Shown: positions 1 to 64,000 of the stretch, piece after piece | How positions within the stretch are numbered: the first letter of the stretch is position 1 | Layout of the letters: the number at the start of each line of letters is the position of its first letter | Virus record (IMG/VR): IMGVR_UViG_3300043464_001630 | Coordinates: 124,001-188,000 of that record | Length of the DNA: 64,000 nucleotides | Direction: 5' to 3' (one strand) | Translations under genes and position numbers: made by a program | Notes under the pieces: generated by a model | What the model saw: only the letters and a program-made list of their open reading frames with translations | Told to the model about the DNA's origin: nothing | The model's database searches: none

Positions 1-293
1 TATATCGCACTTCCTTGTGTAGTGGGATCTGTCGTATAAATATTATTAGAACTATCTATTCCTAAAAATAATGGTCTTATACTTCTGGTTGCTGTTATAA
101 TTTGAGTAAATGTTGTCATCACACCAGTTGGTGTGATTTTATTTATCCAACTTCCACCAGAACAAGTAACAAATAAATTACCACTAGAATCAAAAACCAT
201 AGCTTCTGGTTGATTAATATTAATAAAAGTTTCCACCATTGGTACTTTTACTTTTACAGATTTTAAAATTGTAAATGCGTTTCCTATTGGCAT
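1..293 (-). CDS. NHL/beta-propeller repeat protein, runs off the left edge (partial)
   Basis: Manually translated from ATG at 293: MPIGNAFTILKSVKVKVPMVETFININQPEAMVFDSSGNLFVT...GIDSSNNIYTTD, with NHL-like D-xx-GN-(L/I)-(F/Y)-(V/T) repeats; absent from the ORF track. Confidence 0.65.
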   Translation of the reverse strand, partial: MPIGNAFTILKSVKVKVPMVETFININQPEAMVFDSSGNLFVTCSGGSWINKITPTGVMTTFTQIITATRSIRPLFLGIDSSNNIYTTDPTTQGSAI

Positions 294-296
294 AAA

Positions 297-1241
297 TTAA
301 AAATTTTGTCCACCAATAAACCCGTACCAATCAGATCCTACTTTTGTAAAAGCAAATACATCAGTTTTTCCAGTAGTTGTATTCACTACGGGAATCACTC
401 CATTAGCCCATTTTACACTAATTCCTGCTATTGTAAAATTAACAGTAAATGTGCCTGTTTGGGTGATGAACATGGTAATACTGAAAGAATCGGTAGGAAT
501 AGTTCCAGCTAAAGTGAAACCTGTGATATTTCCTGTTAAATTAATAGGAAAAGTGTTTCCATTATCTAAATTAAGAGATACCGATCCAGTACCAGTAACG
601 AAACTAGACTTTTCCGAAAATCCTTTCAATACCAAAGATCCTGTCATTTCTCCACCACTGAGCGGAAGAAACTTACCGAATGGATTAAACTTATCTACGT
701 ATTGCTTTGGTGCTGCATGTAAATTTTGAGTTGGATCTGCTGCTAGTACCAATGATCCAGTCATGGTGTCTCCGGATTTTAAAATGTAATTAGCAGTGCT
801 TGGAATCGGAATAGCAGAAATTTTACTATTTAATGTTTTTAAATTAACAGCATCATAATCTAAAATTGGATCTTTTACATTAACGATAAAATTGTTATGT
901 ACATCGACTTTTTGATTAAAGTGCGCTTCTCCAAATGCAGATAAAGTAGCATTAACCGATAAAGTTCCGTTCATCCTCTCTGTTGGAGCGAACGTCAAAC
1001 CATTTTTATCTAATTTATTCGCAATAGACTGAGAAATTGTATTTAGATTTGTTTGTAAATTATCTATTTGAGTTTGTACTGACGTATTAACTTCTGTTTT
1101 TATTTTAGAAGTTAAATTATCAAAAGAAACTTTTTTCGTAAAATATCCTCCAGTTGCGGGATCTGCTATATCAAACGCAGTAAAATCAGTACCCTTTACC
1201 GTGGTACTTTCTGCTAGTTTATTAATGAAAGAATCAGCCAT
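297..1241 (-). CDS. Virion fibre/appendage protein
   Basis: N-terminal coiled coil; fibre motifs DAVNLKTL, YILKSGDTMTG, HAAPKQYVD, FLPLSGGEMTG; beta-rich C-terminal domain; TAAATA-N5-ATG. Confidence 0.65.
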   Translation of the reverse strand: MADSFINKLAESTTVKGTDFTAFDIADPATGGYFTKKVSFDNLTSKIKTEVNTSVQTQIDNLQTNLNTISQSIANKLDKNGLTFAPTERMNGTLSVNATLSAFGEAHFNQKVDVHNNFIVNVKDPILDYDAVNLKTLNSKISAIPIPSTANYILKSGDTMTGSLVLAADPTQNLHAAPKQYVDKFNPFGKFLPLSGGEMTGSLVLKGFSEKSSFVTGTGSVSLNLDNGNTFPINLTGNITGFTLAGTIPTDSFSITMFITQTGTFTVNFTIAGISVKWANGVIPVVNTTTGKTDVFAFTKVGSDWYGFIGGQNF

Positions 1242-1253
1242 ACATCTATTTAG

Positions 1254-1964
1254 TTATTTTGATTTGTGCATCAGTGATCCCACACTAGTCGGATCTGGAT
1301 TTCCTATATCAATATGTCCACTCAATGGCGATTGAATAATATAGAATGTTTCGATTTTTGTTTCGATTTCTGGTCTTGGTCTGAAAATAGTAGTCGGAAC
1401 TGCTGTGTTTCCTTGTATGTGTATGTCTTTTATATTAAAAATACATTTTTGTTCACCTGAATTAAGAGGAGAAGAATATCCAAATCCTATTCTGTAAAAA
1501 TCAGTATCACTAGCAGAGATTCCGGTATTAATAGAAGCTAATTTGACGTATCTATTCGTTTCTTTATTTTTCGCTGCTATTTTCAAAGTCTGAGCACAAT
1601 TTGTAAAATTAAAACGAATAGTATCAAATTCGTTGTTAGGTTTTATCAACGAAGACAACATCGGAAAAAGTGCAAAAGAAGTGATAGTAGTAAATGACGT
1701 TCCTCTTTTTATAGTTAATGTGTCGTTGCTGTCTATCATTACACCTAAAACTGCTCCGGTCACTCCTGATCTACTTTGATATGGTGCGAATCCAAGTCCT
1801 TCGTATGTACCCCCTCCTACTAACGTGGGATTGTTAAATAAAAAAGTAGAAAATCCTCCGGTGGAATTTGTTGATCCTGATAAATTATATCCAAATGACC
1901 ATGTAATGTCAAAATTGGCATTGAATGCGCTATTGATAAAAAAATTGCAAGAAGATTCTGACAT
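1254..1964 (-). CDS. Hypothetical beta-rich (possibly lectin-like) late protein
   Basis: 236-aa ORF, TAAATA-N6-ATG, beta-strand pattern; fold is a guess. Confidence 0.45.
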   Translation of the reverse strand: MSESSCNFFINSAFNANFDITWSFGYNLSGSTNSTGGFSTFLFNNPTLVGGGTYEGLGFAPYQSRSGVTGAVLGVMIDSNDTLTIKRGTSFTTITSFALFPMLSSLIKPNNEFDTIRFNFTNCAQTLKIAAKNKETNRYVKLASINTGISASDTDFYRIGFGYSSPLNSGEQKCIFNIKDIHIQGNTAVPTTIFRPRPEIETKIETFYIIQSPLSGHIDIGNPDPTSVGSLMHKSK

Positions 1965-1998
1965 CCTAATTATTTAGACTATATAACTAAATAATTGA

Positions 1999-3897
1999 AT
2001 GGCCGGTAATGCAAGATTTCATGACAAACATCATAGGACAAATCATCACACACTGTCTACAGCAGGTATTCCTGACAGTGCTACTGATCCTATCGCATCT
2101 CCTTCGCAGCCATTCCAAGGAGATTTCGTAGTTAATGGACTTTTAAGTTCTAGTAAAGGATTAGATGTTTTATCGGCAAATTACGGAGGAGATGTACATT
2201 GTGAAAATATATATGTAAGAAATACTACTTATACTAATTTCATTTCTGGAGAAGGAACCGAAACTATTATCAGTGACGGAGCATTAACGGGATATGGAGC
2301 AAATACATTAACTTTAGATTTCGGAACTGCTATTTATGCCAAAACTCCGATAGTTAATTTTACGAATTCAATTTCAGCCGCTAGTGCGATATACACAAGT
2401 TTCGCAAAATTTGTTTCACTTTCTACTACTAACTTATCATCAGATAATGTAATAATGAACAGTTTATCTTCTCTTTCATTATCTGCAAGTTCTATAACTT
2501 CGAATAGTCTATCTGCCAGAACATTATCTAGCGAAAGTATAATTTCAAATAATTTATCTAGTCAAAATATATCAGCAACTGATGTTACAGTATCAAACAA
2601 TGTAACCATTAGTGGAAATTGTTTGATATATGGAAATTTATCTGCACTAGGAGATTTGACAGAGATTGAAACTATTTTACAAACTTCTAGTGCCTTTGAG
2701 ATAACAAATACCGATACCACAAGACCCGCATTAACAATAACTCAAAGCGGAACTGCGGAAGCAATAGTGGTAAACTATGATACTGTTTCTAATTATTTAA
2801 AAGTAGACATAGAAGGATTAACAATTAATGGAAAAATTTCGGGATTATCTGGTGTATATTCTCCAAATATAAACACAATAACAAATACAGCTAATTCTGT
2901 ATATACTACGGTTTCTACTAATTCTGCTAATTGGAACACTACATACAACACAGTTTCTTCGACTAGTGCAAATTGGGTAAGTACTAATAGCGCAGTTTTT
3001 AGTAACAGTGCTAATTGGAATTCCGTATATACTACGGTTTCTAGCAATAGTTCTAATTGGATATCTGTTTATTCTAGTGTTTCTAGTAATAGTGGTAATT
3101 GGAATTCTGCATATAATACTATTTTAAATGATAAGCCCATTTGGGATGAAACTTCTTCTATTGTTTATTTTAATTCTGCATATTGGGATTCTGATTACAA
3201 TACAGTTTCTTTTAATTCTGGAAATTGGGATACTACATATAGTACAGTTTCTAGTAACAGCGCCAAATGGGAATCTGATCATTCTACTGTTTCAAGTAAT
3301 TCTGCATATTGGCAAAATACATTCTCCACTGTTAGCGGATCATCTGCTAATTGGGAGTCTACTTATTCAGATGTAAGTTCTAATAGTGCTAACTGGGAAT
3401 CTACATATTCCACTGTTTCGAGTAATTCTGCAAATTGGGAAAATACAAAAACCACAGTAAATTCTAATTCTGCTAATTGGTTAAGCGGAAGTAATACGTT
3501 ATATTTTACTGCCAGTTCTATTACAACTGATTCTTTATCAGCAAATGTTCTATCAGCAAATATCATTCGTTTATATCAAGCAATTCATGTTTCGGTTTCT
3601 GCTGTAACTGTAGCGCCGGGAACGACCACAACAATGACTATTAATTCTCCTTCTTATTATTTTGTTACTGTAACAGGTGCAGGAACTGCTAATTTTAACT
3701 TACCACCAACTAATGGAAACAATAGAGGAATGATGTTTTATATTAAAAATGTAAGTACTACTAATAGTAATCGTCAAGTTAGCGTTAATAATTCAGCAGG
3801 AACTCCACTAACTAATGGAGTATTAGCAGGAAATGGAGGACATTATATCGAAGTTGTTTGGGATGGAGCAGCTTGGCAAGAAATTTCACACGTTTAA
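1999..3897 (+). CDS. Ser/Thr/Asn-rich fibre protein with 14-aa Trp repeats
   Basis: 632 aa; His-rich N-terminus; LSA-type short repeats; 14 SANW-type repeats; TAAATA-N5-ATG. Confidence 0.65.
   Translation: MAGNARFHDKHHRTNHHTLSTAGIPDSATDPIASPSQPFQGDFVVNGLLSSSKGLDVLSANYGGDVHCENIYVRNTTYTNFISGEGTETIISDGALTGYGANTLTLDFGTAIYAKTPIVNFTNSISAASAIYTSFAKFVSLSTTNLSSDNVIMNSLSSLSLSASSITSNSLSARTLSSESIISNNLSSQNISATDVTVSNNVTISGNCLIYGNLSALGDLTEIETILQTSSAFEITNTDTTRPALTITQSGTAEAIVVNYDTVSNYLKVDIEGLTINGKISGLSGVYSPNINTITNTANSVYTTVSTNSANWNTTYNTVSSTSANWVSTNSAVFSNSANWNSVYTTVSSNSSNWISVYSSVSSNSGNWNSAYNTILNDKPIWDETSSIVYFNSAYWDSDYNTVSFNSGNWDTTYSTVSSNSAKWESDHSTVSSNSAYWQNTFSTVSGSSANWESTYSDVSSNSANWESTYSTVSSNSANWENTKTTVNSNSANWLSGSNTLYFTASSITTDSLSANVLSANIIRLYQAIHVSVSAVTVAPGTTTTMTINSPSYYFVTVTGAGTANFNLPPTNGNNRGMMFYIKNVSTTNSNRQVSVNNSAGTPLTNGVLAGNGGHYIEVVWDGAAWQEISHV
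2893..3480 (+). repeat. 42-bp (14-aa) tandem coding repeat, 14 copies, consensus SANWxSTYSTVSSN
   Basis: Trp codons at 2932 and 3478 are 13x42 nt apart with a Trp every 14 residues between. Confidence 0.9.
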
Positions 3898-3900
3898 TAT

Positions 3901-4992
3901 ATGTTCATTAAAAATGGTAGTTATAAAAAACATACACATATTATATCATATGTGCCGCCTACCATTATTTCTCAACCAATTGGAGACATAAAAAACGTCG
4001 GAAATGATTACACGTTTACTATTTCTGCAAAAGGAAGTAAGCCATTAACTTATCAATGGTATAAAAATTACGATCCGATACTAAACGAAACAACTAATGA
4101 ATTAATTTTATCAAATTTACAACTTTCAGACGACGGATCTTACTTTTGCGAAGTACAAAACAATGGATATTTAGTAGAAAGTGATATAGTAGATTTAACA
4201 GTAATAGACAGTTTAAGTTTTTCACAACAACCCGCATCAGTATCAGCTAATCCAAATTCTAATGTATCTTTTAATGTAGTAGTGGATAGCGATACTACTG
4301 TGAACTATCAATGGTATAAGAATTCTTTAATATATCCCGGAACTTCAGATACATTATACATAAACTATGCAACAGAAAACGAAGAAGGAACTTATTTCTG
4401 CGTTGCTTCTAATTTATTAGCGGCAATAACCAGTAATACTGTTACATTAACAGTAAACGATCCTATAGTAATAAAAGAACAACCAACAGATACTTCATTA
4501 CTTGCTGGTGATAATCTAACTTTAAATTTAAGTTGTGTCGGAACATTTCCAATTAGTGCTCAGTGGAGAAAAGATAATACCAATTACGGATCATTAAGTG
4601 TAACAAACGCAGGAGATGTGGATTTAGAAATATTTAATATACAAAATTCCGATGAAGGTAATTATGATTGTGTATTAACAAATATAGTAGGATCAGTTAC
4701 TAGTAATAAAGCACTTGTATACATAAACAAACCACCAGCATTCGCATTAGAACCTTTATCAGGAACAGTTCAAGTCGGTGATTCATTTACTTTCACAACA
4801 AATGCTACGGGAACCAATCCAATTTCGTATCAATGGATAAAAGAAAACACAGGAAATGTAAATGGAGAAGTTCTTAAAAATTATACGTTAAGTAATATAC
4901 AATTTTCTAATTCTGGTAACTATGCCTGTGTTGCTTCTAACTTATACGGTACAGTAACAAGCACATTTGTAACTTTATCAGTTACGAGTTAG
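3901..4992 (+). CDS. Immunoglobulin-domain virion surface protein (4 Ig domains, Hoc-like)
   Basis: Four units of (Y/A)QWxK ... (D/E)xGxYxCxxxN. Confidence 0.85.
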   Translation: MFIKNGSYKKHTHIISYVPPTIISQPIGDIKNVGNDYTFTISAKGSKPLTYQWYKNYDPILNETTNELILSNLQLSDDGSYFCEVQNNGYLVESDIVDLTVIDSLSFSQQPASVSANPNSNVSFNVVVDSDTTVNYQWYKNSLIYPGTSDTLYINYATENEEGTYFCVASNLLAAITSNTVTLTVNDPIVIKEQPTDTSLLAGDNLTLNLSCVGTFPISAQWRKDNTNYGSLSVTNAGDVDLEIFNIQNSDEGNYDCVLTNIVGSVTSNKALVYINKPPAFALEPLSGTVQVGDSFTFTTNATGTNPISYQWIKENTGNVNGEVLKNYTLSNIQFSNSGNYACVASNLYGTVTSTFVTLSVTS

Positions 4993-5007
4993 AAAATCTC
5001 CACAATA

Positions 5008-5772
5008 TTATTTGTTGGTTCCTAAATCATATGTACCATACATGTCGGTATCATTCACTTCCATATCAAATACAAACTTCTTACTTTCTTCGTCAATTGA
5101 ACCTTCGTAAGATTTCGGAGCCGAAGAAACTTCACCCGCGATAGTACTCGTGAGTTTTCCGTAGAATGTATCTAACGTCATTTGTTCGTTCACACCTTCT
5201 TGTGGTAATCCGGGTTCCCAACTGTATTCCATTCTCATGGCTTTTACTTCCCAGCCATAATGACCACCAAGAACATTCATTTGTTCTCCTATATTCTGGT
5301 CTCTTTTTTGTGTAATTTGAAAGTATCTACCTGTTCTTCCGCCTACTCTATCGCTTCCGTATTCGTGCATTTCAAATACATCCCCTGCTTTTGGTTCTAC
5401 AGACTGATTTAATTCTGTGTATACACTAGCACCAGACATAACTTTTAAGAAGTTATTATATGCCATATAACCCGTGGCATCGTCTCCTGCATTGAATCCG
5501 AATTTACTTTGTGATAAACTAGATTCATTTAAATTAATGTACATCTTGAGAGTGTGAGGCCCGTCATAAACACTCGTGGGCTGTTCTCCGTACAACACAT
5601 CAGCAGATAACGGAGTAGTTGTATTAACCCAATAATTCACCTTCTGACCCATGCTGTTAACCATTTCTTCTGCCACATTAGCAAACACAGCAAGATCTGG
5701 TGCTAACCGAGCTTTATCATATAACTCGTAGCACATACTATTATTACCAGCACCAGTATAGTAACAAGACAT
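5008..5772 (-). CDS. Neck/head-closure protein (T4 gp14-like)
   Basis: GQKVNYW, DVLYGEQP, SKFGF, PKAGDVF, YFQIT motifs typical of gp14; size. Confidence 0.7.
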   Translation of the reverse strand: MSCYYTGAGNNSMCYELYDKARLAPDLAVFANVAEEMVNSMGQKVNYWVNTTTPLSADVLYGEQPTSVYDGPHTLKMYINLNESSLSQSKFGFNAGDDATGYMAYNNFLKVMSGASVYTELNQSVEPKAGDVFEMHEYGSDRVGGRTGRYFQITQKRDQNIGEQMNVLGGHYGWEVKAMRMEYSWEPGLPQEGVNEQMTLDTFYGKLTSTIAGEVSSAPKSYEGSIDEESKKFVFDMEVNDTDMYGTYDLGTNK

Positions 5773-5774
5773 AA

Positions 5775-6095
5775 TTAAGAAATTTTATTAACTACAAATC
5801 CAGTAGGAAGTTTTTGTAGAGTGAATGGACGTTTACCTAATTGTTTCGGTGTATTTAATTCTTCCGCATTTAATTCGTGTTTACTAATCAAATCAAAAGC
5901 TTCGGCATTTGAAATTGCTCCAGTTTTTTGCGATTTGTTTTGATTATAATTAGCATCATTTTTACTGTATCTTTTTGCTACCATGTTAACTCCTGTATTT
6001 TTACCATCTCTAGGAGCGCCAGTTCTAAAAAAACGCGAATTTCTCATGTGATGAGGATTTACGTGTTCATAAAAGTATTCTTCGAAAGATACCAT
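5775..6095 (-). CDS. Small late protein, possible internal head protein
   Basis: MVSFEEYFYE start resembles T4 capsid-targeting sequences; TAAATA-N6-ATG. Confidence 0.45.
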   Translation of the reverse strand: MVSFEEYFYEHVNPHHMRNSRFFRTGAPRDGKNTGVNMVAKRYSKNDANYNQNKSQKTGAISNAEAFDLISKHELNAEELNTPKQLGKRPFTLQKLPTGFVVNKIS

Positions 6096-6110
6096 GTTAA
6101 TTATTTAGCA

Positions 6111-6144
6111 AAAAAGGACGGACTCCGAAGAATCCGTCCTTTTT
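6111..6144 (-). terminator. Rho-independent terminator (possibly bidirectional)
   Basis: AAAAAGGACGGA...TCCGTCCTTTTT inverted repeat; CTTCGG tetraloop on the minus strand; just past the stop of 6167..6784. Confidence 0.85.
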
Positions 6145-6166
6145 ATTTTTTAAATTTAAGTTTCTA

Positions 6167-6784
6167 TTAACCGAAAATAGAATCACCCTTACCGTTTGGA
6201 TTATACTTAGGATTGTTTACCTTGATAGAACCACCGGGCTTGGCTTGATCAACTTTCTTAGTGAAAGGCATGTAATGTTCAGTGCCTTGAGTTTGTGAGG
6301 TCTTTTCAGCCTTACCATGAGCACTTGTCTTATTTGCTACTGCACCTTCTACACGAGAATTGGACATCTTTTGAAGCTTTTCTGCCTTTGACTTTGTTTC
6401 GAAGGGTTCGTACTTAGACTGAGGAGCTTCGTGCATTGTTTCTTCTTCTTCCTCTTCTTCAGCAGCTTCGTCGCCTTCTTCTTCGTCAGAATCTTCAGCA
6501 GCTTCGTCTCCCATATCTTCTCCACCTTCTTCACCCATTTCTCCGCCTTCTTCTTCGGTTTCTTCTCCACCACCAAGAATACCGCCTAGTAGATCATGAA
6601 GCTTTTGTGCAGTTTCGCGATCTAAAGTAAGAGTGACTTCATCGCCACCTTCTTCAGAACCGAAATCTTCACCACCCATTTCACCAGCACCTTCTGAACC
6701 TTCGCCAGAAGGTAGACCTAGTGCTTCTGCGTCATCTTGCATTACTTCTTCGAATAGCTTTTCAAATAGAGATTTATTGCTCAT
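6167..6784 (-). CDS. Highly acidic low-complexity protein, possible prohead core/internal protein
   Basis: Glu/Gly-rich middle, basic C-terminus; TAAATA-N5-ATG. Confidence 0.5.
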   Translation of the reverse strand: MSNKSLFEKLFEEVMQDDAEALGLPSGEGSEGAGEMGGEDFGSEEGGDEVTLTLDRETAQKLHDLLGGILGGGEETEEEGGEMGEEGGEDMGDEAAEDSDEEEGDEAAEEEEEEETMHEAPQSKYEPFETKSKAEKLQKMSNSRVEGAVANKTSAHGKAEKTSQTQGTEHYMPFTKKVDQAKPGGSIKVNNPKYNPNGKGDSIFG

Positions 6785-6855
6785 ATTTCTATTTACTCTC
6801 GTACATAATATTTTTTATAGCTTTTTTTAATTTTTTTACATTTTTTATATTTTGG

Positions 6856-6861
6856 TAAATA
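6856..6861 (+). promoter_or_regulatory. T4-like late promoter core TAAATA for terL
   Basis: 5 nt before ATG 6867, which favours 6867 over the TTG at 6852 as the start. Confidence 0.7.
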
Positions 6862-6866
6862 ACGAC

Positions 6867-7241
6867 ATGCCTAGAAAACCAAAAAAAGACATATACATGA
6901 ACAATCCAGCCCTACCAACAGTAGAGGCTCAATTCGAATGGACACCACAAATGGTGGCGGAATTAAAGAAGTGTAAAGAAAATATATTACATTTCGCGGA
7001 AAACCATTTTTATATTATTTCACTAGACGAAGGTAAACAAAAAATAACACTACATCCATATCAAAAGAGGGCATTAAGGATGATTAGGGACAATCGAAAT
7101 TCCATCATGTTGTTTAGTCGTCAAACTGGAAAATGCCTTGACGCCAACAACTTATGTAAGATTCGTGATAAAAAAACTGGTGAAATACAGGAACTTACGA
7201 TAAAAAAGATTTTTGATATTTCTGCTCTTGAAAAAGAGTGA
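6867..7241 (+). CDS. terL: Terminase large subunit, N-terminal fragment fused to split-intein IntN
   Basis: T4 gp17-like YMNNPAL, ELKKCKENILHFAENHFYIISLDEG, LHPYQ; Walker A SRQTGK followed directly by intein block A CLDANN. Confidence 0.92.
   Translation: MPRKPKKDIYMNNPALPTVEAQFEWTPQMVAELKKCKENILHFAENHFYIISLDEGKQKITLHPYQKRALRMIRDNRNSIMLFSRQTGKCLDANNLCKIRDKKTGEIQELTIKKIFDISALEKE
7134..7238 (+). mobile_element. Split intein N-fragment (IntN, 35 aa)
   Basis: CLDANNLCKIRDKKTGEIQELTIKKIFDISALEKE then stop; starts with Cys right after the Walker A Lys. Confidence 0.88.
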
Positions 7242-7262
7242 GGTCGTTATAAAATATAGGTG
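7228..7262 (+). promoter_or_regulatory. Putative sigma70-like promoter plus SD for the endonuclease gene
   Basis: TTGAAA(7228)-N16-TAAAAT(7250); AGGTG at 7258-7262 before ATG 7267. Confidence 0.4.
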
Positions 7263-7266
7263 ATTT

Positions 7267-8553
7267 ATGAAATCATCTAAAAACGAAATCAAATATTGCA
7301 AAATCACCGGAAAAGAACTAGATCCAGAAAAACAAAAAGCATCAGGAAATGGCTTATTCATTTCTGGTGCTGTCCGAGCTTTATTCAAAAAGAATAATAA
7401 AGATGTAGAAAAAACTAGAGAAGCTTTGAAGGATTTCTATTGGGTCGAAGAAATTGTAGGATACTATCCGAATTGGATATCTTGTGCCAGAGCTTTAACT
7501 ATGGCAGAAATTTCAGTCGAACAACAAGAAGAGATATACAACAGAGAATTTTTATCTAAGAGTAAATGCCAATTAGAAACATGTAATAAAAACATTCCAT
7601 ACGACATGCGAGGAATATCTGCATGTTGCGTCACTCATTATAATCAAGCATACGCAATCAAAAATAATAAATTTGATATATCTGATTATAAGTACGAATG
7701 TTTGGAATGTGGAATGAAATTTGCCAATAATATTTCTTTAGGAACGCATATTTCTCAGAATCATTTCACATCTGAAGAATATTATATTAAATTTCATAAA
7801 AAGTCAGAAGAAGAAGGACACTGTAAATGGTGTAATAAAGAAACGTCTTTTAATTCTATCCAAGAAGGCTACAACAAATTTTGTTATAACACTAGTTGTA
7901 ATGTGAATTACTATAACAAATACGAAAACCGACACGAAGCTTGTGGGGACGCTATTAGTAAAGGTTTGAAAGAATCACAAAATATGCCAAACCAAATTGG
8001 ATATTGGACTAAAAAAGGCTACACAGAAGAACAAGCAAAAGCTTTAGTATCAGAACGACAAACTACTAATACTGTGCCAAAAATAATGAAGCGAGAACAG
8101 TGCGACGAAAACGAAGCCATTCAAAAAAGAAAAGAAATAACTAAAAAATGGTTAGATTCATTTCCTAAACAAAATTATTCAAATGTTTCGCAAGAATTAT
8201 TTTGGCAGATACATGAAAATATTAAAAATGATTATAAAGAAATTCATTTTGCTACAATTTTAAATGGAACTAAAGTTTCAGATGGAAGTAATAATGAATT
8301 TAGAATTAAAACAGATAAAACTGTTAGATCATTGGATTTTTTCGTAAAAGACTTAAATAAAGTAATCGAATTCAATGGATACTATTGGCATGGTGCAAAA
8401 AATAAACATTACGATGAAACCAAAGATAAACAAAGATTAGATGAATTAAAAAATTTAGGATTATCTGTTTTAATAGTAAACGAACTCGATTACTACGAAA
8501 ACAAATCCAAGATCATAGAACAATGCATAAATTTCATTAACAATGGAAACTAA
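7267..8553 (+). CDS. Free-standing putative homing endonuclease: zinc fingers plus Vsr/DUF559-like nuclease domain
   Basis: C2H2 finger CLECGMKF...HISQNH, CKWC..FC..SC; C-terminal LDFFVKDLNKVIEFNGYYWH...DKQR...GLSVLIVNE; lies between the split-intein halves. Confidence 0.8.
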   Translation: MKSSKNEIKYCKITGKELDPEKQKASGNGLFISGAVRALFKKNNKDVEKTREALKDFYWVEEIVGYYPNWISCARALTMAEISVEQQEEIYNREFLSKSKCQLETCNKNIPYDMRGISACCVTHYNQAYAIKNNKFDISDYKYECLECGMKFANNISLGTHISQNHFTSEEYYIKFHKKSEEEGHCKWCNKETSFNSIQEGYNKFCYNTSCNVNYYNKYENRHEACGDAISKGLKESQNMPNQIGYWTKKGYTEEQAKALVSERQTTNTVPKIMKREQCDENEAIQKRKEITKKWLDSFPKQNYSNVSQELFWQIHENIKNDYKEIHFATILNGTKVSDGSNNEFRIKTDKTVRSLDFFVKDLNKVIEFNGYYWHGAKNKHYDETKDKQRLDELKNLGLSVLIVNELDYYENKSKIIEQCINFINNGN

Positions 8554-8893
8554 AAAATTCATAGAATCCCGTAAAGTCGAAGATTACGAAATATGGACTG
8601 ATGAAGGATGGGCAGATATTCAAGAAGTACATAAAACAATAAAATTTGATGTATGGACGGTAGAAACCGAAAACTTCGAAATACAATGTGCTGACGAACA
8701 CATCGTAATTGGGGAAAATCGTGAAGAAATTTATGTAAAAGATCTAAAAATAGGAGATAAGATCATCACAGAAAATGGACCAGAATCTGTAATTAGAGTA
8801 GAAAAATTAGATGTCGAACCAGAACACATGTATGATCTCAGTATAGATTCAGAAAATCATACATTTTTCTCGAACGGAATCTTATCACATAAC
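8543..8893 (+). mobile_element. Split intein C-fragment (IntC, 117 aa)
   Basis: No N-terminal Cys; block B-like CADEH, block F MYDLSI, block G SNGILSHN followed by Ser+1. Confidence 0.9.
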
Positions 8894-11128
8894 AGTACGT
8901 TGGCTACTATTTTTATGCTTTGGGTGGCTATTTTTAATGATGACCAAAGAATATTATTAGTAGCAAACAAAGAAAGTACTGCAAAAGAAATCTTTAGAAG
9001 AATTCGAGTCGCCTACGAAGGATTACCAAACTGGCTAAAAGCACCAGTTACTTATTATGGTCTAGAATCTCTCGAATTACAGAACGGATCTCGTATAAGT
9101 ATAACAACAACAACGGGAACCGCAGGTCGTGGTAGTAGTGCGAATCTGTTGTTTGTGGATGAAATGGACTTTATCGAATGCGTAGAAGGGTCAACTACAA
9201 TAAAATTAAAAAACGTAACAACGGGAAAAATAGAAGAAATGTCTATTAAAGACATGCATGATAATAGTAAACATCTATTAAATTTCGATAATTTTCAAAT
9301 ATTATCAGACGATGGCTGGAAATCATTCAAAGGAATAGTAAAGAACGAGAATATTAGATCTGTTAAATTACTATTTGATGATAATACAGAATTAATATGT
9401 AGCGAAGATCATGAGTTATTATCGGATTCTGGAGAATTCATTTTAGCAAAAAAATCAGAAAACACAAAACTAATTTCTGATAAAGGATTTAAATTTGTAA
9501 AGACTGTTTCGGAAAATGGAAAGATAGATGCGTATGATGTTACCGAAGTAGAAGGTAGTAGATATTACACAAATGGGGTGATATCGCACAATTGTAACAT
9601 GCTGTCTGAGTTTTGGTCTTCTGTGTATCCGATTATTTCTTCTTCTAAAAAATCTAAAATCATTGTGGCATCTACTCCAAAAGATACATCAGGTTTATTG
9701 TACAAGCTTTATGATGGTTCAGTAAAAGGAACAAACAACTGGGCACATATGAAAGTACTGTGGAGTGATGTGCCGGGAAGAGATGAAAAATGGAAGAACG
9801 AAACCATATCAGCTCTTGGAGATGTTGGCACTTTCAGGAGAGAATTTGAGTGTGTGACAGGTGAAACTCTCGTCACCATATTAAACAATAACGAGACTAG
9901 TTCAATTACCATCGAAGAATTGTACAAATTAAATAAAAACGGTATAAAAGTTCTAACTCCTTCTGGATTCAAAAATTTCGATGGTATTCAAAAATTAAAA
10001 AAAGAATGCTTAGAATTAGTTCTTAAAACTACATCATTAAAATGTAGCACAAATCACAAAATTTTGACAAAAGGTGGGGATTTCAAATTTTCAAATGAAT
10101 TAACTGTTGGTGAATTCATAAAAACATCTAACGGATATGATGAAATTGTAAAAATACAAGATTCCGGAGTTTTAGATGTATATGATTTGTTGAATGTAGA
10201 AACAAAACAATATTACACTAATGATATTGTATCACATAATTGCACTTTCGATGAGGTAGGCGAATCCGCAATTGATGAAGGTTTATTCGATGATATGCGA
10301 AAATATACAATGGAGCCTATGTATATTTTTGAAAATGGCTGTTATCTTCTCTGGGAGAAACCAAATCCCGACAGACTTTATGTTGCTGGAGTGGATATTG
10401 CAGAAGGAGTCGGAAAAGATGCTACTGTTATTCAGGTATTAGACATTACAGAACCAACAAGAATAAAACAAGTAGCAATTTATCATAACAATAAAATATC
10501 TCCGTCTGAATTCACACCAAAATTACGAGAAATCTTACAACATTGGGGTGATCCATTAGCAATGATCGAGCGTAATGGTTGTGGTGCGCAAGTTGTTGAT
10601 AACTTAAAAAGAGAATTTAGTTATGATAATATAGTAAACTGGGGAATTAATAAAGTCGCGAACAAAAAATCCATGCAACATGGACTAGTTTCGCATACGA
10701 ACACAAAATATACTGGTGTTATGAACCAGAGATATTGGGTGAATACCATGCGTTGCGTACAGATTAATGATATTAATACGGTATTAGACATGAAAGATTT
10801 TATTAGAACTAAATCTGGACATTGGAGTGCTAAAAACGGAGCGAACGATGACAGAGTGATGGCATTGGTATGGGCTCTTATGATTTTACACGAAGATATT
10901 GCTCCGGTCTATTTCGATATCATAGATAAAGACGAATTCGGAAAACCAAAAGTCATAAAATCTGTGGATTATGGAATAAGATATTTCTCTAATCCAACAT
11001 CTATATACACAAATGAAAAAGACGGAATAGGAGGAGATGCCATGCCAATGGTTTTTGGTGGAGATAATTCAGACAACACAGACTTGGACGATCTGATGAA
11101 TCAAGGATGGAAACCATTAAATTATTAA
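8543..11128 (+). CDS. terL: Terminase large subunit, C-terminal fragment: IntC plus exteins with two cis mini-inteins
   Basis: IntC ends ILSHN/S; gp17 motifs LVANKESTAKEI, Walker B LFVDE, ASTP, nuclease GVDIAEGVGKD, IERN, NDDRVMAL. Confidence 0.93.
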   Translation: METKKFIESRKVEDYEIWTDEGWADIQEVHKTIKFDVWTVETENFEIQCADEHIVIGENREEIYVKDLKIGDKIITENGPESVIRVEKLDVEPEHMYDLSIDSENHTFFSNGILSHNSTLATIFMLWVAIFNDDQRILLVANKESTAKEIFRRIRVAYEGLPNWLKAPVTYYGLESLELQNGSRISITTTTGTAGRGSSANLLFVDEMDFIECVEGSTTIKLKNVTTGKIEEMSIKDMHDNSKHLLNFDNFQILSDDGWKSFKGIVKNENIRSVKLLFDDNTELICSEDHELLSDSGEFILAKKSENTKLISDKGFKFVKTVSENGKIDAYDVTEVEGSRYYTNGVISHNCNMLSEFWSSVYPIISSSKKSKIIVASTPKDTSGLLYKLYDGSVKGTNNWAHMKVLWSDVPGRDEKWKNETISALGDVGTFRREFECVTGETLVTILNNNETSSITIEELYKLNKNGIKVLTPSGFKNFDGIQKLKKECLELVLKTTSLKCSTNHKILTKGGDFKFSNELTVGEFIKTSNGYDEIVKIQDSGVLDVYDLLNVETKQYYTNDIVSHNCTFDEVGESAIDEGLFDDMRKYTMEPMYIFENGCYLLWEKPNPDRLYVAGVDIAEGVGKDATVIQVLDITEPTRIKQVAIYHNNKISPSEFTPKLREILQHWGDPLAMIERNGCGAQVVDNLKREFSYDNIVNWGINKVANKKSMQHGLVSHTNTKYTGVMNQRYWVNTMRCVQINDINTVLDMKDFIRTKSGHWSAKNGANDDRVMALVWALMILHEDIAPVYFDIIDKDEFGKPKVIKSVDYGIRYFSNPTSIYTNEKDGIGGDAMPMVFGGDNSDNTDLDDLMNQGWKPLNY
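9179..9592 (+). mobile_element. Cis mini-intein (138 aa) just after Walker B
   Basis: DEMDFIE/CVEGST...CSEDH...AYDVTEV...TNGVISHN/C; no endonuclease domain. Confidence 0.92.
9851..10240 (+). mobile_element. Cis mini-intein (130 aa) at the FRREFE/C motif
   Basis: CVTGET...CSTNH...VYDLLNV...TNDIVSHN/C. Confidence 0.92.
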
Positions 11129-11136
11129 ATAGTTAA

Positions 11137-11712
11137 ATGGGAAATGCATTTGATCAGTCATTATTAAACAAATCTAGGAAAGATAAGTTTGTATTGACTA
11201 TTTTTCTTCCAGAAGCAATTAGAGATTTAAATTCCAAAGAAGATAGAAAAAATTCCAAATTAAATCTAGAGAGTCTTCAAATGTCTATCTACGGAACCGT
11301 TGTTCCAAGAAACGTTATACCACAAGAAGAAGTCAGATATGCAGGAAGTACTGTATATGTTTCGTCACACAATAAACCTTCGTATGATCCAGTAAGTGTA
11401 AATTTCACGATAGATAACGAATTTAAAAATTATTGGGTAATACACAGATGGCTAGAACTGTTAAGAACAGAACGTGGTGGATATTATGAACACCCAGAAG
11501 AATTCAAAAATGTAGGATTAGGACAATATTCCACAGATTTCGTAGTCACCGCAAAAGACGAATATCACAACGATGTTATACAATGGACATATAAATCAGC
11601 TTTTCCGATTTCTTTAGGAGAGATTAATTATAGTTACAGAGATGGAGGAGAAATCGAAACTTCTTTCGAATTTGTATTTAGAAGAATCGAGACAATTTTG
11701 CTACCCTTGTAA
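11137..11712 (+). CDS. Tail tube terminator/completion protein (T4 gp3-like)
   Basis: Tube-fold motifs YDPVSVNFTIDNEFKNYWVIHRW, AFPISLGEI; next to sheath gene. Confidence 0.7.
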   Translation: MGNAFDQSLLNKSRKDKFVLTIFLPEAIRDLNSKEDRKNSKLNLESLQMSIYGTVVPRNVIPQEEVRYAGSTVYVSSHNKPSYDPVSVNFTIDNEFKNYWVIHRWLELLRTERGGYYEHPEEFKNVGLGQYSTDFVVTAKDEYHNDVIQWTYKSAFPISLGEINYSYRDGGEIETSFEFVFRRIETILLPL

Positions 11713-11744
11713 AAAAATTAGTTTAAAAAATACTAAATATCTTT

Positions 11745-14381
11745 ATGGCAAGAAGCATTCAATCTCCCGGAGTAGAAATCTTCGAAAAAGATCTCACGTT
11801 ATCTCCTATTTTACCAGCAGGAACGAATATTTTCATGACAGGCTTTGCAACAAAAGGCCCTTGTGATGAAGTACTACAAATCACCTCTGTTTCTGAATTA
11901 GAGCAAGTATACGGAACACCTACAAATCCTGTAGAACGCTATTTTTACTATGGTGCTCGTCAGATTCTTAACAGTTCTAACGGCAATCTTTTCGTAAGTC
12001 GTATGCCTTATGGTGAAGACGGCGGAGAAGGTTATGGTTCACGTTACGGTGCATTGGTATATCCAGTAGTTTCTGTATCTGAACTTTCTGGGCAAGTAAC
12101 TCGCAACACCAAGCCAATTGCTGCACAATTTTTAGCATTAAACACAGTAGTTACCGAAATTTCAACAAGTCCTACTTTATCAGGTCAATTAAATTCATTG
12201 ACTGCTAATGGTATTCCCGGATATGAAAAATACACAGAAACTGAAGGTGCTTCGTTCGTTACTGGTTTAACTAATTATTACAACGCAAACATTACAGTTC
12301 CTTCTAATAGTGCAGTTGCGGCACAAGCACAAGCACTCACAGGGTTTTTCGTCACTTCAAACGATACCGTAGTATCTACTGATCTCAGTTTATCTGGAGC
12401 TACTTTTGTTCTTGGTGCTCCTAAGTTTTTCGATCTTAATCTAGCACAATATCAATCAGTAATTGATGGTTCTGGATTCACAAACACAAATTCAACTTGG
12501 TCTGCTGCTTCTGATGATGTTAATAATATCAACAGTGTTGCGGATTTCGGTAAAGCTGGTTTGATCGTTGTTAATAAGATTCAATCTACTATTAACAATC
12601 GTTTCGAAGGACATTATGTTGGTATTGCCGATAACACCAACCTTCTAGCTAACACAGATCATACTTCAATTCGTAAAATTTACACCACTGGAAGCAGCGC
12701 AAGTAACGGACTAGTAGTTGGTAGTGGTTATGTCGAAGTTCCTACTTCTAAACTAGCATTTCCTCTTTCTGCAACAACTGATTCCGGAAATAATCGTAAT
12801 TCACGAAGCCTTTCAGAAATTCTAGAAAAAGTATCAGATTCATTCCCTGATATGTCAAGTGATAAGTTTGATGATACTATTTCATTCGGACTATTCAAAC
12901 TTCGTACAAGTCCATACAATCCAGATGCAATTAAACTAGATTTTGCATTCGAAGAAGCACGTACTGGTTCATTTGACTTCTATCGCCAAATCAACAATCA
13001 AAATGGTGGAATTGCAAATACATTCTACATTGAGAACGTAGTAAATTCTTCTAATAACGTAACAACTTTCATCAACAGCTATATTAATGGTAAAAATAGT
13101 GGCACTTGGCTAGATGCAGAAGGAGTACCAACTAAACAAGTACGTGTATTCTCACACAATTCAGTACAAGCATTGAAAGATTCTTTCGAAAGTAATTACG
13201 CTAAGTTTGGTTTCCATGTTAATGACGTAGCAGCAATTGAATCTTCTATGGATTATGCTGATGCATTATTCCCCGCTGGATGTTTCTCTACATTCACTAC
13301 TAATGGCAAATCTATCGGTTCACTTCCATTAAAGATTGATCGTACTCTACGTAAAATAGAAAATGATGAAATTTTCCCCTTAGATCTAGTAGTAGAAGCA
13401 GGTCTAGGAACTGTTTTCGCAACAGCTTGTGCAAATCATACTAGTTTCTACGATGATACTCAAATTTCACAAGGATTAATTGAAGGATTAAGCGCAATGA
13501 CTAAAAATGATCTGATTCCTCCTACAGATGATCGTCATAATGTGCGGGATAACTACAATACTATTTTCCAAATTTTTGCAAACTTCTGCGAAAATCTAAG
13601 AAAAGATTGTTTATTCATTGCAGATCCACTTCGTCAAATTTTCGTTACTGGTGCGAATAGCTTAGTAATGTCAGATACTACTAGGTCATTCTCTCAATAT
13701 ATCTATAACCCACTTCGTCATTTATTCGGTACTGCTAATACAAGTTACGCAACTACATACGGTAACTGGGTTAAAGTTAATGATATGTTTGCTGGTATGA
13801 ATATTTGGGTTCCGTTCTCTCCGTTTGCTGCCGCTGATATGGCAAATGTAGACCAGAATTTTGAGCCTTGGTATGCTCCTGCTGGGTTTATTCGTGGTAA
13901 AGTTACGAATGCATTAGCACTTGCTATCAATCCTAGCCAAAAAAATAGAGATAGTTTGTATAAGGCTTGTATAAACCCGGTTTGCTTCTTTCCTAATGAC
14001 GGTTTTAATATCTTCGGACAGAAGACATTACTACGTCAGCCAAGTGCATTTGATCGTATTAATGTTCGTCGTCTTTTCTTATATTTGGAGAAAGCAACAA
14101 AACGTACTGTTAAATACTTTGTATTCGAACCTAATACAATGTTCACCAGAAATCGCGTAGTTGCGGTATTAGATCCTATTTTCGAAAGGGCAAAAAATAC
14201 ACAAGGTCTATATTCGTATATCATCATTTGCAATGCATCCAACAATACTCCAACGGTAATTGATCAAAATGAACTAGTTGTGGATATTTATTTAAAGCCA
14301 GTACGTTCAGCAGAGTTCATCTTGGTGAACTTCTATGCTACATCAACTGGAGCTAACTTCAGTGAATTGATCGGACAATAA
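11745..14381 (+). CDS. gp18: Tail sheath protein
   Basis: SPGVEIFEKDLT, PWYAPAG, INPV, GQKTL, FDRINVRRLFL, FEPN, KPVRSAEFI. Confidence 0.96.
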   Translation: MARSIQSPGVEIFEKDLTLSPILPAGTNIFMTGFATKGPCDEVLQITSVSELEQVYGTPTNPVERYFYYGARQILNSSNGNLFVSRMPYGEDGGEGYGSRYGALVYPVVSVSELSGQVTRNTKPIAAQFLALNTVVTEISTSPTLSGQLNSLTANGIPGYEKYTETEGASFVTGLTNYYNANITVPSNSAVAAQAQALTGFFVTSNDTVVSTDLSLSGATFVLGAPKFFDLNLAQYQSVIDGSGFTNTNSTWSAASDDVNNINSVADFGKAGLIVVNKIQSTINNRFEGHYVGIADNTNLLANTDHTSIRKIYTTGSSASNGLVVGSGYVEVPTSKLAFPLSATTDSGNNRNSRSLSEILEKVSDSFPDMSSDKFDDTISFGLFKLRTSPYNPDAIKLDFAFEEARTGSFDFYRQINNQNGGIANTFYIENVVNSSNNVTTFINSYINGKNSGTWLDAEGVPTKQVRVFSHNSVQALKDSFESNYAKFGFHVNDVAAIESSMDYADALFPAGCFSTFTTNGKSIGSLPLKIDRTLRKIENDEIFPLDLVVEAGLGTVFATACANHTSFYDDTQISQGLIEGLSAMTKNDLIPPTDDRHNVRDNYNTIFQIFANFCENLRKDCLFIADPLRQIFVTGANSLVMSDTTRSFSQYIYNPLRHLFGTANTSYATTYGNWVKVNDMFAGMNIWVPFSPFAAADMANVDQNFEPWYAPAGFIRGKVTNALALAINPSQKNRDSLYKACINPVCFFPNDGFNIFGQKTLLRQPSAFDRINVRRLFLYLEKATKRTVKYFVFEPNTMFTRNRVVAVLDPIFERAKNTQGLYSYIIICNASNNTPTVIDQNELVVDIYLKPVRSAEFILVNFYATSTGANFSELIGQ

Positions 14382-14402
14382 AAATTAAATTAAAATAGTT
14401 TT

Positions 14403-14436
14403 AAAAAATGCGGAAGTTAATTCTTCCGCATTTTTT
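14403..14436 (+). terminator. Rho-independent terminator after the sheath gene
   Basis: AAAAAATGCGGAAG-TTAATT-CTTCCGCATTTTTT. Confidence 0.88.
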
Positions 14437-14481
14437 GTTTGTAGATATGAATAAAATTCACATAAAATAATAAATAATCAT

Positions 14482-15072
14482 ATGGACGTTCCAAATCAAA
14501 CAATTAATTCATTTTTCACAAGGGCAGTAGTAAATGATTTCGCCCGTGATTTCTTATTTCGTATAGAATCTATTGTTTTTGATCAAGGTGCGGTATTAAG
14601 ACCAGAAGATCTTCTGTATGCAAAAACAGGAAAACTACCAGCACGTAATATCAGTAATCAAACTGTAAAATATGCAGGACAAACATTTAATATTCCCGGT
14701 GCTCATGAATTTCCCGGTTCTGAAGCATATGAAATTGAAATGTATTGTCCAGAAACTTCATCAATTCGTGAATTATTGATGAACGAATCGACAAGAACAT
14801 TTGGTAACGTTTTCGGTGTTGCAGGTAGCGGACAAAATGGTGGATCTATTGCAAACGCAAATTCTATCATGACTCTTATTCAATTAAACAAGAATCTTGA
14901 TGCAATTTATCAATATCGTTTAATTGGTTGTTCAATTCGTAATGTCGGCGAAGTTTCTTACGAAATTGCAGAAGGTGTAGGAGCGGTCAAATCATTTACC
15001 GTTAGTGTTGCTTATCATTTCTTTGATCGTACTTCTTTAACAAATAATATTGTTCCTGCTCTAAATAGGTAG
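14482..15072 (+). CDS. gp19: Tail tube protein
   Basis: Follows sheath; ARDFLFRI, KLPAR, YAGQTFNIPG, FTVSVAY; 196 aa. Confidence 0.8.
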   Translation: MDVPNQTINSFFTRAVVNDFARDFLFRIESIVFDQGAVLRPEDLLYAKTGKLPARNISNQTVKYAGQTFNIPGAHEFPGSEAYEIEMYCPETSSIRELLMNESTRTFGNVFGVAGSGQNGGSIANANSIMTLIQLNKNLDAIYQYRLIGCSIRNVGEVSYEIAEGVGAVKSFTVSVAYHFFDRTSLTNNIVPALNR

Positions 15073-15074
15073 AG

Positions 15075-15794
15075 ATGGCAGTCGTCACTACTAATAGTCT
15101 AGTAAAAAATTTCCTAGATTTGATGGGTAGTTATTGGAATTACAATATTCCTTTAACTACCCAATGGGCATTGGCTATTGTTCCCGATGACTACGACAGA
15201 AATGGTGCAAGAACTTTGTTCGGTATTATAAAAAAATACACACAAGTAGATGCGGATAGATTTTACATACCGGCATCTTTACAGGATCGTTTATTAGATG
15301 AAACAGTACAACCCAAACTAGACGGATTGGGTTTGTATTTCGCACAAGCGGTGAAGATACCCAAAGAATCGTTTTCGATCAACGGTGCAGGTATAGACAC
15401 GATGGGAGGCTATTTAAAGGGGTTTGTGGGTGGAGATAGGTATTCGATGGCAGAAAGAAGTTTAGTGATCGATTTTCTTGATACTAATTTAGATTTTGTG
15501 GACGGTTTGATTAAACCTTGGGTAATTGCCGCGTCTTATAAAGGTTTGATAAATACAGGAACAAGTGATTCAATCAAATGTACAATTGCCATTCAAGAAA
15601 TGAGTAGACAAAAAGACGAACGCAATTTAAAGCCAATACGAAAACAGCATTTTTTCAAAGGATGTGTTCCCATCGAAACATCAGACAAATCATTGAAATA
15701 TGATGCCGAACCATCTGAAGCACCAGTAACTACGGTGACTTGGGCATTTGAAAATTATACCTACAATCTTGACCCAAGTTATTCCACAAGATAA
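15075..15794 (+). CDS. Tube-fold baseplate/tube initiator (gp54-like)
   Basis: Tube-like C-terminus (FKGCVP...VTWAFENY); synteny. Confidence 0.55.
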   Translation: MAVVTTNSLVKNFLDLMGSYWNYNIPLTTQWALAIVPDDYDRNGARTLFGIIKKYTQVDADRFYIPASLQDRLLDETVQPKLDGLGLYFAQAVKIPKESFSINGAGIDTMGGYLKGFVGGDRYSMAERSLVIDFLDTNLDFVDGLIKPWVIAASYKGLINTGTSDSIKCTIAIQEMSRQKDERNLKPIRKQHFFKGCVPIETSDKSLKYDAEPSEAPVTTVTWAFENYTYNLDPSYSTR

Positions 15795-15802
15795 ATCCTT
15801 TT

Positions 15803-16678
15803 ATGGAATTTTCTTCTAAATTATTTCTTCCTATTTTAGGCGAAGAAATAAGATACTTAAATTTAAATAATCACAATTATTTAGATATATTAAAATTTGT
15901 AACAAATAACGACGACGAAGGTTTAATAAATTATTTTAATAATATATTATCTGAAAAAATAGTAAATAAAAATTTAGTAAAAGAATTATCAGTCGTAGAA
16001 AAATTTTTAATATTATTAGATTTAAGATCTATATTACTTGGAGATAAATTACAATTAATTAATAAACAAAATATTAATATAGATTTATCTATATCTTCTA
16101 TAAGAGATAATTTAATTAAAAATATAAGAGATACAGAATTAATAAAGTATATAAATTATAACAACATACAGTTGTCTTTGTCAATACCAAAATCATTCGA
16201 TGTGGAAAATATTGATAAAATTTATAAAGAAATAATTGACAAAATAAAAATAGAAGACGACGATATGTACTTTTATTCTTTGACAGAAGAAGAAAAAGAT
16301 ACTATAATTAGCAATTTACCCGCTAACTTAGCGCAAGAATTATTAGGGTATATTGAATATTGTCAAGAACTTTCTGAAAATATTGATATAATCAAAGGAA
16401 ATGAACGTATAGGATTGGATAGTGTACCATTACGTTTCTTCGATAAGACATTATTTTATTTTTTAAAGAACACTTTCGGTAATGATTTGATGGGATTCTA
16501 CGAATTGCAGTTTAATATGATGTCAAAATTGAACGTATCAAGTGATAATTTCATGAAAATGTCTCCCGCTGAATGTAAAATTTTCATTCAGTTCTACAAT
16601 CAAGACATGAAACGACAAGAAGACGCACAGAAATCTAGTGGTTCTATGCCATCCATGCCGAAAGTCCCCAGATTTTAA
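15803..16678 (+). CDS. Baseplate hub assembly chaperone (gp26-like) with gp51-like C-terminus
   Basis: EKFLILLDLRSILLG (gp26-like); FYELQFNMM...MSPAECKIFI (gp51-like). Confidence 0.55.
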   Translation: MEFSSKLFLPILGEEIRYLNLNNHNYLDILKFVTNNDDEGLINYFNNILSEKIVNKNLVKELSVVEKFLILLDLRSILLGDKLQLINKQNINIDLSISSIRDNLIKNIRDTELIKYINYNNIQLSLSIPKSFDVENIDKIYKEIIDKIKIEDDDMYFYSLTEEEKDTIISNLPANLAQELLGYIEYCQELSENIDIIKGNERIGLDSVPLRFFDKTLFYFLKNTFGNDLMGFYELQFNMMSKLNVSSDNFMKMSPAECKIFIQFYNQDMKRQEDAQKSSGSMPSMPKVPRF

Positions 16679-16712
16679 TTGCAAATCTAGAAAAAAGTGA
16701 TAAATTATAGTC

Positions 16713-17459
16713 ATGAGCGTAACTAGTATTCTTTCTAAACTAAAAGAAATCAATGAATCTGATTTAATTAGTGTTTATGTTCCTTCGTTGAACAAGAATA
16801 TGAAGTTTAAGACTATTTCTGTTAAGCAACAGAAGGATTTGATCAAGAGTGGAATGGACGGAGCACTAGGTGGGATTGTAATTAGCAATGTTATTAATCA
16901 AATTATCATTGATAACTCTACAGAAAAGTACGATTTTCTAGTAGTAGACAAGATTCCAATTGTTTTAGCTCTACGTAGCAAGGCATTCGGTTCTACTTTT
17001 GAATTAAAGACTGAAAATAAAAATGTATTCTTTAACTTAGAAGGTCTTTTGAAGACTCCTCTTAGATTTTCTAATATTAAAAACAAAGAATTGTCTTTCG
17101 AAGAACATAAAATTTCTTTAGAATTGAGTGTTTTGTCATTAGAAGAAGATATCAAGATCAATAATTTTCAGTTAGAAAAATTAAAGAAGGCGAAAGATGA
17201 AGATCTCAGTGAAACTGTGGGTTCTTTGTTTGTTTATGAGATTTTGAAGTTTGTTTCCAAGATCACAGTTGGTTCGGATGAAATCAACATGAAAGAATTT
17301 CCTATTAAAGATCGTTTGACTATTGTGGAAAATCTTCCAGCAACTATTAATAACGAGATTTTAGATTATATTCAAACTTTTAGAAAAGAAGAAATGAGTT
17401 ATATCACAGTTGATGGTGAGTCACTTCCTATTGATGCACGTTTATTCTCAAAAGAATAA
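16713..17459 (+). CDS. Baseplate hub assembly chaperone (second gp26-like)
   Basis: YVPSLNKNMKFKTISVKQQK, DKIPIVLALRSKAFG, VENLP. Confidence 0.6.
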   Translation: MSVTSILSKLKEINESDLISVYVPSLNKNMKFKTISVKQQKDLIKSGMDGALGGIVISNVINQIIIDNSTEKYDFLVVDKIPIVLALRSKAFGSTFELKTENKNVFFNLEGLLKTPLRFSNIKNKELSFEEHKISLELSVLSLEEDIKINNFQLEKLKKAKDEDLSETVGSLFVYEILKFVSKITVGSDEINMKEFPIKDRLTIVENLPATINNEILDYIQTFRKEEMSYITVDGESLPIDARLFSKE

Positions 17460-17479
17460 CTTGATATTAAATATTATGA

Positions 17480-19639
17480 GTGAGTGCTGCCTTAGAAGCT
17501 AAATTAGATAGTGTTGTAACGCAATTAAAAAACATTGCGACTGGTGGATTTACGTATTCTACTGTAAGAGATGCTACGGGAAGAACAAAAGTAAAAGCTA
17601 AAGTAGACAAGCAAGAAGCAGAAAAATTAAAAATAACTGCAAAAATACAAGCAGATGCGTCGGCTCAGATATACAAAAAAGTATTAGGTTTGGGTTTTAA
17701 CGAAGAGAAGGCAAAGAAAACCGCCAAGATATTCAAGGATGTTTTTGGAATGAGTGGATCAGGGGGTGGAATTACTAAGAAATCTACCAAGGATTCTGTT
17801 AATTATTTACTTAGAGAAATGCAATGGTTTGATTTCGTAGGAGATCTTATGCATTATTCGTTTAATACTCAAGAGTATCAAGAAGAAATGCTATATAGCA
17901 TGAGAACTCTTATTGGATTACAAACTAGTCCGAAAGATAAGAAAAAGGCGGATTCATCTGGTGGGTTAATGGATAAATTAAAAAGTATAGCAGGATTAGC
18001 ATTGTTAGGAACAGGATTTTTCTTAATAATAAATGCATTGTCTAATGCAGGAAAAATCGACATAGGAAAAACTTTAAAGATACTAGGAATTATCGGATTA
18101 ATGGTTGGAGCATTTGTAATGGTATCTTTAGCTGGTGGTGCGATTAAAAATGCAGCTATTGGTTTTGCTATATTAGCAGCAACTGTAGCATTTTTAATAA
18201 TACCCACAATGATGCGTCTTACTGAAATAAAATTTGAAACTATATTAGAAGGATTAGGTAAATTCGTATTAATAGTTGGTGCGTGTATTGGTTTAATGGC
18301 ATTAATGCGATTTATTAAGAAGAGTGATGTGGTAGTAGCAACTGGAGGATTATTGGCTTTGTCATTAATGGTTGGTTTTTTAATCATTCCATTACTTCAG
18401 CATTTAGCAGAAACAAAATGGAATATCATAACAGACGGATTGGTTAAATTCTCAATAATTGTGGGAGTTATGATTGGCTTAATGGCATTAATGCGCTTTA
18501 TTAAGAAAGGCGAAGTCATAGTAGCAACTATAGCAATGGGAGCTTTGGTATTTTTGGTCGGATATTTGGCAGATAATTTACAAAAGTATGCTAATAAGCC
18601 TTGGGAAGCAATTAAAGAAGGATTAAAAATAGCTGGCGTGGCATTTGGAGCGTTCTTTGCTATGTTTGGTGTTCTTGCTGTGGGTGTTAAAGTTATAGGA
18701 AAAGCAGGAATGGCATTAACAGGTGCTATTATGTTTGAGCTAGTTTATTTGGTTGGATATTTAGCGGATAATCTAGAAAAATATGCTGGAAAAGATTGGA
18801 AAGCAATTACAGAAGGATTAGAAATAGCTGGGATAGCATTCGGTGCATTAGTAGCAGCAGTGACTATATTAGCAGGAGCAATGGCAATAGGAGGGCCTAT
18901 AGCCATTGTTGCAGGAGCCGTAGCTGGTGGTGTAATGTTGGCACTTGCCGAAGTTATGAATATGTCTGCTGATGCTTTGATTAAATTTGGAAGCGTAAAT
19001 GGAAAAAATTTAATTACTGTAGCAGAGGGAATGGTTGCAATTGGAGCAGGATTAGTAGCAATGATGGGAGGCAGTGTGTTGGGAACTGCTGGTGTAATGG
19101 TTGATAAGTTATCAAGCCTTGTTGGACTAGATCCAGTTTCGTTTTTAAAGAAATTTGAAGTATTAGATGGAGTAAAGCTACTCAATATTGGAACAGGTAT
19201 AAAATATTTAGCAGAAGGTTTGAAAACTCTTTCTCAAGGTATAGAAATCAAAAATATAGTAAATGATTTGATATTATTAACCACTCCGTTGTTGAGTTTC
19301 ACTAGTGCATTAGATTCTTTTTCCAATTCGTATAAACAGTTAGAAAAAATTAAAATGGAATCTGAAATAAATCAGAATTTCAACATGAATATGAAGTCCG
19401 ATACGGGTATCCAGAAGGCAATATTAGATTTACATGCACAAGAATTGTCCGTTCAACAAGCCCAATTAGAACAGTTAAAAATAAATGGTAATTTATTGTA
19501 TCAATTAGTTTCAAATGGAGGAATGGGAAAAGGAGTTTCCGCTCCACAACAAACAATTAGTATTAAATCTCCTAATTTTTCTACAAAAGAAAATTATATG
19601 AATAATATGAAATTGACTTCTATGTCATTGCAAGAGTAG
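17480..19639 (+). CDS. Tape measure protein
   Basis: 719 aa, long Ala/Gly/hydrophobic helical repeats; follows the chaperones; GTG start supported by TAAATA-N6. Confidence 0.75.
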   Translation: MSAALEAKLDSVVTQLKNIATGGFTYSTVRDATGRTKVKAKVDKQEAEKLKITAKIQADASAQIYKKVLGLGFNEEKAKKTAKIFKDVFGMSGSGGGITKKSTKDSVNYLLREMQWFDFVGDLMHYSFNTQEYQEEMLYSMRTLIGLQTSPKDKKKADSSGGLMDKLKSIAGLALLGTGFFLIINALSNAGKIDIGKTLKILGIIGLMVGAFVMVSLAGGAIKNAAIGFAILAATVAFLIIPTMMRLTEIKFETILEGLGKFVLIVGACIGLMALMRFIKKSDVVVATGGLLALSLMVGFLIIPLLQHLAETKWNIITDGLVKFSIIVGVMIGLMALMRFIKKGEVIVATIAMGALVFLVGYLADNLQKYANKPWEAIKEGLKIAGVAFGAFFAMFGVLAVGVKVIGKAGMALTGAIMFELVYLVGYLADNLEKYAGKDWKAITEGLEIAGIAFGALVAAVTILAGAMAIGGPIAIVAGAVAGGVMLALAEVMNMSADALIKFGSVNGKNLITVAEGMVAIGAGLVAMMGGSVLGTAGVMVDKLSSLVGLDPVSFLKKFEVLDGVKLLNIGTGIKYLAEGLKTLSQGIEIKNIVNDLILLTTPLLSFTSALDSFSNSYKQLEKIKMESEINQNFNMNMKSDTGIQKAILDLHAQELSVQQAQLEQLKINGNLLYQLVSNGGMGKGVSAPQQTISIKSPNFSTKENYMNNMKLTSMSLQE

Positions 19640-19655
19640 TTCATTAAATATTGTT

Positions 19656-20960
19656 ATGCCCGGAATGTTTATGCCAATTATTGGTCAGAATGTAGAACCC
19701 GCACCACCAAAAGCGATTCCTACACAGCCAGAATTTATTGGCCCTCCATATCCAGCGGCTTCTGAACCAGAAAAGGCAAAAGATCAGTCTGCATATCAAA
19801 AAGAACAACCAACAAATCAAAACATAAGCAATGCAGGAAGTCGTCCCGAAACACAAATGGTGATGTCTCCGCAAGAAAAAGTAGTTAATACTACAATAGA
19901 TGTTATTCGTGATTACGATTGGACATATTCTAGAAATAAAACATCCAGAGCAGACGAAGTTCCTTATGTAGAAATAAAAGAATTTAAGTTAGCAGGTAAT
20001 TCTTACATTACATCGCTAATGACTTCTGCATTGTTATTTCCCGATGTAATAGAATCAGATGCAAATGCGTTAGGTACTTCTTTTTATGAAAAGATAGCAA
20101 ATTTCAAAGACAATACATTTGCTAAATTTATCAGCGAAAACAAACAAAACTTGATGGGAAAAATTGCTGATAATGCAAAAAATTTAGGCGGTAAAATGTC
20201 TGAACAAATTAAAGGATTGGATAACTCTGCTTCACAATGGAATAATAATGATTTAGAGAAAAATTATTCTTATTTGTATATTAGAAAACCCACAGGAAGA
20301 ACTTATAGATTTCCACATTTTGATAATAATTTTATTAGTATTGGTAATAGTTTTGATGATACATATCAAGCAAGTACTCCTTGGCAAGAAGCTTTGGGTA
20401 ATGTGAGCAAAACTGTTGAAATGGCTGCTAATTTGATGAATTTTGCTTCGATTACAGAACCCGGTATGTATATACAACGTCCGAAGTTTTATAAATTTGG
20501 AGATTCTGAATATACTACTGCTGTTGATTTTTATTTGTTTAATACATTAAATGCGAATTCATATTTAAAAAATTTAGAATTGATTACTAAATTAGTAATA
20601 CAAAATTCTCCACATAGATTCAATAGAATATTAGTAGATCCTCCCTGTATTTACGAATTAACAATACCGGGCAGAGGGTTTTATCCTTATGCACATATAA
20701 GTAGTTTACAAGTTCAACACGAAGGAACAAAACGCATATTAACAAATAAAGACGGGAAACGAGCAATAATTCCCGATGCATTTAAAGTTCATATAGAATT
20801 TAAATCTCTCACTTCTGAAGTTAACAACTTTTTTATTCCACAAATGGGAACATCAGGAATTGACGTATCTAAAAGATATGGAATAAGCACGGTCGTAAGA
20901 GACGTATTAAATAATGTAGGAGATACTATAAGCCAATTAGGATCAATACTTAAAGTTTAA
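19656..20960 (+). CDS. Baseplate tail tube cap-like protein (gp48-like)
   Basis: Synteny after TMP; DPPCIYEL...HISSLQV...IEFKSL tube-like C-terminus; Pro-rich N-terminus. Confidence 0.5.
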   Translation: MPGMFMPIIGQNVEPAPPKAIPTQPEFIGPPYPAASEPEKAKDQSAYQKEQPTNQNISNAGSRPETQMVMSPQEKVVNTTIDVIRDYDWTYSRNKTSRADEVPYVEIKEFKLAGNSYITSLMTSALLFPDVIESDANALGTSFYEKIANFKDNTFAKFISENKQNLMGKIADNAKNLGGKMSEQIKGLDNSASQWNNNDLEKNYSYLYIRKPTGRTYRFPHFDNNFISIGNSFDDTYQASTPWQEALGNVSKTVEMAANLMNFASITEPGMYIQRPKFYKFGDSEYTTAVDFYLFNTLNANSYLKNLELITKLVIQNSPHRFNRILVDPPCIYELTIPGRGFYPYAHISSLQVQHEGTKRILTNKDGKRAIIPDAFKVHIEFKSLTSEVNNFFIPQMGTSGIDVSKRYGISTVVRDVLNNVGDTISQLGSILKV

Positions 20961-20962
20961 AA

Positions 20963-21313
20963 ATGAATAAGATTACATTAACAAATGAACCAGAAAGATA
21001 TGAAAATATTTTCAATGTTTATGAAACAACAAATGAAAATAACGATACTTATGCTTTTTATAATATATTAAGCAAAGTAACAATTCCTTCTGATTTATCT
21101 GATGATGTTTTTCAGTATTTCATAGTACAATCAGAGATGCCACTAACCGCACTCAGTTATGATATATACAAATCCCAACATTTGTGGTGGTTAATCATGG
21201 CAGTAAATAATATTAAAAATCCGGTAAGATTAATAGCCGGTGGATCTAAAATTAAAATAATTAAACCTGATTACTTAGAAAGTATATTAAGTTCTATTAA
21301 GCAAAAAATTTAA
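20963..21313 (+). CDS. gp53: Baseplate wedge protein (gp53-like, LysM-like)
   Basis: LSYDIYKSQHLWWLIMAVNNIKNP. Confidence 0.8.
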   Translation: MNKITLTNEPERYENIFNVYETTNENNDTYAFYNILSKVTIPSDLSDDVFQYFIVQSEMPLTALSYDIYKSQHLWWLIMAVNNIKNPVRLIAGGSKIKIIKPDYLESILSSIKQKI

Positions 21314-21315
21314 AA

Positions 21316-22866
21316 ATGCCTACTGAAGTTTCAAATAGTATAAAAGAAAAGCATTTCTATTCAAAATATGGAAATGAAGAATATTATTTTAAATTGGCAT
21401 TGTATAATAATAACGGAGATTGTATATTCTTACAGAGAAATTCAGTACGACATTTAACTATTGAGGATAATATTTTTAATCCTTTTCATTCAGGCACACT
21501 AGTAATTTCAAATGACCAAACTGTTATTGAAAAATCTCCAAATCCTTACGTTTTTTTAGGAAATGGACGAGATATTGTTGATATAGAAATCATACCTTGC
21601 GTTAATGGCGATTTTGAAAAAGATTCTGTCAATGAAAGTAATAAAGAACACGTAGGACTTAAATTTAATTTTGTAGTAACTGAAAGCGTTGACGTAACTT
21701 TTAACGGTTCGGTTTGTAAAAGATTAGAGTTGGTAGAGTATTCGCAATATATGCTATCAGAAAACATATGCAACATATTTGCATTACAAAAAGCTGGAGC
21801 ATTAGGAGGAAACTACATGGAAACAAATGGGGGTAACGGAAAACCCACAGGAGATGTAATAAAATCTATTCTTTATGCAGTATACAATGATAATGCAGTA
21901 ACAGATGAAATTTTTTATACAGATCCAATAACCAAACAAAAAATATTTGAAGGCGAAAGCGATACAACACTTACTTTGAATCCATACGGAGCAATGTCCT
22001 ACATGGAAGTGTTAAATTACGTATTATCTTTTCATTCTTATAAAAAATCTCCATGCGTTCTTCAGTTTGACAGATATCAAAAGAAATTCATGTTAATTTC
22101 TTTAAAAAGTTTATTCGAAAATAATAAAAACTACGTAACAGAAACATTAAGATTTCCATCACCAAGTCAAACGGAATTTTCTTCCGGAGAAAAGAAACCA
22201 GAAAATCCCGCAATAAAATGGGAAACTTTTCCAGTAACTTTCGAAGAATCTAAAATAATGCAATATTATGTAGATTCCCCGACTTGTAAATATAACGTAG
22301 ATTTGGCTGGCAATAGCGGGATTTTATCAAATTCTAGAAGTTACAAATCTATGGTTTTTGATTTAACCACATTAAACAGCGAAACATTCATGAAAACTTT
22401 TTATGAATTGTTTGTTAAACCATTTAAAGATAGTTTTAATAATTCAGATGATACAAAACTAGAAGCTTTTCCTAATTTTTATCCCAATCCAAATAAAAAG
22501 AATAATTTTGATACAAACAAAGGTGTATTACCACCTAATTTAGATGAAAAAAAATATCTAAACCAAAAGATGTCGTCTTTATTGTATTTAAATAACGTTT
22601 ATCAATATAAATTGATAGGAAAAACTCATAGAAAATCTATGTCATTCGTTGATGTAGTTAAAAAAGCAGAAAATAAAAACGGAAGATTCGTAGCCACAAG
22701 ATGGGATCTAAATAACTTAGGAAGACATTTAGTTACATCAGTCAAACATATTTTTGAATTTGATACATATCATAACGAAATAGAAACTATCAAACCATAT
22801 AGATTGGTGGATGGAAACGAGACAGATTCGATGAAATTAGAAGATTTTTTGAAACAAGGAGTTTAG
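21316..22866 (+). CDS. Baseplate hub protein (gp27/VgrG-like)
   Basis: IEDNIFNPFHSGTLVI at N-terminus; GRHLVTSVKHIF at C-terminus. Confidence 0.6.
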   Translation: MPTEVSNSIKEKHFYSKYGNEEYYFKLALYNNNGDCIFLQRNSVRHLTIEDNIFNPFHSGTLVISNDQTVIEKSPNPYVFLGNGRDIVDIEIIPCVNGDFEKDSVNESNKEHVGLKFNFVVTESVDVTFNGSVCKRLELVEYSQYMLSENICNIFALQKAGALGGNYMETNGGNGKPTGDVIKSILYAVYNDNAVTDEIFYTDPITKQKIFEGESDTTLTLNPYGAMSYMEVLNYVLSFHSYKKSPCVLQFDRYQKKFMLISLKSLFENNKNYVTETLRFPSPSQTEFSSGEKKPENPAIKWETFPVTFEESKIMQYYVDSPTCKYNVDLAGNSGILSNSRSYKSMVFDLTTLNSETFMKTFYELFVKPFKDSFNNSDDTKLEAFPNFYPNPNKKNNFDTNKGVLPPNLDEKKYLNQKMSSLLYLNNVYQYKLIGKTHRKSMSFVDVVKKAENKNGRFVATRWDLNNLGRHLVTSVKHIFEFDTYHNEIETIKPYRLVDGNETDSMKLEDFLKQGV

Positions 22867-22869
22867 TTT

Positions 22870-24696
22870 ATGGTATTTTATAGAAACACATTTCCAGAAT
22901 TTTTAGAAGCAATATCGATTGGGCCTGATCCATCGTTTTTAGAAAAAAACACATCATATTGCGAATTCGTAAGTGCATTTCCACAAGAAGTAGAACTGAT
23001 GTATGAATGGAAAGCTGTCAAAAAGTCATCGAATCCGATGGCGAGTCTCAGGAAATTTACTAAAAACTTTATTTTAAATGCTCCTGATTTAGATGTACAA
23101 ACGATTAATTTTTTTGTTAGAAAAGTTAACGTATATCCAGAATATTATTCTAATACAATAAAAACAGAAGTTGAAGAATGTTTTAAGTATGTATCAGACA
23201 ACAATTATTCAATATCTAATTTTAATGTAGATCCGATTGTGATCAACAATCGTCCAATGCAAAATGATTCTAATTTTTTAGATAAATTAGCAAAAATGAT
23301 GCAGAGCTGTAAGAAACCTTGTAATTATTTCAAGCCGCCATCAACCACAATCGGAACATTAGGAGACTTCGGCAGAGCATTGAGCGATAGTGCTTCTATT
23401 TTAGGACAAGCTGGTGATGATTTATTACATGCTCCTACAAACATCGCAACTAATGTGATGAATAAAATTAAACCACAAGTCAGAACCGAATTTTTTAAAC
23501 TTAAAATATTAACACAAAATTTATACAGAGATGGTGTTAAACCTTTCTTTTCTAAAGAAGACAGAGAACGAGTAAAAAGTGGAGTTAGTTCGGGAAAAAC
23601 TCCCGATAGTGAATTTTACAGAATGCCACTTACTGGAGATACACAAAGTTATTTCACAACGGCAACAGTACATTCACAAATACAATCGAAGATACAACAA
23701 CAATTAGGAGATTGTTATAGAATGTATACGAATGCAATGCGTTTTAATGCATATGATCCAGTAATGAATGCTGCTTATGCTAAACGCAAATACATGGGTG
23801 TTAAAAATGGAAATGTGAAATCATTAGTAGACATTCTAGGAGGATTAGCACCAGCACAGTATGCGGCAGAAACTACATATCGTAATGCATTGGATGTTCC
23901 TAACAATTCGGATTATAGAAGTTTTGATGATTCACCAAAAGCACCAAAATACGACACTTATGATGGACCTTCTAAAGGCTCAGAAGCCGTCGTAACCGCA
24001 GGAAGTGGCGCTACCGCAAATGCAGTAGAAGCCGCAGGAGCAGGAACTGAAACTCCTCCTACTAATGGGAAAAAATATGAATTCAATTACGGAGAAGTAA
24101 AACTAACCAAATACGGATACATCATGGACGAGTGTCCAGATTCTGGAACAGAAAAGGGTTTCGGAAATATGGGAAACATGATAGTTCCATTAAAAACCAT
24201 TGCAGTTGCTCCAGAAAGTATAAAAAACGGAACGGTTAAAAAAGGAGATGTGCTAATAATTACATGCACAGACAAAGGTGGCAATACATGGATCGAACGT
24301 AGACAAGTAGGAGATCAGTCTGGGGGCGGATTGCTGGGATCTAAATATAAATTTTTAATAGACGAATTTGTTCCTAATAATTCATTTAAGAGTAAATTAG
24401 CAGGAAGATCCGATCAATTAAAAATTAGTATTCAGATTGCAGATACCAAAGAACCACCAGCTAAATGGAATCCACAAGAAGCATCGCAATTTGCTCCTAT
24501 GTTCTTGTGTAGGAATGACTGGGAACGTGTAAGATATAATGCAAAAAGCAATTACAAAAAGCTAATGGATACAGAATATATAAAATATGTAAAATGGGAT
24601 TCTAACGAAACCGTATACGATTCATTCGTAACTCATCCGGGTTGTAATGGAATTGCTAAAGCATGGAAGAACCCAAGTCCAACTAAAGTTGTGTAA
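22870..24696 (+). CDS. Baseplate-associated protein with C-terminal 3D/RlpA-like putative peptidoglycan hydrolase domain
   Basis: LTKYGY..D, IAVAP, KKGDVLII, RQVGDQSGG, FLIDEF after an Ala/Gly/Thr linker. Confidence 0.5.
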   Translation: MVFYRNTFPEFLEAISIGPDPSFLEKNTSYCEFVSAFPQEVELMYEWKAVKKSSNPMASLRKFTKNFILNAPDLDVQTINFFVRKVNVYPEYYSNTIKTEVEECFKYVSDNNYSISNFNVDPIVINNRPMQNDSNFLDKLAKMMQSCKKPCNYFKPPSTTIGTLGDFGRALSDSASILGQAGDDLLHAPTNIATNVMNKIKPQVRTEFFKLKILTQNLYRDGVKPFFSKEDRERVKSGVSSGKTPDSEFYRMPLTGDTQSYFTTATVHSQIQSKIQQQLGDCYRMYTNAMRFNAYDPVMNAAYAKRKYMGVKNGNVKSLVDILGGLAPAQYAAETTYRNALDVPNNSDYRSFDDSPKAPKYDTYDGPSKGSEAVVTAGSGATANAVEAAGAGTETPPTNGKKYEFNYGEVKLTKYGYIMDECPDSGTEKGFGNMGNMIVPLKTIAVAPESIKNGTVKKGDVLIITCTDKGGNTWIERRQVGDQSGGGLLGSKYKFLIDEFVPNNSFKSKLAGRSDQLKISIQIADTKEPPAKWNPQEASQFAPMFLCRNDWERVRYNAKSNYKKLMDTEYIKYVKWDSNETVYDSFVTHPGCNGIAKAWKNPSPTKVV

Positions 24697-24697
24697 A

Positions 24698-25153
24698 CTA
24701 TTCTGTGATTGCGTCTATAACAGTAGACTTATTGATAAGTTGTTTTAAAACATCTTCTCTTGAAGCAAGAAACACGTTTGTTTTTACTTCTAGTTCTTCT
24801 CGCTTGTTGTTTATTTCCATTTCTTTAATTTTAACAGAATTTTCAAGTTTTTCTTTGTTTATTACAATTTTGTTTAAAATTTCAATAGCACCTGCTGTTG
24901 ATTTTATAAGTTCAGAAAGAGAAACGACATCTTCTGCGGTTGGAGCTGCTTGAACATTGTCTTTTATGTATTCTACAGATTCTGTAGCATTTTCTACTAA
25001 TCTACTAGCATACTGCACGACGAATTTCTCTAAACTTTCTCTAGAAATGTTGTCGCTAGAAGCTTCTTTTGCTTTTTTAGCAACAGTTGGTACGGTTTTA
25101 AGTTGATTTAAGAGAGAATTGACTGTATCATCGAGTTCTGCATCGTCAGACAT
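24698..25153 (-). CDS. terS: Terminase small subunit (gp16-like)
   Basis: Helical; SLSELIKSTAGAIEIL; C-terminal TNVFLASREDVLKQL resembles the gp16 tail; TAAATA-N5-ATG. Confidence 0.6.
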   Translation of the reverse strand: MSDDAELDDTVNSLLNQLKTVPTVAKKAKEASSDNISRESLEKFVVQYASRLVENATESVEYIKDNVQAAPTAEDVVSLSELIKSTAGAIEILNKIVINKEKLENSVKIKEMEINNKREELEVKTNVFLASREDVLKQLINKSTVIDAITE

Positions 25154-25176
25154 ATCTGTATTTAGGTATTTTTGGC

Positions 25177-25204
25177 TTGCTTTCCACTGAAAAATAATTA
25201 TAGT
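25177..25204 (+). promoter_or_regulatory. Putative sigma70-like promoter for dut-clamp loader
   Basis: TTGCTT-N16-TATAGT, 7 nt before ATG 25212. Confidence 0.45.
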
Positions 25205-25211
25205 AGAAAAT

Positions 25212-25670
25212 ATGGAAACTGATACACAAAGAATTAAAATTTGTTTCGTAAAAACTCACGAAGACGCTCGTCTTCCAGAAAGAAATAATAAAGAACCACT
25301 AGTTGGTGACAGTGGATACGACGTTTATGCGGTGGAAGATACAACAATTCCCGCAAATGATACGGCAAATGTTGCTATTGGATTAGAAATTGGATTTATT
25401 ACACCGGGTTATTGGATTCGGGTAGAATCTCGTTCTGGTTTGTTCTTTAAACACGGCATTACAAGTTTTTGTGGCATTTTGGATAATGCATACCGTGGCC
25501 GTCTTGCGATTGCTTTAATCAATAACACAAATATTGATTATCAAGTAAAAAAAGGTGATAGAATTTCACAACTTGTTATTTATAAGCTAATTGAGCCAGA
25601 AACTTGTTGGACAGAAAATAAAGAAGAAACTTCACGGGGTGATAAAGGATTTGGTTCTTCTGGACGATAA
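25212..25670 (+). CDS. dut: Trimeric dUTPase
   Basis: SGYDV, SRSGL, GILDNAYRG, GDRISQLV, RGDKGFGSSG. Confidence 0.96.
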   Translation: METDTQRIKICFVKTHEDARLPERNNKEPLVGDSGYDVYAVEDTTIPANDTANVAIGLEIGFITPGYWIRVESRSGLFFKHGITSFCGILDNAYRGRLAIALINNTNIDYQVKKGDRISQLVIYKLIEPETCWTENKEETSRGDKGFGSSGR

Positions 25671-25675
25671 AATAT

Positions 25676-26608
25676 ATGGACTTTTCTAGCTTGTGGTGTG
25701 AAAAATATCGCCCAAAAACAGTAGAAGATCTTTGCATTTCTGACGAAATGCGAGATTTATTAGAGTCTTTCAGACAAAAGAAAGACATTCCTCATCTTCT
25801 GTTTGCTGGAAAACCGGGAACGGGGAAGAGTAGTATAGCAAAGATTATTGTCAATGATATATTGAAATGTGATTATTTATATATCAATTCTTCTGATGAA
25901 AATGGTATCGATACCGTTCGTCATAAGATTATAGGATTTTCTCAAACTAAATCTATGGATGGCAACATAAAAGTTGTCATATTAGAAGAAAACGACTCAG
26001 CTTCCGTAGAGTTCGGACGGGCACTACGTAATGTTATGGAAGACTTCGCACATAATACTAGGTTTATTTTAACTGCAAATTATAAGCATAAAATAATTTC
26101 GCCTATTCAAAGTAGATGTCAGTCTGTTAATTTTGAACACAACATCAACGATGTAGCTAAACATTGTGCTAAAATCCTAGCAAAAGAGAAAGTTAAGATT
26201 CCAAAAGAACAAGTCGAATTATTTCAGACATTAATCAGAAATAATTTTCCAGATTTCAGAAAGATTCTTAACGAATTACAAAAGTATAGTGTATCAGGAA
26301 CTCTTAATATTAGAGATGCCTCATTACCTGATCAGTTTATCGAAGAGCTTTTCGATAAAATTAAGAATAATGATGATTTAGACTTCAGAGAATATGTAAT
26401 TAAGAATGAAAACGTATTCCAAGCTGATTATCACAATCTTTTGAAGAACCTTCTTAACTTAATTTACGCCAAAAGCTTGGATTCTTTTAAGAAAAAAGAA
26501 GCAATCATGACTATCGGTCATCACATGGACAGACATTCGTTTGTGATGGATGTCGAAATTAATGCTTTTGTGTGTATGGTTACCTTATCGAAGATTTTCC
26601 ATGCCTGA
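25676..26608 (+). CDS. gp44: Sliding clamp loader AAA+ subunit (T4 gp44/RFC-like)
   Basis: LWCEKYRP, GKPGTGKS, INSSDENGIDTVR, SRC motif. Confidence 0.93.
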   Translation: MDFSSLWCEKYRPKTVEDLCISDEMRDLLESFRQKKDIPHLLFAGKPGTGKSSIAKIIVNDILKCDYLYINSSDENGIDTVRHKIIGFSQTKSMDGNIKVVILEENDSASVEFGRALRNVMEDFAHNTRFILTANYKHKIISPIQSRCQSVNFEHNINDVAKHCAKILAKEKVKIPKEQVELFQTLIRNNFPDFRKILNELQKYSVSGTLNIRDASLPDQFIEELFDKIKNNDDLDFREYVIKNENVFQADYHNLLKNLLNLIYAKSLDSFKKKEAIMTIGHHMDRHSFVMDVEINAFVCMVTLSKIFHA

Positions 26609-27142
26609 TAAGTAATCAGAAGTATAAGATTCTTTATTAACCGTCTTTTTCTTTGAAGAAGACGGTTTAATTTTTGTATCAGTCTTTGGTAATTCGTAAG
26701 TAAATCCAGAAGAACCACCATCTACGGCTTTAACTTCTACTGGTTTGTGAATTTCTTTGTTGTCGTAGTTCCATTCGTCTGGGAGTGGTGCTAAATTTGG
26801 ATAATGATCGACTACTTTACATAAACAAGCGGGAACAAATACATTTCCGTGAGTTCTTCCACCACCTTGATCTTCTGATAGTGCTAGAATGACTTCTCCG
26901 GTCATTAAATCAGCATTACCGGGATACCTAAGAGGTTGTTTGTCGTTAATTCCAACAACTCTTACGTTTAATTTTGACTTAGCAAGGTCATCAATAGCTT
27001 CTTTTACTGAATCATTGAGATCTTTGTACTCTTTTTTGGATTTATAGTTCTTTACAAATTTGACATAATCACCTGCGAGAAACCCACCACGAGTTACACG
27101 GGTAATTGTAGTTTCTATAAGTTTAATAAACTTTTTTTCCAT
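26585..27142 (-). CDS. Hypothetical late protein
   Basis: 185 aa; TAAATA-N5-ATG. Confidence 0.6.
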   Translation of the reverse strand: MEKKFIKLIETTITRVTRGGFLAGDYVKFVKNYKSKKEYKDLNDSVKEAIDDLAKSKLNVRVVGINDKQPLRYPGNADLMTGEVILALSEDQGGGRTHGNVFVPACLCKVVDHYPNLAPLPDEWNYDNKEIHKPVEVKAVDGGSSGFTYELPKTDTKIKPSSSKKKTVNKESYTSDYLSGMENLR

Positions 27143-27174
27143 AAGAATATTTAGTCACATCGTTAAATATTTTA

Positions 27175-27654
27175 ATGGGAAAGATAATATTAAATAGACT
27201 ACCACAAAAATCCAATGCTGGTAAGACTTATTTATATGCTGATCTTCATTTAGACTTACAAGATAAGTATAATACATCTTCAAAACTGTTTGAAAATCAA
27301 GAAATTAACGATTTAAAAATAGATTACGACATTGATGCAATAAAAAACTCTTTATATAACTTATTCACGACAACTCCCGGCGAAAAGATATTAAATCCAG
27401 AATATGGTTTGGATTTTAAGCAATATTTGTTTCTTCCCGCCACTGTAGACATAGCAAAATACATAAGAGATGAGATTTATTCACAAACTGCTAGGTTTGA
27501 ACCAAGAATTAAAGTGGTCAATGTGAATATAACTATCATGGAAGATGTAAATGAGTTTGATATTAACATATACTACAACGTCCCAAGTCTAAATATACAT
27601 AACATATCTATGTTCGGCATATTGAGCCAAAATGGATACATTTTTAGGAACTAA
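27175..27654 (+). CDS. gp25: Baseplate wedge/sheath initiator
   Basis: YADLHLDL, AIKNSLYNLFTTTPGEKILNPEYG, FEPRIKV. Confidence 0.92.
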   Translation: MGKIILNRLPQKSNAGKTYLYADLHLDLQDKYNTSSKLFENQEINDLKIDYDIDAIKNSLYNLFTTTPGEKILNPEYGLDFKQYLFLPATVDIAKYIRDEIYSQTARFEPRIKVVNVNITIMEDVNEFDINIYYNVPSLNIHNISMFGILSQNGYIFRN

Positions 27655-27656
27655 AC

Positions 27657-29471
27657 ATGAGTACTTCATCATTTACAGAATTTAATTTACCAAGAAATGC
27701 TTATACAGCATTTGATGCAGTTAGTTTAAAGCAATTAATAACAAACCGTATCAAAACTAGTGGTTTATTTCCTGATATAGACTACGAAGGTAGTAATGTT
27801 AATGGTTTAGTAGATGTAGTTGCTTATTCTTATCACGTTTTGTTGTTTTATCTCAACCAGACTGCATCTGATTCGATGTTTTCTCAGTCTGAATTGTTCG
27901 AAAACATGAACAAGATCGTATCTTTGATTGGTTACAAGCCAACAGGTAATTGCACAGCTAGTTTAAATGTTTCTGTGTCTGCTGAAGCAGCATTGCCATC
28001 TGGTTATTCTTATACAATACCAAGATTTTCTAATATCATGTTGGGAAATGTTCCGTATTCTATTAATACAGACATAAATTTCCAAAAAACCGTCGCAACA
28101 GAAGAAGCAATTGATTCAATTGGTTCTAATAACTTATTATATCAAGGAATCTTTAAAGAATATCCAATATATGTTGGTATAGGAGAGAATTTTGAACAAT
28201 TTACCGTCAACGTTGACTATTCTGGTGATGTATCATTTAAAATGATAGATCATAATAATATTTATGTTTTTGTAAAAGACATAAACACACAAATATGGAC
28301 AGAATGGACAGAAGTTAATAGTTTATATCTAGCAAATAGCATTTCTAAGGTATTCGAAAAGCGTTTAAACGAATATGGTCATTACGAAATCAAATTTGGT
28401 AATGATATCAACGGAAAGCGACTAAACACTGGAGATTATGTTTCTATATACTATTTAGAAAGTGATGGAAGGCGTGGAAACGTCGGAACTAAAGCTGCAA
28501 AATCTGGGAAAATGATATTATTCAATTCTAGTTTGTTTTCTGAGATATTCAATAATATAAAGAACGAAACTTCTAATTATATCACAGCAAGTGATATTTT
28601 AAAATTAAAATTTGATAATGAATATGCTTCGGTTCCTCCTACTTTCATAGAAAGTGTTGAGAATATTAGAAAAAATGCTCCATTAACATTTTCAGCACAA
28701 AATCGAGCAGTTACCACTAGTGATTATGAATCATTTGTTGATAAAAACTTCTCTAATATCATTCAAAGTGTAAAAGCAGTCTCTAACAAAGACTACACCT
28801 CACAATATCTATCGTATTTTTATGAATTAGGTCTAGAACGTCCTAATTTAGATGATAAGTTGCTATTTAATCAAGTATCATTCAATGATGCATGTGATTT
28901 CAACAATGTTTATTTATTTTGCGTACCTAGATTAGGAGCCATTGTTAATGAAACCACTCCAGTTGATTTATTTTTTGCACAGAAGCAATCTATTGTTAAC
29001 AAGTTGAACACAGTTAAGATGGTAAATCAAAACATTGTGGTTTCTGATCCAATTTACGTAGCATTTGACATTGGATTGCCTACATTGAGCGAAACTTCAA
29101 TAACTTCTGATATAAGAAACGAAACAAAAATAAGAATAACAAGAGATCCTAATCAAATTATTTCAAAAGAACAACTAAAAAGTTCAGTTGCTTCTTATAT
29201 AACTGAGTTTTTCTCGCAGAGCAATAATGAATTAGGAAAATTCATGGATTTGTCGCAATTGAGCTTTGATATTTTAAATGTAACTGGTGTGAAAAGTTTA
29301 GAAACTGTGAGAGGTGATTACAAAGTATCTAAATTAAATTTTATTTATTGGAATCCGTTATATACTAGTTCTTCGGTGACTTCATTAGGTCAAAACATAA
29401 CATTAAAGTTTTTCGAATTTCCTTTCTTCTACGAAATTTCAAATTTGATCAACAAAATAGAGGTAATCTAA
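27657..29471 (+). CDS. gp6: Baseplate wedge subunit
   Basis: DYEGSN, LIGYKP, IKFGNDING, ESVENIRKNAP, QNRAVTTSDY. Confidence 0.9.
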   Translation: MSTSSFTEFNLPRNAYTAFDAVSLKQLITNRIKTSGLFPDIDYEGSNVNGLVDVVAYSYHVLLFYLNQTASDSMFSQSELFENMNKIVSLIGYKPTGNCTASLNVSVSAEAALPSGYSYTIPRFSNIMLGNVPYSINTDINFQKTVATEEAIDSIGSNNLLYQGIFKEYPIYVGIGENFEQFTVNVDYSGDVSFKMIDHNNIYVFVKDINTQIWTEWTEVNSLYLANSISKVFEKRLNEYGHYEIKFGNDINGKRLNTGDYVSIYYLESDGRRGNVGTKAAKSGKMILFNSSLFSEIFNNIKNETSNYITASDILKLKFDNEYASVPPTFIESVENIRKNAPLTFSAQNRAVTTSDYESFVDKNFSNIIQSVKAVSNKDYTSQYLSYFYELGLERPNLDDKLLFNQVSFNDACDFNNVYLFCVPRLGAIVNETTPVDLFFAQKQSIVNKLNTVKMVNQNIVVSDPIYVAFDIGLPTLSETSITSDIRNETKIRITRDPNQIISKEQLKSSVASYITEFFSQSNNELGKFMDLSQLSFDILNVTGVKSLETVRGDYKVSKLNFIYWNPLYTSSSVTSLGQNITLKFFEFPFFYEISNLINKIEVI

Positions 29472-29472
29472 G

Positions 29473-32400
29473 ATGGAAGATTCTCGTTACATATATTTCT
29501 ATACATTAGATCACACAGGAACGCATACCACTAGCGGATATACGTTACCTATTACTCCTTTTACATTTATTCCAATTTTTGATGACGGAACTAGTGTAGA
29601 TTATTCTAATTATAGAATTTTATGGGATTTCGGTGATGGAACTACATCCGAATCCGTCACAGCAGTACATAACTTCAAATATCCAAGATGGTATAATGTT
29701 AAATGTTATGTATTGGGTAAAAATGGTAATGGGTACGAATCTTCTTTTTCGCAATCTATATTAGTAAAAGATTTTATTTCAGATACGTTGGTTTTATCAG
29801 GATATAACAACAAAACCGAAGCAGGAACATTACAAAATCCATTCACCGTGTTTCGTTTTAATAGCTGGCAGAGTTATCCAGTATTATCTAGTTATGGATA
29901 CACCATAAATCTGTATGTAAGCGGAAACAATGCACCACTTTTAGATAAAACCGAGTACGAAAAAGACAAATGGGGGCATTTGAAGCCATCTTCTAGGTTT
30001 GAAACAACAATTCTTAATACTATTACAGAAAAGTACGAAAGAACTCCTGTAAATTCTTTAGTAACAGACAATAACAACGAATTGTATGTAAAATTATTAA
30101 ACAATGAACTAGTATTTTGTAGTAAAAGCGACACAGGTTCATGTTTTGTTGGTACTTCCGGACAAAAGTTATTTTATTATATAGATGACATGCCTAGATT
30201 GGTTAACAATTTATACGAAAGTGTTGCTGCTACAATATATGCATCATTTGATACTTCTAAATTTAGAATAAGTGATGACTATAAAGAGTCATTGTATCCT
30301 ATTTTAAATAATGTATCAGATTCTAATTCATTTTCTGTATTAATTCAGCAATTAAATCCCAGTCATGTTACTATTACTTCAAACGGAATAGATGAAGATG
30401 GTAGTGGAAATATAATTGACACATTTAATATAAATTCACAGAAAAGTATCAACACAAAAATTCCATTTGTGGTGCGTGTTAAAGATGTAAACGAAGATAA
30501 TTTGGTAACAAATTCAAAATATGCGCCAAAATTTGAGCTAAGTCAAACCGAGAATATCACAGATGGTCAGATTTACTTGGAATTGAGAAATTCTGTAAAC
30601 CAAAAAATAGAAAACGTAGATTTTTATTCTAATTTTGGCATTCTATCATCAGAAACATTTGGTGGTTACTTCAAAGGATACATGATTTGTTCTGATCCGG
30701 TAGAAAATGTTCATATATACGGAAGAGTTTTATTCGTAAATGATGAATTGTATACGGTTAATACTTCTTATGCAATTTTAGGACATCCACAATTTGAAAA
30801 AATACACAATATAACAGTTCAAATAGATCCGTCTGATAAGACTAAGAAAACTTTAGTAGATAAAGTATACGACATGGTGGGTCTTTCTGGTATATATTCT
30901 TCTTGTATCACCACAAAGAGGCTCGCTGATGCTTCTGAGCAAGCATTTGGATGGGTAGTAGATGGAGATAGAGAAAAAGTAATCAAATTCGTACCAAATA
31001 CAATGAATGTGGTGTATGATAAATTTGATATACCAGAAAATTCGTCTCCTTCTGATATTTGTAGTGATAAATTTGGAAATGTTTGGGTCACATTGTATGA
31101 TTCTGTAAGTACTATAAGAATTAACAATATATCAAACTTAGTTGATAAAGTAATCACACCATCTTTGTCAAATAGAGTAGTAGATTATGAAAATACAATA
31201 ACTCCTGCTTCTGTAGATACTGATTTAGAAAACAACATATGGATTTCTTATTCAAATCAACTTTCTGCGTTTGTTGAAAAGTATAACACAGACGGAACTT
31301 TTCAATTTTGTAAGATATTTTCTCCTAATTACCAAAATACTCAAATAATAACTGATTTATCTGGTAATGCTTGGTGCATCATTAAAGATAATACAACAGA
31401 TGCTAAAGTTTTATCTGCAAAAAATGATCAAATCGTAAAAATTTCAAGTGACGGTTCTAGTGTTGAGTATTATCCAATAAGCGGAAGTTTATGGAATCTT
31501 ACATTAGATCCGATGGAAAACATTTGGGCTACCAGAAACAGAAATGAAGTAGTAAGAATTGATACACAAACTGATACTTTTCAGAATTTTTATCTACAAT
31601 CAAATTCTTCGGAATTATCTAGTAATTACATAAGTGATTTAGAAGGCATCGCCGCCACAACAGATAATACTATTCTAGTTATTGATAATGTTAATAGAAG
31701 ATTACATTATTTTAATGCAGATGTCGATACTTTTGGATTTGAGTCTAATTATTTAGACTTTGTAAATGTACCACAAAATGATCCAATGCGCATTCAAGAC
31801 AAAATCAACGGATATGGAGATTGGAATGGATTTAGGCACATAAACAAGTATTGTCATGTATTAGATCGAGGTATAATAGTAGACGGAGATAGTAATATTT
31901 TTTCAATTTATGATAAAGAGTCGGGAAAATATGACGTTCGTAAAGTAAACGAAAACTTCGATCCAAAACAACAATTAATTTCTTATCGTTTTCAGGATTA
32001 CTTATTAGAATCTGATAAAGTATTTGATTTTATAGGAGAATCGTTAGGTACTTTATCATCAGATCCTAGTGATTTAGGAAAAAGTGTATACGAAAAGATA
32101 TCAAACTTTGTAGGCAATACAAATGCTGTGGATTCTTGTAATGTAAAAATGTTAAAATCTATGTATGAGATGATGGGGGAAGATTTTCTATCATACGGAG
32201 GACAAGAATTCAGTTATCCTGCGAAAATTAATCGTTTGGTAGATTTATTTTCTATATCATTTACTAAATTAAAAGGAAGTCGTAATTACTTCACTCAAAA
32301 TTTCAATGATAGGGGCTATTACAACCAAGAAATCATAAAAAATGGTGGAGAAGTATTATACGGATTCAATAAAGGATTAGAATTAAGCTTTTTAACTACT

Positions 32401-32790
32401 ATTTTAACCGCTGGTAGTGCTGGTAGTGATATTGTGGCTTATGAAAAGTTTAGTCAAGAGTATACAATCATAAACACTAATATTTTAAGTAGCGAATATG
32501 TCAATTTCGTAGATCCAGTGGAAAAAACGTATCCATTAAGTTCTTATCATCCATACTGGGGATGGGGGTTGCAACTTCCAGATACATTTGAACCAGAAGA
32601 CATATCCAAGTACTATACTTTTTACGAATATATACCAAAATCTGATTTTATTCAAACTGAGGGTATAATAAACTGGTCAGACTCTAATACGACATTAAAT
32701 GAATACGTTTCTTCTTTGGAAGAATGGAATAAAATACGAGAAGATATGATTTCGTATGCTTTAGCAAAAGGCGTCGAAAACATTAAATAA
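29473..32790 (+). CDS. Large baseplate/virion protein with PKD domain and beta-propeller repeats
   Basis: WDFGDG PKD motif; repeated D-xx-(G/E/N)N(V/I)W; follows gp6 (gp7-like position). Confidence 0.65.
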   Translation: MEDSRYIYFYTLDHTGTHTTSGYTLPITPFTFIPIFDDGTSVDYSNYRILWDFGDGTTSESVTAVHNFKYPRWYNVKCYVLGKNGNGYESSFSQSILVKDFISDTLVLSGYNNKTEAGTLQNPFTVFRFNSWQSYPVLSSYGYTINLYVSGNNAPLLDKTEYEKDKWGHLKPSSRFETTILNTITEKYERTPVNSLVTDNNNELYVKLLNNELVFCSKSDTGSCFVGTSGQKLFYYIDDMPRLVNNLYESVAATIYASFDTSKFRISDDYKESLYPILNNVSDSNSFSVLIQQLNPSHVTITSNGIDEDGSGNIIDTFNINSQKSINTKIPFVVRVKDVNEDNLVTNSKYAPKFELSQTENITDGQIYLELRNSVNQKIENVDFYSNFGILSSETFGGYFKGYMICSDPVENVHIYGRVLFVNDELYTVNTSYAILGHPQFEKIHNITVQIDPSDKTKKTLVDKVYDMVGLSGIYSSCITTKRLADASEQAFGWVVDGDREKVIKFVPNTMNVVYDKFDIPENSSPSDICSDKFGNVWVTLYDSVSTIRINNISNLVDKVITPSLSNRVVDYENTITPASVDTDLENNIWISYSNQLSAFVEKYNTDGTFQFCKIFSPNYQNTQIITDLSGNAWCIIKDNTTDAKVLSAKNDQIVKISSDGSSVEYYPISGSLWNLTLDPMENIWATRNRNEVVRIDTQTDTFQNFYLQSNSSELSSNYISDLEGIAATTDNTILVIDNVNRRLHYFNADVDTFGFESNYLDFVNVPQNDPMRIQDKINGYGDWNGFRHINKYCHVLDRGIIVDGDSNIFSIYDKESGKYDVRKVNENFDPKQQLISYRFQDYLLESDKVFDFIGESLGTLSSDPSDLGKSVYEKISNFVGNTNAVDSCNVKMLKSMYEMMGEDFLSYGGQEFSYPAKINRLVDLFSISFTKLKGSRNYFTQNFNDRGYYNQEIIKNGGEVLYGFNKGLELSFLTTILTAGSAGSDIVAYEKFSQEYTIINTNILSSEYVNFVDPVEKTYPLSSYHPYWGWGLQLPDTFEPEDISKYYTFYEYIPKSDFIQTEGIINWSDSNTTLNEYVSSLEEWNKIREDMISYALAKGVENIK

Positions 32791-32794
32791 TGTT

Positions 32795-35524
32795 GTGTCG
32801 GAATCATTCGTATTTTCGAAAATAACTCCAATAAATTCCATAATAAATCCAGATACTCAAGAAAAAGATTATCTGGACAAAATGGCTCCGTTTTCGTTTT
32901 TTGATTTCTTAAAATACATAAATTCTAATTTAACTCCATTACAATTAAACGATTTGTATGTGGATTATGTTAAACAGTGGAACATAAAGAAAAACAATAC
33001 AAAAGAAGTATCAGATAATGTAATACAAGAAAGATATTTGAGTTTACTTAAAGATATAACTCTGAAGTATTCCACACTTGATGAAAAGCGATTTCTTTCT
33101 AATATAGATTTCAATGATCCGTGTGACTTGGATATTGTAATTCCATTTTATTCTAAAAAAATAAGAGAAGTATGTGATTTCTATTCACAAAAAAGAGAAC
33201 AACTAAAGTTTAAAGTAGAAAAAAACAAAATCAAAGGAATTCCGTTGAGTTTGGAAAAGGCAGTTTACGAAACAGTAACCGATGTGGTGTTTTCTGATAC
33301 ACTCGAAGTAGGATCTTATCAAAAATTAGTAAACGAAAATGAGTTATTAAAAGATCTAAACATAGAAGTAGAAGAATTGTATGATTTATATAGTAATTAT
33401 TTAAATAATGATCCAAATGAATCATACGAAACATATGATGTAAAAACTGAACTAAGAAAAAAGTTTTTTACATCAAACTTAAATGCGATAGATGCGAATA
33501 TATTCATTAATTTTGATAAAGCCATAACTAATCAGTTATTTGAAAATGTAAGAGTATTCTTATCTGAACTAGGACGTATATTTACTGTAAATTATGATTT
33601 AAATTCAGTAAACCTTAATTGTAAACCAGATGAAAAACTGTATGATTTGGTTAATAATAACAAACCAAAAGCAGAACGATTAGTTACGTTAAGAAGAGAC
33701 TTAATCAAGAAATATATTGGTTGTGATTTTTATTATATTACAACCGGGGACACACTAACCGACGTAACTTCTGCTGTTTTATTCAAAGCTGAAAATCCTT
33801 CGGGAAATTTATTAAATAGGAATTTTCCAACTACTGCAACAATAGAAGAAGAATCTGATCTTCAATCTTGCAGAAGAATTGGACTGTTTTTTACGCCAGA
33901 AAAGAACAGCATTCTTTATTATTCTGTTCCTGATAAAAAATACAAAATAGATGAAAGTAAATTAGAAGCAAACAAGCTTTATATCTTTCCAGATCCAAAT
34001 AGGTATGGAAACACTTCGGGATTGAGCAGAGTTTATGATTCTGGATATCCATTAATTCATATTGCTGACTATTCTCGTTCTATTAAAAACGAAAGTTGTT
34101 TTTCGGTTGAAGGTGATATAAATTCAAATCCATTTTCTCAAGATTTTTATAGTTATTTTTCTAAAAATCAATTACATAGTAATTTAACAACAAACGAAGA
34201 AGGATTAAAAACTAATTTCTCTTCTTTATACGATCAAGGTTTGTTAGTTAAATGGGCGACCGATATCTACGGAAATCAATACGGTCTTTTTAAGAACAAA
34301 TCCAAACAAAATCTAGCAGATAGAACTACTAGTATTTCATTGAGCGTTGATGAGTGTGAATATTACGATGGTGGGCCTATTAGATTTTTTCAAAACGGTA
34401 AATTGCCCGAGAATGTCATGATGGGTAACGAAACATGGGTAGCTCCTAATGTATACAGTTCTGATTATTACTACAACATTGGAATAGATTCCAGCGTTGG
34501 TGGATATAGCAACGGAATTATGCAGCGTGGTTTGAGCGGAGCGAATTCTAGTTTCAAACCAGATTTTAACAACAGTTATGTATTGTCTTCTTTGAAATAT
34601 AAAGATTTCGATGCGGGATTGATTACGGATGTTTGTGATGAAACATTTGATTTCGAAACACAAACTAATTTTGTAATCAAAGAATTATTAACTACTAGTT
34701 TCACAGTAACATCACAAAACGTAGTGGACGATCAGCAGAATTTCTTTGATATTAATAAATCTTATGGAACTATCTATGTAAAAGATGTGGTATCTGGAGA
34801 AGTTACTACATTATTAAATGCATTATCAGTACAATTTCAAAATAAGTACGATGATGATTTTAGTGAAATTCTAGATTTTAATATTTTCAATGATTTTATT
34901 TGGATAAGAACAAAGAACAATGTAATTTTCGAAAAAATTCAGTACGAAGAAAATAAGTTTGTTTATTCGGGAACTTCTAATACATCATTTAGTTCGGGAT
35001 ATACCGAAGGTTTCATTTATAATGTGTCTAATCCTTTTATTTTTGAAAATAGAGATTATTCAATGGTAGCCACATTGAGTGTTTCTGGAGCCGAATCTAA
35101 TGATTTTAGTATAATACCAAAAATTTACAGAATTGATTATAATACATGTAATAAAACTGAAATTACTTCAGTATTACCTTTGAGTTCTGATTATTATAAG
35201 AATAATTCAATTTTAAACGATATAAAGATATTTAAAATAAATCAACCAGTTTTAACTTATAATTCTAGGAACAACATGTATTGTGTGATAACCACAATAG
35301 AAGACGAGAATGAGTTCGGTTATATCTATCAAATGAAGTTTACATATAATGGTTCTGAAATACTAGACCATGAAATAAAATTATTCAATTTTTCTGGAAC
35401 CGAAGTATTCAAAACCATAAATTTTTACGACAAACCCAGTTTTATTAATAATGGAATAACTCTTAATGATATAAATTTGAATGCATCTATAAATTTCAAC
35501 GACGGAGTTTTAAAATTTAGCTAA
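32795..35524 (+). CDS. Large hypothetical virion (baseplate) protein
   Basis: 909 aa; GTG start supported by TAAATA-N5. Confidence 0.55.
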   Translation: MSESFVFSKITPINSIINPDTQEKDYLDKMAPFSFFDFLKYINSNLTPLQLNDLYVDYVKQWNIKKNNTKEVSDNVIQERYLSLLKDITLKYSTLDEKRFLSNIDFNDPCDLDIVIPFYSKKIREVCDFYSQKREQLKFKVEKNKIKGIPLSLEKAVYETVTDVVFSDTLEVGSYQKLVNENELLKDLNIEVEELYDLYSNYLNNDPNESYETYDVKTELRKKFFTSNLNAIDANIFINFDKAITNQLFENVRVFLSELGRIFTVNYDLNSVNLNCKPDEKLYDLVNNNKPKAERLVTLRRDLIKKYIGCDFYYITTGDTLTDVTSAVLFKAENPSGNLLNRNFPTTATIEEESDLQSCRRIGLFFTPEKNSILYYSVPDKKYKIDESKLEANKLYIFPDPNRYGNTSGLSRVYDSGYPLIHIADYSRSIKNESCFSVEGDINSNPFSQDFYSYFSKNQLHSNLTTNEEGLKTNFSSLYDQGLLVKWATDIYGNQYGLFKNKSKQNLADRTTSISLSVDECEYYDGGPIRFFQNGKLPENVMMGNETWVAPNVYSSDYYYNIGIDSSVGGYSNGIMQRGLSGANSSFKPDFNNSYVLSSLKYKDFDAGLITDVCDETFDFETQTNFVIKELLTTSFTVTSQNVVDDQQNFFDINKSYGTIYVKDVVSGEVTTLLNALSVQFQNKYDDDFSEILDFNIFNDFIWIRTKNNVIFEKIQYEENKFVYSGTSNTSFSSGYTEGFIYNVSNPFIFENRDYSMVATLSVSGAESNDFSIIPKIYRIDYNTCNKTEITSVLPLSSDYYKNNSILNDIKIFKINQPVLTYNSRNNMYCVITTIEDENEFGYIYQMKFTYNGSEILDHEIKLFNFSGTEVFKTINFYDKPSFINNGITLNDINLNASINFNDGVLKFS

Positions 35525-35525
35525 A

Positions 35526-35999
35526 ATGAACACAATTTATACATTAGGATCTCAATACAACGGAACCGAAGGAGGAAAAGCAGAACCCGTGCGTGTTTTT
35601 AAAGGAGAAACCGAAATTACGTTCGATTTAACTGATCTAGCCGAAGGTGAATATTCAATTGCCAAGATAATAATTGATTTCAACGACGACACTCCACTTT
35701 TTATAAAAGAATATACATTTGCAGATGGACAAGAAATAGTGTCTGAATTATTCAAACGAAAATACTACCCAAATACAGATAATTACTATATTGTGTATTA
35801 TCCAACTGTATACATAACTTATTCTAATTTTAATCAGTTTAAATATCAAGCTGTTGTTAAGATTGCAAAAGAATCTTTTTACTCTGAATACGAAAATTTA
35901 GAAGTGGGAGCAGCACAATTTGTTGATAATCAACAAAATTCTGTATTTGCTGTATTAGACAGTGCGAAAGGTGATAATTTCAATCTAATTATTAAATAA
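35526..35999 (+). CDS. Hypothetical structural protein
   Basis: 157-aa ORF tightly coupled in the operon. Confidence 0.55.
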   Translation: MNTIYTLGSQYNGTEGGKAEPVRVFKGETEITFDLTDLAEGEYSIAKIIIDFNDDTPLFIKEYTFADGQEIVSELFKRKYYPNTDNYYIVYYPTVYITYSNFNQFKYQAVVKIAKESFYSEYENLEVGAAQFVDNQQNSVFAVLDSAKGDNFNLIIK

Positions 36000-36003
36000 T
36001 TGA

Positions 36004-37974
36004 GTGGAGATTATAGATTTAACGTCAAATTCAACTGCATTATCGACATCTTATGTGGCAGATGTAGATGTTAAATTTTTTGGTGTTAAAGATAAAACCG
36101 AAGAAGGGTATGTATTCTTCAAAGAGGATTATCTAAAAGATATTTCAGACAGAAAAATTAACAATTATTCTGCATTATATCTAACAAACAAACAAAAAGC
36201 CACGAACATATTAAATGTGGACGAATTATTAGAAATCAGCGGTGATCTATCATTTAATACTTCGATTTCAGACACGAATAATTTATATTTGACGTTTTCG
36301 GTTAATAGTGTAGGACAAACTTCGTATTTCTTTACCGAAGAGAATCAAAGATTCATAGATCCAATAGACAGAATCTTTGAAATTACTTTATTATCTGATG
36401 GATTAAGCGCAACAGTATCACATCGTTCAAAAGAACGTATAAAGTACTATTTAAATTTAGATAATAACCAATTTAAATTCTCTGTTTTATCTGCCGCAGA
36501 AGATTATCTTTTTAATTATATTTTAGACAAAGAAAACGGAAAATTAGCACTATTTAAAGATTCTAAATTAGTAATCGCTTCTTCCAATTTATTGATATTT
36601 GATTCTGTAATAGAAAATTTCAAAACAAAACATTTCAATGTAAATTATTACATACAGAAGATTTCACCTAAATTAAATACGTCTTGGGTATCTTATGATC
36701 CAACACATAAAAATGCATATGATGTATTACAAAATAAAAGTGCTAATAATTTAGAAAACAACTTTTTAATTTCTACACAATACAGTTATGTAACAGGCGA
36801 CACATTAGTAGCTAATATTTTAAATTTAAAGAATCAAAAAACCCATAAAGATTACAGCTACAGATCGAATTTTTTAGAAAAAACAAATGACGGAGTTCCT
36901 AATGTAGACAATAGAAAGTATGCAAGATTATTTACAGGAAATGATCAAGAAACTGGAGATTACGGAATAACCATTAGTTACGAGTTTTATAATGCAGATT
37001 ATAAATTTGAAGCAGACAAATACACTATATTTGTTACTCCAGAAAGTTTATATCCATACGAAAAAATCAACATAAATGATTTGAAGTGGAATAAGAGCGG
37101 TGCTATTGCAGGAGAGACTCCATACATGTCAGATAAAATCTTTCAAAAGAAAGAAAACATGGGTGGGTTAGAAGGACATTATTTGTGTTCTTGGTTACAC
37201 AAAGACAAAAATGGAGAATCTACTTGGTTGGATAGATATTATTATCCGGAAAAAACTTCATATGCTGCTGCATTGTCTACTTCTTTTAATTTTAATTACG
37301 TAGATCCGATATATTCATTATTGCAGAAGAAATTATCGGCTTCTGAGTATTATGACGTTCCTTTTGTCTATAATACATTACAAGAAGAGTTTAACAATAC
37401 ACCACAAACTGGTCATACTGCATTATATGGTACAGCTTTCTTTGACAAGCGAAGCGATCTGACTATTTTGCCAAACACCGAATACATATATCACAGAATT
37501 GGTAATAATTACGTTGATTCTATTGTTTCTAGTATTGAAACTTCGTTGATAAGAAACGGTTTAATTTTAAAAAATCATAATAATGCAGAAATAGCAACTA
37601 CTACCGATGATTTAAAACAAATAGAATACGTATTGAACAATGATTCGTATGATATCATTTTAGATTACGAAGGAATTAATAATTCACACGAATTCACCAT
37701 TTCTTTTGACATGAAATCAGATGATTGGTCTGAAGGATTCGGTCATCAGATTTTCGGAAACTTGAACGAAAAAGGATTAGCACTTTTTGATGATGAAAAA
37801 GTTACTCCTTTGATAATGATACAAAATAATAAAACTGTAACTGTATATAACACTAATTTTGAGATGCTAGATTATGCTTCTTTGGTTAATGAAGAAAATT
37901 TAGGTAATTCTATAATAAAAGATTTATATAGAACTGATCATTTAGATGCGTACTACACTACTAACATAGAATAA
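36004..37974 (+). CDS. Hypothetical virion protein
   Basis: 656 aa; GTG start supported by TAAATA-N5. Confidence 0.55.
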   Translation: MEIIDLTSNSTALSTSYVADVDVKFFGVKDKTEEGYVFFKEDYLKDISDRKINNYSALYLTNKQKATNILNVDELLEISGDLSFNTSISDTNNLYLTFSVNSVGQTSYFFTEENQRFIDPIDRIFEITLLSDGLSATVSHRSKERIKYYLNLDNNQFKFSVLSAAEDYLFNYILDKENGKLALFKDSKLVIASSNLLIFDSVIENFKTKHFNVNYYIQKISPKLNTSWVSYDPTHKNAYDVLQNKSANNLENNFLISTQYSYVTGDTLVANILNLKNQKTHKDYSYRSNFLEKTNDGVPNVDNRKYARLFTGNDQETGDYGITISYEFYNADYKFEADKYTIFVTPESLYPYEKININDLKWNKSGAIAGETPYMSDKIFQKKENMGGLEGHYLCSWLHKDKNGESTWLDRYYYPEKTSYAAALSTSFNFNYVDPIYSLLQKKLSASEYYDVPFVYNTLQEEFNNTPQTGHTALYGTAFFDKRSDLTILPNTEYIYHRIGNNYVDSIVSSIETSLIRNGLILKNHNNAEIATTTDDLKQIEYVLNNDSYDIILDYEGINNSHEFTISFDMKSDDWSEGFGHQIFGNLNEKGLALFDDEKVTPLIMIQNNKTVTVYNTNFEMLDYASLVNEENLGNSIIKDLYRTDHLDAYYTTNIE

Positions 37975-37975
37975 T

Positions 37976-39397
37976 ATGATTCCATTAATTACTAAATTTA
38001 AATCTAGTTCGGTTCTTTATGATTCTTTGGGAGATATTGATAATACTTACGTATCTTTATCATATGACAAAGATTACATTTATTTTCTAAAAGATGTTAG
38101 TGGTAATGTTGTGGTTTATAACACCATTACTGAAGAAATGTCTTCTACAAAAATAGATTCTACAACTAATTTATACTCAGTATTAAAGTATCGTGATGTT
38201 TTGTACGGATTTAATGGTTATGACGCTAAACCATTCGTTGGTGATACGGTTCTTTATGTAAAAGACGCAAACAAATTAGTTCAAGAATCATATAACAAAG
38301 TATTAAATGTTGTTCATCTGTCTTCATCATCTGAAATACACGATTTCATGATAGATGATGAATATAATTATTATGTAATTCATAATAAAAATAAAATTTC
38401 CAAATTTTCAAAGGATCGTATTAGAAGTTATTCATTTTCGGTAACTCCAGTAGTTAGTAGTATATTTAATTCTTTATCTGTAATGCCAAATGACGAAATT
38501 GAGTTACTGAAACTTGATTATGTAAGAGAGTACACATCTAACGGACTTTCTAGTTATCCTATTGTGCTAGGTAAGATTAAAAATGGTACAGGAGATTCTA
38601 TATTAGCCCCTGCTCAGTTGTTTTTGGGTAAAATTGACGAAACAACCCAAAGTATCTACGAGGCAGTGTTCATTCCATTAACTGCTGAATACTATTCATA
38701 TGGAGATTCTAAAAGAATTAATTATAATTTAACAAATTATGAGTATTTGAAAAATACGTATAATAAAAAAGACGAATTAACATTCAAAGTTGTTTTACAA
38801 AATGTATACAACAATAAAGATTTAATAAGATTAGAAATACCTATTAGTACATATCTTTTCAAATCTGAAAAGCATCACTTTGCATTTAGAATGGACGGAA
38901 TAAATGGAACAGTATCTGTTTTTGTGGATGGTAAAGAAATTAAAACAGTTTACATCCAAAAAGGACGCTATATTTTCCAAGACATATTTACTGATAGTTT
39001 AAATGTAGGAAGAACATACTTTAATAACAATATATCATTAACTGATTATCTAAATCAGCCTAATTATTACTACGTAAATAATGCTACATTAAAGAGATTT
39101 AAAATTTACAATAAAGCATTAACTAATAATGAAATTGAATTTGAAATGTTGAACGGAATTGACATTCAAGATTTAGTGGTTTCTCTTCCTTGTGATCAAA
39201 GAAACGAACTAGATGGAATAGAACGACAATTCAAGTTAGATACGACTGGTAATAAGAGCAATAAAATTAATTTAATTGTTAAAAATTCTCAAATAACTAA
39301 TACTATTCTACAAAACAGACTGAAAGATATTATATCTGAAAGATTAAAAAAAGTATTACCAATCACCACAACAATCAACACCATAGAGTTTAGATAA
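37976..39397 (+). CDS. Virion protein with LamG/concanavalin-like C-terminal region
   Basis: HHFAFRMD...VSVFVDG...FKIYNKALTNNEI. Confidence 0.6.
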   Translation: MIPLITKFKSSSVLYDSLGDIDNTYVSLSYDKDYIYFLKDVSGNVVVYNTITEEMSSTKIDSTTNLYSVLKYRDVLYGFNGYDAKPFVGDTVLYVKDANKLVQESYNKVLNVVHLSSSSEIHDFMIDDEYNYYVIHNKNKISKFSKDRIRSYSFSVTPVVSSIFNSLSVMPNDEIELLKLDYVREYTSNGLSSYPIVLGKIKNGTGDSILAPAQLFLGKIDETTQSIYEAVFIPLTAEYYSYGDSKRINYNLTNYEYLKNTYNKKDELTFKVVLQNVYNNKDLIRLEIPISTYLFKSEKHHFAFRMDGINGTVSVFVDGKEIKTVYIQKGRYIFQDIFTDSLNVGRTYFNNNISLTDYLNQPNYYYVNNATLKRFKIYNKALTNNEIEFEMLNGIDIQDLVVSLPCDQRNELDGIERQFKLDTTGNKSNKINLIVKNSQITNTILQNRLKDIISERLKKVLPITTTINTIEFR

Positions 39398-41322
39398 TGC
39401 AAACAAAATTTAATTATACTTCAGGGGGAGAGTTCACAAAACCTAATGGTTCGAGTTATGTTGGATATTTTAATGTAACCGACAAAGAAGAAGTATATAC
39501 AGGACGTTATTTTTCAGAAACTTCTGAAATTTTAGATTCTGTTTCTAATTATTCGGTAGATTATTATAGGTCAACTAATTTCAAAGACAGAAATGTTTTT
39601 GATGTATTAACGCTTCCTTTTTCTTTGGGAGAAATAGAAATACAACCTAGTGAAATCGTTAGTTTTTCTGTTTTAAATAAAAAGATCGAATATTTGCACG
39701 ATAATCTAATCTATTTGTATAGTCAGCTATACATGGGAAGTACCGATGTTCCAGTGGATAATGATGTAAATACTTTATGTAATCTAATTGGAACAAATCA
39801 ATTTGGTTGGGAAACTAGATCAAATCAAGTAGCAAATAACAGAATATTTGGTTTCGGTGCATTAAAAGACAATCCCGCTTTGTCCGCTTATAAGGAATTT
39901 GACATAATGAATAGATTTGTAGTGATTCCTTTTGAAAATAAAACAGGAATTGGAATATTTGGAATTAGTAATACTTATTTCGTGGGATTAACTAGTACAA
40001 TTTCAGAAGATGGGCAATTATCTGGTGCGGCTTTTACTTTTTATACAAATGTTATTGATAATGATACGAACGAAACTTGTAAAAATCTAGAAGACATCAA
40101 ATACGATGGTAAATTTTTATTTGTAAGTGATTCTAAAATAAACGGAGGTGGACAAGTATTTAAATACGATATAACTGGTTATTTAACAAATGATAAAGTA
40201 TTTGAAAATAAAAAATATCTCATCGAGCCAATAGGAGGAAGTGGTTCCGACGAACGTCTCAATAAGTTTAAAAACTGCACAGTTTTAGGTGCGAATAATG
40301 GAGAACTTTGGGTATACGATTCTGGAAATAATGTCATAAAAATATACGATAATAATTTCGTACATAAACGTATTATCAAAATACCAAAAACACGTAATTA
40401 TTCGGTTTTAGACATTCGTTATAGAAAAATGAATAATCATGTGTATGTCTTATTTCAAGATACATACGATACAAATGAACCACAGTATGGATTATTTGAA
40501 TTTGCTGATTACCATTTGATTAATACATACGTTTTTACCGACATTCTATACAAAGACACAGATGCACAATTTAACAGAATGGCAATATCTGAACAAGATT
40601 CGAATGTGTTTTATGTAATTACTAATAACTCTGTATTTAAGAAATTTTTCACAAAACCAGAAGAAACTTTTGCGGTATTTAACAGAGACAAATTTTACCC
40701 AGACGATACATTTATTTGGGATCAGATAGAATTAGAATGGGATAAATTAAGAGATTATGAAACTTGGAATTATGCCGAGTTTTTCACAATTAATTTAACT
40801 ACACGAGACATTCATATTGCTGCTAATGATAAAAATCGCGACGATCTTTATTTCATGGGAGACACTTACATTTCTCATTTAAACGAAAGAACCGATTATT
40901 TGTCTTTGTTAAAAAATGACAACCTACCATATTATAATTATAAATCAATTAAATTTGAAAATATAGAATATAACCAATCTTTGGTTTTGAACAAAGAAAT
41001 TTATAAACTTTATCAAAATATATTACAATTTAAGAATAATTTGAAGGGTAGATTCTATGCAGAATTTGATAAGTACGGTGATTTGAAATATAAAGACTAC
41101 ATTTATTTGACAGACGAAGAAATTAACACATTAAACATTGATGTAGAATACAATTCTTTCATAAACGATAACGAATTAGTACAGCCAAATGTAATAAATC
41201 GAATATTTAATAAATTATATGAGTTTCAAATTAATTTATTAAATCTGACACAAGTAAAATTAAAAAATTTAAAAACTTGGGTTGATTTACAAAACGGAAC
41301 AAACATCTACCCAATAGATTAA
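39397..41322 (+). CDS. Virion protein with beta-propeller-like repeats
   Basis: YTSGGEF N-terminus; LFVSDS and LWVYDSGNNVIKIYD NHL-like motifs. Confidence 0.55.
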   Translation: MQTKFNYTSGGEFTKPNGSSYVGYFNVTDKEEVYTGRYFSETSEILDSVSNYSVDYYRSTNFKDRNVFDVLTLPFSLGEIEIQPSEIVSFSVLNKKIEYLHDNLIYLYSQLYMGSTDVPVDNDVNTLCNLIGTNQFGWETRSNQVANNRIFGFGALKDNPALSAYKEFDIMNRFVVIPFENKTGIGIFGISNTYFVGLTSTISEDGQLSGAAFTFYTNVIDNDTNETCKNLEDIKYDGKFLFVSDSKINGGGQVFKYDITGYLTNDKVFENKKYLIEPIGGSGSDERLNKFKNCTVLGANNGELWVYDSGNNVIKIYDNNFVHKRIIKIPKTRNYSVLDIRYRKMNNHVYVLFQDTYDTNEPQYGLFEFADYHLINTYVFTDILYKDTDAQFNRMAISEQDSNVFYVITNNSVFKKFFTKPEETFAVFNRDKFYPDDTFIWDQIELEWDKLRDYETWNYAEFFTINLTTRDIHIAANDKNRDDLYFMGDTYISHLNERTDYLSLLKNDNLPYYNYKSIKFENIEYNQSLVLNKEIYKLYQNILQFKNNLKGRFYAEFDKYGDLKYKDYIYLTDEEINTLNIDVEYNSFINDNELVQPNVINRIFNKLYEFQINLLNLTQVKLKNLKTWVDLQNGTNIYPID

Positions 41323-41340
41323 TTTCAACTAAATAAATGT

Positions 41341-42414
41341 ATGGCAGAAGAAATAGCAAGTAATCTAGCAGGAAAAAGAGTGTCTACAACATTTCGTGGG
41401 TTGTTGCATTTTCCTAAAAGTATCGAACCTTCATTAGCTAAACAAGTAGTACATGATGGTAATGGTACTCCTACTGCATTAACATTAGGCGGTGATACAA
41501 TGGGAATGGATGTGACTGGTGGCGTTTCTTGTACAGGTTCTTTATCTGTTGGAATGGATGCGACATTCGTAGAAAATATAATACTGAAAGACGGAGGGAA
41601 AATTAATGATGTTTCTGTGCTTTCTTCTGGATCTTCTGTTTCATTAAGAGCACCTAGTGCGGCAGAAGTAGGTAAATTAAGAATTAGAGAAACTTCTGCT
41701 GATTATGAATTGTTATTTGGTAATCCTACAGTTACCGATAAGAATTTATTTTCTATAATTGTTAAAAACGATACTGCTAGTAATTTATATATTAAAAATA
41801 GTTATAGTGATTTAGATATTAATGCGCCATTGTGGATTAATCGTACAACTGGAGAAGTGAATATTAAATCACTTCGTGTTACTAATATTAAAACAGATCC
41901 ACCACCCGGAACATCACCACCACCCGGTCAGCCAGAAACTTACGGAGATCCAAATAGAAATGTTCTTCCTGTTGGAATGATTTGTATGTTTCCAGTTTTA
42001 GGAATTCCAAATGGTTGGATTGCGTGTGACGGAAAACAACACGATAAACGAACATTACCAGAACTTTTTAATGTAATTGGATATAATTATTCGGTTTTAA
42101 AATCTGGTAACTTATTTCAAGTTCCTGATTATCGTGGATTGTTTGTTCGTGGAGTTGATTATAAGAGAAGTGACGAACCTACGCATACGTTTTTAGATCC
42201 TTCATCCGCCAGACCTTTAGACGGAACCGTTCAAGAAGATGAATTTAAGAGTCACAGGCATGGAGAGGTCTTCGAACAAGGCGGAAGAGAACCATCAGGA
42301 AGTTTTAGTGGAGATGTTTTAGAAGACGGCGGAGATGTAGCATTTACCGGATATACGGGAGGATCAGAAACCCGTCCAAAAAACATAGTAGCATTATATT
42401 GTATTAAGTGGTAA
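41341..42414 (+). CDS. Tail collar domain fibre protein
   Basis: PVGMI..GWIACDG..LFNVIG..FQVPDYRGLFVRG..EFKSHRH..GGSETRPKNI. Confidence 0.88.
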   Translation: MAEEIASNLAGKRVSTTFRGLLHFPKSIEPSLAKQVVHDGNGTPTALTLGGDTMGMDVTGGVSCTGSLSVGMDATFVENIILKDGGKINDVSVLSSGSSVSLRAPSAAEVGKLRIRETSADYELLFGNPTVTDKNLFSIIVKNDTASNLYIKNSYSDLDINAPLWINRTTGEVNIKSLRVTNIKTDPPPGTSPPPGQPETYGDPNRNVLPVGMICMFPVLGIPNGWIACDGKQHDKRTLPELFNVIGYNYSVLKSGNLFQVPDYRGLFVRGVDYKRSDEPTHTFLDPSSARPLDGTVQEDEFKSHRHGEVFEQGGREPSGSFSGDVLEDGGDVAFTGYTGGSETRPKNIVALYCIKW

Positions 42415-42418
42415 CGCC

Positions 42419-42883
42419 ATGCAAAAAAATTACCTACGTAAGTTAAAAATCCGAAGAGGAAACGACAATCAACGAAAAGTTACACTTTTTGAAGAAGGTG
42501 AACTCGTTTTTGTTAAAGACACGGAAAGAGTTTACGTAGGAGACGACACAACAGTCGGTGGTATTAGAATATCTAATAAGAATTTTTTAATAGATACCGC
42601 AATCAAGCCAAACGAAGCAGAAACTGGTGATATTTTTGTAAATCAAACTGATATCAGTACATACATGGTAGATCTTAGCGGAGGATCTATTCGAATAATA
42701 CCTTCGCTTATCGGCTGTTGTGTTAATATTAAAAAAGACATAGATATTATCGATTCTTTATTAAAGAGGTTATCATCAGAATGCTGTAATCCTGATAATT
42801 TCTTGGCAACTGATCTAGATTCACCGCCCACTTTCTATGATAATGTTTTGACGGACGACGAAGACACAATCAGGATAAAATAA
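42419..42883 (+). CDS. Mtd_N-like fibre/adaptor protein, paralog 1
   Basis: KLKIRRG..QR..FEEGEL..VYVGD; GCCV motif. Confidence 0.65.
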   Translation: MQKNYLRKLKIRRGNDNQRKVTLFEEGELVFVKDTERVYVGDDTTVGGIRISNKNFLIDTAIKPNEAETGDIFVNQTDISTYMVDLSGGSIRIIPSLIGCCVNIKKDIDIIDSLLKRLSSECCNPDNFLATDLDSPPTFYDNVLTDDEDTIRIK

Positions 42884-42896
42884 ACTAAATAATCTT

Positions 42897-44393
42897 ATGG
42901 GAACCCGAATAACAGCTTTGCCGCCAGTGGCAACTCCTACAGGATCTGATGAATTACCAATTTCACAATTTGATGGAGTTACTGGTCGTACTACATATAA
43001 AGCAACTTTAGATCAAATTAAAGGTTATATTGGTAGTGGTAGTGGATCTGTAAATAGTGTTAGTATAAATTCGACAGACGGATCAGTAGGCGTATTTGGA
43101 AGTCCAATTACTAATACTGGAACTATTTCGTTAACAGTAAGTTCAGTAGGTCTAGATAAATTAGACGATGGAGGAGCGACAGGAGGAGAAATATTAACAT
43201 ACAATGGTTCTACAAGTGCATGGGAACCCGGTTATGGCGGGTCTAGTGGGATAATACCAAATATTTTAGTAGGAAACGGAGGAGCTACTTACACACTGAC
43301 TAATTATACAAATGATGCGGCATCTAATTATCTGGTTTTCGTAGGTGGTGTGGCACAAAGACCAGTTACAGATTTCACAATAAGTGGAAGTAGTATTATA
43401 TTTGGATCTAATATTCCATCAGGAGTTCAAATACTCGTATATGCTGTTATTAGCATAGCAACTTTGAATTTAGATGCAACTCCAATAGGAACGGTTAGTT
43501 GGTTTGCTGCTTCTGCTGCTCCTACTAGTTATTTGGAATGCAGTGGTGGCATTGTGGCTATATCTGATTATACTGATTTGTGGTATGTTATAGGAACTAA
43601 ATACAATACTGGAGGAGAAGGAGCAGGTAATTTCAGACTACCAGATCTACGTGGTGAATTCATTCGTGGTTGGGATCATGGAAGAAATATAAATGCTGGT
43701 CGTGTTTTTGGTAGTAGTGAGGCAGATGAATTAAAAACACACACTCATAAAGTTTCGGGAACGGTGGGAACTAACTCACTCGCCACAGCTCCTATAGTAG
43801 TTAAGATGGAATCTTATGAAAGCACAGAATTAATATCGACATATGATTCTGCTATATCTACAGGAGGATCAGAAACTCGTCCCCGTAACGTAGCTCTCTT
43901 ACCATGTATCAAAGCATTAAAAACAGTTACTGGTAATGTCAATACTTTAAATTTCATAGAAAAACCAGCGAGTGTTTCTGATGGGCAAGTTTTAACTTAT
44001 AACGGATCTACTAGTACATGGGTAGCTAGTAGTTTATCGGCTAATCCTTTTTTTCGTAATACGTTAATAGGAGAAGTTACAGCAAGCCCGGATGGAACAG
44101 TTGCTTCGTATGGTAGTCAAATTAAAGGTAGGTATGAAATTAAATACGAACGAGGTGTGATATATCAAGATGTTGCTTTAAATAAAGCGGCATCTTTTAA
44201 TGTTACTTTTTTTGTTGGTACTGATCCTATATCTAGTGATTTTATTAAAATAGGCGAGCCTTATATTTTTGATCATAGTGGAGGGAATATAACATGCTAT
44301 GTTTATGATAGTGTATATACAGATAATACTGGAACTGGATTTGCGTTAAGTCTCTGGAAACTGGCTCCGATATTTTGTAATCCTCAAATTTAA
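42897..44393 (+). CDS. Tail collar domain fibre protein
   Basis: RITALP N-terminus; PIGTVSWFA..FRLPDLRGEFIRGWD..LKTHTH..GGSETRPRNVAL. Confidence 0.88.
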   Translation: MGTRITALPPVATPTGSDELPISQFDGVTGRTTYKATLDQIKGYIGSGSGSVNSVSINSTDGSVGVFGSPITNTGTISLTVSSVGLDKLDDGGATGGEILTYNGSTSAWEPGYGGSSGIIPNILVGNGGATYTLTNYTNDAASNYLVFVGGVAQRPVTDFTISGSSIIFGSNIPSGVQILVYAVISIATLNLDATPIGTVSWFAASAAPTSYLECSGGIVAISDYTDLWYVIGTKYNTGGEGAGNFRLPDLRGEFIRGWDHGRNINAGRVFGSSEADELKTHTHKVSGTVGTNSLATAPIVVKMESYESTELISTYDSAISTGGSETRPRNVALLPCIKALKTVTGNVNTLNFIEKPASVSDGQVLTYNGSTSTWVASSLSANPFFRNTLIGEVTASPDGTVASYGSQIKGRYEIKYERGVIYQDVALNKAASFNVTFFVGTDPISSDFIKIGEPYIFDHSGGNITCYVYDSVYTDNTGTGFALSLWKLAPIFCNPQI

Positions 44394-44447
44394 TTTTTGT
44401 CTGTGTATTATTAGCAAGCAATCGGATACTAAAACTAAATATTACCA

Positions 44448-45197
44448 GTGATCGATCAAAGAATAGGTAAAATAAAAGTTCGTAGAGGAACTGAACTCCA
44501 AAGAGTAGAAAATACCTTTGAAGAAGGCGAAGTTATTTATTCTGTTGATAAAAAGAGAATTTTCGTTGGTGATGACACTACATTAGGCGGTGTTCCTGTT
44601 TGTAATCGTAATTATATAGTAGATTCTTTGGGATTTCCACCAACATTACCTGACGATGTATTAGACGGTGATATCATACACGATAAATTAAGTTCTACAA
44701 CTTATATAACTAGATGGACTGGAACTGACTATGAGTTACTATTAATAGCGGATGGCAATTGTTGTGTTCAATTAAAAAATCAAATAGATGACTTATATAC
44801 AAAATTAAGAACATTAACAGGTTGTTTAGAAGAACCGCCACTACCTCCATCACCACCTTCTAAATTAACTTGGGTAATACAACCAACAGATAAATTTGCT
44901 AATATTGGAGACACAGTGACATTCACTGCGAGTGCTATCGGAAATGGAACTATATCTTATGTTTGGAGAAGAGTTGATGCGTTAGCGATAAATACATTAA
45001 ACATTTATAAAAATTCAATCACAATTAATAGTGCAAATATATCTGATATTGCAGATTATTATTGTGTGGCATCGAATGCAGTAGATTCTATTACAAGCAG
45101 GAATGCTGAATTAACTTTTGATTCTGATTATATATTAGCAGAAGACGGTACTTATGTATTATCAGAATTGATGGAAAATATTATTTGGGAACTTTAA
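44448..45197 (+). CDS. Mtd_N-like plus Ig domain protein, paralog 2
   Basis: KIKVRRGT..FEEGE; NCCVQL; one Ig domain; GTG start with TAAATA-N6. Confidence 0.7.
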   Translation: MIDQRIGKIKVRRGTELQRVENTFEEGEVIYSVDKKRIFVGDDTTLGGVPVCNRNYIVDSLGFPPTLPDDVLDGDIIHDKLSSTTYITRWTGTDYELLLIADGNCCVQLKNQIDDLYTKLRTLTGCLEEPPLPPSPPSKLTWVIQPTDKFANIGDTVTFTASAIGNGTISYVWRRVDALAINTLNIYKNSITINSANISDIADYYCVASNAVDSITSRNAELTFDSDYILAEDGTYVLSELMENIIWEL

Positions 45198-45207
45198 ATA
45201 AAAACAA

Positions 45208-46800
45208 ATGATTGATCGTAGAATAGGAAAAATAAAAGTTCGCAGAGGAACCGACACCCAAAGGAAATTAGTTACCTTTGAAGAAGGCGAACTTGTATAT
45301 TCTATTGACAAGCAGCGTCTTTATATCGGAAATGGAACAGAAAAAGGCGGTATTTTAGTCTCAAACAGAAATTACGTAAAAAATTCAGTAGGAGATCCAC
45401 CAGTAGTTCCGCCCGAAGCACTACACGGTGATATCGTTTATGATAAATCCAATTCGAGAACATATATCACTAAATGCGATTCATTGTCATGTGAGTTATT
45501 ATTAATTGCTGATGCTAATTGTTGTGTTCAACTTCAAAACGAAATAAGTGATTTATACGACAGACTAAGTACATTGTCCGCATGTGCATCAGCATCAATT
45601 CCAAAACCACCAAAACCAACAAAATTGACATGGTATATCCAACCATCGGATATTTCGGTTAATTTAGGCGAAACCGCTACATTTACTGCAAGTGCAATAG
45701 GAGGATTTGGTATTATATCATATAAATGGAACAGAAAAGACGGAACCACTATTTCTGTTATTGACAATCAACCAACTTTAACATTTACTACACAATTAAG
45801 TGATACTGCCACTTATTATTGTGTTGCGAATACACCAACAGAAACCATAACTAGCAGAGATGCTGTGCTAAACATAGGAGCTAATTCTATTTTAGCAGAA
45901 GATGGTACTTATATATTATCAGAATTGAGCGAATTCATTGATTGGGAAGAAAATGGACTAATAGCTCCAACAATAAAAATACAACCAAAATCTCTATCAA
46001 CAACTACATTAGTTCCAGTTACATTTGAAGTTACTGCGGCTGGTAGTGAACCTTTATCTTATCAATGGAAAATTGGGGGAGTAGATCAAATAGGAGAAAC
46101 CAATAGAACATATACAGTAACAAATCCAACAAAAGATATAACAGGAATAACTTGTGTTGTTAGTAATTTAGTAGGAAGTGTTACGAGTAATTCGGTAAAT
46201 CTCGCAGTAGGAATCAAACCAAGTGTAGTTACACAACCACTTTCACAATCGAAATCTTTCGGATCATTAGTCACATTTAGTATAATAGCTGCTGGTAGTG
46301 CGCCATTACTTTATCAATGGAGTAAAGACGGAACGGGAATTACAGGAGCTACATCAAATACTTATACTATAAATTCAGTACAAAATATTGATTTAGGAAA
46401 TTATACTTGTGTTGTGAGTAATGGATTCGGAAATGTTACGAGTAATATTGCTACTCTTGAACTTATATCTTTTACTGGATGTAATATAAATATGACCGAA
46501 TATCTGTATAGTAATGGGTGGGATGGAAATGAATCTTCTCTTAATTCATTTACTATTAATCTTACCGGAAACATTGGATGTTGTGGTGGAACAATTCCTA
46601 CATTTAATTGGGGAACATTAAATATTAATAATTTTATCACAAACATTATATATAATGACGCAAAAGGAAGATTTACATTGGGTTCTGGTGAAGTAGTACC
46701 AGCTAAACTCACTTTAAAAGCAGGAACATACTATTTACAAGGAAATATAAAGGGAGGAGTCGATGTCCAAGGAGGAACGGCAAATTTTGGAGGATGTTAA
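45208..46800 (+). CDS. Mtd_N-like plus 3 Ig domain protein, paralog 3
   Basis: KIKVRRGT..FEEGE; NCCVQL; three Ig units (YKW/YQW...C). Confidence 0.72.
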   Translation: MIDRRIGKIKVRRGTDTQRKLVTFEEGELVYSIDKQRLYIGNGTEKGGILVSNRNYVKNSVGDPPVVPPEALHGDIVYDKSNSRTYITKCDSLSCELLLIADANCCVQLQNEISDLYDRLSTLSACASASIPKPPKPTKLTWYIQPSDISVNLGETATFTASAIGGFGIISYKWNRKDGTTISVIDNQPTLTFTTQLSDTATYYCVANTPTETITSRDAVLNIGANSILAEDGTYILSELSEFIDWEENGLIAPTIKIQPKSLSTTTLVPVTFEVTAAGSEPLSYQWKIGGVDQIGETNRTYTVTNPTKDITGITCVVSNLVGSVTSNSVNLAVGIKPSVVTQPLSQSKSFGSLVTFSIIAAGSAPLLYQWSKDGTGITGATSNTYTINSVQNIDLGNYTCVVSNGFGNVTSNIATLELISFTGCNINMTEYLYSNGWDGNESSLNSFTINLTGNIGCCGGTIPTFNWGTLNINNFITNIIYNDAKGRFTLGSGEVVPAKLTLKAGTYYLQGNIKGGVDVQGGTANFGGC

Positions 46801-46807
46801 ATTTGAC

Positions 46808-46836
46808 TTTACAATATTTTTGTTCTCTGTTATCTT
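46808..46836 (+). promoter_or_regulatory. Putative sigma70-like promoter
   Basis: TTTACA-N17-TATCTT with TGn extension, 6 nt before ATG 46843. Confidence 0.4.
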
Positions 46837-46842
46837 AGAAAG

Positions 46843-47556
46843 ATGCCTGTCATCCTTGATCACGATACTCACACATACACCAACACAGAAAATGGTGACA
46901 TTTACACTTCGGTAACCACCTTAATTAATTCTTATAAAAAGAAATTTGACAGCGACAAGTGGAGTAAACACGTAGCTAAGAGAGAGGGAAAATCTCAACA
47001 AGAAATTCTCGACAAATGGAGCGAAATTACCACAGTAGCACAAAACCGTGGTACTAATGTCCATTTGATCATGGAGAATTACATCAAATTTAATAAAATC
47101 GAAAAAGGATACGAAGAGCTGGTGAATTCATTTATTAAAAAAACCAACGGAATTTTAAAGCCTGATTCTAACGTACTCAGTGAATCTCTATTATATTCCC
47201 ACGAAGACAAATTAGCAGGAACTGCCGATCTTATTGTAGAAAATGGTGATATTTTTCATGTCATGGATTTTAAAACAAACAAGCGTTTTAACTTCGACAA
47301 CAAATATAACGAATATTTCTACGAACCAATTGATTATCTACCCCAGTGTGAATTTACGACATATACTATTCAAATGTCTATTTATGCCCACATGCACGAA
47401 CAATTAACTGGAAAGAAATGTGCAGGACTCAGAATCTTCTACCTCAGAGAATTCAGTGATAAAACTTTCTGGCAAGAGTATGCTTGTGTATACATGAAGC
47501 CAACGGTTCTAGATCTTCTAAAAGACAAAAAAATCAAAGACTCTCTTGAAAAATAA
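46843..47556 (+). CDS. PD-(D/E)XK (RecB/Cas4-like) exonuclease
   Basis: SVTT, RGTNVH, AGTADL, MDFKT, QMSIY. Confidence 0.85.
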   Translation: MPVILDHDTHTYTNTENGDIYTSVTTLINSYKKKFDSDKWSKHVAKREGKSQQEILDKWSEITTVAQNRGTNVHLIMENYIKFNKIEKGYEELVNSFIKKTNGILKPDSNVLSESLLYSHEDKLAGTADLIVENGDIFHVMDFKTNKRFNFDNKYNEYFYEPIDYLPQCEFTTYTIQMSIYAHMHEQLTGKKCAGLRIFYLREFSDKTFWQEYACVYMKPTVLDLLKDKKIKDSLEK

Positions 47557-47610
47557 TCCATCCATGTTAAGATACTAACGAACATGACAACCTCTATTAT
47601 TCAAATCTAA

Positions 47611-48099
47611 ATGCAGCACGAAATTATTAATAAATTCGGGAAAGAAGCAACACAAAACTTCTGGATTTTTGTCGAAAACCTAAAATTCGATAGCAAGAAA
47701 CAAGATGCCTCCTCAGTGAGGGCTTCGATTTTAAAGAAGATATCACCTTCTCTTGCTGACAAGTACAAGCAAATCGGAGACGAACTAGCATTTTCCTTGT
47801 ACCGACAAGTCTTTTACGATAAGAAGAACACTTACTTATACGCCTCTTTTGAAGCTGTTTCGAAAGGAAACGAATTTTATCAAAATTGCTGGAATAATGC
47901 CGCACTTATCGAACCCGTAGTAGAATCATTAGATCAATTTAATAATTTCAGCACTGTTCTTCCTACAGAAGACGATTATTTTAACACAATCACTCCAACT
48001 CCAGAAGATGTTTGGGAAGATTACGAAGAATATGATTTCCGTAATGAATCTTTAGGAAACAAAAAAGGCAAGAAAAAGAACAAAGAAGTAACCGAATAA
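47611..48099 (+). CDS. Hypothetical protein
   Basis: 162 aa; upstream TTGAAA-N16-TAAGAT. Confidence 0.6.
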   Translation: MQHEIINKFGKEATQNFWIFVENLKFDSKKQDASSVRASILKKISPSLADKYKQIGDELAFSLYRQVFYDKKNTYLYASFEAVSKGNEFYQNCWNNAALIEPVVESLDQFNNFSTVLPTEDDYFNTITPTPEDVWEDYEEYDFRNESLGNKKGKKKNKEVTE

Positions 48100-48100
48100 A

Positions 48101-48376
48101 ATGAACGAAGAAGAAGTAAAAAAGCGTGGCAAGTACGTGACCAAAAAGTCACTAGAACTTAATAAGCTCTTAGAAGCTGCGGAAGAATATAATTTTGTAG
48201 GAAAGAAAACTTATCCAGTAAATTTAAAGAAAGATAGAGCTGAAGTAGAATTCTTAACAAATGGTACTTGTCTTTTTCCTAATCGTTATTTAGACAACGA
48301 CAGAACTTGTGTGAAATGTGACATTAGCGAATTTTGCGTTTGTTCTTTTAAAAACTTCGGAAAGAAGAAATCATGA
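48101..48376 (+). CDS. Small Cys-cluster protein
   Basis: C...CxxC-x5-CxC. Confidence 0.6.
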   Translation: MNEEEVKKRGKYVTKKSLELNKLLEAAEEYNFVGKKTYPVNLKKDRAEVEFLTNGTCLFPNRYLDNDRTCVKCDISEFCVCSFKNFGKKKS

Positions 48377-48634
48377 GTGATTATGTACGTTTGTAAAATA
48401 TGTAATAAAAATTTTGACAATCATCATCAGTTGAACGGACATAAACAAACACACAAGAAATCCAAAAAACAGATATTATATGAATTAAGCCCTAAACCAT
48501 GTAAAGAATGTAATGAATATATTTCGTGGAAATCTTTTAGGACAAAAACATCTATAGAATTTTGTTGTGTTTCGTGTAGAGCAAAGTTTTTTTATAAAAA
48601 AGCACAAATTGTTGGAGAAAATTCCACACTCTAG
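48377..48634 (+). CDS. Small zinc-finger protein (C2H2 plus C4-type), no nuclease domain
   Basis: CKICNKNF..HKQTH and CKEC...FCCVSC; start may be ATG 48383. Confidence 0.7.
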   Translation: MIMYVCKICNKNFDNHHQLNGHKQTHKKSKKQILYELSPKPCKECNEYISWKSFRTKTSIEFCCVSCRAKFFYKKAQIVGENSTL

Positions 48635-48649
48635 ACTAAATACTTATAG

Positions 48650-49888
48650 ATGCCATTAATCTATAAAAGTTATAAAGTAGAATTAGACCCGACCAATGTT
48701 CAAATCACTAACATGAAAAAGAACATTGGTGCGGCTAGGTTTGCTTATAACTGGGGCTTGCGTAAGAAGATAGAGGCATACGAACAAAAAAACAAAACCC
48801 CTTATTATAATGATCTTCATAAAGAATTAAATTCTATGAAGAAAAGTGAAATTACTTGGGCGTATGAATGTTCTAAGTGTTCTTTTCAAGAAGCATTGGT
48901 AGATTTAGATAGAGCTTTTGATAATTTTTTTTCTAATTGTAAAAAAGGACTCAAAGGCAAGAAAGGGTTCCCCAAGTTCAAATCTAAAAGAAATGATAAA
49001 CAAACGTTCAGATTGTTCGGTTCGATTAGCATTAAAGAAAATGCAATCAAATTACCAAGAATCGGAAAAGTTAAATTAAAAGAAACCGATTATATTCCTA
49101 AAGATATTAGAATTAAGCAAGCCACAGTATCTAAAAAGTCTGGTAGATGGTTTGTGTCGGTTCTGACCGAAATGGAATATGACTCATTATTACAAAACAA
49201 TAAAATAGTCGGTGTTGATTTAGGTATTAAAACGCTTGCTACTTGTTCAGATGGAACAACGTTTAATAATCCTAAAGCTCTCAAAAACAATTTAAACAAT
49301 TTAAAATATCAACAAAGAAAACTTAGTAAAAAAGTTAAAAATAGTAAAAATTATGAAAAACAAAAATTAAAATTACAAAAGATACATTATAGAATCTCAA
49401 ATATTAGAAAAGACAGCTTACATAAAGCGACTTCGAAAATTATTAGCGATAACCAAGTAATAGTTTTAGAAGACTTAAAAGTTTCTAATATGATGAAGAA
49501 TCACAAATTAGCACAAGCCACTAGTGATGTTGGATATTATGAATTTCGCAGACAGATTGAATACAAAGCTAAATGGAACAACAGACAAGTTATATTCGTT
49601 GATCAATTCTTTCCATCTAGTAAATTATGTTCGTCTTGTGGTAATAAGAAAGAAGATTTAAAGTTGACAGATAGAACTTATAAATGCGATTGTGGTTTAG
49701 AAATGGATAGAGATCTTAATGCATCTAAAAACTTAGAACAATTTTATACTGGGAGTTTCTCAGGAATTAACGCTTGTGGAGATGAGAGGTTCATCAAGGA
49801 AACGAAAGTTTCTAAGAGGTGCTCGTCGGTGAAGCAAGAATCTAACAAAAAGACTAGAGAATATACCATTAAAAAGGTTAGACTTTAG
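48650..49888 (+). CDS. tnpB: RNA-guided endonuclease TnpB
   Basis: HTH YKVELDPT..ARFAYNW; RuvC GVDLG / LEDL / DRDLNAS all intact; Zn ribbon CSSC..CDC. Confidence 0.95.
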   Translation: MPLIYKSYKVELDPTNVQITNMKKNIGAARFAYNWGLRKKIEAYEQKNKTPYYNDLHKELNSMKKSEITWAYECSKCSFQEALVDLDRAFDNFFSNCKKGLKGKKGFPKFKSKRNDKQTFRLFGSISIKENAIKLPRIGKVKLKETDYIPKDIRIKQATVSKKSGRWFVSVLTEMEYDSLLQNNKIVGVDLGIKTLATCSDGTTFNNPKALKNNLNNLKYQQRKLSKKVKNSKNYEKQKLKLQKIHYRISNIRKDSLHKATSKIISDNQVIVLEDLKVSNMMKNHKLAQATSDVGYYEFRRQIEYKAKWNNRQVIFVDQFFPSSKLCSSCGNKKEDLKLTDRTYKCDCGLEMDRDLNASKNLEQFYTGSFSGINACGDERFIKETKVSKRCSSVKQESNKKTREYTIKKVRL

Positions 49889-49912
49889 AATTTTGTAAGT
49901 TTAGAAGAACGG
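49749..49912 (+). ncRNA. Putative omegaRNA scaffold overlapping the tnpB 3' end
   Basis: Hairpins CTGGGA-GTT-TCTCAG (49749-49763) and GAAAC-GAAA-GTTTC (49799-49812); GCTTGTGGAGATGAG...CTCGTCGGTGAAGCAAG pairing; usual position for TnpB RNAs. Confidence 0.65.
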
Positions 49913-50127
49913 AATGGAACCCCGCGATTCAAGATATCAAATCACATGAAATTGATCCTTCATGGGTGGCGGGTTTGATGTACTTGATTTTTGATCGATA
50001 TCTATCTAGTGTTTCTGATTCAAAGCAACTAGAATTCTCTAAAGAAGTTTTTCGTTGGCTTTCAGTCATGAAGAAAGATGGTGGTAATTACGTCGAGACG
50101 AAACTACCACCATTCGATGATTTCTAA
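49912..50127 (+). pseudogene. 3' part of a small gene lacking its start (EWNPAIQDIKSHEIDPSWVAGLMYLIFDRY...PPFDDF*)
   Basis: 71 sense codons, protein-like, beginning at the element right end; nearest upstream in-frame stop at 49879 with no start codon between. Confidence 0.6.
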
Positions 50128-53100
50128 GAACTTCTAGTACACTTCAATGATATTGTTAAACTACCAGCATTATCATTTGAAGTAACTACGAATTGTAGAT
50201 AAGAATCAGCAGGAATTGCAGTAACCCAGCCAGTCATGGTAGTTGAAGATGCCTTGGTTGTATTTACCAAAGCTGGTTGGTTTGATAATCCTGATATTAC
50301 CGTATAAGTAGGATGGCTTGCAAAATTAGAAGTTAATACTTGAACAATTGAATTTGTTGGTTGGTTTGCTAGTAAAGTCCATGATAATATTTTAGTATTA
50401 TATGGTATTTGAATATAACCGAAAGCATTTTCTTGTACTAAACTCGAACCTCCGTCAAATATAAAGTTTATTTGAGCAGGAATAGGAGTAATGTTAAAAA
50501 TATTAGATCCGTCACCATAGAAAGTTCCGCTAATATTTGGTGAACTTACAGAAGTATTGAATGTTGCTGTAGTTCCAGTTAATCCACCCGTTAATACACC
50601 ACCAGATAATCCAAGTTTTGTAATATCTATTGATGTTAATCCGGTCACGCGAGTACCGTCACCATAAAAAATTCCACTAATGCTTGGAGCACTGAGTGAA
50701 GTTGTGAAAATTGCAGTGGTTCCAGTTAACCCACCTGTTAATACTCCTCCAGCTAATGGTAGCTTACTACCGTCTATTCCAGATACACCAGTCAATCTGC
50801 TTCCATTTCCATAAAAAGCACCACTGAGATTAGGAGCACTAAGTGAAGTGGTAAACAATCCGACAGTTCCAGTTAATCCACCCGTTAATACACCACCAGA
50901 TAAAGCAAGTTTGCTAATATCTATTGATGTTAATCCAGTCACGCGAGTACCGTCACCATAAAAAATTCCACTAATACTAGGAGCACTGAGTGAAGTTGTG
51001 AAAATTGCAGTGGTTCCGGTCAGACCTCCTGTTAATACTCCACCAGCTAATGGTAGTTTGCTACCATCAATTCCAGACACACTAGTCAATCCACTTCCGT
51101 TTCCATAAAAAACACCACTGAGATTAGGAGCACTGAGTGAAGTTGTAAACAATCCGACAGTTCCGGTTAATGTACCAGTTAATGCTCCACCTGATAATGG
51201 AAGTTTTGTTGGGTCTGCTGCTAATGCAATTCCTGATGTTGTTATTGATGATTTTACCCAAGTATTTGGAGCAGTACAAACATAAAAGAAAGTGGAATCG
51301 TACGCTACTTGTCCTGCTAATCCATAAGATGAACTAGTTGCGGGAGCAGATACAAACGCAACGTTCGTAGTTCTGGCACTATTAGCACCAGAAGTAGTAA
51401 GATACATGAAATTACCATCCCATTCTACAGAATTCTGAACTGGTGTGGTTAATAACGTACCTGCTTGGAATCTTAAAGGTGCTGTAGTTGTGCTTCCAAC
51501 TGCTAAAGTTTGTGTGCTTGTAAATGTATTTGCGAATAATACTGCGTTTGTATTGCCTCTTGCATAAGCTTGAGTTATTGTCAAAGCCGTAGTTCCCACT
51601 ACAATATCAGAAGTTCCTCCACCAGTCGAAGTATTACATGCGTAAATAAATCCATGCGAAGAAGTTCCTTTTGAAACACTGAACATTGTACCGTTACGTA
51701 CAGTTCCTTTATAAAAAGAAGGACGTTCTAATACTGCTTGTATTCCGACTCCTCCGACATTTATTACTTTCCAAGGTCCATTTTGTGCTTGATTGGTTTG
51801 CGAAACAAATAAAATAATATCTCCTACAGATGGAGTAACACCTTCTACCACAGCTAATGCACCCGGATTGGTATATGTAAATACATCAGATACTACACTT
51901 CCTGCTTGATTGGTAGGGTTTCTTAATGTTACGAAATAATGAGGAACATTCGTTCCGTTAGAAACATCTCCATAAAATGTTCCGCTAATACTTTGAGCAC
52001 TAATATTATTAAATAATGCACTAGTACCAGTTACTCCACCAGTTAATGTTCCACCACTTAATGGTAATTTATTAAAATCTGTTGCTAATATATTTGTTAA
52101 TCCAGTTCCATCACCAAAGAAAGAACCGCTAAGATTTGGTGCGCTTAATGAAGTTGTGAATAATCCTACAGTTCCTGTTAATGATCCTGTTAAGTTTCCA
52201 CCTACTAATGGAAGTTTTGAGACGTCTATTCCAGAAACGCCAGTTAGTCCGCTTCCATTACCAAAGAAAGATCCACTAATACTAGCAGAACTTAATGAAG
52301 TTGTGAATAATCCTACAGTTCCTGTTAAGGAACCAGTTAATATTCCTCCACTTAATGGGAGTTTACTGGAATCCGTTCCTACTATATTCGTTAAAAGGCT
52401 ACCGTCTCCACGGAATTTATCTGCCCAAATATCATGCTTTGCACTGATTTCACCGTTAACAGTTAATTCTTTATTTGGTTCGGATTCTCTAACACCAACT
52501 CTACCATCATTGCCAATGTGGAAAACTTCACCATAATCTTGATCATAAAACGAAGCAATATCATATGCGCCACTTGTTTGGAAAACGTATAAGGCAGGTC
52601 CAGCACCATAATTAATAACACTTAATGCACTTGTAGTGGTGAATACAGTGTTCACAAACGTAGCACTACTTAATGCGGTTAATGCCCCATTAATAATTAA
52701 ATTTCCGTCTATTCTACCACCAGTTAATGCAAGTTTTGAACTATCAATTCCAATTAGATTAGTCAAACCACTTCCATCACCATAAAATGTTCCACTTAAA
52801 TTTGGAGCACTTAATGATGTAGTAAATAATCCTTCAGTTCCTGTTAATGATCCAGTTAATACACCTCCTGCTAATGAAAGTTTACTTCCGTCTATTCCAG
52901 AAACACCCGTTAACCTGCTACCATCTCCATAAAATGATCCACTTAAACTAGGAGCACTTAGAGATATTGTAAATAACCCACTAGTACCAGTTAATCCATC
53001 TGTTAATGTTCCTCCTGATAAAGGTAATTTTCCATTATCAATTCCAATTAGATTAGTTAAACCACTACCATCTCCGTAAAATGATCCACTTAAACTAGGA

Positions 53101-54101
53101 GCACTTAATGAAATAGTAAACAATCCTTCGGTTCCTGTTAGTGCTCCTGTAAGTTCACCACCAGATAATTGCAATGCATCAGAATTAATACCAACAATAC
53201 CACTCAATCCACTTCCATCTCCATAAAAAGTTCCGCTTATATTAGGAGCACTCAATGAAACTGTAAACAAACCTTCGGTTCCTGTTAATGCTCCAGTTAA
53301 TTCTCCACCAGATAATGGCAACTTATCATTACTCGTAATAGCAATACCACTTAAATTACTTCCGTCACCATAAAATGTTCCACTTAAACTAGGAGCACTT
53401 AATGAAATAGTAAATAATCCTTCAGTTCCAGTTAATGCTCCGGTAAGTTCACCACCAGATAATGACAACTTATCATTATCAATACCAAAAATACCACTTA
53501 GTCCACTTCCATCTCCATAAAAAGTTCCGCTTATATTAGGAGCACTAAGAGATGTAGTGAATAATCCTTCTGTTCCTGTTAATCCTCCTGTTAGTACACC
53601 ACCAGCTAGTGGTAACTTATCAATATCGATACCAGAAATTCCAGACAATTTACTTCCGTCTCCGTAAAATGTTCCGCTTAAACTAGGAGCACTTAATGAA
53701 ACTGTAAATAATCCTTCGGTTCCTGTTAATGCTCCAGTTAGTTCACCGCCAGATAATGGCAATTTTGTGGTATCAGTACCGAATACTCCGGTTAAACCAC
53801 TGCCATCACCATAAAAAGTTCCACTTAAATTCGGAGCACTTAATGATATGGTAAATAATCCTTCGGTTCCTGTCAATGCTCCAGTTAATTCTCCACCAGA
53901 TAATGGTAATTTTGTAATATCCGTTCCAAATACTTGAGTTAATTGGCTACCAATTCCGATAAATTCATAAGCTGTTACATTTTGCGTAAACAATCCTTCG
54001 GTAGCTGACAAAAGATTATGAGAATAAACATTATCCCAATACGAATCTTTACCAGATGTAGTTCCTGAAATATTTTCGGAAGGTGCTAAAAAGCGAGACA
54101 T
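50124..54101 (-). CDS. Long tail fibre-like protein with 49-aa repeats
   Basis: 16 KLPLSGG..TG..GLFTxSLSAP..SG.FYGDGS repeats; start moved from TTG 54116 to ATG 54101 because of TAAATA-N5. Confidence 0.8.
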   Translation of the reverse strand: MSRFLAPSENISGTTSGKDSYWDNVYSHNLLSATEGLFTQNVTAYEFIGIGSQLTQVFGTDITKLPLSGGELTGALTGTEGLFTISLSAPNLSGTFYGDGSGLTGVFGTDTTKLPLSGGELTGALTGTEGLFTVSLSAPSLSGTFYGDGSKLSGISGIDIDKLPLAGGVLTGGLTGTEGLFTTSLSAPNISGTFYGDGSGLSGIFGIDNDKLSLSGGELTGALTGTEGLFTISLSAPSLSGTFYGDGSNLSGIAITSNDKLPLSGGELTGALTGTEGLFTVSLSAPNISGTFYGDGSGLSGIVGINSDALQLSGGELTGALTGTEGLFTISLSAPSLSGSFYGDGSGLTNLIGIDNGKLPLSGGTLTDGLTGTSGLFTISLSAPSLSGSFYGDGSRLTGVSGIDGSKLSLAGGVLTGSLTGTEGLFTTSLSAPNLSGTFYGDGSGLTNLIGIDSSKLALTGGRIDGNLIINGALTALSSATFVNTVFTTTSALSVINYGAGPALYVFQTSGAYDIASFYDQDYGEVFHIGNDGRVGVRESEPNKELTVNGEISAKHDIWADKFRGDGSLLTNIVGTDSSKLPLSGGILTGSLTGTVGLFTTSLSSASISGSFFGNGSGLTGVSGIDVSKLPLVGGNLTGSLTGTVGLFTTSLSAPNLSGSFFGDGTGLTNILATDFNKLPLSGGTLTGGVTGTSALFNNISAQSISGTFYGDVSNGTNVPHYFVTLRNPTNQAGSVVSDVFTYTNPGALAVVEGVTPSVGDIILFVSQTNQAQNGPWKVINVGGVGIQAVLERPSFYKGTVRNGTMFSVSKGTSSHGFIYACNTSTGGGTSDIVVGTTALTITQAYARGNTNAVLFANTFTSTQTLAVGSTTTAPLRFQAGTLLTTPVQNSVEWDGNFMYLTTSGANSARTTNVAFVSAPATSSSYGLAGQVAYDSTFFYVCTAPNTWVKSSITTSGIALAADPTKLPLSGGALTGTLTGTVGLFTTSLSAPNLSGVFYGNGSGLTSVSGIDGSKLPLAGGVLTGGLTGTTAIFTTSLSAPSISGIFYGDGTRVTGLTSIDISKLALSGGVLTGGLTGTVGLFTTSLSAPNLSGAFYGNGSRLTGVSGIDGSKLPLAGGVLTGGLTGTTAIFTTSLSAPSISGIFYGDGTRVTGLTSIDITKLGLSGGVLTGGLTGTTATFNTSVSSPNISGTFYGDGSNIFNITPIPAQINFIFDGGSSLVQENAFGYIQIPYNTKILSWTLLANQPTNSIVQVLTSNFASHPTYTVISGLSNQPALVNTTKASSTTMTGWVTAIPADSYLQFVVTSNDNAGSLTISLKCTRSS
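50500..53915 (-). repeat. 147-bp (49-aa) coding repeats in three blocks (8+3+5)
   Basis: Counted from the translation; 294-bp near-identical duplication (e.g. 50644 vs 50938); boundaries approximate. Confidence 0.85.
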
Positions 54102-54157
54102 AAAATTATTTATCAAATCTTAAATGATTAACTCATTTGAATTTGTGATTTTCGGAT

Positions 54158-54832
54158 TTATCCCACAACTATAATTTTATATGCAGTCAGACCGGGTACT
54201 TCTGAAAATTCTACTGTAATTTCATTAAAATTAGTATATGTAACTAATGGATAAACAACTTCAAAAGTATTTGTATTAATAACAGTACTCACTACGTCTT
54301 GAACGTCAAGATCATGATTGATGGTATACACAGTGTCGGTATCATTTCCAAATGCAGAAACAAATTTAGTAACATTACGATCTCCGAAAATTCTTCCAGT
54401 TGCTGAAATATCACCAATAACTGTTAATTTTTTATTTGGTTCTTTGGTTCCAATCCCCACAAATCCGGGTCTGGAAGAATTTCCATCTACCCAAAGTGCG
54501 ATATTAGAATCATCATAAAAAGCGGCAATTGCTTCTTCTCCGATCTGTACTCCCACCACTGCGGGACCAGTCCCCATATTGACCACACTCAATGCACTTG
54601 ATGTGGTGAACGTGGTATTAACAAAATTAGAACTCCCCGCAACAGTTAATGTTCCTGTAATATAAGTATCTCCAGAAACATATAGTGTTTTAGTAGGATC
54701 TGGATTCATCGTTGAACTCAAGACACCCAAGGCTAAATTATTAGCCATCAAATTATCAGTTACATATACATCTCCAGAAGCCGTTAGAGAATTATAAACT
54801 ACTACATCTTGAAGAATTCTTAAATTTGACAT
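54158..54832 (-). CDS. Short fibre/adaptor protein
   Basis: SALSVVN.G.GPA, VGIGTKEPNKKLTV; C-terminal domain shared with the next two genes. Confidence 0.65.
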   Translation of the reverse strand: MSNLRILQDVVVYNSLTASGDVYVTDNLMANNLALGVLSSTMNPDPTKTLYVSGDTYITGTLTVAGSSNFVNTTFTTSSALSVVNMGTGPAVVGVQIGEEAIAAFYDDSNIALWVDGNSSRPGFVGIGTKEPNKKLTVIGDISATGRIFGDRNVTKFVSAFGNDTDTVYTINHDLDVQDVVSTVINTNTFEVVYPLVTYTNFNEITVEFSEVPGLTAYKIIVVG

Positions 54833-54858
54833 ATATCTTATTATTTAATGCTTTTAGC

Positions 54859-55794
54859 TTATGCGAACATAACCACTTTATAATCTTGTCCAACTGTTAA
54901 GTTATTTGGAAATTGTATGGTGGTATTATTCGAATCTACATTCTTAGATGAAACAAACACTAATTCATCAGTTGTTATATCATATACACTAATAATAATG
55001 TTTTTTGTGTTTAAATTGTGATTGAGATGATAAGTTCTTGTCATATTATCACCTAATATATCAAATGTTAATTTAGAAACTAGTTCTCTTCCTTGGGTAT
55101 CTGTGATTTCGTTAGCTACAACAGTTTGTGTTACGGTAAGATTTCCGTCCATTGTACCACCATTGGCATATTGAACGGCATTTGTACCGCCACCACTTTC
55201 AGCAAAACGTAGACTTTCTCTACGAGCAATTTTTTCTGCTATTTCTATAAAACTTTTTTTGAAATTACTAGTATATGCTTCGAAAAATTTCTCTATTTTC
55301 TTGTCGCTTCTGTCGGTTAATAGTAGTTCGTGAAATAATTCTTCGGTGTTTTCTTTAATTAGTTTTTTAATTAATCCGTTTTTAGATTCTTTTTGTATTA
55401 ATTTTTTGAGTTCGGTTTTTGTTGGATTTTCCGCTGGTTTGTTTGTTGATAATTGTTCTTTAACTACTGTTCTTTTGTTAATTACTGGAGTTTTATTCTC
55501 AATGATAGCTGAATTTCTTCGGTTTAAACTATTTTGATTTATTTTAACTACGTTTTCTTTTGTTAATTGAAACTTTACATTTTTAAAAACTGTATTATTA
55601 ATTGTTACGTCTAATTCCACAACAGGAAGCCCGTTCTTTTCTTCTTTTTTCTCTTTTATTATTTGATATTGAGGGGTTTTAATTTCAAAAACATCAAAAT
55701 ACACTTCATCTATAGAATCAAATCCCAACATATTCACTCCTTCATAAGTGAATTGGCAATTATTAATCTCTTGACCTTCTAAAGATACTTTCAT
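54859..55794 (-). CDS. Hypothetical virion protein (ESGGGTNAVQYANGG family)
   Basis: Paralog of 55831..56841; TAAATA-N7-ATG. Confidence 0.6.
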   Translation of the reverse strand: MKVSLEGQEINNCQFTYEGVNMLGFDSIDEVYFDVFEIKTPQYQIIKEKKEEKNGLPVVELDVTINNTVFKNVKFQLTKENVVKINQNSLNRRNSAIIENKTPVINKRTVVKEQLSTNKPAENPTKTELKKLIQKESKNGLIKKLIKENTEELFHELLLTDRSDKKIEKFFEAYTSNFKKSFIEIAEKIARRESLRFAESGGGTNAVQYANGGTMDGNLTVTQTVVANEITDTQGRELVSKLTFDILGDNMTRTYHLNHNLNTKNIIISVYDITTDELVFVSSKNVDSNNTTIQFPNNLTVGQDYKVVMFA

Positions 55795-55830
55795 TTAAAA
55801 CTATTTAGGCAAAATAAGAGAAAAAACCAC

Positions 55831-56841
55831 TTAACAAAATAAAATTACTCTGTAATTCTCTTCTACTCGTAGATCATTTGGAAATGTTATTCGAGTATTA
55901 TTAAGATCTATATTAGTACTGGAAACAAACACCAATTGATAATTACTCATATCATAAACATTTATTAAAATGTCTCTTGTGTTGAAATCGTGAGTAAGTG
56001 TGAATGTATTATTAGAACCATTTCCCAATACATCGAAAGTTTTTTTATGAACTAATTGTCTACCTGTGGTATCTATTACAGTTTCGGCAACTATTTGATT
56101 GGTTACGGTTAAATTTCCGTTCATTGTGCCTCCGTTGGCATATTGCACGGCATTTGTACCGCCTCCACTTTCCATTGCTCTTGCAAATTGAGTATTTTTT
56201 ACTTTTTCAATAATTTGATTGAATTCTTTCTTCATTGCATCAGCATGATAGTTAAAGAATTTCTTAACTCTTGGATCGTCTTTTTTCTTTTCTAATAAAT
56301 CAAAAAATTTAGTATCTTCTTGTGTTTCTTCTGCATCTTCTTGTATTTTTTCGTTAGTAGAAGATTTAATATTATCTATATATTTTTCAGTATTTTCTTT
56401 TTCTGGAATTTCTGGTGCTTTTTGAACTTTATCAAAAACTTTAGGTGCTATACTGACTGAAGTTTCTTTGGGTTCTTCGAGATTTGTCTTTTTAACAGAA
56501 TTTGGTTTTTTACTGACTGGTAAAGATACTGGTTTTTGATAAGAAATTGATTTTTTTGGTTTATTTTGGGTGCTTGTAAAATTTTCTTCAAATTCTTCGG
56601 AAGAAATGTGATCAAGTGGAACTAATTTATTTGTGTTTTCTAAAATAATGAACTTTTTGTTATTTACTTTGATAACTTCTTTGTTTTTCCAATATCCAAT
56701 CTTTTCTGATACTAATAAATTAGATCCTTTACTAATATAATATTTTCCATCTAATAGTTTGTAACTATAACTATCATCTTTGTTTTTATTTTCTTTAAAA
56801 AGCAATGTTTTTGCTAAATGCTTTGCAAGAATGTCATCCAT
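55831..56841 (-). CDS. Hypothetical virion protein (ESGGGTNAVQYANGG family)
   Basis: Paralog of 54859..55794; TAAATA-N5-ATG. Confidence 0.6.
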   Translation of the reverse strand: MDDILAKHLAKTLLFKENKNKDDSYSYKLLDGKYYISKGSNLLVSEKIGYWKNKEVIKVNNKKFIILENTNKLVPLDHISSEEFEENFTSTQNKPKKSISYQKPVSLPVSKKPNSVKKTNLEEPKETSVSIAPKVFDKVQKAPEIPEKENTEKYIDNIKSSTNEKIQEDAEETQEDTKFFDLLEKKKDDPRVKKFFNYHADAMKKEFNQIIEKVKNTQFARAMESGGGTNAVQYANGGTMNGNLTVTNQIVAETVIDTTGRQLVHKKTFDVLGNGSNNTFTLTHDFNTRDILINVYDMSNYQLVFVSSTNIDLNNTRITFPNDLRVEENYRVILFC

Positions 56842-56865
56842 CTTAGTATTTAATAAAAATAAAAA

Positions 56866-56901
56866 AATTATCTCCTACCAGCGAACCAGTAGGAGATAAT
56901 T
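56866..56901 (-). terminator. Rho-independent terminator
   Basis: 13-bp stem AATTATCTCCTAC/GTAGGAGATAATT, TTCG-containing loop on the minus strand, followed by a T-run. Confidence 0.85.
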
Positions 56902-56927
56902 AGGTTTAGGTTTTGTTTGTTTGGTTT

Positions 56928-57119
56928 TTAGAAACCAATAAGCACTGCGAAGTTTCTTGCTTTACCTATTATTAATGCATCTAATAAGAAACCTTCGGGG
57001 CTTCCGTTGTACCAATAATTCAGAGCACCTATAGGAGCTTCGGGAGTACTTTTAATCAAGGTGGTTGATACACCTTCATACCAATAAGTTAATTTTCCGT
57101 TGGGATTTTGATTAGCCAT
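56928..57119 (-). CDS. Small protein with duplicated G-x-L-x-YWY-x-G motif
   Basis: GKLTYWYEG / GALNYWYNG; between the large adhesin and the terminator. Confidence 0.6.
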   Translation of the reverse strand: MANQNPNGKLTYWYEGVSTTLIKSTPEAPIGALNYWYNGSPEGFLLDALIIGKARNFAVLIGF

Positions 57120-57132
57120 AATTTTTTATTTT

Positions 57133-60100
57133 TTAGGTCGCTGACCAGTTGTCGATGTTTATCCATCCTGTTGTTCCGTCACAATCTACATAGAATTCAA
57201 GAACACCAGTATCAGTTACTGCTGGAGAAACACCAGAAAGTTTCAAGAAAATTTCCGATGTAGTATCTAATTGATCCACCACAATGTCTGATGCTATTCC
57301 CATTGTTGCGTTACGTTTCAATATTAAACGAGGAGATGTGCCGTTATAAGCAACACCATTATTAGCTACTGAGGATTTTCTCATATAAACACTAATTCTA
57401 GTGGATTGTCCTGCACTTAGTGCTACGAATTTACTTCCACTGCGAAGTTTTAATGTAGTACTTTGTGGAGTTAAACGTTCAGAAGGTGCATTAGCTGCGC
57501 TGATGTTTCCAGTTAAGGTTGAATCAACAGCACGGTTACCAGCAGCAAGATAAGTTACGTTATAACCACTAGCATTATTCATGTTGGTGAATGCAAATCC
57601 AGTAGTTTTAAATACTTCTGGTTGATAATTAGAATTGGTTATACCAGTCCCAACTGGAAGATTGCTAACGTTTGTATTGCTGATTAGATAAGAACCTTCT
57701 ACTACATTTCTAGATGCAGTAACATTGAAGCTAGACCTTCCACTAACAGTAGAGTTGATTACATTAAATTGTGAGAATTTAGTGCTGTCTAAACTAATTC
57801 CAGATCCACTTAGTCCTCCAACAATAGCATCTTTAATTAATATTGGATAATAGTTGGTTCCAGAAAGAATGCCAATACCAGCAGATGTACTTGCAACATT
57901 ATTCATTAATGCTGTGATACCATCAATAGTGGTAGGTGCATTTCCTATGGAAGTTCTCATTCCATAGATGCCATTATTATTAAGTTGTAATGAAGAGAGA
58001 TTGCCAGATATGCAATAACCTTCAAATCCACCGCTTAGATTGTTATTAGCAACTAAACGATTGATGTTAAGAGTAACTGGAGTTAAATGGTTGATAGCAT
58101 TACCAGATAAACGGAAACCTAAAGTAGCGTTATTAGATGCAGTAATATTACTGAAAGTAGTGTTACTTACTAAACCGGGTACTGAACCATCAATGTAGAT
58201 GCCTTCTCCAATATTATGTATAGAGACGATATTAGTTAGATTTCCACATTGGCTAGCAGATAATACCAAACCGCTGTTACCGTTTCTGTAGTTAACAACG
58301 CCGGTGATATCTCCGTTTATATTTGAATTTGCAATAAGAGTTCCATTTGATCTTGCACCTATCACAGTATTGTCTGACATTGTAATTCCAGAAGAACTTA
58401 CACTTGCAAAGAATAATCCAGAGCTAGCAGAACTTAGTAAAGTATTACCAGTAACAGTCAATGCAGTCGCAGATACTGAACTTAATGATACACCATTACC
58501 ACCAGATCTAAAGAATACGTTATCTCTTAATGTTACACTTCCGATAGTAGGCTTACTACTTATGGTTGTAATATGTGTAGTACCACCAAATCCATCAGAA
58601 TTGAATGAATTACCACTTAATGTTACGAACCCATTTTGATTTACACCTACTACTAATCCTGTTTTGTTTACAGATGCAATACCAAAATTAGTGAATTGAG
58701 TATTAGTAATATTAACTTTAGCAGCATCTACAGCACGTACTGTACCGCGACTTGAAGATGAATTTCCACGAATGCTGACATTTCTGCTCAAGTTAGATAC
58801 AGTTGGTACATTTCCTAAAGATGTGACTGAAGGATGGTTAAATGCTGCACTTGCTGTGGTTCTGAATGTACTGTCACCATCAAATGATGATAGAGTCAAT
58901 ACATCAAAAGAATTAGCTTGGAAGGTGTTTGGCGTGAATACTACAGAATCACCTACTGACCAATTAGTAGAAACGGTATCTACAACGGTAAATGTTCTTG
59001 CTGAAGATAAAGAATCTGCGGTTAGATATGTATATGGTTTTTTGTATGCACCATATACATTCATATTACCGCCATTATGTGCATCAATTTGTGAATTTAA
59101 GAGTGATATATTATGTTGTACTGAGCTAGGTATTGGATTAGTTGACGTACCAATTTCTAACGTACCATCAGAAGTGATTTGTAATCCTTGAGATCCAGCT
59201 ACATTAATTGTTGTATTAGTTTGAGGGAATGTCAATTTTCCGCCATTATGTATGTAAATATTACCTTCTTCGATTGCAGATGCTGTCAATATACGTGCTT
59301 CGGAAGTTAATCCATTCAATGAACCACCTATATGTAAGTTATGTAGATTTTTAATAGTGTAAGTATTATCATAAGGATGCTTATAAAGAAATGGAGTATA
59401 ACTCAATACATTTAATGGAGATGCAGGAACAGTAAAGTCGGAAGTATATAATGCCGTATTTTTTACGATTCTAAAGTTTGAAATATTACCATTTAATCCT
59501 TCTAAGAATCCAGTATGTGGAGAAGCTCCGATATATAAATCTCTTAATGTAGAAGTAGTATTTATTGTTGTTGTTAATTTTAGAGATCCGTTTAGATATA
59601 AACGTAGACTTCCAGAAATTCTACATAAAGCTAAATGATGCCATTGATTTAATGGTACAGCTCCCCAGTTACCTACAAATGCACTATTATTATACATATC
59701 TCCCGAACCTACATTGGTTATACGACACAATAACCCATTATCGTTTCTATAATCACCATAAGAAAAGATAGTATAATAACCACCAGACGCTGTTAATCTA
59801 AACCAACATTCTACAGTAAAATCATTTGAATCTGTATTTAAATTATTTGATGGAACGGTGATATAATTAGAATTAGAGAAATATATACTACTATCAGTAC
59901 CAATACCAAATGGTGATGCTGAAGAAAGAGTTGGTGATCCAGTTTTAGTAAGCGTACCATATTCTATAAATGTGGATGGATTTTTAGTCGTGGTAGTAAT
60001 TAATCCTTTATTTACATTGCCATAACTACCCAATAAGAATGGATTACTATAAGTAGTAGTAAATCTAGTATCATATGCATCTTTCATCAAAAACACAGTA

Positions 60101-62358
60101 CCTGCTACAGCAGATAATGATGATGTAGATGGAGTAAAGTTTGATGTGTATAATGCGGTTCCGTTTACGATACGAAGATTTGATATATGACCATTAAAAA
60201 GTTCAGTATTGTCGGATGCACTACCGATTGTCATATTAGCAGTGCTGTCCATTAATAATGCAGTTGGTGTCCATGTTGCATCCAAAACACCGTTCAAAAA
60301 CAATCTAAAAGTTCCAGATTGTCTTGTAACTGTAATATGATACCATGTATTAGCATTGATTGTTGTTGCTCCAGTCACGGAATTAGCAGTACTATTTGCA
60401 AATACTTGCAATTTATTAGAACTTATTCTAATATGATATGCTACAGATCCGGCTGTTGAATTCCATGCTGTAAAACGACTAACTATTGCACCTGCTGAAG
60501 TGTCATTTCTATAAATCCAAGCTTCTATTGTGAAGTCTCCAGTTCCGAATGAAAATGTTGGATTGTACGGAGCTGTCAAATAAGTCGTACTACCATTAAA
60601 TCTAATACTACTATCAGTACCAACACCGAATGGTGATGCTGAAGAAAGTACTGGTGTATTAGTTGCACCATAAGTAAATGGCGAATACGGAGCTTTTAAT
60701 AATAAAGAAGTATTAGCGATATTTAAGAGTGGTGCTGTGGGTACGGCAAAATTAGATGTGTATACCGCAGTACCATTTACGATACGAAGATTTGAAATAT
60801 AACCTTTATGGTAATTTTGTATGATTGTACCTAGAGTTCCAATATTCAATGCTCCACCAGCAAGGGAAAGTGCTCCTGTATACGTTGCTCCTTCTTGGAC
60901 ACCATTCAAAAACATTTTATAAGAGCCGGGGCTACCTGCAACGGTTATATGATACCAAATGTTGGATTGAATATTAGTAGTACCTATAATATGTGGTGGA
61001 TTTCCAGCACCATAAAATCCAAATTTGGAATCATAATACTGCAATGTCCATCCAGCACCTGTGTTTAAATAGTTAGATGCAATAACATGATTGTTTAAAT
61101 CATCAAATCGTACCCAAGCTTCGATTGTAAATGTACCGGAAGGAAAATCAAAACCATTAGATTTAGGTGTAGTTAGATAATCCGTAGTTCCATTAAAATA
61201 CAAACTACCATCTTCTGCATTAACCCCACTAAATGGAGTCATTTCACTAACATAAGTTGGTGATGTTGGTGATTTATAGTTTGCTGTTGTAAATCCTGAA
61301 TCTAAAGCTAATGGTGAAGAGGGAACTGTAAAGTTTTTAGTGTATAAAGCTCTACCTGCAATTACACGCGCATTCGTAACAGAACCGTTTAGATACCACC
61401 ATGCACCACCATAAACTGATGCACCGATTTGAATACCATAATTAGTGTTATTGAAATAATTAACGGTATTGGCTTGCGGCGTTAAAGATACACCATTTAC
61501 ATAAGGAGTTAATACTCCATTTTTTCTACATATAGCTATATGAGTCCAAACCCCAACAGTAGGAGTGTAATCAAAACTTGGTCGACTTTCAACATCAGTG
61601 TATCTTGTGAACCATATTTTACCGTCATTCCAAAAAAGATGCCAATCATGCGGATAATATGGACTGCCATTATATCCAATACCTTTCATTAATAAAGGAT
61701 AGTATGTAGCAGTGCTGTTTATTTTAAACCATGTTTCAATAGTAAAATCTCCTGTACCGAATACCGTATCGTTATAACCTTCAAAATTTAATTTATTGCT
61801 GCTACTAGAATTGAATACATAGCTAGTTTCTAGTGGTGAACTTAAAAATGGCGAATCAGATTGTGTAAACGTTCCATTAAAAGTGCCTATCACGTCTTTA
61901 CTATCTTCAAAAGCTGTTAATACACCAACTAAAGATAATTGATTAGGATCTGATGTTAAAAAATCCAAACGAATTCTACTACCAGATGTAGAAGCGAAAG
62001 GGGTGGTTAATTTTAAAATTTGCCAATTTTGTGATGCATTAGAAATTAAATTATTTCTTCCATCGTATGATGTAAAAGAGCTAATAGCATAAGTTTCGGT
62101 AACATATGATGCTCCTGAAGATAACATCATCGACAATGTCCCTGTAGGATTAGCTGCACGGAAATTTACGTTTATTGCTACTGCTGATAAAGTACTACCA
62201 TCAGAAGTGATAGAATATATACTTATGTTAGGATTACCGTAGGATGTACCTACATTTATGTTTGATGTACCGTTAAAAAGATCCGCAGAGGATAATGTTT
62301 GACCGAATACATTTGAATCAGTTAAATTACCATCATTTAAAGAGAATAGAGTTGGCAT
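57133..62358 (-). CDS. Large adhesin/tailspike-like protein: 4 LamG (ConA-like) domains, parallel beta-helix, C-terminal domain
   Basis: Four FT(I/V)ExW...W(T/Y/H)H...NG...N(L/F/A)R(I/V) units; beta-helix-like Asn/Gly-rich repeats. Confidence 0.8.
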   Translation of the reverse strand: MPTLFSLNDGNLTDSNVFGQTLSSADLFNGTSNINVGTSYGNPNISIYSITSDGSTLSAVAINVNFRAANPTGTLSMMLSSGASYVTETYAISSFTSYDGRNNLISNASQNWQILKLTTPFASTSGSRIRLDFLTSDPNQLSLVGVLTAFEDSKDVIGTFNGTFTQSDSPFLSSPLETSYVFNSSSSNKLNFEGYNDTVFGTGDFTIETWFKINSTATYYPLLMKGIGYNGSPYYPHDWHLFWNDGKIWFTRYTDVESRPSFDYTPTVGVWTHIAICRKNGVLTPYVNGVSLTPQANTVNYFNNTNYGIQIGASVYGGAWWYLNGSVTNARVIAGRALYTKNFTVPSSPLALDSGFTTANYKSPTSPTYVSEMTPFSGVNAEDGSLYFNGTTDYLTTPKSNGFDFPSGTFTIEAWVRFDDLNNHVIASNYLNTGAGWTLQYYDSKFGFYGAGNPPHIIGTTNIQSNIWYHITVAGSPGSYKMFLNGVQEGATYTGALSLAGGALNIGTLGTIIQNYHKGYISNLRIVNGTAVYTSNFAVPTAPLLNIANTSLLLKAPYSPFTYGATNTPVLSSASPFGVGTDSSIRFNGSTTYLTAPYNPTFSFGTGDFTIEAWIYRNDTSAGAIVSRFTAWNSTAGSVAYHIRISSNKLQVFANSTANSVTGATTINANTWYHITVTRQSGTFRLFLNGVLDATWTPTALLMDSTANMTIGSASDNTELFNGHISNLRIVNGTALYTSNFTPSTSSLSAVAGTVFLMKDAYDTRFTTTYSNPFLLGSYGNVNKGLITTTTKNPSTFIEYGTLTKTGSPTLSSASPFGIGTDSSIYFSNSNYITVPSNNLNTDSNDFTVECWFRLTASGGYYTIFSYGDYRNDNGLLCRITNVGSGDMYNNSAFVGNWGAVPLNQWHHLALCRISGSLRLYLNGSLKLTTTINTTSTLRDLYIGASPHTGFLEGLNGNISNFRIVKNTALYTSDFTVPASPLNVLSYTPFLYKHPYDNTYTIKNLHNLHIGGSLNGLTSEARILTASAIEEGNIYIHNGGKLTFPQTNTTINVAGSQGLQITSDGTLEIGTSTNPIPSSVQHNISLLNSQIDAHNGGNMNVYGAYKKPYTYLTADSLSSARTFTVVDTVSTNWSVGDSVVFTPNTFQANSFDVLTLSSFDGDSTFRTTASAAFNHPSVTSLGNVPTVSNLSRNVSIRGNSSSSRGTVRAVDAAKVNITNTQFTNFGIASVNKTGLVVGVNQNGFVTLSGNSFNSDGFGGTTHITTISSKPTIGSVTLRDNVFFRSGGNGVSLSSVSATALTVTGNTLLSSASSGLFFASVSSSGITMSDNTVIGARSNGTLIANSNINGDITGVVNYRNGNSGLVLSASQCGNLTNIVSIHNIGEGIYIDGSVPGLVSNTTFSNITASNNATLGFRLSGNAINHLTPVTLNINRLVANNNLSGGFEGYCISGNLSSLQLNNNGIYGMRTSIGNAPTTIDGITALMNNVASTSAGIGILSGTNYYPILIKDAIVGGLSGSGISLDSTKFSQFNVINSTVSGRSSFNVTASRNVVEGSYLISNTNVSNLPVGTGITNSNYQPEVFKTTGFAFTNMNNASGYNVTYLAAGNRAVDSTLTGNISAANAPSERLTPQSTTLKLRSGSKFVALSAGQSTRISVYMRKSSVANNGVAYNGTSPRLILKRNATMGIASDIVVDQLDTTSEIFLKLSGVSPAVTDTGVLEFYVDCDGTTGWINIDNWSAT

Positions 62359-62377
62359 AATTTATAAAAAAAAAGTT

Positions 62378-64000
62378 TTAGGTTAAAGACCAGTTATCGA
62401 CATTTACAGAACCTGAAGTTCCAGAACAATCTACATATACTTCGAAAATTCCAGCCCTAGCTGCTGCGGGGATTAATCCAGTTAATAGTACCCATGAATC
62501 GGTAGTTGATGTAGTAGCTAATACTGTATCAGAAGCGTATCCTAACGAAGGATTACGTTTAAGCATCAATCTAGGAGTTGGTGAAGTACTGTAAACATAT
62601 ACACCTACTGTATAGCTATCACCAGAATTCACAGGAACTAACTTAGAACCACAACGAAGCTTTTTAGTCTCTGAAGTAGGTTCTAGTTTTTCTGAAATTA
62701 AATTACTGCTATAGTAACGAACAGTATCAGAAGAAATTTTACCAGCAGGAGTCCATCGGAAATGATTGTTAGATACGCCTCCAACTTTCATTGCAGCAAA
62801 TCCAGTCTCTAAGAACGTTTCTGACTGGTAATTAGCTAAAGTTGAAGAAAGAATTCCAGTATTGAAAGTGCAGTTATTAAATTGATAAGAACCTTCTAAA
62901 AGATTACGATTAGCGAGAGTCTTTACATCTACGTATGAACTTAATGTAGAAGATTCTAATGCAAATTGTTCAAATTTTGAACTATCAAGTAAAAGTGCGG
63001 AACCGTTATCAGCAGATAAAGTACTACTAATCAACCTAGCATTTTTAATTACAGTTGGGAAATAATTAGATCCACTAAGAATACCAAATGCACAGATTCC
63101 TGAGAATACATCTTTATAAATTGTTCCATATGGATCATTATAGAGAAGTACCGTGTTTGGTATTACATTTAATGGTGCTGCAATAGGAGTGAAATTATTC
63201 GTATATAATTCGATATTTTTAACAATTCTAATATTAGAAAGATATCCATTATATTGATGATTTACAGTACCAGTAGCATCTACATAACCAATTCTTAAAT
63301 CGTTATTAGCAGCACCGGGTCTACTGAAGTTTGATATCCTATTTTTTAATACACCGTCTACGAAAATAGAAGCATTACTACCATTTAATGTAACTGCAAC
63401 ATGATGCCAAGTGTTAATTTGTATTGAATTAGCAGCGGCTCCTATTCCCGTTACCCCACCAGCAGGTATACCTACCCCTATACTACCATCAGAACCAAAT
63501 GTAAACCATACTAGAGAAGAAGTGGATGCATTGCCTCCAGTCATGATTAATCGGCAACTATTACCAGCAGAAGGTAGATTTAAGGTATACATCCAAAATT
63601 CGTATGTAATCACATTATTACTAGCAATGGACAAATCATATACATTTGCTGTATATGGACTGATAGTAAGAGAATCGCTTGGATTGAATCGGATGCTACT
63701 ATCAGTACCAACGCCAAATGGAGATGCTGATGATAAAGTTGTACCAGTTTTGGTTAATGTATTTCCTGAAGAGAAAGTACCTTGTGAAGTTACTCCATCA
63801 AAAGTAGTAGCTCCGTTACCAATGCTGGTTTTAATTCCATAACCAACATTGTTGTTTAATGTCATGGAACTTAAATTACCAGTTATTGCATAACCTTCAA
63901 ATCCAGCATCACCGTTGTTATTTGCTAATACATTGTTGATATTAACAGTAATTGGTAAAAGTAGATTACCGCTACCTCCAGATAGTTCTAAACCAACAGT
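62378..64000 (-). CDS. Paralogous LamG/beta-helix adhesin, 5' end outside the window
   Basis: Frame is open from 64000 (TVGLELSGG...GFEGYAITGNLSSM); C-terminal domain homologous to 57133..62358. Confidence 0.8.
   Translation of the reverse strand, partial: TVGLELSGGSGNLLLPITVNINNVLANNNGDAGFEGYAITGNLSSMTLNNNVGYGIKTSIGNGATTFDGVTSQGTFSSGNTLTKTGTTLSSASPFGVGTDSSIRFNPSDSLTISPYTANVYDLSIASNNVITYEFWMYTLNLPSAGNSCRLIMTGGNASTSSLVWFTFGSDGSIGVGIPAGGVTGIGAAANSIQINTWHHVAVTLNGSNASIFVDGVLKNRISNFSRPGAANNDLRIGYVDATGTVNHQYNGYLSNIRIVKNIELYTNNFTPIAAPLNVIPNTVLLYNDPYGTIYKDVFSGICAFGILSGSNYFPTVIKNARLISSTLSADNGSALLLDSSKFEQFALESSTLSSYVDVKTLANRNLLEGSYQFNNCTFNTGILSSTLANYQSETFLETGFAAMKVGGVSNNHFRWTPAGKISSDTVRYYSSNLISEKLEPTSETKKLRCGSKLVPVNSGDSYTVGVYVYSTSPTPRLMLKRNPSLGYASDTVLATTSTTDSWVLLTGLIPAAARAGIFEVYVDCSGTSGSVNVDNWSLT

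Follow-up and report, generated by a model that had tools for sequence, protein, structure and literature searches.

Promoters fused to start codons in an uncultured T4-like lake phage

[quoted passage not shown] These promoters lack a -35 element and have an AT-rich spacer (PMC2988020), and the element lies 14-28 nt upstream of the start codon with a Shine-Dalgarno (SD) site in between. In the T4 gp55 open complex, the flipped adenines are at -12, -9 and -8, so the element spans -13..-6 and leaves 5 nt before +1 (PMC7892883). T4-like cyanophages (S-PM2, Syn9), which infect aquatic, SD-poor hosts, have the late promoter NATAAATA, with a relaxed 5' end and the conserved TAAATA core. It has been described only as lying upstream of late-gene homologs in positions consistent with a promoter, and no fixed spacing to the start codon was reported (PMC2984593). 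Leaderless transcription is known from Thermus phage phiYS40, a large myovirus of a thermophilic, high-GC Deinococcota host, which makes most middle and late mRNAs without leaders and is thought to tilt host initiation (IF2 up, IF3 down) towards leaderless mRNA (reviewed in PMC3594737). In Deinococcus-Thermus and Actinobacteria, cellular genomes that are mostly high-GC, a TAnnnT element whose first T lies about 12 nt before the start codon signals leaderless ('TA-led') genes, which make up 20-40% of the genes (PMC3160421, PMC12340547). In contrast, SD-independent initiation in Bacteroidota acts on leadered host transcripts (87% over 10 nt) with a diffuse A-enrichment at -14..-11 (PMC6847099). 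Here we asked how these systems compare with an uncultured 236-kb T4-like lake phage, in which TAAATA had been predicted to lie 5-7 nt before many start codons and to generate leaderless late mRNAs.

Position of TAAATA relative to start codons

We first read back the 25 predicted sites in the analysed window, a stretch of 64,000 nt (IMGVR_UViG_3300043464_001630:124001-188000). All 25 were correct: TAAATA lies 5 nt before 17 starts, 6 nt before 4 and 7 nt before 4, and four of the starts are GTG (Table 1). Two start-call corrections made in the original prediction also hold, as an ATG with the motif replaces the TTG at 6852 (start 6867) and the TTG at 54116 (start 54101). In the window, TAAATA-N5-RTG occurs 20 times, compared with 4.49 +/- 2.10 in 100 dinucleotide-preserving shuffles (maximum 11). 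Seventeen of the 20 are the predicted gene starts, whereas the other three lie antisense in large genes and open only 2-6 codons.

To examine spacing without using any start calls, we counted TAAATA-Nx-[AG]TG in the whole 236,391-bp genome. At x=5 it occurs 83 times and 69 of these open ORFs of at least 60 codons, against a background of 13.7% of all [AG]TG. The figures are 22/18 at x=6 and 14/10 at x=7, whereas at x=0-4 and 8-12 there are 4-17 occurrences with 0-6 long ORFs. In a crude set of 333 genes, 98 carry the motif at N5-7 (69/17/12). TAAATA is the most enriched hexamer in the 30 nt upstream (14-fold), whereas AGGAG occurs before 1 of 333 genes and GGAGG before 2 of 333. Together, these data show that the observed spacing is real and far beyond chance.

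Table 1. Motifs preceding start codons in the window (window coordinates)
Position	Strand	Element	Gene and context
1239..1252	-	TAAATA-N5-ATG	tail-fibre-like gene 297-1241
1962..1976	-	TAAATA-N6-ATG	gene 1254-1964; back to back with the 1988 site across a 34-nt divergent gap
1988..2001	+	TAAATA-N5-ATG	gene 1999-3897
6093..6107	-	TAAATA-N6-ATG	gene 5775-6095, followed by head-closure-like 5008-5772
6782..6795	-	TAAATA-N5-ATG	gene 6167-6784
6856..6869	+	TAAATA-N5-ATG	corrected start 6867; heads the unit that holds the large terminase 8543-11128
11126..11139	+	TAAATA-N5-ATG	gene 11137-11712; the motif's TAA is the terminase stop codon
11734..11747	+	TAAATA-N5-ATG	tail sheath 11745-14381
14471..14484	+	TAAATA-N5-ATG	tail tube 14482-15072
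15062..15077	+	TAAATA-N7-ATG	gene 15075-15794, followed by baseplate hub 15803-16678
16679..16715	+	TTGCAA-N16-TAAATT-N6-ATG	T4_baseplate-family gene 16713-17459; either sigma70-like or a one-mismatch late element
17468..17482	+	TAAATA-N6-GTG	gene 17480-19639
19645..19658	+	TAAATA-N5-ATG	gene 19656-20960
25151..25164	-	TAAATA-N5-ATG	gene 24698-25153
25175..25214	+	cTTGCT-N16-TATAGT-N7-ATG (sigma70-like)	dUTPase 25212-25670, which heads the clamp-loader unit
27140..27153	-	TAAATA-N5-ATG	gene 26585-27142; back to back with the 27164 site across a 32-nt divergent gap
27164..27177	+	TAAATA-N5-ATG	gp25-like baseplate gene 27175-27654, followed by gp6-like wedge 27657-29471
32784..32797	+	TAAATA-N5-GTG	gene 32795-35524
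35993..36006	+	TAAATA-N5-GTG	gene 36004-37974
41330..41343	+	TAAATA-N5-ATG	tail collar fibre gene 41341-42414
42886..42899	+	TAAATA-N5-ATG	tail collar fibre gene 42897-44393
44436..44450	+	TAAATA-N6-GTG	gene 44448-45197
45195..45210	+	TAAATA-N7-ATG	Ig-domain tail/decoration gene 45208-46800
46808..46845	+	TTTACA-N17-TATCTT-N6-ATG (sigma70-like)	PD-(D/E)XK-like gene 46843-47556
48637..48652	+	TAAATA-N7-ATG	TnpB-like transposase 48650-49888 (a mobile gene, not a virion gene)
54099..54112	-	TAAATA-N5-ATG	corrected start 54101 of virion structural gene 50124-54101
55792..55807	-	TAAATA-N7-ATG	gene 54859-55794
56839..56852	-	TAAATA-N5-ATG	gene 55831-56841

TAAATA as a late promoter core

As TAAATA is identical to the six 3' bases of the T4 late element, we wondered whether the phage encodes the corresponding sigma factor. 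A gp55 homolog was found elsewhere in the genome, in one 500-aa ORF at genome position 103528-105030, with phrog_234 matches at 103597-103743 and 104725-104970 (E=1.1e-5 and 1.4e-16). The exteins align with T4 gp55 and the T4 pocket residues L54, F86, Y97 and T99 are conserved, and relatives have uninterrupted copies of 151-153 aa. A clamp loader is also present (phrog_168). However, gp45 and gp33 were not found by PHROG scans of ten candidates, by Pfam profiles (DNA_PPF and gp45-slide_C) or by PDB sequence search, and one single-sequence AlphaFold model was unusable (pLDDT 38).

The motif behaves as a promoter rather than as a ribosome site. It is all-or-none, as the exact hexamer occurs at N5 in 69 genes and one-mismatch variants in only 8. 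As in T4, no -35 conservation is seen and the spacer is AT-rich, although the two bases preceding TAAATA (TA in T4) are replaced by R-H. TAAATA is depleted inside coding regions on both strands against codon shuffles, with a sense O/E of 0.55 (rank 12 of 1163 hexamers) and an antisense O/E of 0.66 (rank 57 of 1163), although the antisense depletion is moderate and rests on a codon-shuffle null. About 260 copies nonetheless remain inside genes, so the hexamer alone cannot be a sufficient promoter; extra context (R-H before the motif, A-T after it and a purine at +1) is implied but not proven.

The motif is also specific for gene class. At N5-7 it precedes 10 of 23 recognisable virion genes and 0 of 22 replication or nucleotide genes (Fisher p=5.6e-4), and most other virion genes lie just downstream in the same unit. 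Exceptions are PhoH (N6), a homing endonuclease (N7), a TnpB (N7) and RNR small subunit (N8). Of the 98 motif genes, 38 head divergent units, compared with 36 of 211 genes without a promoter signal. A generic promoter and terminator scan of window positions 1-20000 gave counts no higher than in shuffles, so operon ends could not be defined that way.

To determine whether the arrangement is conserved, we compared related contigs. TAAATA-N5-ATG before the sheath gene persists in relatives down to 45% protein identity while the flanks diverge, and the N5 peak is seen in four other contigs (10/10, 20/22, 9/9, 12/13). A more distant relative (contig L035) has TAAATA 14-24 nt upstream with AGGAG, AGGA or AAGG in between, as T4 does; in those genomes the motif cannot be the ribosome site.

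A sigma70-like promoter class and the leaderless reading

The architecture is not restricted to late genes. We found a second class, cTTGAy-N17-TAnnnT-N6-ATG, before DNA polymerase, primase, helicase, SbcD, ThyA and dUTPase, which is conserved in one relative (G005). TTGAY-N16-18-TAnnnT-N6-[AG]TG occurs 16 times and 13 of these open long ORFs, against 2-7 occurrences at other spacings, and TAnnnT peaks at N6 in the 235 non-TAAATA genes (24 against about 8). This class has exactly the layout of TA-led genes, and its sigma70 geometry again places the predicted +1 on the A of the ATG. Genes with neither signal have a median gap of 3 nt to the upstream gene, which suggests translational coupling. 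However, about 96 genes with more than 15 nt of upstream non-coding DNA show neither signal at the start.

Overall, this supports a model, inferred without RNA 5'-end data, where TAAATA is the core of the late promoter, corresponds to positions -11 to -6 of TATAAATA and is read by host RNA polymerase carrying the gp55-family sigma factor, with no need for a -35 element. In this lineage the element has been pulled against the coding sequence: with a 5-nt spacer the predicted +1 is the A (or G) of the start codon, and with 6-7 nt spacers it falls on the start codon or 1-2 nt before it. Most phage mRNAs thus probably begin at the start codon, and late mRNAs would be leaderless or nearly so and translated by direct recognition of a 5'-terminal AUG without SD pairing. 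Genes without their own promoter mostly overlap or abut the preceding gene and are probably translated by termination-reinitiation coupling. Some observations fit less well. Thirteen motif genes start with GTG, although leaderless GUG may be translated poorly in E. coli. The gene for the major capsid protein, the most abundant late protein, is an exception: it has TAAATA 40 and 65 nt upstream and a roughly 35-nt A-rich leader, so leadered, SD-free translation also works in this host.

We considered whether TAAATA might instead act in the mRNA as a non-SD initiation element, an A/U-rich ribosome or S1 binding site at fixed distance on leadered polycistronic transcripts made from promoters elsewhere, as proposed for SD-poor bacteria such as Bacteroidota. 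The genome-wide lack of SD motifs, the location of the motif in the usual RBS zone, the 14 N5 sites that overlap the upstream gene's stop codon in tight junctions and the enhancement of initiation by A-rich upstream regions in Flavobacterium (PMC6847099) would be in line with this. Nonetheless, it appears unlikely, as all 22 replication or nucleotide genes are translated without the motif, an mRNA signal would feel no selection on the antisense strand, and a strict, class-specific hexamer at -11..-6 differs from the diffuse Bacteroidota signal; non-motif genes show only flat A/T richness. The all-or-none behaviour, the encoded gp55 sigma factor and the separate SD in L035 and T4 also argue against it, and divergent pairs only 32-34 nt apart leave no room for other promoters.

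Cleavage of long precursors by an endoribonuclease just upstream of each start codon is even less likely. The motif is AU-rich, as many RNase E-type sites are, and occurs at internal junctions of co-directional gene arrays. However, processing explains neither the antisense depletion, nor the match to the gp55 promoter core and geometry, nor the parallel sigma70-like class at N6, nor motifs at the heads of divergent units, where no precursor would come from upstream. A by-product of AT-rich intergenic DNA and of TAA stop codons lying just before the next start might be expected in a genome of 33.7% G+C, in which 14 of 69 N5 sites use a TAA of the motif as the upstream stop codon. This is refuted by the shuffle and spacing controls; moreover, same-composition hexamers are not enriched, most sites are not at stop codons, and motif and spacing are conserved across divergent relatives.

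Novelty and host

We found no report of gp55-type promoters abutting start codons. If transcript 5' ends agree, this would be, as far as we could find, the first T4-superfamily phage in which the gp55 late promoter is fused to start codons, and a rare case of a virus applying the leaderless layout across temporal classes, here with at least two sigma specificities at once. It would provide a simple rule (TAAATA-N5-ATG, TAnnnT-N6-ATG) to correct start calls and find small genes in a large group of uncultured lake phages, and would warn that gene finders will mistake these promoters for ribosome-binding sites. It would also make the old idea that phages can favour their own translation through leaderless mRNA, also raised in the original prediction, testable in a new lineage. 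A more far-reaching possibility, which we consider unlikely but not excluded, is that a whole clade of uncultured T4-superfamily jumbo phages from lakes runs an entirely SD-free expression programme, with leaderless first cistrons made from at least two (perhaps three) sigma-specific promoter classes and coupled downstream cistrons. This would let the phage disable canonical leader- or 30S-dependent initiation of host mRNAs, for example by shifting initiation-factor balance or altering ribosomes, while its own messages keep being translated, a translation-level host takeover not described for T4-like phages.

The original prediction also suggested that the architecture hints at the host type, but the host could not be named. 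The TnpB-like transposase gave only uninformative hits of 35-47% in Bacillota and candidate-phyla genomes, and no tRNA, S21, WhiB or psbA genes were found. The closest cultured phages are T4-likes, at 34% identity over the sheath C-terminus only, and nucleotide search found nothing useful. If leaderless expression holds, it would narrow the host to a bacterium with classical -35/-10 promoters whose ribosomes accept leaderless and SD-free mRNAs. Although the lack of SD motifs and the A-rich capsid leader resemble Bacteroidota, the Bacteroidota promoter TAnnTTTG is not enriched in the intergenic DNA of this phage (7 against 10 expected), whereas TTGAC-N16-18-TAnnnT is 4-fold enriched there.

Genome context and enrichment of TAAATA before start codons

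The 236,391-bp IMG/VR virus contig is 33.7% G+C and is estimated by CheckV to be 100% complete. Near-identical DNA is present in lake-water and freshwater metagenomes. The gene content is that of a very distant T4-superfamily myovirus. In the window we found large terminase, sheath, tube, baseplate hub, gp25-like and gp6-like wedge proteins, tail collar fibres and a clamp loader. Elsewhere in the genome we found a major head protein, prohead protease, gp13-like adaptor, family-B DNA polymerase, primase, helicases, gp32-like SSB, UvsX, gp46/47-like SbcCD, RNR and ThyA. The nearest cultured phages are T4-likes, with 34% identity over the C-terminal 41% of the sheath. ARAGORN found no tRNA genes in the 236 kb.

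To examine whether TAAATA is positioned relative to starts, as the original prediction had claimed, we first read back all 25 sites from the sequence, and all were as predicted. In the window, TAAATA-N5-RTG occurs 20 times, compared with 4.49 +/- 2.10 in dinucleotide shuffles. Three TAAATA-N5-ATG sites lie antisense inside large structural genes and open only 2-6 codons, and are either chance copies or antisense late promoters. Genome-wide and without any gene calls, TAAATA-Nx-[AG]TG occurs 83 times at x=5, and 69 of these open ORFs of at least 60 codons, although only 13.7% of all [AG]TG triplets do so. Other spacings outside 5-7 give 4-17 occurrences with 0-6 long ORFs. In a crude set of 333 genes, 98 have the motif at N5 (69), N6 (17) or N7 (12). 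TAAATA is the most enriched hexamer in the 30 nt upstream (14-fold), whereas AGGAG is found before 1 gene in 333. The ATG starts at window positions 6867 and 54101, which the original prediction had proposed as corrected start calls, are supported over the longer TTG starts.

Locations of features discussed in the text
Feature	Coordinates	Strand
gp55-family late sigma factor gene	genome 103528-105030; locus L104:3528-5030	+
Major capsid gene	genome 69427-70983	-
Region with the third promoter-like motif	genome 22.4-45.2 kb (e.g. 29659, 31327, 31533, 32118, 32367)	+
TTGACA-N17/18-TATAAT promoter inside a coding region	window 16155-16184	-
TTGACA-N17/18-TATAAT promoter inside a coding region	window 16280-16308	+
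TTGACA-N17/18-TATAAT promoter inside a coding region	window 1884-1912	-
Antisense TAAATA-N5-ATG site	window 28251-28264	-
Antisense TAAATA-N5-ATG site	window 51643-51656	+
Antisense TAAATA-N5-ATG site	window 61066-61079	+
TnpB/IS605-type transposase gene	window 48650-49888	+
TnpB/IS605-type transposase gene	genome 10760-12355	+
TAAATA upstream of starts with AGGAG, AGGA or AAGG in between	contig L035, e.g. 2063, 7024, 7426, 9168	
Nucleotide-sugar epimerase and glycosyltransferase-type gene block	genome about 87-96 kb	-
ORF continuing past the window end	window 62378-64000	-

A late promoter or a ribosome site

We next asked whether TAAATA is a promoter or a ribosome site. Nine independent lines point to a DNA-level promoter. 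The genome encodes a gp55-family late sigma factor (phrog_234, E=1.4e-16), whose exteins align with T4 gp55 and keep L54, F86, Y97 and T99 of the base-binding pockets. This gene carries a 337-aa in-frame insertion with intein-like junctions (FINY|CVDEE ... ITGN|SYKED), which Pfam Intein_splicing matches at E=7e-6, below the curated cut-off. As two relatives, including a 242.6-kb genome with a 90%-identical sheath, have uninterrupted gp55 of 153 and 151 aa, a mobile intein appears to sit in the late sigma factor. The hexamer equals the last six bases of T4's TATAAATA and of the cyanophage NATAAATA. Nothing is conserved near -35 and the following bases are AT-rich, as described for T4 late promoters (PMC2988020). 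The motif is also all-or-none, with 69 exact copies at N5 and only 8 one-mismatch variants.

We next compared its occurrence within genes to codon shuffles. TAAATA is depleted inside coding regions on both strands, with a sense O/E of 0.55 (rank 12 of 1163 hexamers) and an antisense O/E of 0.66 (rank 57), although an mRNA signal should not be selected against on the antisense strand. Nonetheless, about 260 TAAATA copies persist inside genes, which implies, without proving it, that extra context matters: the R-H before the motif, the A-T after it and a purine at +1. The most depleted sense-strand hexamers in genes are SD-like (TAAGGA O/E 0.29, ATAAGG 0.35, AAGGGA 0.38), followed by words containing TGA or start codons followed by A. 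This may mean that the host's ribosomes do recognize SD-like sequences, or it may reflect codon-pair bias.

The motif is class-specific, as it precedes 10 of 23 recognizable virion genes and none of 22 replication or nucleotide genes (Fisher p=5.6e-4). The other virion genes mostly lie immediately downstream in the same unit, and those replication genes are evidently translated without it. In addition, 38 of 98 motif genes head divergent units. Two divergent pairs (window 1964/1999 and 27142/27175) are separated by only 34 and 32 nt, and these gaps contain little except the two back-to-back motifs. The element and its spacing are conserved before the sheath gene in 25 of the 29 related IMG/VR loci examined, down to 45% protein identity, while the flanks diverge. 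Four other contigs show the same N5 peak (10/10, 20/22, 9/9 and 12/13 sites open long ORFs), and a GC-richer sub-group has spacings of 5-8 nt. In contrast, the more distant contig L035 (IMGVR_UViG_3300033068_001057) carries TAAATA 14-24 nt before starts with AGGAG, AGGA or AAGG in between, which looks like the ancestral T4-like leadered layout. In 50 kb of T4's late region, TATAAATA lies 14-28 nt before starts (one further copy at 73 nt), with an SD in between. In those genomes, the motif clearly is not the ribosome site. Overall, the promoter identity of TAAATA is well supported.

Predicted leaderless transcripts and a second promoter class

To determine where transcription would be expected to start, we used the cryo-EM structure of the gp55 open complex, in which the flipped adenines of the element are at -12, -9 and -8 (PMC7892883). 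TATAAATA therefore spans -13 to -6 and exactly 5 nt separate it from +1. TAAATA-N5-ATG thus predicts initiation on the A of the start codon. The strongest support came from a second, unexpected signal. Among the 235 genes without TAAATA, TAnnnT peaks 6 nt before the start (24 compared with about 8 at other spacings). The composite TTGAY-N16-18-TAnnnT-N6-[AG]TG occurs 16 times and 13 of these open long ORFs, compared with 2-7 occurrences at other spacings. These canonical sigma70-type promoters precede DNA polymerase, primase, a helicase, SbcD, ThyA, dUTPase and others, and are conserved before the orthologous genes of the relative G005. As a sigma70 -10 hexamer occupies -12..-7, N6 again places +1 on the A of the ATG. 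Two unrelated promoter types, each at its own characteristic spacing, hence converge on the same predicted start point, a layout that is the accepted signature of leaderless genes in bacteria (PMC3160421; PMC12340547). Genes with neither signal have a median gap of 3 nt to the upstream gene, and 110 of 174 lie within 15 nt, which fits translational coupling on polycistronic mRNAs.

Not all genes follow this pattern. Thirteen motif genes start with GTG. The major capsid gene has TAAATA 40 and 65 nt upstream, followed by an A-rich leader without an SD (…AAAAAAGAAAGAAAACAAACACAT-ATG), and the sheath-stabilizer gene has N10 with GAGGAG. About 96 genes with more than 15 nt of upstream non-coding DNA show no recognized signal at the start. 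Moreover, gp45 and gp33 were not identified by profile searches or among the candidate ORFs examined. Leaderless transcripts, as put forward in the original prediction, are likely but unproven, as the transcription start points are inferred without RNA data. The accompanying suggestion that this biases translation toward the phage remains open.

A further motif might represent an early promoter class that also abuts start codons. It has the form A-rich-CTAAAG-N15-CCGATTA, with 12 copies, all on one strand in a region of small genes. Five copies are followed by exactly 6 nt and then ATG, and others are followed by a conserved TATA(T)ACCGGA/ACGCCA. Three perfect 12/12 TTGACA-N17/18-TATAAT promoters lie inside coding regions with no start codon behind them. 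By a rough estimate, about 0.02 would be expected by chance in 20 kb. Two of them diverge about 100 bp apart inside the baseplate hub gene, which recalls T4 oriE inside gene 5. They could be origin or primer promoters, or sources of antisense RNA.

Host signals and related systems

To investigate which type of host might read these signals, we searched for host-specific promoters and genes. As SD is absent from all gene classes, Bacteroidota appeared possible at first. However, the Bacteroidota promoter TAnnTTTG is not enriched (7 observed, 10 expected), whereas classical TTGAC-N16-18-TAnnnT is 4-fold enriched in the 7% of the genome that is intergenic, and Flavobacterium mRNAs are leadered. 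No WhiB, psbA or S21 genes were found. The host remains unknown, but should have classical -35/-10 promoters and ribosomes that accept leaderless and SD-free messages. Two TnpB/IS605-type transposase genes sit in this lytic-type phage genome. The one in the window has TAAATA at N7, and its nearest cellular homologs are only 35-47% identical (Bacillota and candidate phyla).

The closest functional precedent is Thermus phage phiYS40, whose middle and late transcripts are mostly leaderless and whose infection is reported to shift IF2/IF3 in favour of them (PMC3594737). The closest mechanistic relative is the T4 late promoter. What would be new here is the fusion of a gp55-type late promoter to start codons, and the use of the same design by at least one other promoter class, across a clade of uncultured lake phages, of which we found no description in the literature searched.

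The long minus-strand block of nucleotide-sugar epimerase and glycosyltransferase-type genes has almost no internal promoter signals. Finally, the ORF initially listed as window 62378-63865 continues past the window end. It is a 1115-aa virion protein whose start lies at genome 189725, and the ATG at 63865 is therefore internal.

Follow-up and report, generated by a model that had tools for sequence, protein, structure and literature searches.

A phage terminase gene fractured within its Walker A motif by a Vsr-like endonuclease gene, with predicted restoration by protein trans-splicing

The terminase large subunit (TerL) gene described here, from a lake phage, is in all likelihood a fractured gene, in which a mini-intein in the Walker A motif has been split by an endonuclease gene and the protein is restored by predicted trans-splicing. 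It lies in a window of 64 kb, this being the whole stretch of DNA that was analysed. The ATP-binding loop is cut in two, and trans-splicing is therefore very probably needed for the packaging motor; on the sequence evidence, the motor is very probably joined in this way. The original prediction was of a split intein with a short N-terminal part (IntN) and a long C-terminal part (IntC), placed between the Lys and Ser of Walker A, which makes trans-splicing a requirement for TerL. This is upheld as a prediction by contiguous alleles, fractured relatives, purifying selection and a fold model, and by the finding of no intron signal. The fracture itself was also recognised correctly, but its cause was missing: the gap holds an ORF for a 428-aa Vsr-like endonuclease.

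The locus consists of three co-oriented ORFs, each in its own frame: ORF1 (6867-7241), the endonuclease (7267-8553) and ORF2 (8543-11128). The features are listed here, with a slash marking the boundary between intein and extein.
6867..7133, + strand: TerL N-extein, 89 aa, with the first six Walker A residues at its end; aligned to T4 gp17 residues 82-166 of 3ezk, E 3.5e-12
7134..7241, + strand: IntN, Cys1 plus 34 residues (block A, strands beta1-beta2, helix alpha1), then TGA; HMM positions 1-32
7209..7279, + strand: putative endonuclease control region, from promoter scan and RNA fold
7267..8553, + strand: free-standing homing endonuclease gene, 428 aa, from Pfam, family profile and AF2 model
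8543..8893, + strand: IntC, 117 aa, with block B (CADEH), block F and block G (SHN); TIGR01443 2.9e-9; HMM positions 39-154
8894..9178, + strand: TerL extein segment 2, 95 aa, from Ser+1 (which completes Walker A) to past Walker B (LLFVDE); aligned from segment residue 2 to T4 gp17 residues 168-260 of 3ezk
9179..9592, + strand: intein 2, contiguous mini-intein of 138 aa (FIE/C...SHN/C) without an endonuclease domain
9593..9850, + strand: TerL extein segment 3, 86 aa
9851..10240, + strand: intein 3, contiguous mini-intein of 130 aa (REFE/C...SHN/C), the nearest here to the AceL/GOS-TerL consensus CatC
10241..11128, + strand: TerL extein segment 4, 295 aa plus stop, RNaseH-like nuclease domain; Pfam Terminase_6C 3e-10

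In ORF1 the TerL part is 89 aa long, with SRQTGK at its end, and is followed by a 35-aa IntN (CLDANN...ALEKE, 7134-7238) and the stop codon TGA at 7239-7241. The ORF1 start codon is uncertain, and could be TTG 6852, ATG 6867 or ATG 6897. ORF2 is 861 aa long, and its residues 1-117 (8543-8893) are a C-intein ending in SHN, with Ser+1 at 8894 (STLATIF). The lengths and ends originally proposed for the two intein parts are borne out to the base by these coordinates. Subtraction of the inteins from ORF2 (861-117-138-130) leaves 476 aa, and 89+476 confirms the 565 aa expected for TerL without inteins. The extein ends meet exactly at K166/T167 of T4 gp17, with the N-extein running up to K166 and the C-extein starting from T167; joining the two ORFs does restore Walker A, as had been claimed. 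The N-extein also matches the PHROG terminase large subunit (1.7e-19), and the nuclease domain is approximately 27% identical to gp17 of T4-like phages (tblastn). Megablast of 6800-11200 against GenBank phages gave no match, and the phage has no close relative in culture. The 64-kb window yielded neither a second TerL gene nor a further intein.

The interval from the ORF1 stop to the ORF2 start is 1,301 nt, of which only 25 nt are non-coding. The three frames differ, and the ORFs can therefore not be joined by read-through; frameshifting and translational bypass are likewise ruled out by the frames and the 1.3-kb distance.

The two halves of the intein fit each other closely. When an HMM built from contiguous homologues is used, model positions 1-32 fall on ORF1 (i-E 1.3e-6) and positions 39-154 on ORF2 (6e-55). 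The two matches complement each other without overlap, and taken with the gp17 alignments and the frames they indicate that the pairing is not chance. Among the residues by which class 1 inteins are recognised, Cys1 is found at 7134-7136, directly after SRQTGK, and is nearly invariant in the alignment. The block B His is in the CADEH of IntC, in a column at least 90% conserved, with Ala replacing Thr throughout the family. The C-terminus is SHN/S at 8885-8896, where the TIGR01443 match (intein C-terminal region) is found. Among the 117 representatives with an N-terminal C-intein, 115 have S or T at +1.

The fold model was made on the natural contiguous allele L002, which is 87-89% identical, rather than on the split pair of the window. 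AlphaFold2 (AF2) predicts a HINT fold for it, with a pLDDT of 95.8. The best match is VidaL (PDB 6vgv, TM 0.79-0.83), and each of the top 50 PDB matches listed is an intein or an intein-like BIL domain. Helix alpha1 comprises residues 23-29 of the model, and the break falls in the loop 30-41, in which the pLDDT dips to 78. The modelled break is in the loop after alpha1, that is at the S2 position (as defined in PMC13014065), as in AceL-TerL and GOS-TerL. The split is of the atypical kind, for which a short IntN of about 15-40 aa is the mark: the 35-aa IntN contains block A only and block B sits in IntC. IntC is under purifying selection, with dN/dS of 0.05-0.12. For IntN, dN/dS is 0.23-0.5 in four of five comparisons and 1.2 against L002, with few changes in 35 codons; this estimate is noisy because IntN is short.

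The relatives of this locus include empty, contiguous and fractured alleles. Four close relatives (L002, L003, L004 and P0038), with N-exteins 81-92% identical, contain an uninterrupted counterpart of the Walker A intein, 153 aa in length, in which a linker of 4-6 residues at the exact position of the cassette joins the IntN-like and IntC-like parts. In two others (L006 and L011) the site is empty, and K and S are contiguous. The three-ORF layout of the window is seen in L062-L065 and P0012, and genomes from other lakes have ORF1, an endonuclease of 424-430 aa and an ORF2 of 592-594 aa, with conserved neighbours. The layout recurs in diverged genomes of several samples with all ORFs intact, and all fractured relatives keep the IntN stop and the IntC ATG. 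Approximately 24 protein clusters of ORF1 homologues (108-130 aa) share the C-terminal IntN. In L027 and L070 the split is at the identical intein position without an endonuclease, the spacers being 5 nt and 275 nt respectively. The other two inteins have fractured counterparts, in L005, L010 and L012 for the intein 2 site and in L005 and L022 for the intein 3 site. This set of empty, contiguous and fractured alleles in related lake phages provides a clean natural record of the passage from cis-intein to split intein by way of an endonuclease.

We hypothesise that the TerL Walker A motif first held a class-1 mini-intein between its Lys and Ser, and that a Vsr-like endonuclease gene with its own expression signals then invaded the loop after the first helix of this intein. 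This would have turned a cis-splicing intein of 153 aa into TerL(1-89)-IntN(35) and IntC(117)-TerL(90-565), the latter keeping its two cis-splicing mini-inteins. After translation, the short IntN would dock on the nearly complete IntC and rebuild the HINT fold, and Cys1, the block B His, the terminal His-Asn and Ser+1 would perform standard class-1 protein trans-splicing. This would form the K89-S90 peptide bond and hence an intact P-loop, while inteins 2 and 3 would leave in cis, to give a 565-aa gp17-type terminase. The endonuclease would most likely cut intein DNA that is free of the endonuclease gene, and so spread by homing. For the biology of the phage, this would mean that the P-loop of its essential packaging ATPase is present only after the predicted trans-splicing.

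Two parts can be told apart in the endonuclease: an N-terminal DNA-binding part, which includes a C2H2 zinc finger (C145-H166), and at the C-terminal end (approximately 340-428) a nuclease domain of the Vsr-like or I-Bth0305I type. The match of the protein to Pfam PF18741 is weak. The family profile, run against the PDB, finds a zinc finger (7e-7), I-Bth0305I (3r3p, 1.3e-4) and Vsr (1vsr, 8e-3), and the AF2 model (pLDDT 87.5) has as its best Foldseek matches 3r3p (prob 1.00, TMt 0.66) and 1vsr (prob 1.00). There are 43 homologous protein clusters, some of them named Vsr endonuclease. Among 26 homologues, no change is seen at E368 or H375, and conservation at D357 and D387 is at least 90%; these putative catalytic D/E/H/D positions would be equivalent to D51/H69/D97 of Vsr. 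The C-terminal nuclease fold matches the I-Bth0305I or Vsr-like (EDxHD) homing endonucleases, to which the conserved acidic and His positions probably correspond as well. I-Bth0305I is found in a group I intron of recA, whereas the gene in the window is free-standing inside an intein ORF and has its C2H2 zinc finger in the N-terminal part. The gene is under purifying selection, with dN/dS of 0.14-0.17.

The region before the endonuclease contains a sigma70-like promoter (TTGAAA-16-TAAAAT, 7228-7255, a 10/12 match in the scan) and, ahead of the ORF, a Shine-Dalgarno sequence (AGGTGA, 7258-7263). Two RNA hairpins are found in 7209-7279, the second of which (7257-7279) pairs the Shine-Dalgarno sequence with the AUG. 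The fold has a z of -3.58, with 0 of 200 shuffles equally stable, and the relative L062 has a similar hairpin across the AUG. At the other end, the endonuclease stop overlaps the IntC ATG by 11 nt. Regulation by promoter and hairpin, and by the overlapping stop and start codons, may be at work here. There is no Shine-Dalgarno sequence upstream of the IntC ORF, and translation of IntC would therefore rest on coupling to the endonuclease ORF. Sliding nucleotide identity is somewhat higher beside the cassette, at 96-100% in some 45-nt segments, in a pattern too noisy for a homing site or co-conversion tract to be called.

The window is a metagenome assembly without an isolate, and the insertion might have disrupted the gene in a defective phage, or the contig might be chimeric, with no functional terminase in either case. 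This is scarcely credible, in view of Logan contigs from an independent 2016 freshwater run that are 100% identical over both junctions, and a relative in a third run that is approximately 96% identical over both. Moreover, the layout is repeated in diverged genomes with intact ORFs, IntC, endonuclease and exteins are all under purifying selection, the 64-kb window offers no second TerL gene, and Campylobacter phages with an analogous layout are viable in culture. No contigs without the endonuclease were found in four runs, which is uninformative because contigs lose rare variants. One RNA-labelled run, reached via a related protein, contained only diverged scraps of relatives and is probably DNA. 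It is highly improbable that the insert is instead a self-splicing intron with an endonuclease ORF, removed from the RNA to leave a continuous intein that then splices in cis. The analogous Campylobacter phage locus was read by the authors of the genome paper as an intein plus an intron, without a test (PMC3322345); group I introns are described as harbouring Vsr-like endonucleases (PMC2677866), and stable hairpins do precede the endonuclease start. However, no Rfam group I or group II intron model matched in 6500-11500, even when the filters were permissive and the threshold was E<=1. The ORF fills 7267-8553, and the 25 non-coding bases leave no room for a ribozyme core. The whole insert is constrained at the protein level, the IntN stop and IntC ATG are conserved, and the two relatives with spacers of 5 nt and 275 nt and no endonuclease are beyond what an intron could account for.

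The break is inside the P-loop, between K and S/T, where it introduces an insert of 152 residues; with such an insert within Walker A, nucleotide binding is expected to suffer. This argues against the idea that the TerL fragments are held together non-covalently, with the intein halves acting as a dimerisation module only and no splicing, which we regard as very unlikely. Cys1, the block B His, the His-Asn and Ser/Thr+1 are also nearly invariant in split and contiguous alleles alike. Some endonuclease-fractured genes do act as non-covalent complexes, for example the T4-like NrdA (cited in PMC3322345), and an SbcD-like fracture without an intein is among the loci of Dassa et al. (PMC2677866), but AceL-TerL, GOS-TerL, Cat-TerL and VidaL, which have the same type of split, are reported to trans-splice (PMC11766414, PMC13014065).

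With a free-standing endonuclease gene in its gap, the locus fits the definition of a fractured gene given by Dassa, London, Stoddard, Schueler-Furman and Pietrokovski (2009, PMC2677866). It is a real example of an arrangement that is already known. The loci described there have the N-terminal part with IntN, a spacer, a free-standing endonuclease and IntC with the C-terminal part, co-oriented as here, and their spacers are 27-51 nt, compared with 25 nt here. They are reported to be mainly phage-borne, with the Vsr-like family at half of them and with hairpins and control elements ahead of the endonuclease ORF, and they include a gp17-type terminase from Lake Gatun (PMC2677866). Most of these inteins are described as cut canonically, with a long IntN and short IntC, whereas the break here is near the N-terminus, in an intein at K/S of Walker A.

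In papers up to 2026, the natural examples with a short IntN are only AceL-TerL, GOS-TerL, VidaL and PolB16 (PMC13014065, PMC10189870). AceL-TerL, GOS-TerL and the consensus Cat-TerL (Thiel 2014; Bachmann and Mootz 2015; Stevens 2018, as reported in PMC11766414 and PMC13014065) share with the window a phage TerL host, a break after alpha1 (S2) and the class 1 mechanism that is predicted here. The reported lengths are similar, at 25-37 aa for IntN (35 here) and 104-115 aa for IntC (117 here). The nucleophiles differ, being Cys/Cys in AceL and Ser/Cys in GOS (PMC11766414) compared with Cys1/Ser+1 here, where Ser+1 is needed by Walker A. An allele of AceL/GOS-TerL should have the same insertion point and Cys+1, and the Walker A site has Ser+1. 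Alignment also speaks against a shared site: CatC (6dsl_B) fits intein 3 (6.7e-17) better than intein 2 (2e-10) or the Walker A IntC (7e-4), and the C-intein at site c of L005 begins at the CatC start. From the +1 residue and these alignments, we infer that AceL-TerL and GOS-TerL correspond to intein 3 and not to the Walker A site.

VidaL, the best match in structure, is also the best genuine intein in the PDB by sequence (E 1.1e-4), at approximately 22% identity. Like the Walker A intein it is natural, atypically split and cysteine-dependent, but it is split after beta2 (S1, 16-aa IntN; PMC13014065) rather than after alpha1. The identical TerL P-loop site is occupied in cultured Ackermannviridae (Vibrio phage Kuja and Salmonella phage CRW-SP2; ARQSGK/C...SHN/TT), with 40-47% identity to the IntC-like part; there, TerL is a single uninterrupted ORF with no endonuclease gene, and the loop after alpha1 is longer. 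Campylobacter phages (F379, which is cultured and viable, and the CP220 group) have, likewise in the P-loop, TerL-N with a 30-aa IntN, an endonuclease and IntC-TerL-C, and their stop and start codons overlap. The insert is termed intron-associated in the published annotation. Their site is two residues upstream (PRQ/C...SHN/SSKST), and comparison of the translations by eye gave no sign of kinship between their endonuclease and that of the window.

The locus had been put forward as a possible new member of the rare AceL/GOS-TerL class. Membership of the class holds, but rarity does not: of the 150 best cluster representatives, 117 begin with the Walker A C-intein, and clusters at 50% identity that start in this way number more than 100. 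Metagenomes hold many more such relatives than one would gather from the literature, and in sequence data the class is not a rare one. Split at one loop, the Walker A intein family is found in a DnaB-like helicase, in a gp44 clamp loader and in the TerL of lineages far apart, and the endonuclease family accompanies it in TerL and the helicase. It is possible, although we would put it somewhat below an even chance, that intein and Vsr-like endonuclease form a composite mobile element for GK/[S/T] of P-loops generally, with the endonuclease recognising the intein DNA and not the host gene. Such an element would explain the range of intein hosts, the endonuclease in both TerL and helicase, and the number of clusters. 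If this is true, S2-type split inteins with Cys1/Ser(Thr)+1 are plentiful in nature and for the most part still unused as a resource, rather than a few oddities. Protein engineering has a demand for split inteins with a short, synthesisable N-fragment. The present locus adds an S2-type Cys1/Ser+1 candidate at a TerL site other than that of AceL and GOS, and the survey yields many further candidates in TerL, helicase and clamp loader, some of them without an endonuclease.

The sequence supports the reading of this locus as a fractured TerL gene, that is, one in which the halves of an intein lie on separate ORFs with a free-standing endonuclease gene between them. The intein would be an atypically split class-1 intein (Cys1/Ser+1) of the S2 type, lying in Walker A at K/S (the slash marks the junction here and below), and a free-standing Vsr-like homing endonuclease gene would have created the split. 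The features were located from the ORF list, the sequence and a coordinate script:

ORF1: + strand, start ATG 6867 (6852 and 6897 also possible), stop 7239-7241
Free-standing endonuclease ORF, 428 aa: 7267-8553, + strand, as ORF1 and ORF2
ORF2, 861 aa: 8543-11128, + strand
Intein 2, 138 aa, bounded by Cys and SHN/Cys: 9179-9592, + strand
Intein 3, 130 aa, bounded by Cys and SHN/Cys: 9851-10240, + strand

ORF1 consists of 89 TerL residues up to SRQTGK, followed by a Cys and 34 further residues (the N-intein, IntN). ORF2 begins with 117 residues closing with SHN (the C-intein, IntC), after which comes STLATIF. Without its inteins it leaves 476 residues, and the predicted mature TerL is therefore 565 residues long. 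The original prediction was borne out in each detail it stated: the span 6867-11128, the 35-aa IntN, the 117-aa IntC, SHN/S and the 565-aa sum. ORF1, the endonuclease ORF and ORF2 each occupy a different frame. Pfam, NCBIfam and PHROGs recognise terminase N- and C-domains and intein N- and C-terminal regions in the ORF1 and ORF2 pieces. On T4 gp17 the N-extein can be aligned through K166 of SRQLGK and the C-extein from its own residue 2, at position 168, so that its first residue, Ser, stands in for T167. The two pieces thus meet inside Walker A with neither gap nor overlap, and joining them restores the motif, as had been predicted. Directly upstream, on the - strand (6167-6784), is a 205-aa ORF with an extremely high content of Glu, Gly and Asp. 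It has no family assignment, and its position is kept in relatives (a 198-215-aa gene in L062-L065).

That the two halves belong to one intein is supported by contiguous alleles. A search of 1.84 billion cluster representatives with IntC (E <= 0.001) gave 1,170 matches. In the cluster representative P0038, a sequence 90% identical to IntC lies inside one continuous TerL ORF, where a short linker, MTEKYK, bridges the IntN-like and IntC-like parts. A scan of IMG/VR with ORF1 gave 61 loci, of which L001 is the window's own 236-kb contig, and an allele series was drawn up by mapping nine pieces onto all loci with tblastn, with regular-expression checks. The same intein is unbroken in three loci (L002, L003 and L004, whose N-exteins are 85-92% identical), where it has 153 aa and no endonuclease gene is present. 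All three intein sites are empty in L006 and L011, where K adjoins S, and only the third intein is present in L007-L009 and L013. Inspection of ORFs found a fracture at the second site in L010 and L012 and at the third site in L022; L005 is fractured at both, by other endonuclease genes. Because two of its sites are fractured, the TerL of L005, a close relative (5725-9393; N-extein 93% identical, Walker A site intact), would come from three polypeptides. Its free-standing endonucleases, of 408 and 328 aa, differ from each other, and the second-site enzyme, when compared with that of the window, proved unrelated.

In an alignment with the contiguous inteins, IntN forms the first 35 columns and IntC the remainder, with the break in a linker of variable length. 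With an HMM of this alignment, ORF1 is matched over positions 1-32 and ORF2 over 39-154, while no further inteins were matched in the 64-kb window. DNA homology to the contiguous alleles ends at 7238 and restarts at about 8553; the cassette carrying the endonuclease gene therefore took the place of about 15-20 nt of linker. Beside the cassette (7150-7238 and 8603-8647), intein DNA of split and contiguous alleles is 96-100% identical in some 45-nt windows. The extein DNA around the intein is less conserved (dS about 1), and dS of IntN against L002 is only 0.05. The higher conservation could mark a homing site or a co-conversion tract, the signal being noisy. In three more distant relatives (L014:2260-5004, L044:5938-8814 and L048:5926-8835), one long TerL ORF contains about 1,030-1,050 nt of inserted in-frame sequence where the window has its Walker A split; this may be a full-size intein with a nested endonuclease domain.

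The position of the split was examined on a model of the contiguous L002 allele (IntN 89% and IntC 87% identical to the window; pLDDT 95.8). The model has strands at 7-12 and 18-22, helix alpha1 at 23-29 and a lower-confidence loop at 30-41, followed by the rest of the horseshoe. Among PDB structures it best matches the VidaL intein (TM 0.79-0.83) and further mini-inteins. The break in the window falls in the loop that follows alpha1, at the S2 position, to which AceL-TerL and GOS-TerL have been assigned; in VidaL and PolB16 the cut comes earlier, after beta2 (PMC13014065).

The original prediction had placed ORF2 correctly, 1.3 kb downstream, and made no mention of the 428-aa ORF that occupies the interval. 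Only 25 bases after the ORF1 stop are non-coding, and the end of the endonuclease ORF overlaps the start of ORF2 by 11 nt. Searched as a single sequence, the endonuclease gave weak matches only (REase_MTES_1575, C2H2 zinc finger, a PHROG homing endonuclease and the I-Bth0305I catalytic domain). Its homologues form 43 clusters, some of which bear the label very-short-patch-repair endonuclease or contain PF18741, and a family profile from 26 of these matched zinc fingers (7e-7), I-Bth0305I (1.3e-4) and E. coli Vsr (8e-3). The top structural matches of its AlphaFold model (pLDDT 87.5) are I-Bth0305I and Vsr, both with probability 1.00. The family is the one described by Dassa et al. (2009) in their account of 'fractured genes' (PMC2677866). 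The C2H2 zinc finger is of the classical type (CLEC...H...H; residues 141-166, window 7687-7764), and the profile scores 7e-7 against zinc-finger arrays of eukaryotes. Such a DNA-binding module is unusual in a phage homing endonuclease.

An insert of this kind might also be an intron. This is unlikely, since it matches no Rfam model even at permissive thresholds, is non-coding only in those 25 nt and evolves as protein, and since sister loci that have spacers of only 5 or 275 nt, and no endonuclease, show the split at this same position. The evidence on conservation, selection and independent contigs contradicts both a dead gene and an assembly artefact. ORF1 homologues form 36 clusters, about 24 of them 108-130 aa long with the same C-terminal IntN. 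The layout of ORF1, a 424-430-aa endonuclease and a 592-594-aa ORF2 recurs in other samples (L062-L065 and the P0012 contig), with the same downstream neighbours (tail tube, sheath). Between the window and relatives, dN/dS is low for IntC (0.05-0.12) and the endonuclease (0.14-0.17), and is 0.23-0.5 in four of five comparisons for IntN, a fragment of 35 codons. Both junctions are moreover present in Logan contigs from an independent freshwater run of 2016, at 100% identity over 7170-7308 and 8238-8687, and in a third run a relative spans both at about 96% identity. Two findings contradict the proposal that the TerL fragments complement each other non-covalently and without splicing: all splicing residues are nearly invariant, and characterised relatives of the same split type trans-splice (PMC11766414, PMC13014065). 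The split-intein reading, with a short IntN and a long IntC, under which TerL would need trans-splicing, has the support of the contiguous alleles, the HMM positions and the conserved layout.

AceL-TerL (25/104 aa, Cys1/Cys+1) and GOS-TerL (37/115 aa, Ser1/Cys+1) had been correctly described as phage TerL inteins with a short IntN (PMC11766414). The supposed kinship holds for the S2-type split class and fails for the insertion site. CatC, the consensus of their C-inteins (PDB 6dsl_B), matches intein 3 best (6.7e-17), then intein 2 (2e-10) and the split IntC (7e-4). In L005, where the third site is split, the C-intein ORF start MKLNKNGIKVLTPSGF coincides with the start of CatC. The +1 residue must be Ser or Thr in Walker A, theirs is Cys, and CatC favours intein 3; they are therefore not alleles of the window's split site. 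The CatC matches and the L005 start indicate that the known TerL split inteins would correspond to another TerL site, contiguous in the window phage.

The suggestion that this is a rare class did not survive. Among the best 150 of the 1,170 representatives, IntC is at the extreme N-terminus in 117, with a conserved start M..KF[IV]E[ST], and 115 of the 117 have Ser or Thr at +1; in the other 33 it is internal, mostly in contiguous inteins after GK/C. Spot checks bore out fractures in a further TerL and in other genes. A DnaB-like helicase (L069:3-2436) begins with the same C-intein and is preceded by an ORF homologous to the endonuclease in the window (39% over 187 aa, E 7e-33), so the same endonuclease family accompanies the intein family in different host genes. 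In L070 (2621-4295) a gp44 clamp loader is split after GIGK/C by this intein family as well, with a 32-aa IntN, IntC up to SHN/TS and a 275-nt spacer containing no endonuclease. L071, a distant T4-like TerL, is fractured; its IntN has 38 aa, and its endonuclease, of 404 aa, shares 31% identity with that of the window (E 7e-39). In L029 (3640-6525) and L032, a short-IntN intein divides TerL immediately ahead of Walker B (...GKSIS/C), with a 435-aa endonuclease gene; L027 (5315-7473) and L031 have the same split with a stop-to-ATG spacer of 5 nt and no endonuclease. Loss of the endonuclease therefore leaves a true split intein. Similar C-inteins occur in 313 GenBank records of cultured phages. 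In some Ackermannviridae, including Vibrio phage Kuja and Salmonella phage CRW-SP2, the intein is contiguous at the identical site, ARQSGK/C...SHN/TT. Campylobacter phage F379 has a fractured TerL: PRQ/C with a 30-aa IntN, an endonuclease ORF, then IntC to SHN/SSKST. A genome paper on the related phage IBB_35 suggested a different reading of that locus, an intein together with an intron that carries a homing endonuclease (PMC3322345). The main by-product of this work is evidence that such split inteins are abundant in phage metagenomes and found in cultured phages; recent literature counts very few natural ones.

Sequence features around the endonuclease start suggest regulation by a promoter, a Shine-Dalgarno (SD) sequence and a hairpin. 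The top sigma70-like match in the region, a putative promoter (TTGAAA-16-TAAAAT, 7228-7255), lies upstream of the endonuclease ATG, which is preceded by a putative SD, AGGTGA (7258-7263). RNA 7205-7285 is predicted to form two hairpins (z -3.58), the second pairing the SD and AUG; a 12-bp hairpin across the AUG is predicted in L062 and a weaker one in L064. No SD was found ahead of the IntC ORF. In each of the six fractured loci that were examined, there is an overlap of 4-14 nt between the end of the endonuclease ORF and the beginning of the IntC ORF. Three diverged phages (window 7242-7266, L062:5352-5381 and L064:5352-5369) share the motif TAAA(A)TATAG just 5' of the endonuclease start, where it partly overlaps the 5' arm of the start-codon hairpin, an arrangement that recalls the control of T4 endonuclease genes by late promoters and hairpins.

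What the first reader, a model, noticed from the sequence alone, without database searches (positions are those of the whole stretch)
7267..8553. Zinc-finger/Vsr-like endonuclease gene inserted between the split-intein halves
Seen: a 428-aa ORF with several Cys/His fingers and a C-terminal IEFNGYYWH nuclease domain. It overlaps the IntC start by 11 nt and has its own sigma70-like promoter and SD, unlike the late-promoter terL. Known: 'fractured gene' loci with free-standing Vsr-like homing endonucleases between split-intein halves are described from metagenomes. Inference: the endonuclease invaded and split the intein, mobilises the cassette into intein-less terL alleles, and couples translation of the terL C-half to itself.
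Basis: partly seen in the sequence, partly recalled or inferred. Interest (0 to 1): 0.6.

Follow-up and report, generated by a model that had tools for sequence, protein, structure and literature searches.

The report
Homing endonuclease inside split terminase intein
A selfish nuclease gene sits inside a self-splicing protein element in the DNA-packaging gene of an uncultured lake phage and cuts that gene in two; this arrangement was described in 2009, but close relatives here preserve the empty, intein-only and intein-plus-nuclease states at the same site.

Summary
The ORF is real: 7267-8553, + strand, 428 aa. It has three conserved Cys/His clusters. Its C-terminal domain (residues 301-428) folds like I-Bth0305I and Vsr, and the catalytic residues are conserved in 35 or all 36 aligned sequences. 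It lies between a 35-aa IntN fused to the terL N-half and a 117-aa IntC fused to the terL C-half. The intein sits at the Walker A junction GK|S, and the ORF overlaps the IntC start by 11 nt.

Close terL relatives show three states at this site: empty, a contiguous 153-aa mini-intein, and split intein plus endonuclease. Alignment of the alleles shows that a ~1.3-kb insert supplies both the IntN stop codon and the IntC start codon. This supports "the endonuclease invaded and split the intein".

The endonuclease is under purifying selection (dN/dS 0.12-0.21).

The claimed sigma70 promoter and SD are not supported. This phage does not use SD. The "SD" is one arm of a conserved hairpin around the start codon.

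Homing activity, the target allele and translational coupling remain untested inferences.

Verdict: a new member of the known "fractured gene" / EDxHD endonuclease kind (Dassa 2009). Side finding: the same cassette occupies P-loops of several unrelated phage ATPase genes.

The parts
6867..7133 (+). terL N-extein (89 aa), ending in the Walker A motif SRQTGK. The likely start is the ATG at 6867, preceded by TAAATA-N5.
   Evidence: (phrog_5989 terminase large subunit, E 1.9e-19)
7134..7238 (+). IntN, 35 aa, starting with Cys1 (intein block A only). The stop codon TGA is at 7239-7241.
   Evidence: It aligns with the first 35 residues of the contiguous inteins of L090 and L099.
7239..8554 (+). Inserted endonuclease cassette (~1.3 kb), absent from the contiguous-intein alleles. 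It supplies the IntN stop, a 25-nt spacer, the endonuclease ORF and the IntC start codon. It replaces 3-4 linker codons.
   Evidence: junctions of the window against L099 and L090
It is not above chance.
7257..7279 (+). RNA hairpin: 10-bp stem with AGGUGA in the 5' arm and the AUG of the ORF as the 3-nt loop. A degenerate TAAATA-like element lies just upstream (7248-7256).
   Evidence: dG -8.1 kcal/mol, z -4.2; 85% of cells paired against 30-50% when slid; 4 pairs changed on both sides
7267..8553 (+). Free-standing homing endonuclease gene, 428 aa
7567..7899 (+). Zinc-binding modules (residues 101-211): CX4C...C..H, a classical C2H2 finger, and a CX2C...CX4C ribbon. Presumed DNA recognition.
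   Evidence: zf-C2H2, weak; profile against PRDM9 fingers, E 8.9e-7
7984..8166 (+). Conserved helical module (residues 240-300) with motifs GYWxKKGYTEEQA and SERQTT. It is shared by all homologues whatever the host gene.
   Evidence: (nearly invariant Y246 W247 G251 E254 R264 Q265 T267 K294 W295)
8167..8550 (+). Vsr-like / EDxHD nuclease domain (residues 301-428). Candidate catalytic residues: D357, E368, N370, H375, D387, E406.
   Evidence: (Z 10.9 to 3r3p, 10.3 to 1cw0, 11.0 to 3hrl)
8543..8893 (+). IntC, 117 aa. It carries intein blocks B, F and G and ends in SHN, followed by Ser+1.
   Evidence: (PT-HINT 29.0 bits, cut-off 27.7)
8894..9178 (+). terL extein segment between intein 1 and intein 2 (includes Walker B, LLFVDE)
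9179..9592 (+). Second intein: contiguous mini-intein, 138 aa, Cys1/Cys+1, next to Walker B
9593..9850 (+). terL extein segment 2
9851..10240 (+). Third intein: contiguous mini-intein, 130 aa, Cys1/Cys+1
   Evidence: (Vint)
10241..11128 (+). terL C-terminal extein (nuclease domain, Terminase_6C)

Best explanation
ORF 7267-8553 encodes a free-standing homing endonuclease of the EDxHD (Vsr-like, I-Bth0305I) family. It has an N-terminal zinc-finger DNA-recognition region and a C-terminal nuclease domain.

The gene, with its own short leader, inserted into a contiguous ~153-aa mini-intein. That intein already occupied the Walker A junction (GK|S) of the large terminase gene of a T4-like, 236-kb freshwater phage. 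The insertion lies after intein residue 35. It produced an atypically split intein (IntN 35 aa, IntC 117 aa) and a terL gene in two ORFs. The 5' end of the insert provides the stop codon of the N-half. Its 3' end provides the ATG of the C-half, 11 nt inside the endonuclease ORF.

Inferred steps:
- The two TerL halves are rejoined by protein trans-splicing.
- In mixed infections the endonuclease cuts terL alleles that lack the cassette. Repair from the occupied allele then copies the cassette, alone or together with the intein.
- A conserved hairpin that buries the start codon limits endonuclease translation from read-through terL transcripts.
- The C-half is translated by termination-reinitiation coupling or from the same message.
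For: Fold:
- AlphaFold2 model, mean pLDDT 88.3.
- Residues 301-428 match 3r3p I-Bth0305I (Z 10.9, rmsd 3.1 A over 97 residues), 1cw0 Vsr (Z 10.3) and 3hrl (Z 11.0).
- Foldseek's top PDB hit is 3r3p, probability 1.00.
- Phage hits in BFVD are named VSR endonuclease, DUF559 or homing endonuclease.

Sequence:
- The profile of 36 homologues matches 3r3p at E 1.9e-5 and Vsr at E 6e-3.
- E368 and H375 are invariant. D357, D387 and E406 are kept in 35 of 36.
- They align with I-Bth0305I D196, E206, H213 and D222 (PMC3239194).

Selection: dN/dS is 0.12-0.21 among four alleles at 76-86% identity.

Insertion history:
- Among terL relatives at 69-98% extein identity, site 1 is empty in 11 loci, holds a contiguous intein in L090 and L099, and is split with the endonuclease in the window, L003, L007 and L101, and also in the more distant relatives L004 and L008-L010 (33-63% extein identity).
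- The junctions are sharp.

Same architecture in independent metagenomes.

Hairpin.

Overlap with IntC: 54 of 69 related loci.

IntN/IntC pairing:
- ipSAE 0.57 against a best control of 0.02; verdict "weak support".
- The mark was reached by 51 of 78 solved complexes and 2 of 108 mismatched pairs. At 0.60 or under it was reached by only 5 of those 78, and by all 4 mismatches that passed.
- Runs agree in >=84% of contacts. Partner pLDDT is >=64.

Matches the published model of Dassa 2009.
Against: - No biochemical evidence: cleavage, target site, trans-splicing and coupling are all untested.
- Single-sequence matches are weak: Pfam MTES_1575 scores 17.4 bits against a cut-off of 38.2, and 3r3p scores E 0.019.
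- No RNA data exist for this phage.
- In the window's clade the phage-type start motif ahead of the endonuclease is degenerate, and the AUG sits in a 3-nt hairpin loop. Expression may therefore be very low.
- Sequence alone cannot say whether the enzyme recognises the intein-less terL or the endonuclease-less intein.
- The only hint that occupied and empty alleles co-occur is one contig joint at low likeness.
Confidence: 0.8

Rival explanations
1. The endonuclease homes only into endonuclease-less mini-intein alleles. Its target would be the intein DNA spanning its own insertion point. It would not home into intein-less terL, so the reader's "mobilises the cassette into intein-less terL alleles" would be wrong in detail.
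For: [quoted passage not shown]
- Contiguous-intein alleles exist among close relatives (L090, L099).
- The intein sequence flanking the insert is conserved, also across host genes.
Against: - The N-terminal recognition region of the endonuclease is not conserved across host genes. Only residues ~230-428 match. This fits recognition of host-gene DNA rather than intein DNA.
- Empty alleles are the commonest state among relatives (11 loci).
- I-Bth0305I cuts the uninterrupted host gene next to the insertion site.
Confidence: 0.3
2. The endonuclease is no longer mobile. It would be a retained remnant, kept intact because its 3' end carries the only start codon of the essential terL C-half and because precise loss is rare.
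For: - The C-half ATG lies inside the ORF and lacks the TAAATA-N5 start motif.
- The start motif of the endonuclease is degenerate in this clade.
Against: - dN/dS of 0.12-0.21 holds over the whole 428 aa, not only the 3' end.
- All candidate catalytic residues are intact.
- Presence/absence is patchy among close relatives, as expected for an active element.
Confidence: 0.12
3. It is a repair-type or defence-type nuclease: a true Vsr mismatch endonuclease, or a nuclease that attacks competitors' or host DNA. It would lie next to terL by chance and not be a homing element.
For: - The fold is shared with Vsr and DUF559 proteins.
- Some database names read "very-short-patch-repair endonuclease".
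Against: - Of 80 related IMG/VR loci, 69 lie directly between intein halves. Most of the rest are variants of the same arrangement.
- The nuclease domain has no Cys/His cluster where Vsr has its zinc site.
- The enzyme has a 300-aa extra N-terminal region.
- The nearest solved relative by sequence is the homing enzyme I-Bth0305I.
Confidence: 0.04

Closest known systems
Fractured genes of Dassa et al. 2009 (PMC2677866), including their Lake Gatun terminase locus
   Same: - Three same-strand ORFs: host N-part with IntN, free-standing Vsr-like endonuclease, IntC with host C-part.
- Short spacer with a hairpin at the endonuclease start.
- Overlap of the endonuclease end with the IntC start: 6-69 bp there, 11 nt here.
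- Freshwater phage origin.
- Their terminase intein is also split at an unusual point, leaving a long IntC (122 aa) that holds all motifs except N1.
   Different: - I could not compare sequences, so identity of the insertion site is not shown.
- Here the pre-invasion alleles (empty and contiguous intein) are available from close relatives. The model's prediction that the invader brings the stop and the start codon is therefore seen directly.
- This terL carries two further inteins.
I-Bth0305I, prototype of the EDxHD homing endonucleases (PMC3239194; PDB 3R3P)
   Same: - C-terminal Vsr-like nuclease fold.
- The same catalytic positions are conserved.
- Bipartite build: a DNA-binding N-part and a nuclease C-part.
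   Different: - I-Bth0305I sits in a group I intron of recA and uses NUMOD/HTH-type DNA-binding motifs.
- This protein sits in a split intein and has three zinc-binding modules plus an extra N-terminal domain.
- Sequence identity is about 21-22% over the nuclease domain.
Atypically split TerL inteins GOS-TerL and AceL-TerL (as reviewed in PMC11766414)
   Same: - Natural split inteins in phage TerL.
- Very short IntN (37 and 25 aa) and long IntC (115 and 104 aa). Here the lengths are 35 and 117 aa.
   Different: - Those use Ser1/Cys+1 and Cys1/Cys+1. This one is Cys1/Ser+1 at the Walker A GK|S junction, so it is probably a different insertion site.
- The window's third intein has Cys+1.
Aeh1 nrdA split by the free-standing endonuclease MobE (Gibb and Edgell, cited in PMC2677866; PMC3045599)
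   Same: - A free-standing endonuclease splits an essential phage gene.
- A hairpin containing a late-promoter-like element sequesters the translation start.
- The endonuclease overlaps the downstream gene.
   Different: MobE splits a gene without any intein, and the halves reassemble non-covalently.
Extein switching of actinophage inteins through a shared nucleotide-binding site (bioRxiv 10.1101/2025.01.02.630785)
   Same: Related inteins occur in non-orthologous genes that share a nucleotide-binding motif.
   Different: - Those inteins carry in-frame LAGLIDADG domains.
- Here the travelling unit appears to be an atypically split intein plus an EDxHD endonuclease, found in at least six kinds of P-loop ATPase gene.

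Membership tests
EDxHD (Vsr-like) homing endonucleases | C-terminal nuclease domain with the Vsr / I-Bth0305I fold | tested here: met
   - VIA-align: Z 10.9 to 3r3p (97 of 98 residues, rmsd 3.1 A), Z 10.3 to 1cw0, Z 11.0 to 3hrl, all on model residues 301-428.
- Foldseek probability 1.00 to 3r3p.
EDxHD (Vsr-like) homing endonucleases | Conserved catalytic residues (I-Bth0305I D196, H213, D222; the acidic residue at Vsr Phe62; variable Asn208 position) | tested here: met
   - D357 35/36, E368 36/36, H375 36/36, D387 35/36.
- N370 varies as N/D/Q.
- Register from the HMMER alignment to 3r3p and PMC3239194.
- The counterpart of E170 is uncertain: E310 in SQELF is mostly conserved, but its alignment to E170 is not established.
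EDxHD (Vsr-like) homing endonucleases | Significant sequence similarity to family members | tested here: met
   - Profile against 3r3p: E 1.9e-5.
- Single sequence only E 0.019.
- Pfam MTES_1575 is below its cut-off.
- phrog_3339 'homing endonuclease': E 2.7e-4.
EDxHD (Vsr-like) homing endonucleases | Site-specific double-strand cleavage of the uninterrupted target allele | not testable with these tools
   Needs a cleavage assay.
[quoted passage not shown] | Host N-part with IntN, endonuclease ORF, and IntC with host C-part, on one strand and adjacent | tested here: met
[quoted passage not shown] | Short spacer with a hairpin at the endonuclease start; overlap of the endonuclease end with the IntC start | tested here: met
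   - 25-nt spacer.
- Hairpin dG -8.1 kcal/mol, z -4.2, with covariation.
- 11-nt overlap.
[quoted passage not shown] | Intein halves retain the splicing motifs and together make one HINT domain | tested here: met
   - Cys1; block B (CADEH), block F and terminal SHN with Ser+1 are read directly from the sequence.
- 35 + 117 aa align end to end with the 153-aa contiguous inteins of L090 and L099.
- PT-HINT is above its cut-off.
[quoted passage not shown] | Protein trans-splicing restores the host protein | not testable with these tools
   Only a complex prediction with weak support is available: 0.57 against a best control of 0.02.
GOS-TerL / AceL-TerL atypically split inteins | Short IntN (25-37 aa) and long IntC (104-122 aa) in TerL | tested here: met
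   35 and 117 aa; published values
GOS-TerL / AceL-TerL atypically split inteins | Same insertion point and junction residues (Ser1/Cys+1 or Cys1/Cys+1) | tested here: not met
   Here the junction is Cys1/Ser+1 at Walker A. The published inteins have Cys+1. Their sequences were not at hand.
Vsr mismatch-repair endonuclease proper | Single ~150-aa domain with a structural zinc site and T:G mismatch recognition | tested here: not met
   - 428 aa with a 300-aa N-terminal extension.
- No Cys/His cluster in residues 301-428 apart from H375 and C420.
- The context is an intein, not a dcm-type gene.

The most novel reading that the evidence does not exclude
The unit "atypically split class-1 intein plus EDxHD endonuclease" may be a P-loop-seeking mobile cassette. 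The proposal is that it has moved between non-orthologous phage ATPase genes by using the shared GK[ST] Walker A codons, while the endonuclease's N-terminal recognition region was exchanged.

- Hosts seen: large terminase, ClpB-like, DnaB-like helicase, gp44-like clamp loader, SbcC/SMC-like and ResIII helicase.
- Evidence: the window's IntC is 35-52% identical to IntCs in those other hosts, as close as to divergent terL IntCs. The endonuclease C-halves are 28-42% identical.
- On an IntC tree each multi-member non-terL host group (DnaB-, Clp-, gp44- and SbcC-like; ResIII is a single long-branched row) forms one clade nested among terL inteins, and the whole tree needs only the minimum 5 label changes.
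- The terL locus of this phage clade would then be a natural series showing every step: empty, intein, fractured, and in relatives in-frame fusion.
Probability: 0.55. Interest if true: 0.6.

Novelty: new member of a known kind. Interest (0 to 1): 0.4.

Why it matters
The arrangement itself has been textbook for intein specialists since 2009, so the finding is mainly a correct annotation of a terL gene that would otherwise look broken. The value added has four parts:

1. It gives a nucleotide-level before-and-after comparison. This confirms the gene-breaking model: the invading element supplies the stop codon of the upstream half and the start codon of the downstream half.
2. It provides a natural allele series at three intein sites in one essential gene. 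This could serve for measuring homing and co-conversion in lake phage populations.
3. It offers a large set of natural, atypically split inteins with a ~35-aa IntN and Cys1/Ser+1 or Thr+1 junctions. Inteins of this type are sought for peptide-based protein labelling.
4. It hints that one intein-endonuclease cassette spreads among P-loops of unrelated ATPases.

Tried and rejected
- Megablast of the locus against cultured phages: no match. The nearest cultured terL is only ~27% identical.
- NCBIfam: nothing relevant.
- sigma70 promoter: not above shuffles.
- T4 late promoter TATAAATA: 5 sites in the window against 15 expected, so it is not a promoter of this phage.
- The local TAAAATATAG string is not enriched.
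- Shine-Dalgarno: at background frequency in this phage.
- Intrinsic terminator between the ORFs: none found.
- Paralogues in the 236-kb genome: none for the endonuclease. Inteins of this type occur only in terL.
- RNA evidence: no RNA run holds the locus.
- Read laying gave contigs only. One low-likeness joint skipping 7134-8945 hints at an intein-less allele in run X4 but is weak.
- The first Foldseek search of the whole 428-aa model gave E values above 1e-3. The domain-level signal came from VIA-align.
- The N-terminal 95 residues were not assigned to any fold. They were not searched alone.
- The big representative-protein search was not used, because the word search had already found 43 relatives.
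Extein pieces were used one by one by reference.
Full report
**1. The observation**

The window has an ATG-started ORF at 7267-8553 on the + strand, 428 aa long.

- Upstream ORF. It ends at 7241; its likely start is the ATG at 6867. It encodes 89 residues of a T4-type large terminase up to the Walker A motif SRQTGK, followed by 35 residues that start with Cys.
- Downstream ORF (8543-11128). It starts with 117 residues ending in SHN, followed by Ser and the rest of TerL.
- Overlap. The ATG at 8543 lies 11 nt inside the 428-aa ORF.
- Motifs. IEFNGYYWH is at residues 367-375. There are three Cys/His clusters. For the first two, the ligand columns are conserved in 24-30 of 36 homologues; the third recurs in the alignment consensus.

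In DNA of 33% G+C a 428-codon frame with 43 database relatives is far beyond chance.

**2. What the protein is**

Single-sequence family scans are weak:
- Pfam MTES_1575: 17.4 bits against a cut-off of 38.2, plus a C2H2 finger.
- phrog_3339 "homing endonuclease": E 2.7e-4.
- PDB top hit 3r3p (I-Bth0305I): E 0.019.

With an alignment of 36 homologues (A1) the evidence is firm:
- The profile matches 3r3p at E 1.9e-5, Vsr at 6e-3, and tandem C2H2 fingers at 8.9e-7.
- The AlphaFold2 model has mean pLDDT 88.3.
- Its residues 301-428 superpose on 3hrl (Z 11.0), I-Bth0305I (Z 10.9, 97 of 98 residues) and Vsr bound to DNA (Z 10.3).
- Foldseek ranks 3r3p first with probability 1.00.
- Among predicted viral structures the hits are phage proteins named VSR endonuclease, DUF559 and homing endonuclease.

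Conserved residues:
- E368 and H375 are invariant. D357, D387 and E406 are kept in 35 of 36 sequences.
- In the HMMER alignment they fall on I-Bth0305I E206, H213, D196 and D222. Those are the catalytic positions described for the EDxHD family (PMC3239194).
- The nuclease domain has no Cys/His cluster where Vsr has its zinc site, as reported for the family.

Upstream of the nuclease domain:
- A helical module (about residues 240-300) is nearly invariant across all relatives.
- Before it come three zinc modules and a 95-residue N-terminal domain. Only relatives from the same terL site share these.
- This bipartite build, with a variable recognition part and a constant catalytic part, is usual for phage homing endonucleases.

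**3. Is the gene functional?**

Four alleles at 76-86% protein identity give dN/dS of 0.12-0.21 over the whole ORF. The neighbouring IntC plus extein gives 0.05-0.11. The protein is therefore under purifying selection. It evolves faster than terL but is not decaying.

**4. Did it invade and split an intein?**

I searched IMG/VR with the last terL extein segment by reference. I then mapped each extein and intein piece separately on the relatives. At 69-98% extein identity the Walker A site shows three states:
- Empty, with N-extein and next extein contiguous: L091-L096, L098, L100, L102-L104.
- Occupied by an uninterrupted intein: L090 and L099.
- Split with the endonuclease: the window, L003, L007/L088 and L101, and also the more distant relatives L004 and L008-L010 (33-63% extein identity).

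Translation of L090 and L099 shows one open 153-aa intein. Its first 35 and last ~115 residues align with the window's IntN and IntC.

At the DNA level the alleles are collinear up to the codons for EKE. They are collinear again from the codons for KFIES. In between, L099 has 12 nt, and the window has about 1.3 kb (7239 to about 8554). The insert begins with the TGA that ends the N-half. It ends with the ATG-GAA-ACT that starts the C-half.

This is what the gene-breaking model of Dassa et al. predicts. The split point lies between intein block A and block B. This is the "unusual" point that Dassa et al. noted for their terminase locus. It also resembles the atypically split GOS-TerL and AceL-TerL inteins, although those have Cys at +1 and so probably sit at another site.

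A complex prediction for IntN plus IntC gave weak support:
- Score 0.57 against a best control of 0.02.
- The mark was reached by 51 of 78 solved complexes and 2 of 108 mismatched pairs. At 0.60 or below it was reached by only 5 of the 78, and by all 4 mismatches that passed.
- Runs agree in at least 84% of contacts. Partner pLDDT is at least 64.

The stronger argument that the halves fit is that they are the two pieces of an intein that is contiguous in relatives.

**5. Expression signals**

The sigma70-like match (7228-7255) is one of 9 in the 2-kb region, against 11.0 +/- 3.7 in shuffles.

The phage does not appear to use Shine-Dalgarno sequences: 7 of 46 long ORFs have an SD-like 4-mer against a 12% background. 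Instead, 22 of 48 ORFs of 100 aa or more have TAAATA within 20 nt of the ATG. Fifteen of these are at a spacing of exactly 5 nt, whereas only 1.9% of all ATGs have the motif.
- The terL N-half has this motif.
- The endonuclease has TAAAATA at 10 nt.
- The terL C-half has none.

In more distant relatives (L004, L115, L009, L010) the endonuclease has the canonical TAAATA-N5-ATG. The element therefore uses the phage's own start signal, not a bacterial promoter with SD.

- The hairpin recurs in L003, L007, L101, L112, L113 and, with quite different arm sequences, L004.
- On seven sequences, 85% of cells pair against 30-50% when the partner is slid. Four pairs change on both sides. Between 2 and 9 of 500 shuffles reach the observed measures. 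This is modest but consistent support.
- Dassa et al. found such hairpins in 15 of 16 loci, often with a late-promoter element. They compared them with the translational control of the Aeh1 endonuclease.
- If TAAATA marks a transcription start a few bases downstream, the element's own transcripts would lack the 5' arm and be translatable, while read-through terL transcripts would hide the AUG. This is inference only. No RNA run holds the locus.

**6. Coupling to the C-half**

The 11-nt overlap is kept in the whole clade. Of 69 related loci, 54 overlap, commonly by 8, 11 or 25 nt. Where there is no overlap, the C-half has a start motif of its own: TAAATA-N8 in L004 and TAAATA-N5 in L010. Coupling in the window's clade is thus plausible, but it is not shown.

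**7. Homing**

What is shown:
- A patchy distribution of three allelic states among close relatives from lake metagenomes.
- An intact, selected nuclease.
- One contig in run X4 that joins 7134 to 8945 while the same run holds endonuclease pieces. This is weak, because it was laid at low likeness.

What is not shown: cleavage, the target, or preferential inheritance. The target could be the empty terL site or the endonuclease-less intein. The host-specific N-terminal region and the behaviour of I-Bth0305I favour the former. Dassa's remark that the endonuclease integration point lies within the intein keeps the latter open.

**8. Wider distribution (side finding)**

IMG/VR holds at least 225 relatives. 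Of the best 80 loci:
- 69 have a long IntC (95-175 aa) directly downstream.
- 6 lie at a conventional split point of a DnaB-like intein (L069-L072, L081, L086).
- 4 are fused in frame to IntC and the host C-half (L001 = Vibrio phage Va1, L054, L059, L085).
- 3 carry an extra ORF between the endonuclease and IntC (L029, L077, L078).

Most of the 69 sit at GK|[ST] of terL. I assigned these terL labels from junction motifs, not all by Pfam. Others sit at the P-loops of other ATPases:
- ClpB-like ATPases (L024, L030, L031).
- DnaB-like helicases (L063, L065, L066, L080).
- A gp44-like clamp loader (L074, L076).
- SMC/SbcC-like proteins (L027, L044, L045, L051).
- A ResIII helicase (L062).

The window's IntC is 35-52% identical to these, and the endonuclease C-halves are 28-42% identical. 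On a short IntC tree each multi-member non-terL host group (DnaB-, Clp-, gp44- and SbcC-like) is one clade within the terL diversity; the single ResIII row sits on a very long branch. DnaB and Clp are well supported, and the rest are poorly resolved. P-loop inteins and extein switching through nucleotide-binding sites are known. This particular cassette's spread over unrelated ATPases is, as far as the papers I could search go, not described.

**9. Verdict**

The finding is real and its core interpretation holds. It is a new member of a kind known since 2009: a fractured gene with an EDxHD endonuclease in an atypically split TerL intein. The promoter/SD part is wrong, and the homing and coupling parts are untested. 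Interest is moderate. The allele series and the P-loop distribution are the parts worth following up.

Noticed in passing
window 9179-9592 and 9851-10240: The terL C-half carries two further contiguous mini-inteins (138 aa next to Walker B, and 130 aa; both Cys1/Cys+1). This terL therefore has three inteins. Both sites are empty in many close relatives.
   Followed up: partly
window-wide, e.g. 1986-2001, 6854-6869, 11124-11139, 11732-11747: TAAATA-N5-ATG precedes many genes: 22 of 48 ORFs of 100 aa or more have TAAATA within 20 nt, 15 of them at exactly 5 nt, against 1.9% of all ATGs. SD-like motifs are at background level. This could be a promoter for leaderless or short-leader mRNAs, or a translation signal; which is unknown.
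   Followed up: partly
L103 4370-5742 (also L104, L100, L003 2746-3617): In relatives the second terL intein site (contiguous in the window) is itself split after ~34 aa. The inserted ORF differs from the window's endonuclease. In L103 it is a 316-aa protein with a TnsA-like nuclease domain (26.9 bits, cut-off 26.5) that overlaps the IntC start by 14 nt.
   Followed up: partly
L024, L027, L030, L031, L062, L066, L074 and others: The same intein-plus-endonuclease cassette sits at the Walker A GK|[ST] junction of ClpB-like, SMC/SbcC-like, ResIII, DnaB-like and gp44-like genes of other uncultured phages.
   Followed up: partly
L030 1513-5850: A Clp-like gene appears fractured at both of its P-loops. 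The ORF upstream of the endonuclease begins with an IntC-like HINT segment and ends with an IntN.
   Followed up: no
L001 4053-6341 (Vibrio phage Va1, MK387337.2), L054, L059, L085: The endonuclease is fused in frame to IntC and the terL C-half in one ORF. In Va1 this ORF is annotated simply as putative terminase. These may be intermediates towards an in-frame endonuclease domain.
   Followed up: partly
L029 4560-5258, L077 4617-5138, L078 1906-2715: An extra ORF of 174-270 aa with no recognised family lies between the endonuclease and the IntC, which follows further downstream. It may be cargo carried inside the fractured gene.
   Followed up: no
window 7134 to 8945, run X4: One metagenome contig joins the Walker A region to the extein after IntC, skipping 1810 nt. 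The same run also holds endonuclease pieces. This hints that intein-less and occupied alleles co-occur in one lake sample. The joint was laid at low likeness, so it is weak.
   Followed up: no
own genome G000:C1:67731-67847 (outside the window): A weak second match to the MTES_1575 nuclease family (13.5 bits, E 0.013) in a 180-aa frame. It was not examined.
   Followed up: no
L002 (LR756500.1, 462-kb uncultured phage) 3859-7447 and 8445-10292: This megaphage has the same fractured terL at Walker A, with a longer IntN (69 aa). A few kb downstream there is a second terL-like N-fragment and another large zinc-finger nuclease-like ORF with the same type of nuclease motif.
   Followed up: no

What the first reader, a model, noticed from the sequence alone, without database searches (positions are those of the whole stretch)
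48373..50127. Transposase-free TnpB under a phage late promoter: candidate RNA-guided homing element
Seen: TnpB with intact D-E-D residues, no tnpA, TAAATA 7 nt before its ATG, and a structured 3' region ending ...GAACGG (49912). Known: TnpB omegaRNA overlaps the gene's 3' end and takes its guide from DNA flanking the right end, so it cuts element-free alleles. Here the guide would begin AATGGAACCCCGCGATTC, which is phage coding sequence. Inference: expressed late, it could cut co-infecting relatives with the empty site and spread by recombination like a homing endonuclease, or act in phage-phage competition.
Basis: partly seen in the sequence, partly recalled or inferred. Interest (0 to 1): 0.75.

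Follow-up and report, generated by a model that had tools for sequence, protein, structure and literature searches.

The report
Phage TnpB guide-RNA homing cassette
A lake jumbo phage carries a transposase-less cassette (small zinc-finger gene, TnpB nuclease, guide RNA) inside a small phage gene; near-identical phages in the same lakes lack it and still hold the sequence its guide would match, so it looks like a natural RNA-guided homing element.

Summary
Window 48388-49912 (1525 bp) is an insertion absent from collinear relatives. That scaffold ends exactly at ...AACGG (49912) in more than 20 related elements. The family is IS607-type: relatives carry a serine-recombinase TnpA and a left end. 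This copy has neither. A deletion at an ATGTA microhomology removed the left end and 48 nt of the interrupted 93-aa phage gene.

Empty and filled alleles occur in the same metagenomes. One empty allele is identical to a filled one over 2.4 kb, apart from an 800-bp tract of mostly synonymous SNPs beside the site. The filled allele's guide matches that empty allele 21/21.

The cassette is much younger than its flanks (dS 0.15-0.29 against 0.9-2.1) and is under purifying selection (dN/dS about 0.14). TAAATA is a genome-wide signal at structural genes, and the phage encodes a gp55-like late sigma factor.

Unproven: cleavage, expression and TAM. Empty alleles show GGAG, whereas family left-end flanks are NGGG. 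A separate IS607-like element with a TnpA lies elsewhere in the genome.

The parts
48373..48387 (+). Remnant of codons 1-5 (ATGAGTGATTATGTA) of the interrupted 93-aa phage gene. Its ATG overlaps the TGA stop of the upstream 91-aa gene. The last 5 nt (ATGTA) are the microhomology at the left junction and now serve as the start of the ZnF gene.
   Evidence: Alignment with empty alleles L002 and L054.
48388..49912 (+). Inserted cassette of 1525 bp. It replaces 48-49 bp (codons 6-21) of the phage gene. The G at 49912 could equally be phage-derived.
   Evidence: Collinear relative L002 lacks it. Empty allele L054 and filled alleles L049-L051 share the same junctions.
48383..48634 (+). 83-aa zinc-finger gene: a C2H2 finger (C4, C7, H20, H24) plus a Cys4 FCS-like site (C40, C43, C61, C65). 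It lies directly upstream of tnpB in every context examined and sits where tnpA sits in canonical relatives.
   Evidence: AlphaFold2 model pLDDT 87.6.
48637..48642 (+). TAAATA (context CTAAATA), 7 nt before the tnpB ATG. This is the genome's start-proximal signal at structural genes and a candidate T4-type late promoter.
48650..49888 (+). tnpB, 412 aa, with RuvC D190/E274/D355 intact and zinc ribbon C327/C330/C346/C348.
   Evidence: dN/dS 0.14 against the L049 copy.
49749..49912 (+). omegaRNA scaffold; its 5' limit is not determined. Stems: 49749-53/49759-63, 49773-76/49835-38, 49781-86/49822-27, and a terminal hairpin 49884-92/49897-905.
   Evidence: RNAalifold on 14 elements: 24 pairs, 11 with compensatory changes. 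Coordinates.
49891..49912 (+). Right-end terminal 22-mer TTTTGTAAGTTTAGAAGAACGG. It ends in GG, as IS607-family elements do.
   Evidence: Exact motif in 19 viral contigs. Homology ends here in all of them. It is unique in the genome.
49913..49933 (+). Predicted guide segment (AATGGAACCCCGCGATTCAAG), which is the flanking phage sequence immediately 3' of the right end.
   Evidence: Position follows from the family alignment. Comparison with empty-allele targets.
49912..50127 (+). 3' part (codons 22-93) of the interrupted 93-aa phage gene. It is still an open frame but has no start codon before GVG 49966.

Best explanation
Window 48388-49912 is an IS607-family derivative that can no longer transpose. 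It has lost the serine-recombinase tnpA, which is replaced by a small two-zinc-site protein, and it has lost its left end.

It keeps three things: an intact TnpB nuclease, the omegaRNA scaffold overlapping the 3' end of tnpB, and a right end that abuts codon 22 of a small phage gene.

Proposed mechanism (inferred):
1. Late in infection, tnpB is transcribed from its own TAAATA signal.
2. The 3' part of the transcript becomes an omegaRNA whose roughly 16-20-nt guide is the adjacent phage sequence.
3. In a cell co-infected by a relative carrying the uninterrupted gene, the TnpB-omegaRNA complex cuts that allele next to a G-rich TAM.
4. The recombination-proficient T4-like replication machinery repairs the break from the filled genome. 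This copies in the cassette and some flanking sequence.

Shown here: the anatomy, family membership, insertion polymorphism, guide-target identity, purifying selection, a recombination tract beside the site, and a cassette younger than its flanks.

Inferred: expression, cleavage, the TAM, and that TnpB cleavage rather than ordinary recombination drives the transfer.
For: Insertion and boundaries: L002 is collinear but lacks 48387-49911. Right-end homology stops at 49912 in 15 aligned elements.

omegaRNA: covariation in 11 of 24 pairs.

IS607 origin: relatives carry a MerR-HTH plus Resolvase TnpA and a left-end motif GGG|TTGACAACAGTT. ZnF-type relatives L005, L052, L053 and L076 keep a left end about 90-100 nt upstream of ZnF. 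The window genome has no left end and only one right end.

Nuclease intact.

The ZnF-tnpB pair is conserved in at least six different genomic contexts.

Empty and filled alleles occur in the same metagenome: Ga0247723 contigs L054 and L050/L055, and again in JGI 3300059473.

The guide of filled L049/L050 equals the target of empty L054 at 21/21, and of L002 at 20/21 with the first 16 of 16 matching.

L054 against L049: 30 SNPs, all within 791 nt of the junction, causing only 5 amino-acid changes, followed by 2424 identical nt.

Window against L049: dS is 0.15 for ZnF and 0.29 for TnpB, against 0.93-1.5 for the left genes and 2.1 for the right fragment. dN/dS is 0.13-0.14. The left junction is the same in both. 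Filled alleles are not monophyletic on flank identity.

Late-type signal and gp55-like sigma.

Recombination genes: an SbcC/gp46-like gene and a PD-(D/E)XK exonuclease.
Against: No RNA data exist for this phage, and no cleavage test was possible.

TAM: nine family left-end flanks all read NGGG, but the empty alleles at this site read GGAG, GGAC, GGAA or GGTG. They may not be cleavable. They may be resistant alleles, or the TAM may be of the AGGAG class reported for other IS607 TnpBs (PMC13565253).

The window's own guide has 2 or more mismatches in its first 16 nt to every empty allele found.

The window and L049 flanks diverge from the second base after the right end. The co-conversion expected for direct homing between these two lineages is therefore absent. 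General recombination or unsampled intermediates must be invoked.

The SNP tract beside the site lies largely in the C-terminal end of a tail-fibre gene, a region that recombines often anyway.

Logan contigs of four lake runs show only the filled allele. Contigs drop minor variants, so this is weak evidence.
Confidence: 0.6

Rival explanations
1. Inert passenger. The cassette is a stranded IS607 remnant with no current activity. Its presence/absence polymorphism and its mosaic flanks come only from the ordinary, frequent homologous recombination of T4-like phages.
For: No left end and no tnpA. The GGAG at empty sites does not match the family NGGG flank. The window guide matches no sampled empty allele perfectly. 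The SNP tract overlaps a tail-fibre tip.
Against: tnpB and ZnF are intact in every lineage, with dN/dS 0.13-0.14. The catalytic triad is intact. The omegaRNA stems are kept by compensatory changes. Cassette dS is 3-10 times lower than flank dS, with sharp boundaries. Both genes retain phage-type start signals in several contexts.
Confidence: 0.15
2. Competition weapon rather than drive. The phage keeps TnpB-omegaRNA because cutting the uninterrupted gene of co-infecting relatives excludes them or their nearby markers. The benefit goes to the carrier phage whether or not the cassette is copied across.
For: The same anatomical evidence as the main explanation. The guide targets a conserved coding segment (EWNPAIED) shared across lineages that are 75-85% identical. 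The cassette sits beside host-range (tail-fibre) genes, whose linked inheritance would be favoured. Precedents for phage homing endonucleases used in competition are cited in PMC13565253 and in bioRxiv 10.1101/2023.09.30.560319.
Against: It cannot be separated from homing with the present data. The recombination tract beside the site in L049/L054 indicates that DNA was actually transferred.
Confidence: 0.12
3. Regulated nuclease, or addiction or defence-type module. The zinc-finger protein acts as a repressor or inhibitor of TnpB. This would be analogous to the Arc or RHH/MazE partners described for other TnpBs. The pair would then act as a toxin-antitoxin-like or regulatory unit, not primarily as a homing device.
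For: A small nucleic-acid-binding-type protein lies invariably upstream of tnpB. Small DNA-binding partners of TnpB have been proposed as antitoxins or repressors (PMC10691335; bioRxiv 10.64898/2026.09.24.754181).
Against: No support for a ZnF-TnpB interaction: the complex prediction gave no answer. The fold search gave only generic C2H2 similarity. A regulatory ZnF is compatible with homing rather than an alternative to it.
Confidence: 0.08
4. Non-autonomous IS607 element, mobilised in trans by the serine-recombinase TnpA encoded elsewhere in the same genome.
For: The genome encodes an IS607-type TnpA at 10174-10776.
Against: That TnpA is only 31% identical to the TnpA of this cassette's own family. 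The cassette has no left end. Only one copy and one right end exist in the genome. The same deletion-type left junction is present in diverged lineages, which transposition would not reproduce.
Confidence: 0.05

Closest known systems
IS607-family insertion sequences (serine-recombinase TnpA + TnpB + omegaRNA; e.g. the C. botulinum IS607/IStron elements studied in PMC10690162)
   Same: The closest relatives of this tnpB (58-61% aa) sit directly downstream of a MerR-HTH plus Resolvase TnpA. The right end terminates in GG, and left-end flanks read NGGG. The omegaRNA overlaps the 3' end of tnpB, and the guide is the right flank.
   Different: There is no tnpA, no left end and only a single copy. 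A zinc-finger gene occupies the tnpA position. Both genes in native ZnF-type copies carry a phage start-proximal TAAATA signal. The element resides in a lytic-type T4-like jumbo phage.
TnpB-omegaRNA 'restorative homing' (ISDra2 and G. stearothermophilus IS605, Meers et al. 2023) and TnpB-driven IS spread among plasmids (Mears et al. 2025, cited in PMC13565253)
   Same: It is an RNA-guided nuclease whose guide is the sequence that reappears at an element-free allele, with repair from a filled copy. ISDra2 TnpB is the closest natural solved relative (E 2e-68).
   Different: The target here would be the allele of another co-infecting phage genome, not the sister chromosome after TnpA excision. 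The 2026 review lists this only as theoretical 'non-restorative homing'.
Free-standing homing endonuclease genes of T-even phages (Seg and Mob proteins: intronless homing, localized marker exclusion)
   Same: It is inserted between or within conserved genes of T4-like phages and is polymorphic among close relatives. It is likely expressed late, targets a conserved coding sequence, and has a flanking conversion tract.
   Different: Recognition would be by a guide RNA copied from the flank rather than by a protein. Self and non-self are told apart by the presence of the cassette, as in intron homing. It is not homologous to GIY-YIG or HNH enzymes; only the ZnF shows a weak match to the middle of an HNH endonuclease PHROG.
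TnpB with small DNA-binding partners (Arc in IS605; RHH/MazE-TnpB; PMC10691335)
   Same: A small putative nucleic-acid-binding protein is encoded immediately upstream of tnpB.
   Different: The partner is a C2H2 plus Cys4 zinc protein. This pairing was not found in the papers searched. TnpB here has a canonical, not rearranged, catalytic site.

Membership tests
TnpB / OMEGA RNA-guided nuclease | RuvC-like D-E-D catalytic triad and zinc ribbon in an OrfB_IS605-type protein | tested here: met
   Pfam domains. D190/E274/D355 align to ISDra2 D191/E278/D361.
TnpB / OMEGA RNA-guided nuclease | Structured omegaRNA overlapping the 3' end of tnpB and ending at the element's right end | tested here: met
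   24 consensus pairs, 11 with compensatory changes, across 14 elements. Conservation ends at 49912. No Rfam family matched.
TnpB / OMEGA RNA-guided nuclease | Guide equals the DNA flanking the right end and matches the element-free allele | tested here: met
   The L049/L050 flank matches the L054 empty allele 21/21 and L002 20/21. For the window's own lineage, the nearest empty allele (L058) differs at 2 of 16 positions.
TnpB / OMEGA RNA-guided nuclease | A TAM 5' of the target that equals the left-end flank | tested here: inconclusive
   The family left-end flanks read NGGG in all 9 cases. Empty alleles here read GGAG, GGAC, GGAA or GGTG. This cassette's own left flank is deleted.
TnpB / OMEGA RNA-guided nuclease | RNA-guided DNA cleavage | not testable with these tools
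   Needs a biochemical or cellular assay.
IS607-family insertion sequence | Serine-recombinase TnpA (MerR-like HTH plus Resolvase) within the element | tested here: not met
   Absent from the cassette. It is present in relatives L006/L033, L040 and L044. A different IS607-like TnpA lies at genome 10174-10776.
IS607-family insertion sequence | Left end with TnpA-binding sequence, and a right end terminating in GG | tested here: not met
   The right end is present and ends in GG. There is no left-end motif anywhere in the genome. The left junction is a deletion at an ATGTA microhomology.
IStron (group I intron + IS) | Group I intron ribozyme at the 5' end that restores the interrupted gene | tested here: not met
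   No Rfam hit at E<=1 in 47000-51500. Also, 48 nt of the gene are deleted, so splicing could not restore it.
RAGATH-18-guided IS607 TnpB | RAGATH-18 RNA motif downstream of tnpB | tested here: not met
   No Rfam match.
Homing genetic element (functional class) | Presence/absence polymorphism at one homologous site among close relatives, with the target intact in empty alleles | tested here: met
   Filled: window, L049, L050, L051 and a JGI 3300059473 contig. Empty: L002, L054, L056-L061.
Homing genetic element (functional class) | Co-conversion of flanking markers, and an element phylogeny discordant with the host backbone | tested here: inconclusive
   There is an 800-bp SNP tract beside the site in otherwise identical L049/L054. 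Cassette dS is much lower than flank dS. However, no shared flank tract exists between the window and L049, and the SNP tract lies in a recombination-prone fibre gene.
T4-type late promoter | TATAAATA-like -10 element recognised by a gp55-type sigma, upstream of late (structural) genes | tested here: inconclusive
   TAAATA is enriched 9.6x and lies at fixed spacing. It is present at portal, sheath and fibre genes and absent at polymerase, helicase and SbcC genes. A gp55-like domain is present (phrog_234, E 5.6e-21). Transcription start sites were not observed. The fixed 5-nt spacing could instead mark a translation signal, or leaderless transcripts.

The most novel reading that the evidence does not exclude
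ZnF-TnpB-omegaRNA cassettes are a distinct class of free-standing, RNA-guided homing endonuclease genes adapted to T4-like phages. The transposase has been replaced by a zinc-finger partner, and both genes carry the phage's late-gene signal. The cassette acts as a natural gene drive between co-infecting phages. Its guide is re-written automatically from each new flank. The GGA/GGT (non-GGG) glycine codon seen in all surviving empty alleles would then be a TAM-escape resistance allele.
Probability: 0.4. Interest if true: 0.85.

Novelty: new variant of a known kind. Interest (0 to 1): 0.78.

Why it matters
TnpB is known to preserve IS605/IS607 transposons by cutting the vacated site. It has also been shown experimentally to help an IS spread among plasmids. 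Homing between viral genomes has so far been listed only as a theoretical possibility (review PMC13565253).

This locus gives a natural test case. It has matched filled and empty alleles from the same lakes and an exact guide-target pair. Because the cassette cannot transpose, any spread must be by recombination.

It also reveals a recurrent zinc-finger partner of TnpB, which I did not find described in the papers searched. It suggests that some IS607 derivatives have adopted phage late-gene signals.

If confirmed, it would show that RNA-guided nucleases have evolved into phage homing or competition genes. It would also offer compact TnpB-omegaRNA pairs with natural targets for study.

Tried and rejected
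- Rfam scan of 47000-51500 at E<=1: nothing. This rules out a group I intron (IStron) and RAGATH-18.
- Single-sequence RNA fold: not better than shuffles (z = -1.0). Only covariation supports the structure.
- blastn and tblastn against GenBank phages: only distant tnpB matches and no ZnF homologue. No cultured relative or host was identified.
- RNA runs: none holds this DNA, so expression could not be checked.
- Read laying on four lake DNA runs: the filled allele is present at about 100% identity and no empty-allele joint appears. These are assembler contigs, which drop minor variants.
- ZnF-TnpB complex prediction: no answer. This is not evidence either way.
- ZnF fold search in the PDB: no match at E<=0.001, only generic C2H2 fingers.
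It lies inside the ZnF gene, which is part of the element.
- A 2-nt register shift at the right junction (CGGAG shared by the right end and the empty site): considered and rejected. All family right ends stop at AACGG, and the shift would put guide and target out of register.
- Using dN/dS of the 3' gene fragment (0.075) as evidence that it is still functional: rejected. Most of that divergence predates the cassette's arrival.
Full report
**What is in the sequence.** The window is bases 124001-188000 of a 236,391-bp IMG/VR virus record judged complete. It has 33.7% G+C and comes from lake water. The window holds the structural module of a distant T4-like myovirus: large terminase, tail sheath (34% identical to T4-like sheaths), baseplate wedge and tail fibres. 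Between two fibre genes lie, in order:
- a PD-(D/E)XK exonuclease gene;
- two small ORFs of 162 and 91 aa;
- an 83-aa zinc-finger ORF (48383..48634);
- a 412-aa tnpB (48650..49888);
- a 216-nt open frame running to 50127.

TnpB has the three Pfam domains of the family. It aligns end to end with ISDra2 TnpB (E 2e-68). The catalytic residues D190, E274 and D355 and the zinc-ribbon cysteines are in place.

A 242.6-kb relative (L002) is collinear. Window 46839-48386 matches L002 7997-9546, and window 49912-51210 matches L002 9596-10900. The 1525 bp in between are replaced by 49 bp in L002. In L002 those 49 bp belong to an intact 93-aa gene. In the window that gene is split. Codons 1-5 remain at 48373-48387, codons 6-21 are missing, and codons 22-93 follow the insertion in frame.

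The 22-mer that ends the insertion (TTTTGTAAGTTTAGAAGAACGG, 49891-49912) occurs in 19 viral contigs. In an alignment of 15 elements, similarity is high up to ...AACGG and then vanishes.

**The omegaRNA.** Folding the window's 3' region alone is no better than folding shuffled sequence (z = -1.0). A consensus fold of 14 elements, however, gives 24 base pairs, of which 11 keep pairing through changes on both sides. In window coordinates the stems are 49749-53/49759-63, 49773-76/49835-38 and 49781-86/49822-27, plus a conserved terminal hairpin at 49884-92/49897-905. No Rfam family matches, so this is neither an IStron nor a RAGATH-18 RNA.

**Family: IS607-type, but stripped.** The closest tnpB relatives (58-61% aa) lie directly downstream of a MerR-HTH plus Resolvase TnpA (L006/L033, L040, L044). 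Their left end carries the motif GGG|TTGACAACAGTT...AAATATCTAAAGAAAGT. Other relatives carry extra cargo or have lost tnpA.

In the window and in L005, L052, L053, L076, L077 and L078, the gene directly upstream of tnpB is instead the small zinc-finger protein. It has invariant C4/C7/H20/H24 and C40/C43/C61/C65. Its predicted fold is confident (pLDDT 87.6) but has no significant PDB match. A complex prediction with TnpB gave no answer.

L005, L052, L053 and L076 still have a left end about 90-100 nt upstream of ZnF. The window genome has no left-end motif and only one right end. It has no Y1 tnpA and only this copy of the tnpB.

The left junction reads ...GATTATGTA|CGTTTG. ATGTA is both codons 4-5 of the phage gene (in another frame) and the native start of the ZnF gene; all homologues begin MY[V/I]C. 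The simplest history has two steps. First came an IS607-type insertion at codon 21/22. Then a deletion between the two ATGTA copies removed 48 nt of phage gene, the TAM-bearing flank, the left end, and ZnF's own upstream signal. The first step is inferred; the junction itself is observed.

**A caveat to 'transposase-free'.** Outside the window, at genome 10174-10776, there is an IS607-type serine recombinase. It is 200 aa and 31% identical to the TnpA of this cassette's family. A 528-aa Cas12f/TnpB-like gene follows it. This is a separate element. With no left end and a different right end, the cassette is unlikely to be its substrate.

**The 'late promoter'.**
- TAAATA precedes 80 of 210 long ORFs, a 9.6-fold enrichment. 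The spacing is almost fixed at 5 nt (49 cases), 6 nt (12) or 7 nt (8) from the ATG. tnpB has the 7-nt spacing.
- Shine-Dalgarno-like motifs are not enriched in this genome.
- The motif occurs in blocks. It is present before the portal, sheath and fibre genes, and absent before the DNA polymerase, helicase and SbcC-like genes.
- A 500-aa protein carries a gp55-like late-sigma domain (phrog_234, E 5.6e-21).
- From my own knowledge of T4, the late promoter TATAAATA spans -13 to -6. A 5-nt spacer would then put the transcription start on the A of the ATG, giving leaderless late mRNAs. That is an inference.
- Native ZnF-type cassettes in other contigs carry TAAATA-N5 before ZnF and TAAATA-N6/7 before tnpB. 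The cassette itself therefore appears adapted to this kind of phage.

No RNA data exist for this phage.

**Population evidence for homing-like spread.**

(a) The filled allele, with the same two junctions, occurs in a second lineage about 85% identical to the window (L049, L050, L051 and a JGI 3300059473 contig). It also occurs at about 100% identity in four lake studies.

(b) Empty alleles with the intact gene occur in at least six sequence variants (L002, L054, L056/57, L058, L059/60, L061). L054 comes from the same metagenome as filled L050 (Ga0247723). JGI 3300059473 also holds both states.

(c) The right flank of filled L049/L050 (AGTGGAATCCAGCTATCGAAG) is identical to the L054 target. 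It differs from the L002 target only at position 17. In both empty alleles the target is preceded by (T/C)GGAG.

(d) Over 3216 nt to the right of the site, L054 and L049 differ at 30 positions. All 30 lie within the first 791 nt, and they cause only 5 amino-acid changes. The remaining 2424 nt are identical. This is a neutral imported tract abutting the insertion site, as co-conversion would leave.

(e) Between the window and L049, the cassette is 92-96% identical (dS 0.15 for ZnF, 0.29 for tnpB). The flanking genes have dS 0.93-1.5 on the left and 2.1 on the right, and the change is sharp at both boundaries. dN/dS of both cassette genes is about 0.14.

(f) On flank identity, L049 groups with the empty alleles L054 (99%) and L002 (84%), not with the filled window (75%).

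So a cassette that cannot transpose, and that carries an idiosyncratic deletion junction, is shared by backbones that diverged long before it did. That requires transfer by homologous recombination.

**What remains open.** The evidence does not show that TnpB cleavage initiates the transfers.
- All nine left-end flanks recoverable in the family read NGGG, in line with the GG rule and the TGGG/GAGGG TAMs reported for IS607 (PMC10690162, PMC13565253). At this site, where a GG would be expected, the empty alleles read GGAG, GGAC, GGAA or GGTG.
- Two readings fit. The TAM may be of the AGGAG class also reported for IS607 TnpBs. Alternatively, the original target carried a GGG glycine codon and today's empty alleles are TAM-defective survivors. 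GGG makes up only 5% of glycine codons here, so its absence is not itself evidence.
- The window's own guide has 2 or more mismatches in 16 to every empty allele found.
- The window and L049 flanks differ from the second base after the right end. They are therefore not donor and recipient of one another by a simple break-repair event.
- The SNP tract lies mostly in the C-terminal end of a tail-fibre gene, where recombination is common for other reasons.

**Comparison with what is known.** Mechanistically, the closest systems are two. One is TnpB 'restorative homing' in IS605/IS607 (Meers et al. 2023; PMC10690162). The other is TnpB-dependent spread of an IS among plasmids (Mears et al. 2025, cited in PMC13565253). 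In lifestyle it resembles the free-standing Seg and Mob homing endonuclease genes of T-even phages. Homing of a TnpB element between co-infecting phages appears in the 2026 review only as a theoretical category. I found no description of a C2H2/Cys4 zinc-finger partner of TnpB; other small DNA-binding partners (Arc, RHH/MazE) are described.

By the membership tests, this is a TnpB-omegaRNA module of IS607 descent. It is not an IS607 element, because it has no TnpA and no left end.

**Verdict.** I rate it a new variant of a known kind.
- Anatomy and origin: about 0.9 confidence.
- RNA-guided homing or competition between phages as the current function: about 0.6.

Noticed in passing
outside the window: genome G000:C1:10174-12355 (loci L072-L074): A second, unrelated IS607-like element in the same phage. 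It has a 200-aa MerR-like plus Resolvase TnpA, followed by a 528-aa protein with a Cas12f1-like TNB domain whose closest solved relatives are Cas12f/OrfB proteins. At that identity it is absent from the relative G001 (the L002 genome), which has a different distant TnpB-like ORF at 239469-240152.
   Followed up: partly
whole genome; examples in window 1993-1998, 11739-11744, 45202-45207: TAAATA lies at a nearly fixed 5-7 nt before the ATG of about 80 genes, and no Shine-Dalgarno enrichment is seen anywhere in the genome. If it is a gp55-type promoter, the late mRNAs would be leaderless.
   Followed up: partly
outside the window: genome 103528-105030 (L062): The gp55-like late sigma domain (phrog_234) occupies only residues 400-480 of a 500-aa protein. 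This late sigma factor is therefore fused to a large N-terminal region of unknown function.
   Followed up: no
L039 6856-7563; L047 (same arrangement): Relatives of the element carry a 235-241-aa DNA methyltransferase (phrog_67, E 1e-64) as cargo between tnpA and tnpB.
   Followed up: partly
L040, L044, L039, between the left end and tnpA: A conserved 61-68-aa ORF (…FETDDG..YPIPFELDDVP..EEFQRIYDEWF…) lies between the left end and tnpA in canonical members of this IS607 group. Its function is unknown.
   Followed up: no
L035 4042-4299; L041 2961-2982: There are right-end remnants without tnpB. L035 has two copies of the terminal 22-mer 236 nt apart. L041 has a copy of the last ~40 nt after an unrelated 323-aa ORF.
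   Followed up: no
window 48950: The window has C where the contigs of all four lake runs have A (TnpB L101I). This is either a private variant or an assembly error in the record.
   Followed up: no
window 50124-54116 (- strand) and 45208-46800: The two fibre genes flanking the locus are highly variable between relatives. The 1330-aa fibre is built of ~49-aa 'LPLSGG.LTG.LTGT.GLFT.SLSAP..SG.FYGDGS' repeats whose number differs between relatives (1016 aa in L002). The Mtd_N/Ig fibre is 530 aa here but 1019 aa, with an added repeat domain, in L002.
   Followed up: no
L005 5218-5409 (- strand): In L005 the right end of the ZnF-tnpB element supplies the last codons and the stop codon of a 63-aa minus-strand host ORF. 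That insertion also altered a phage gene end.
   Followed up: no
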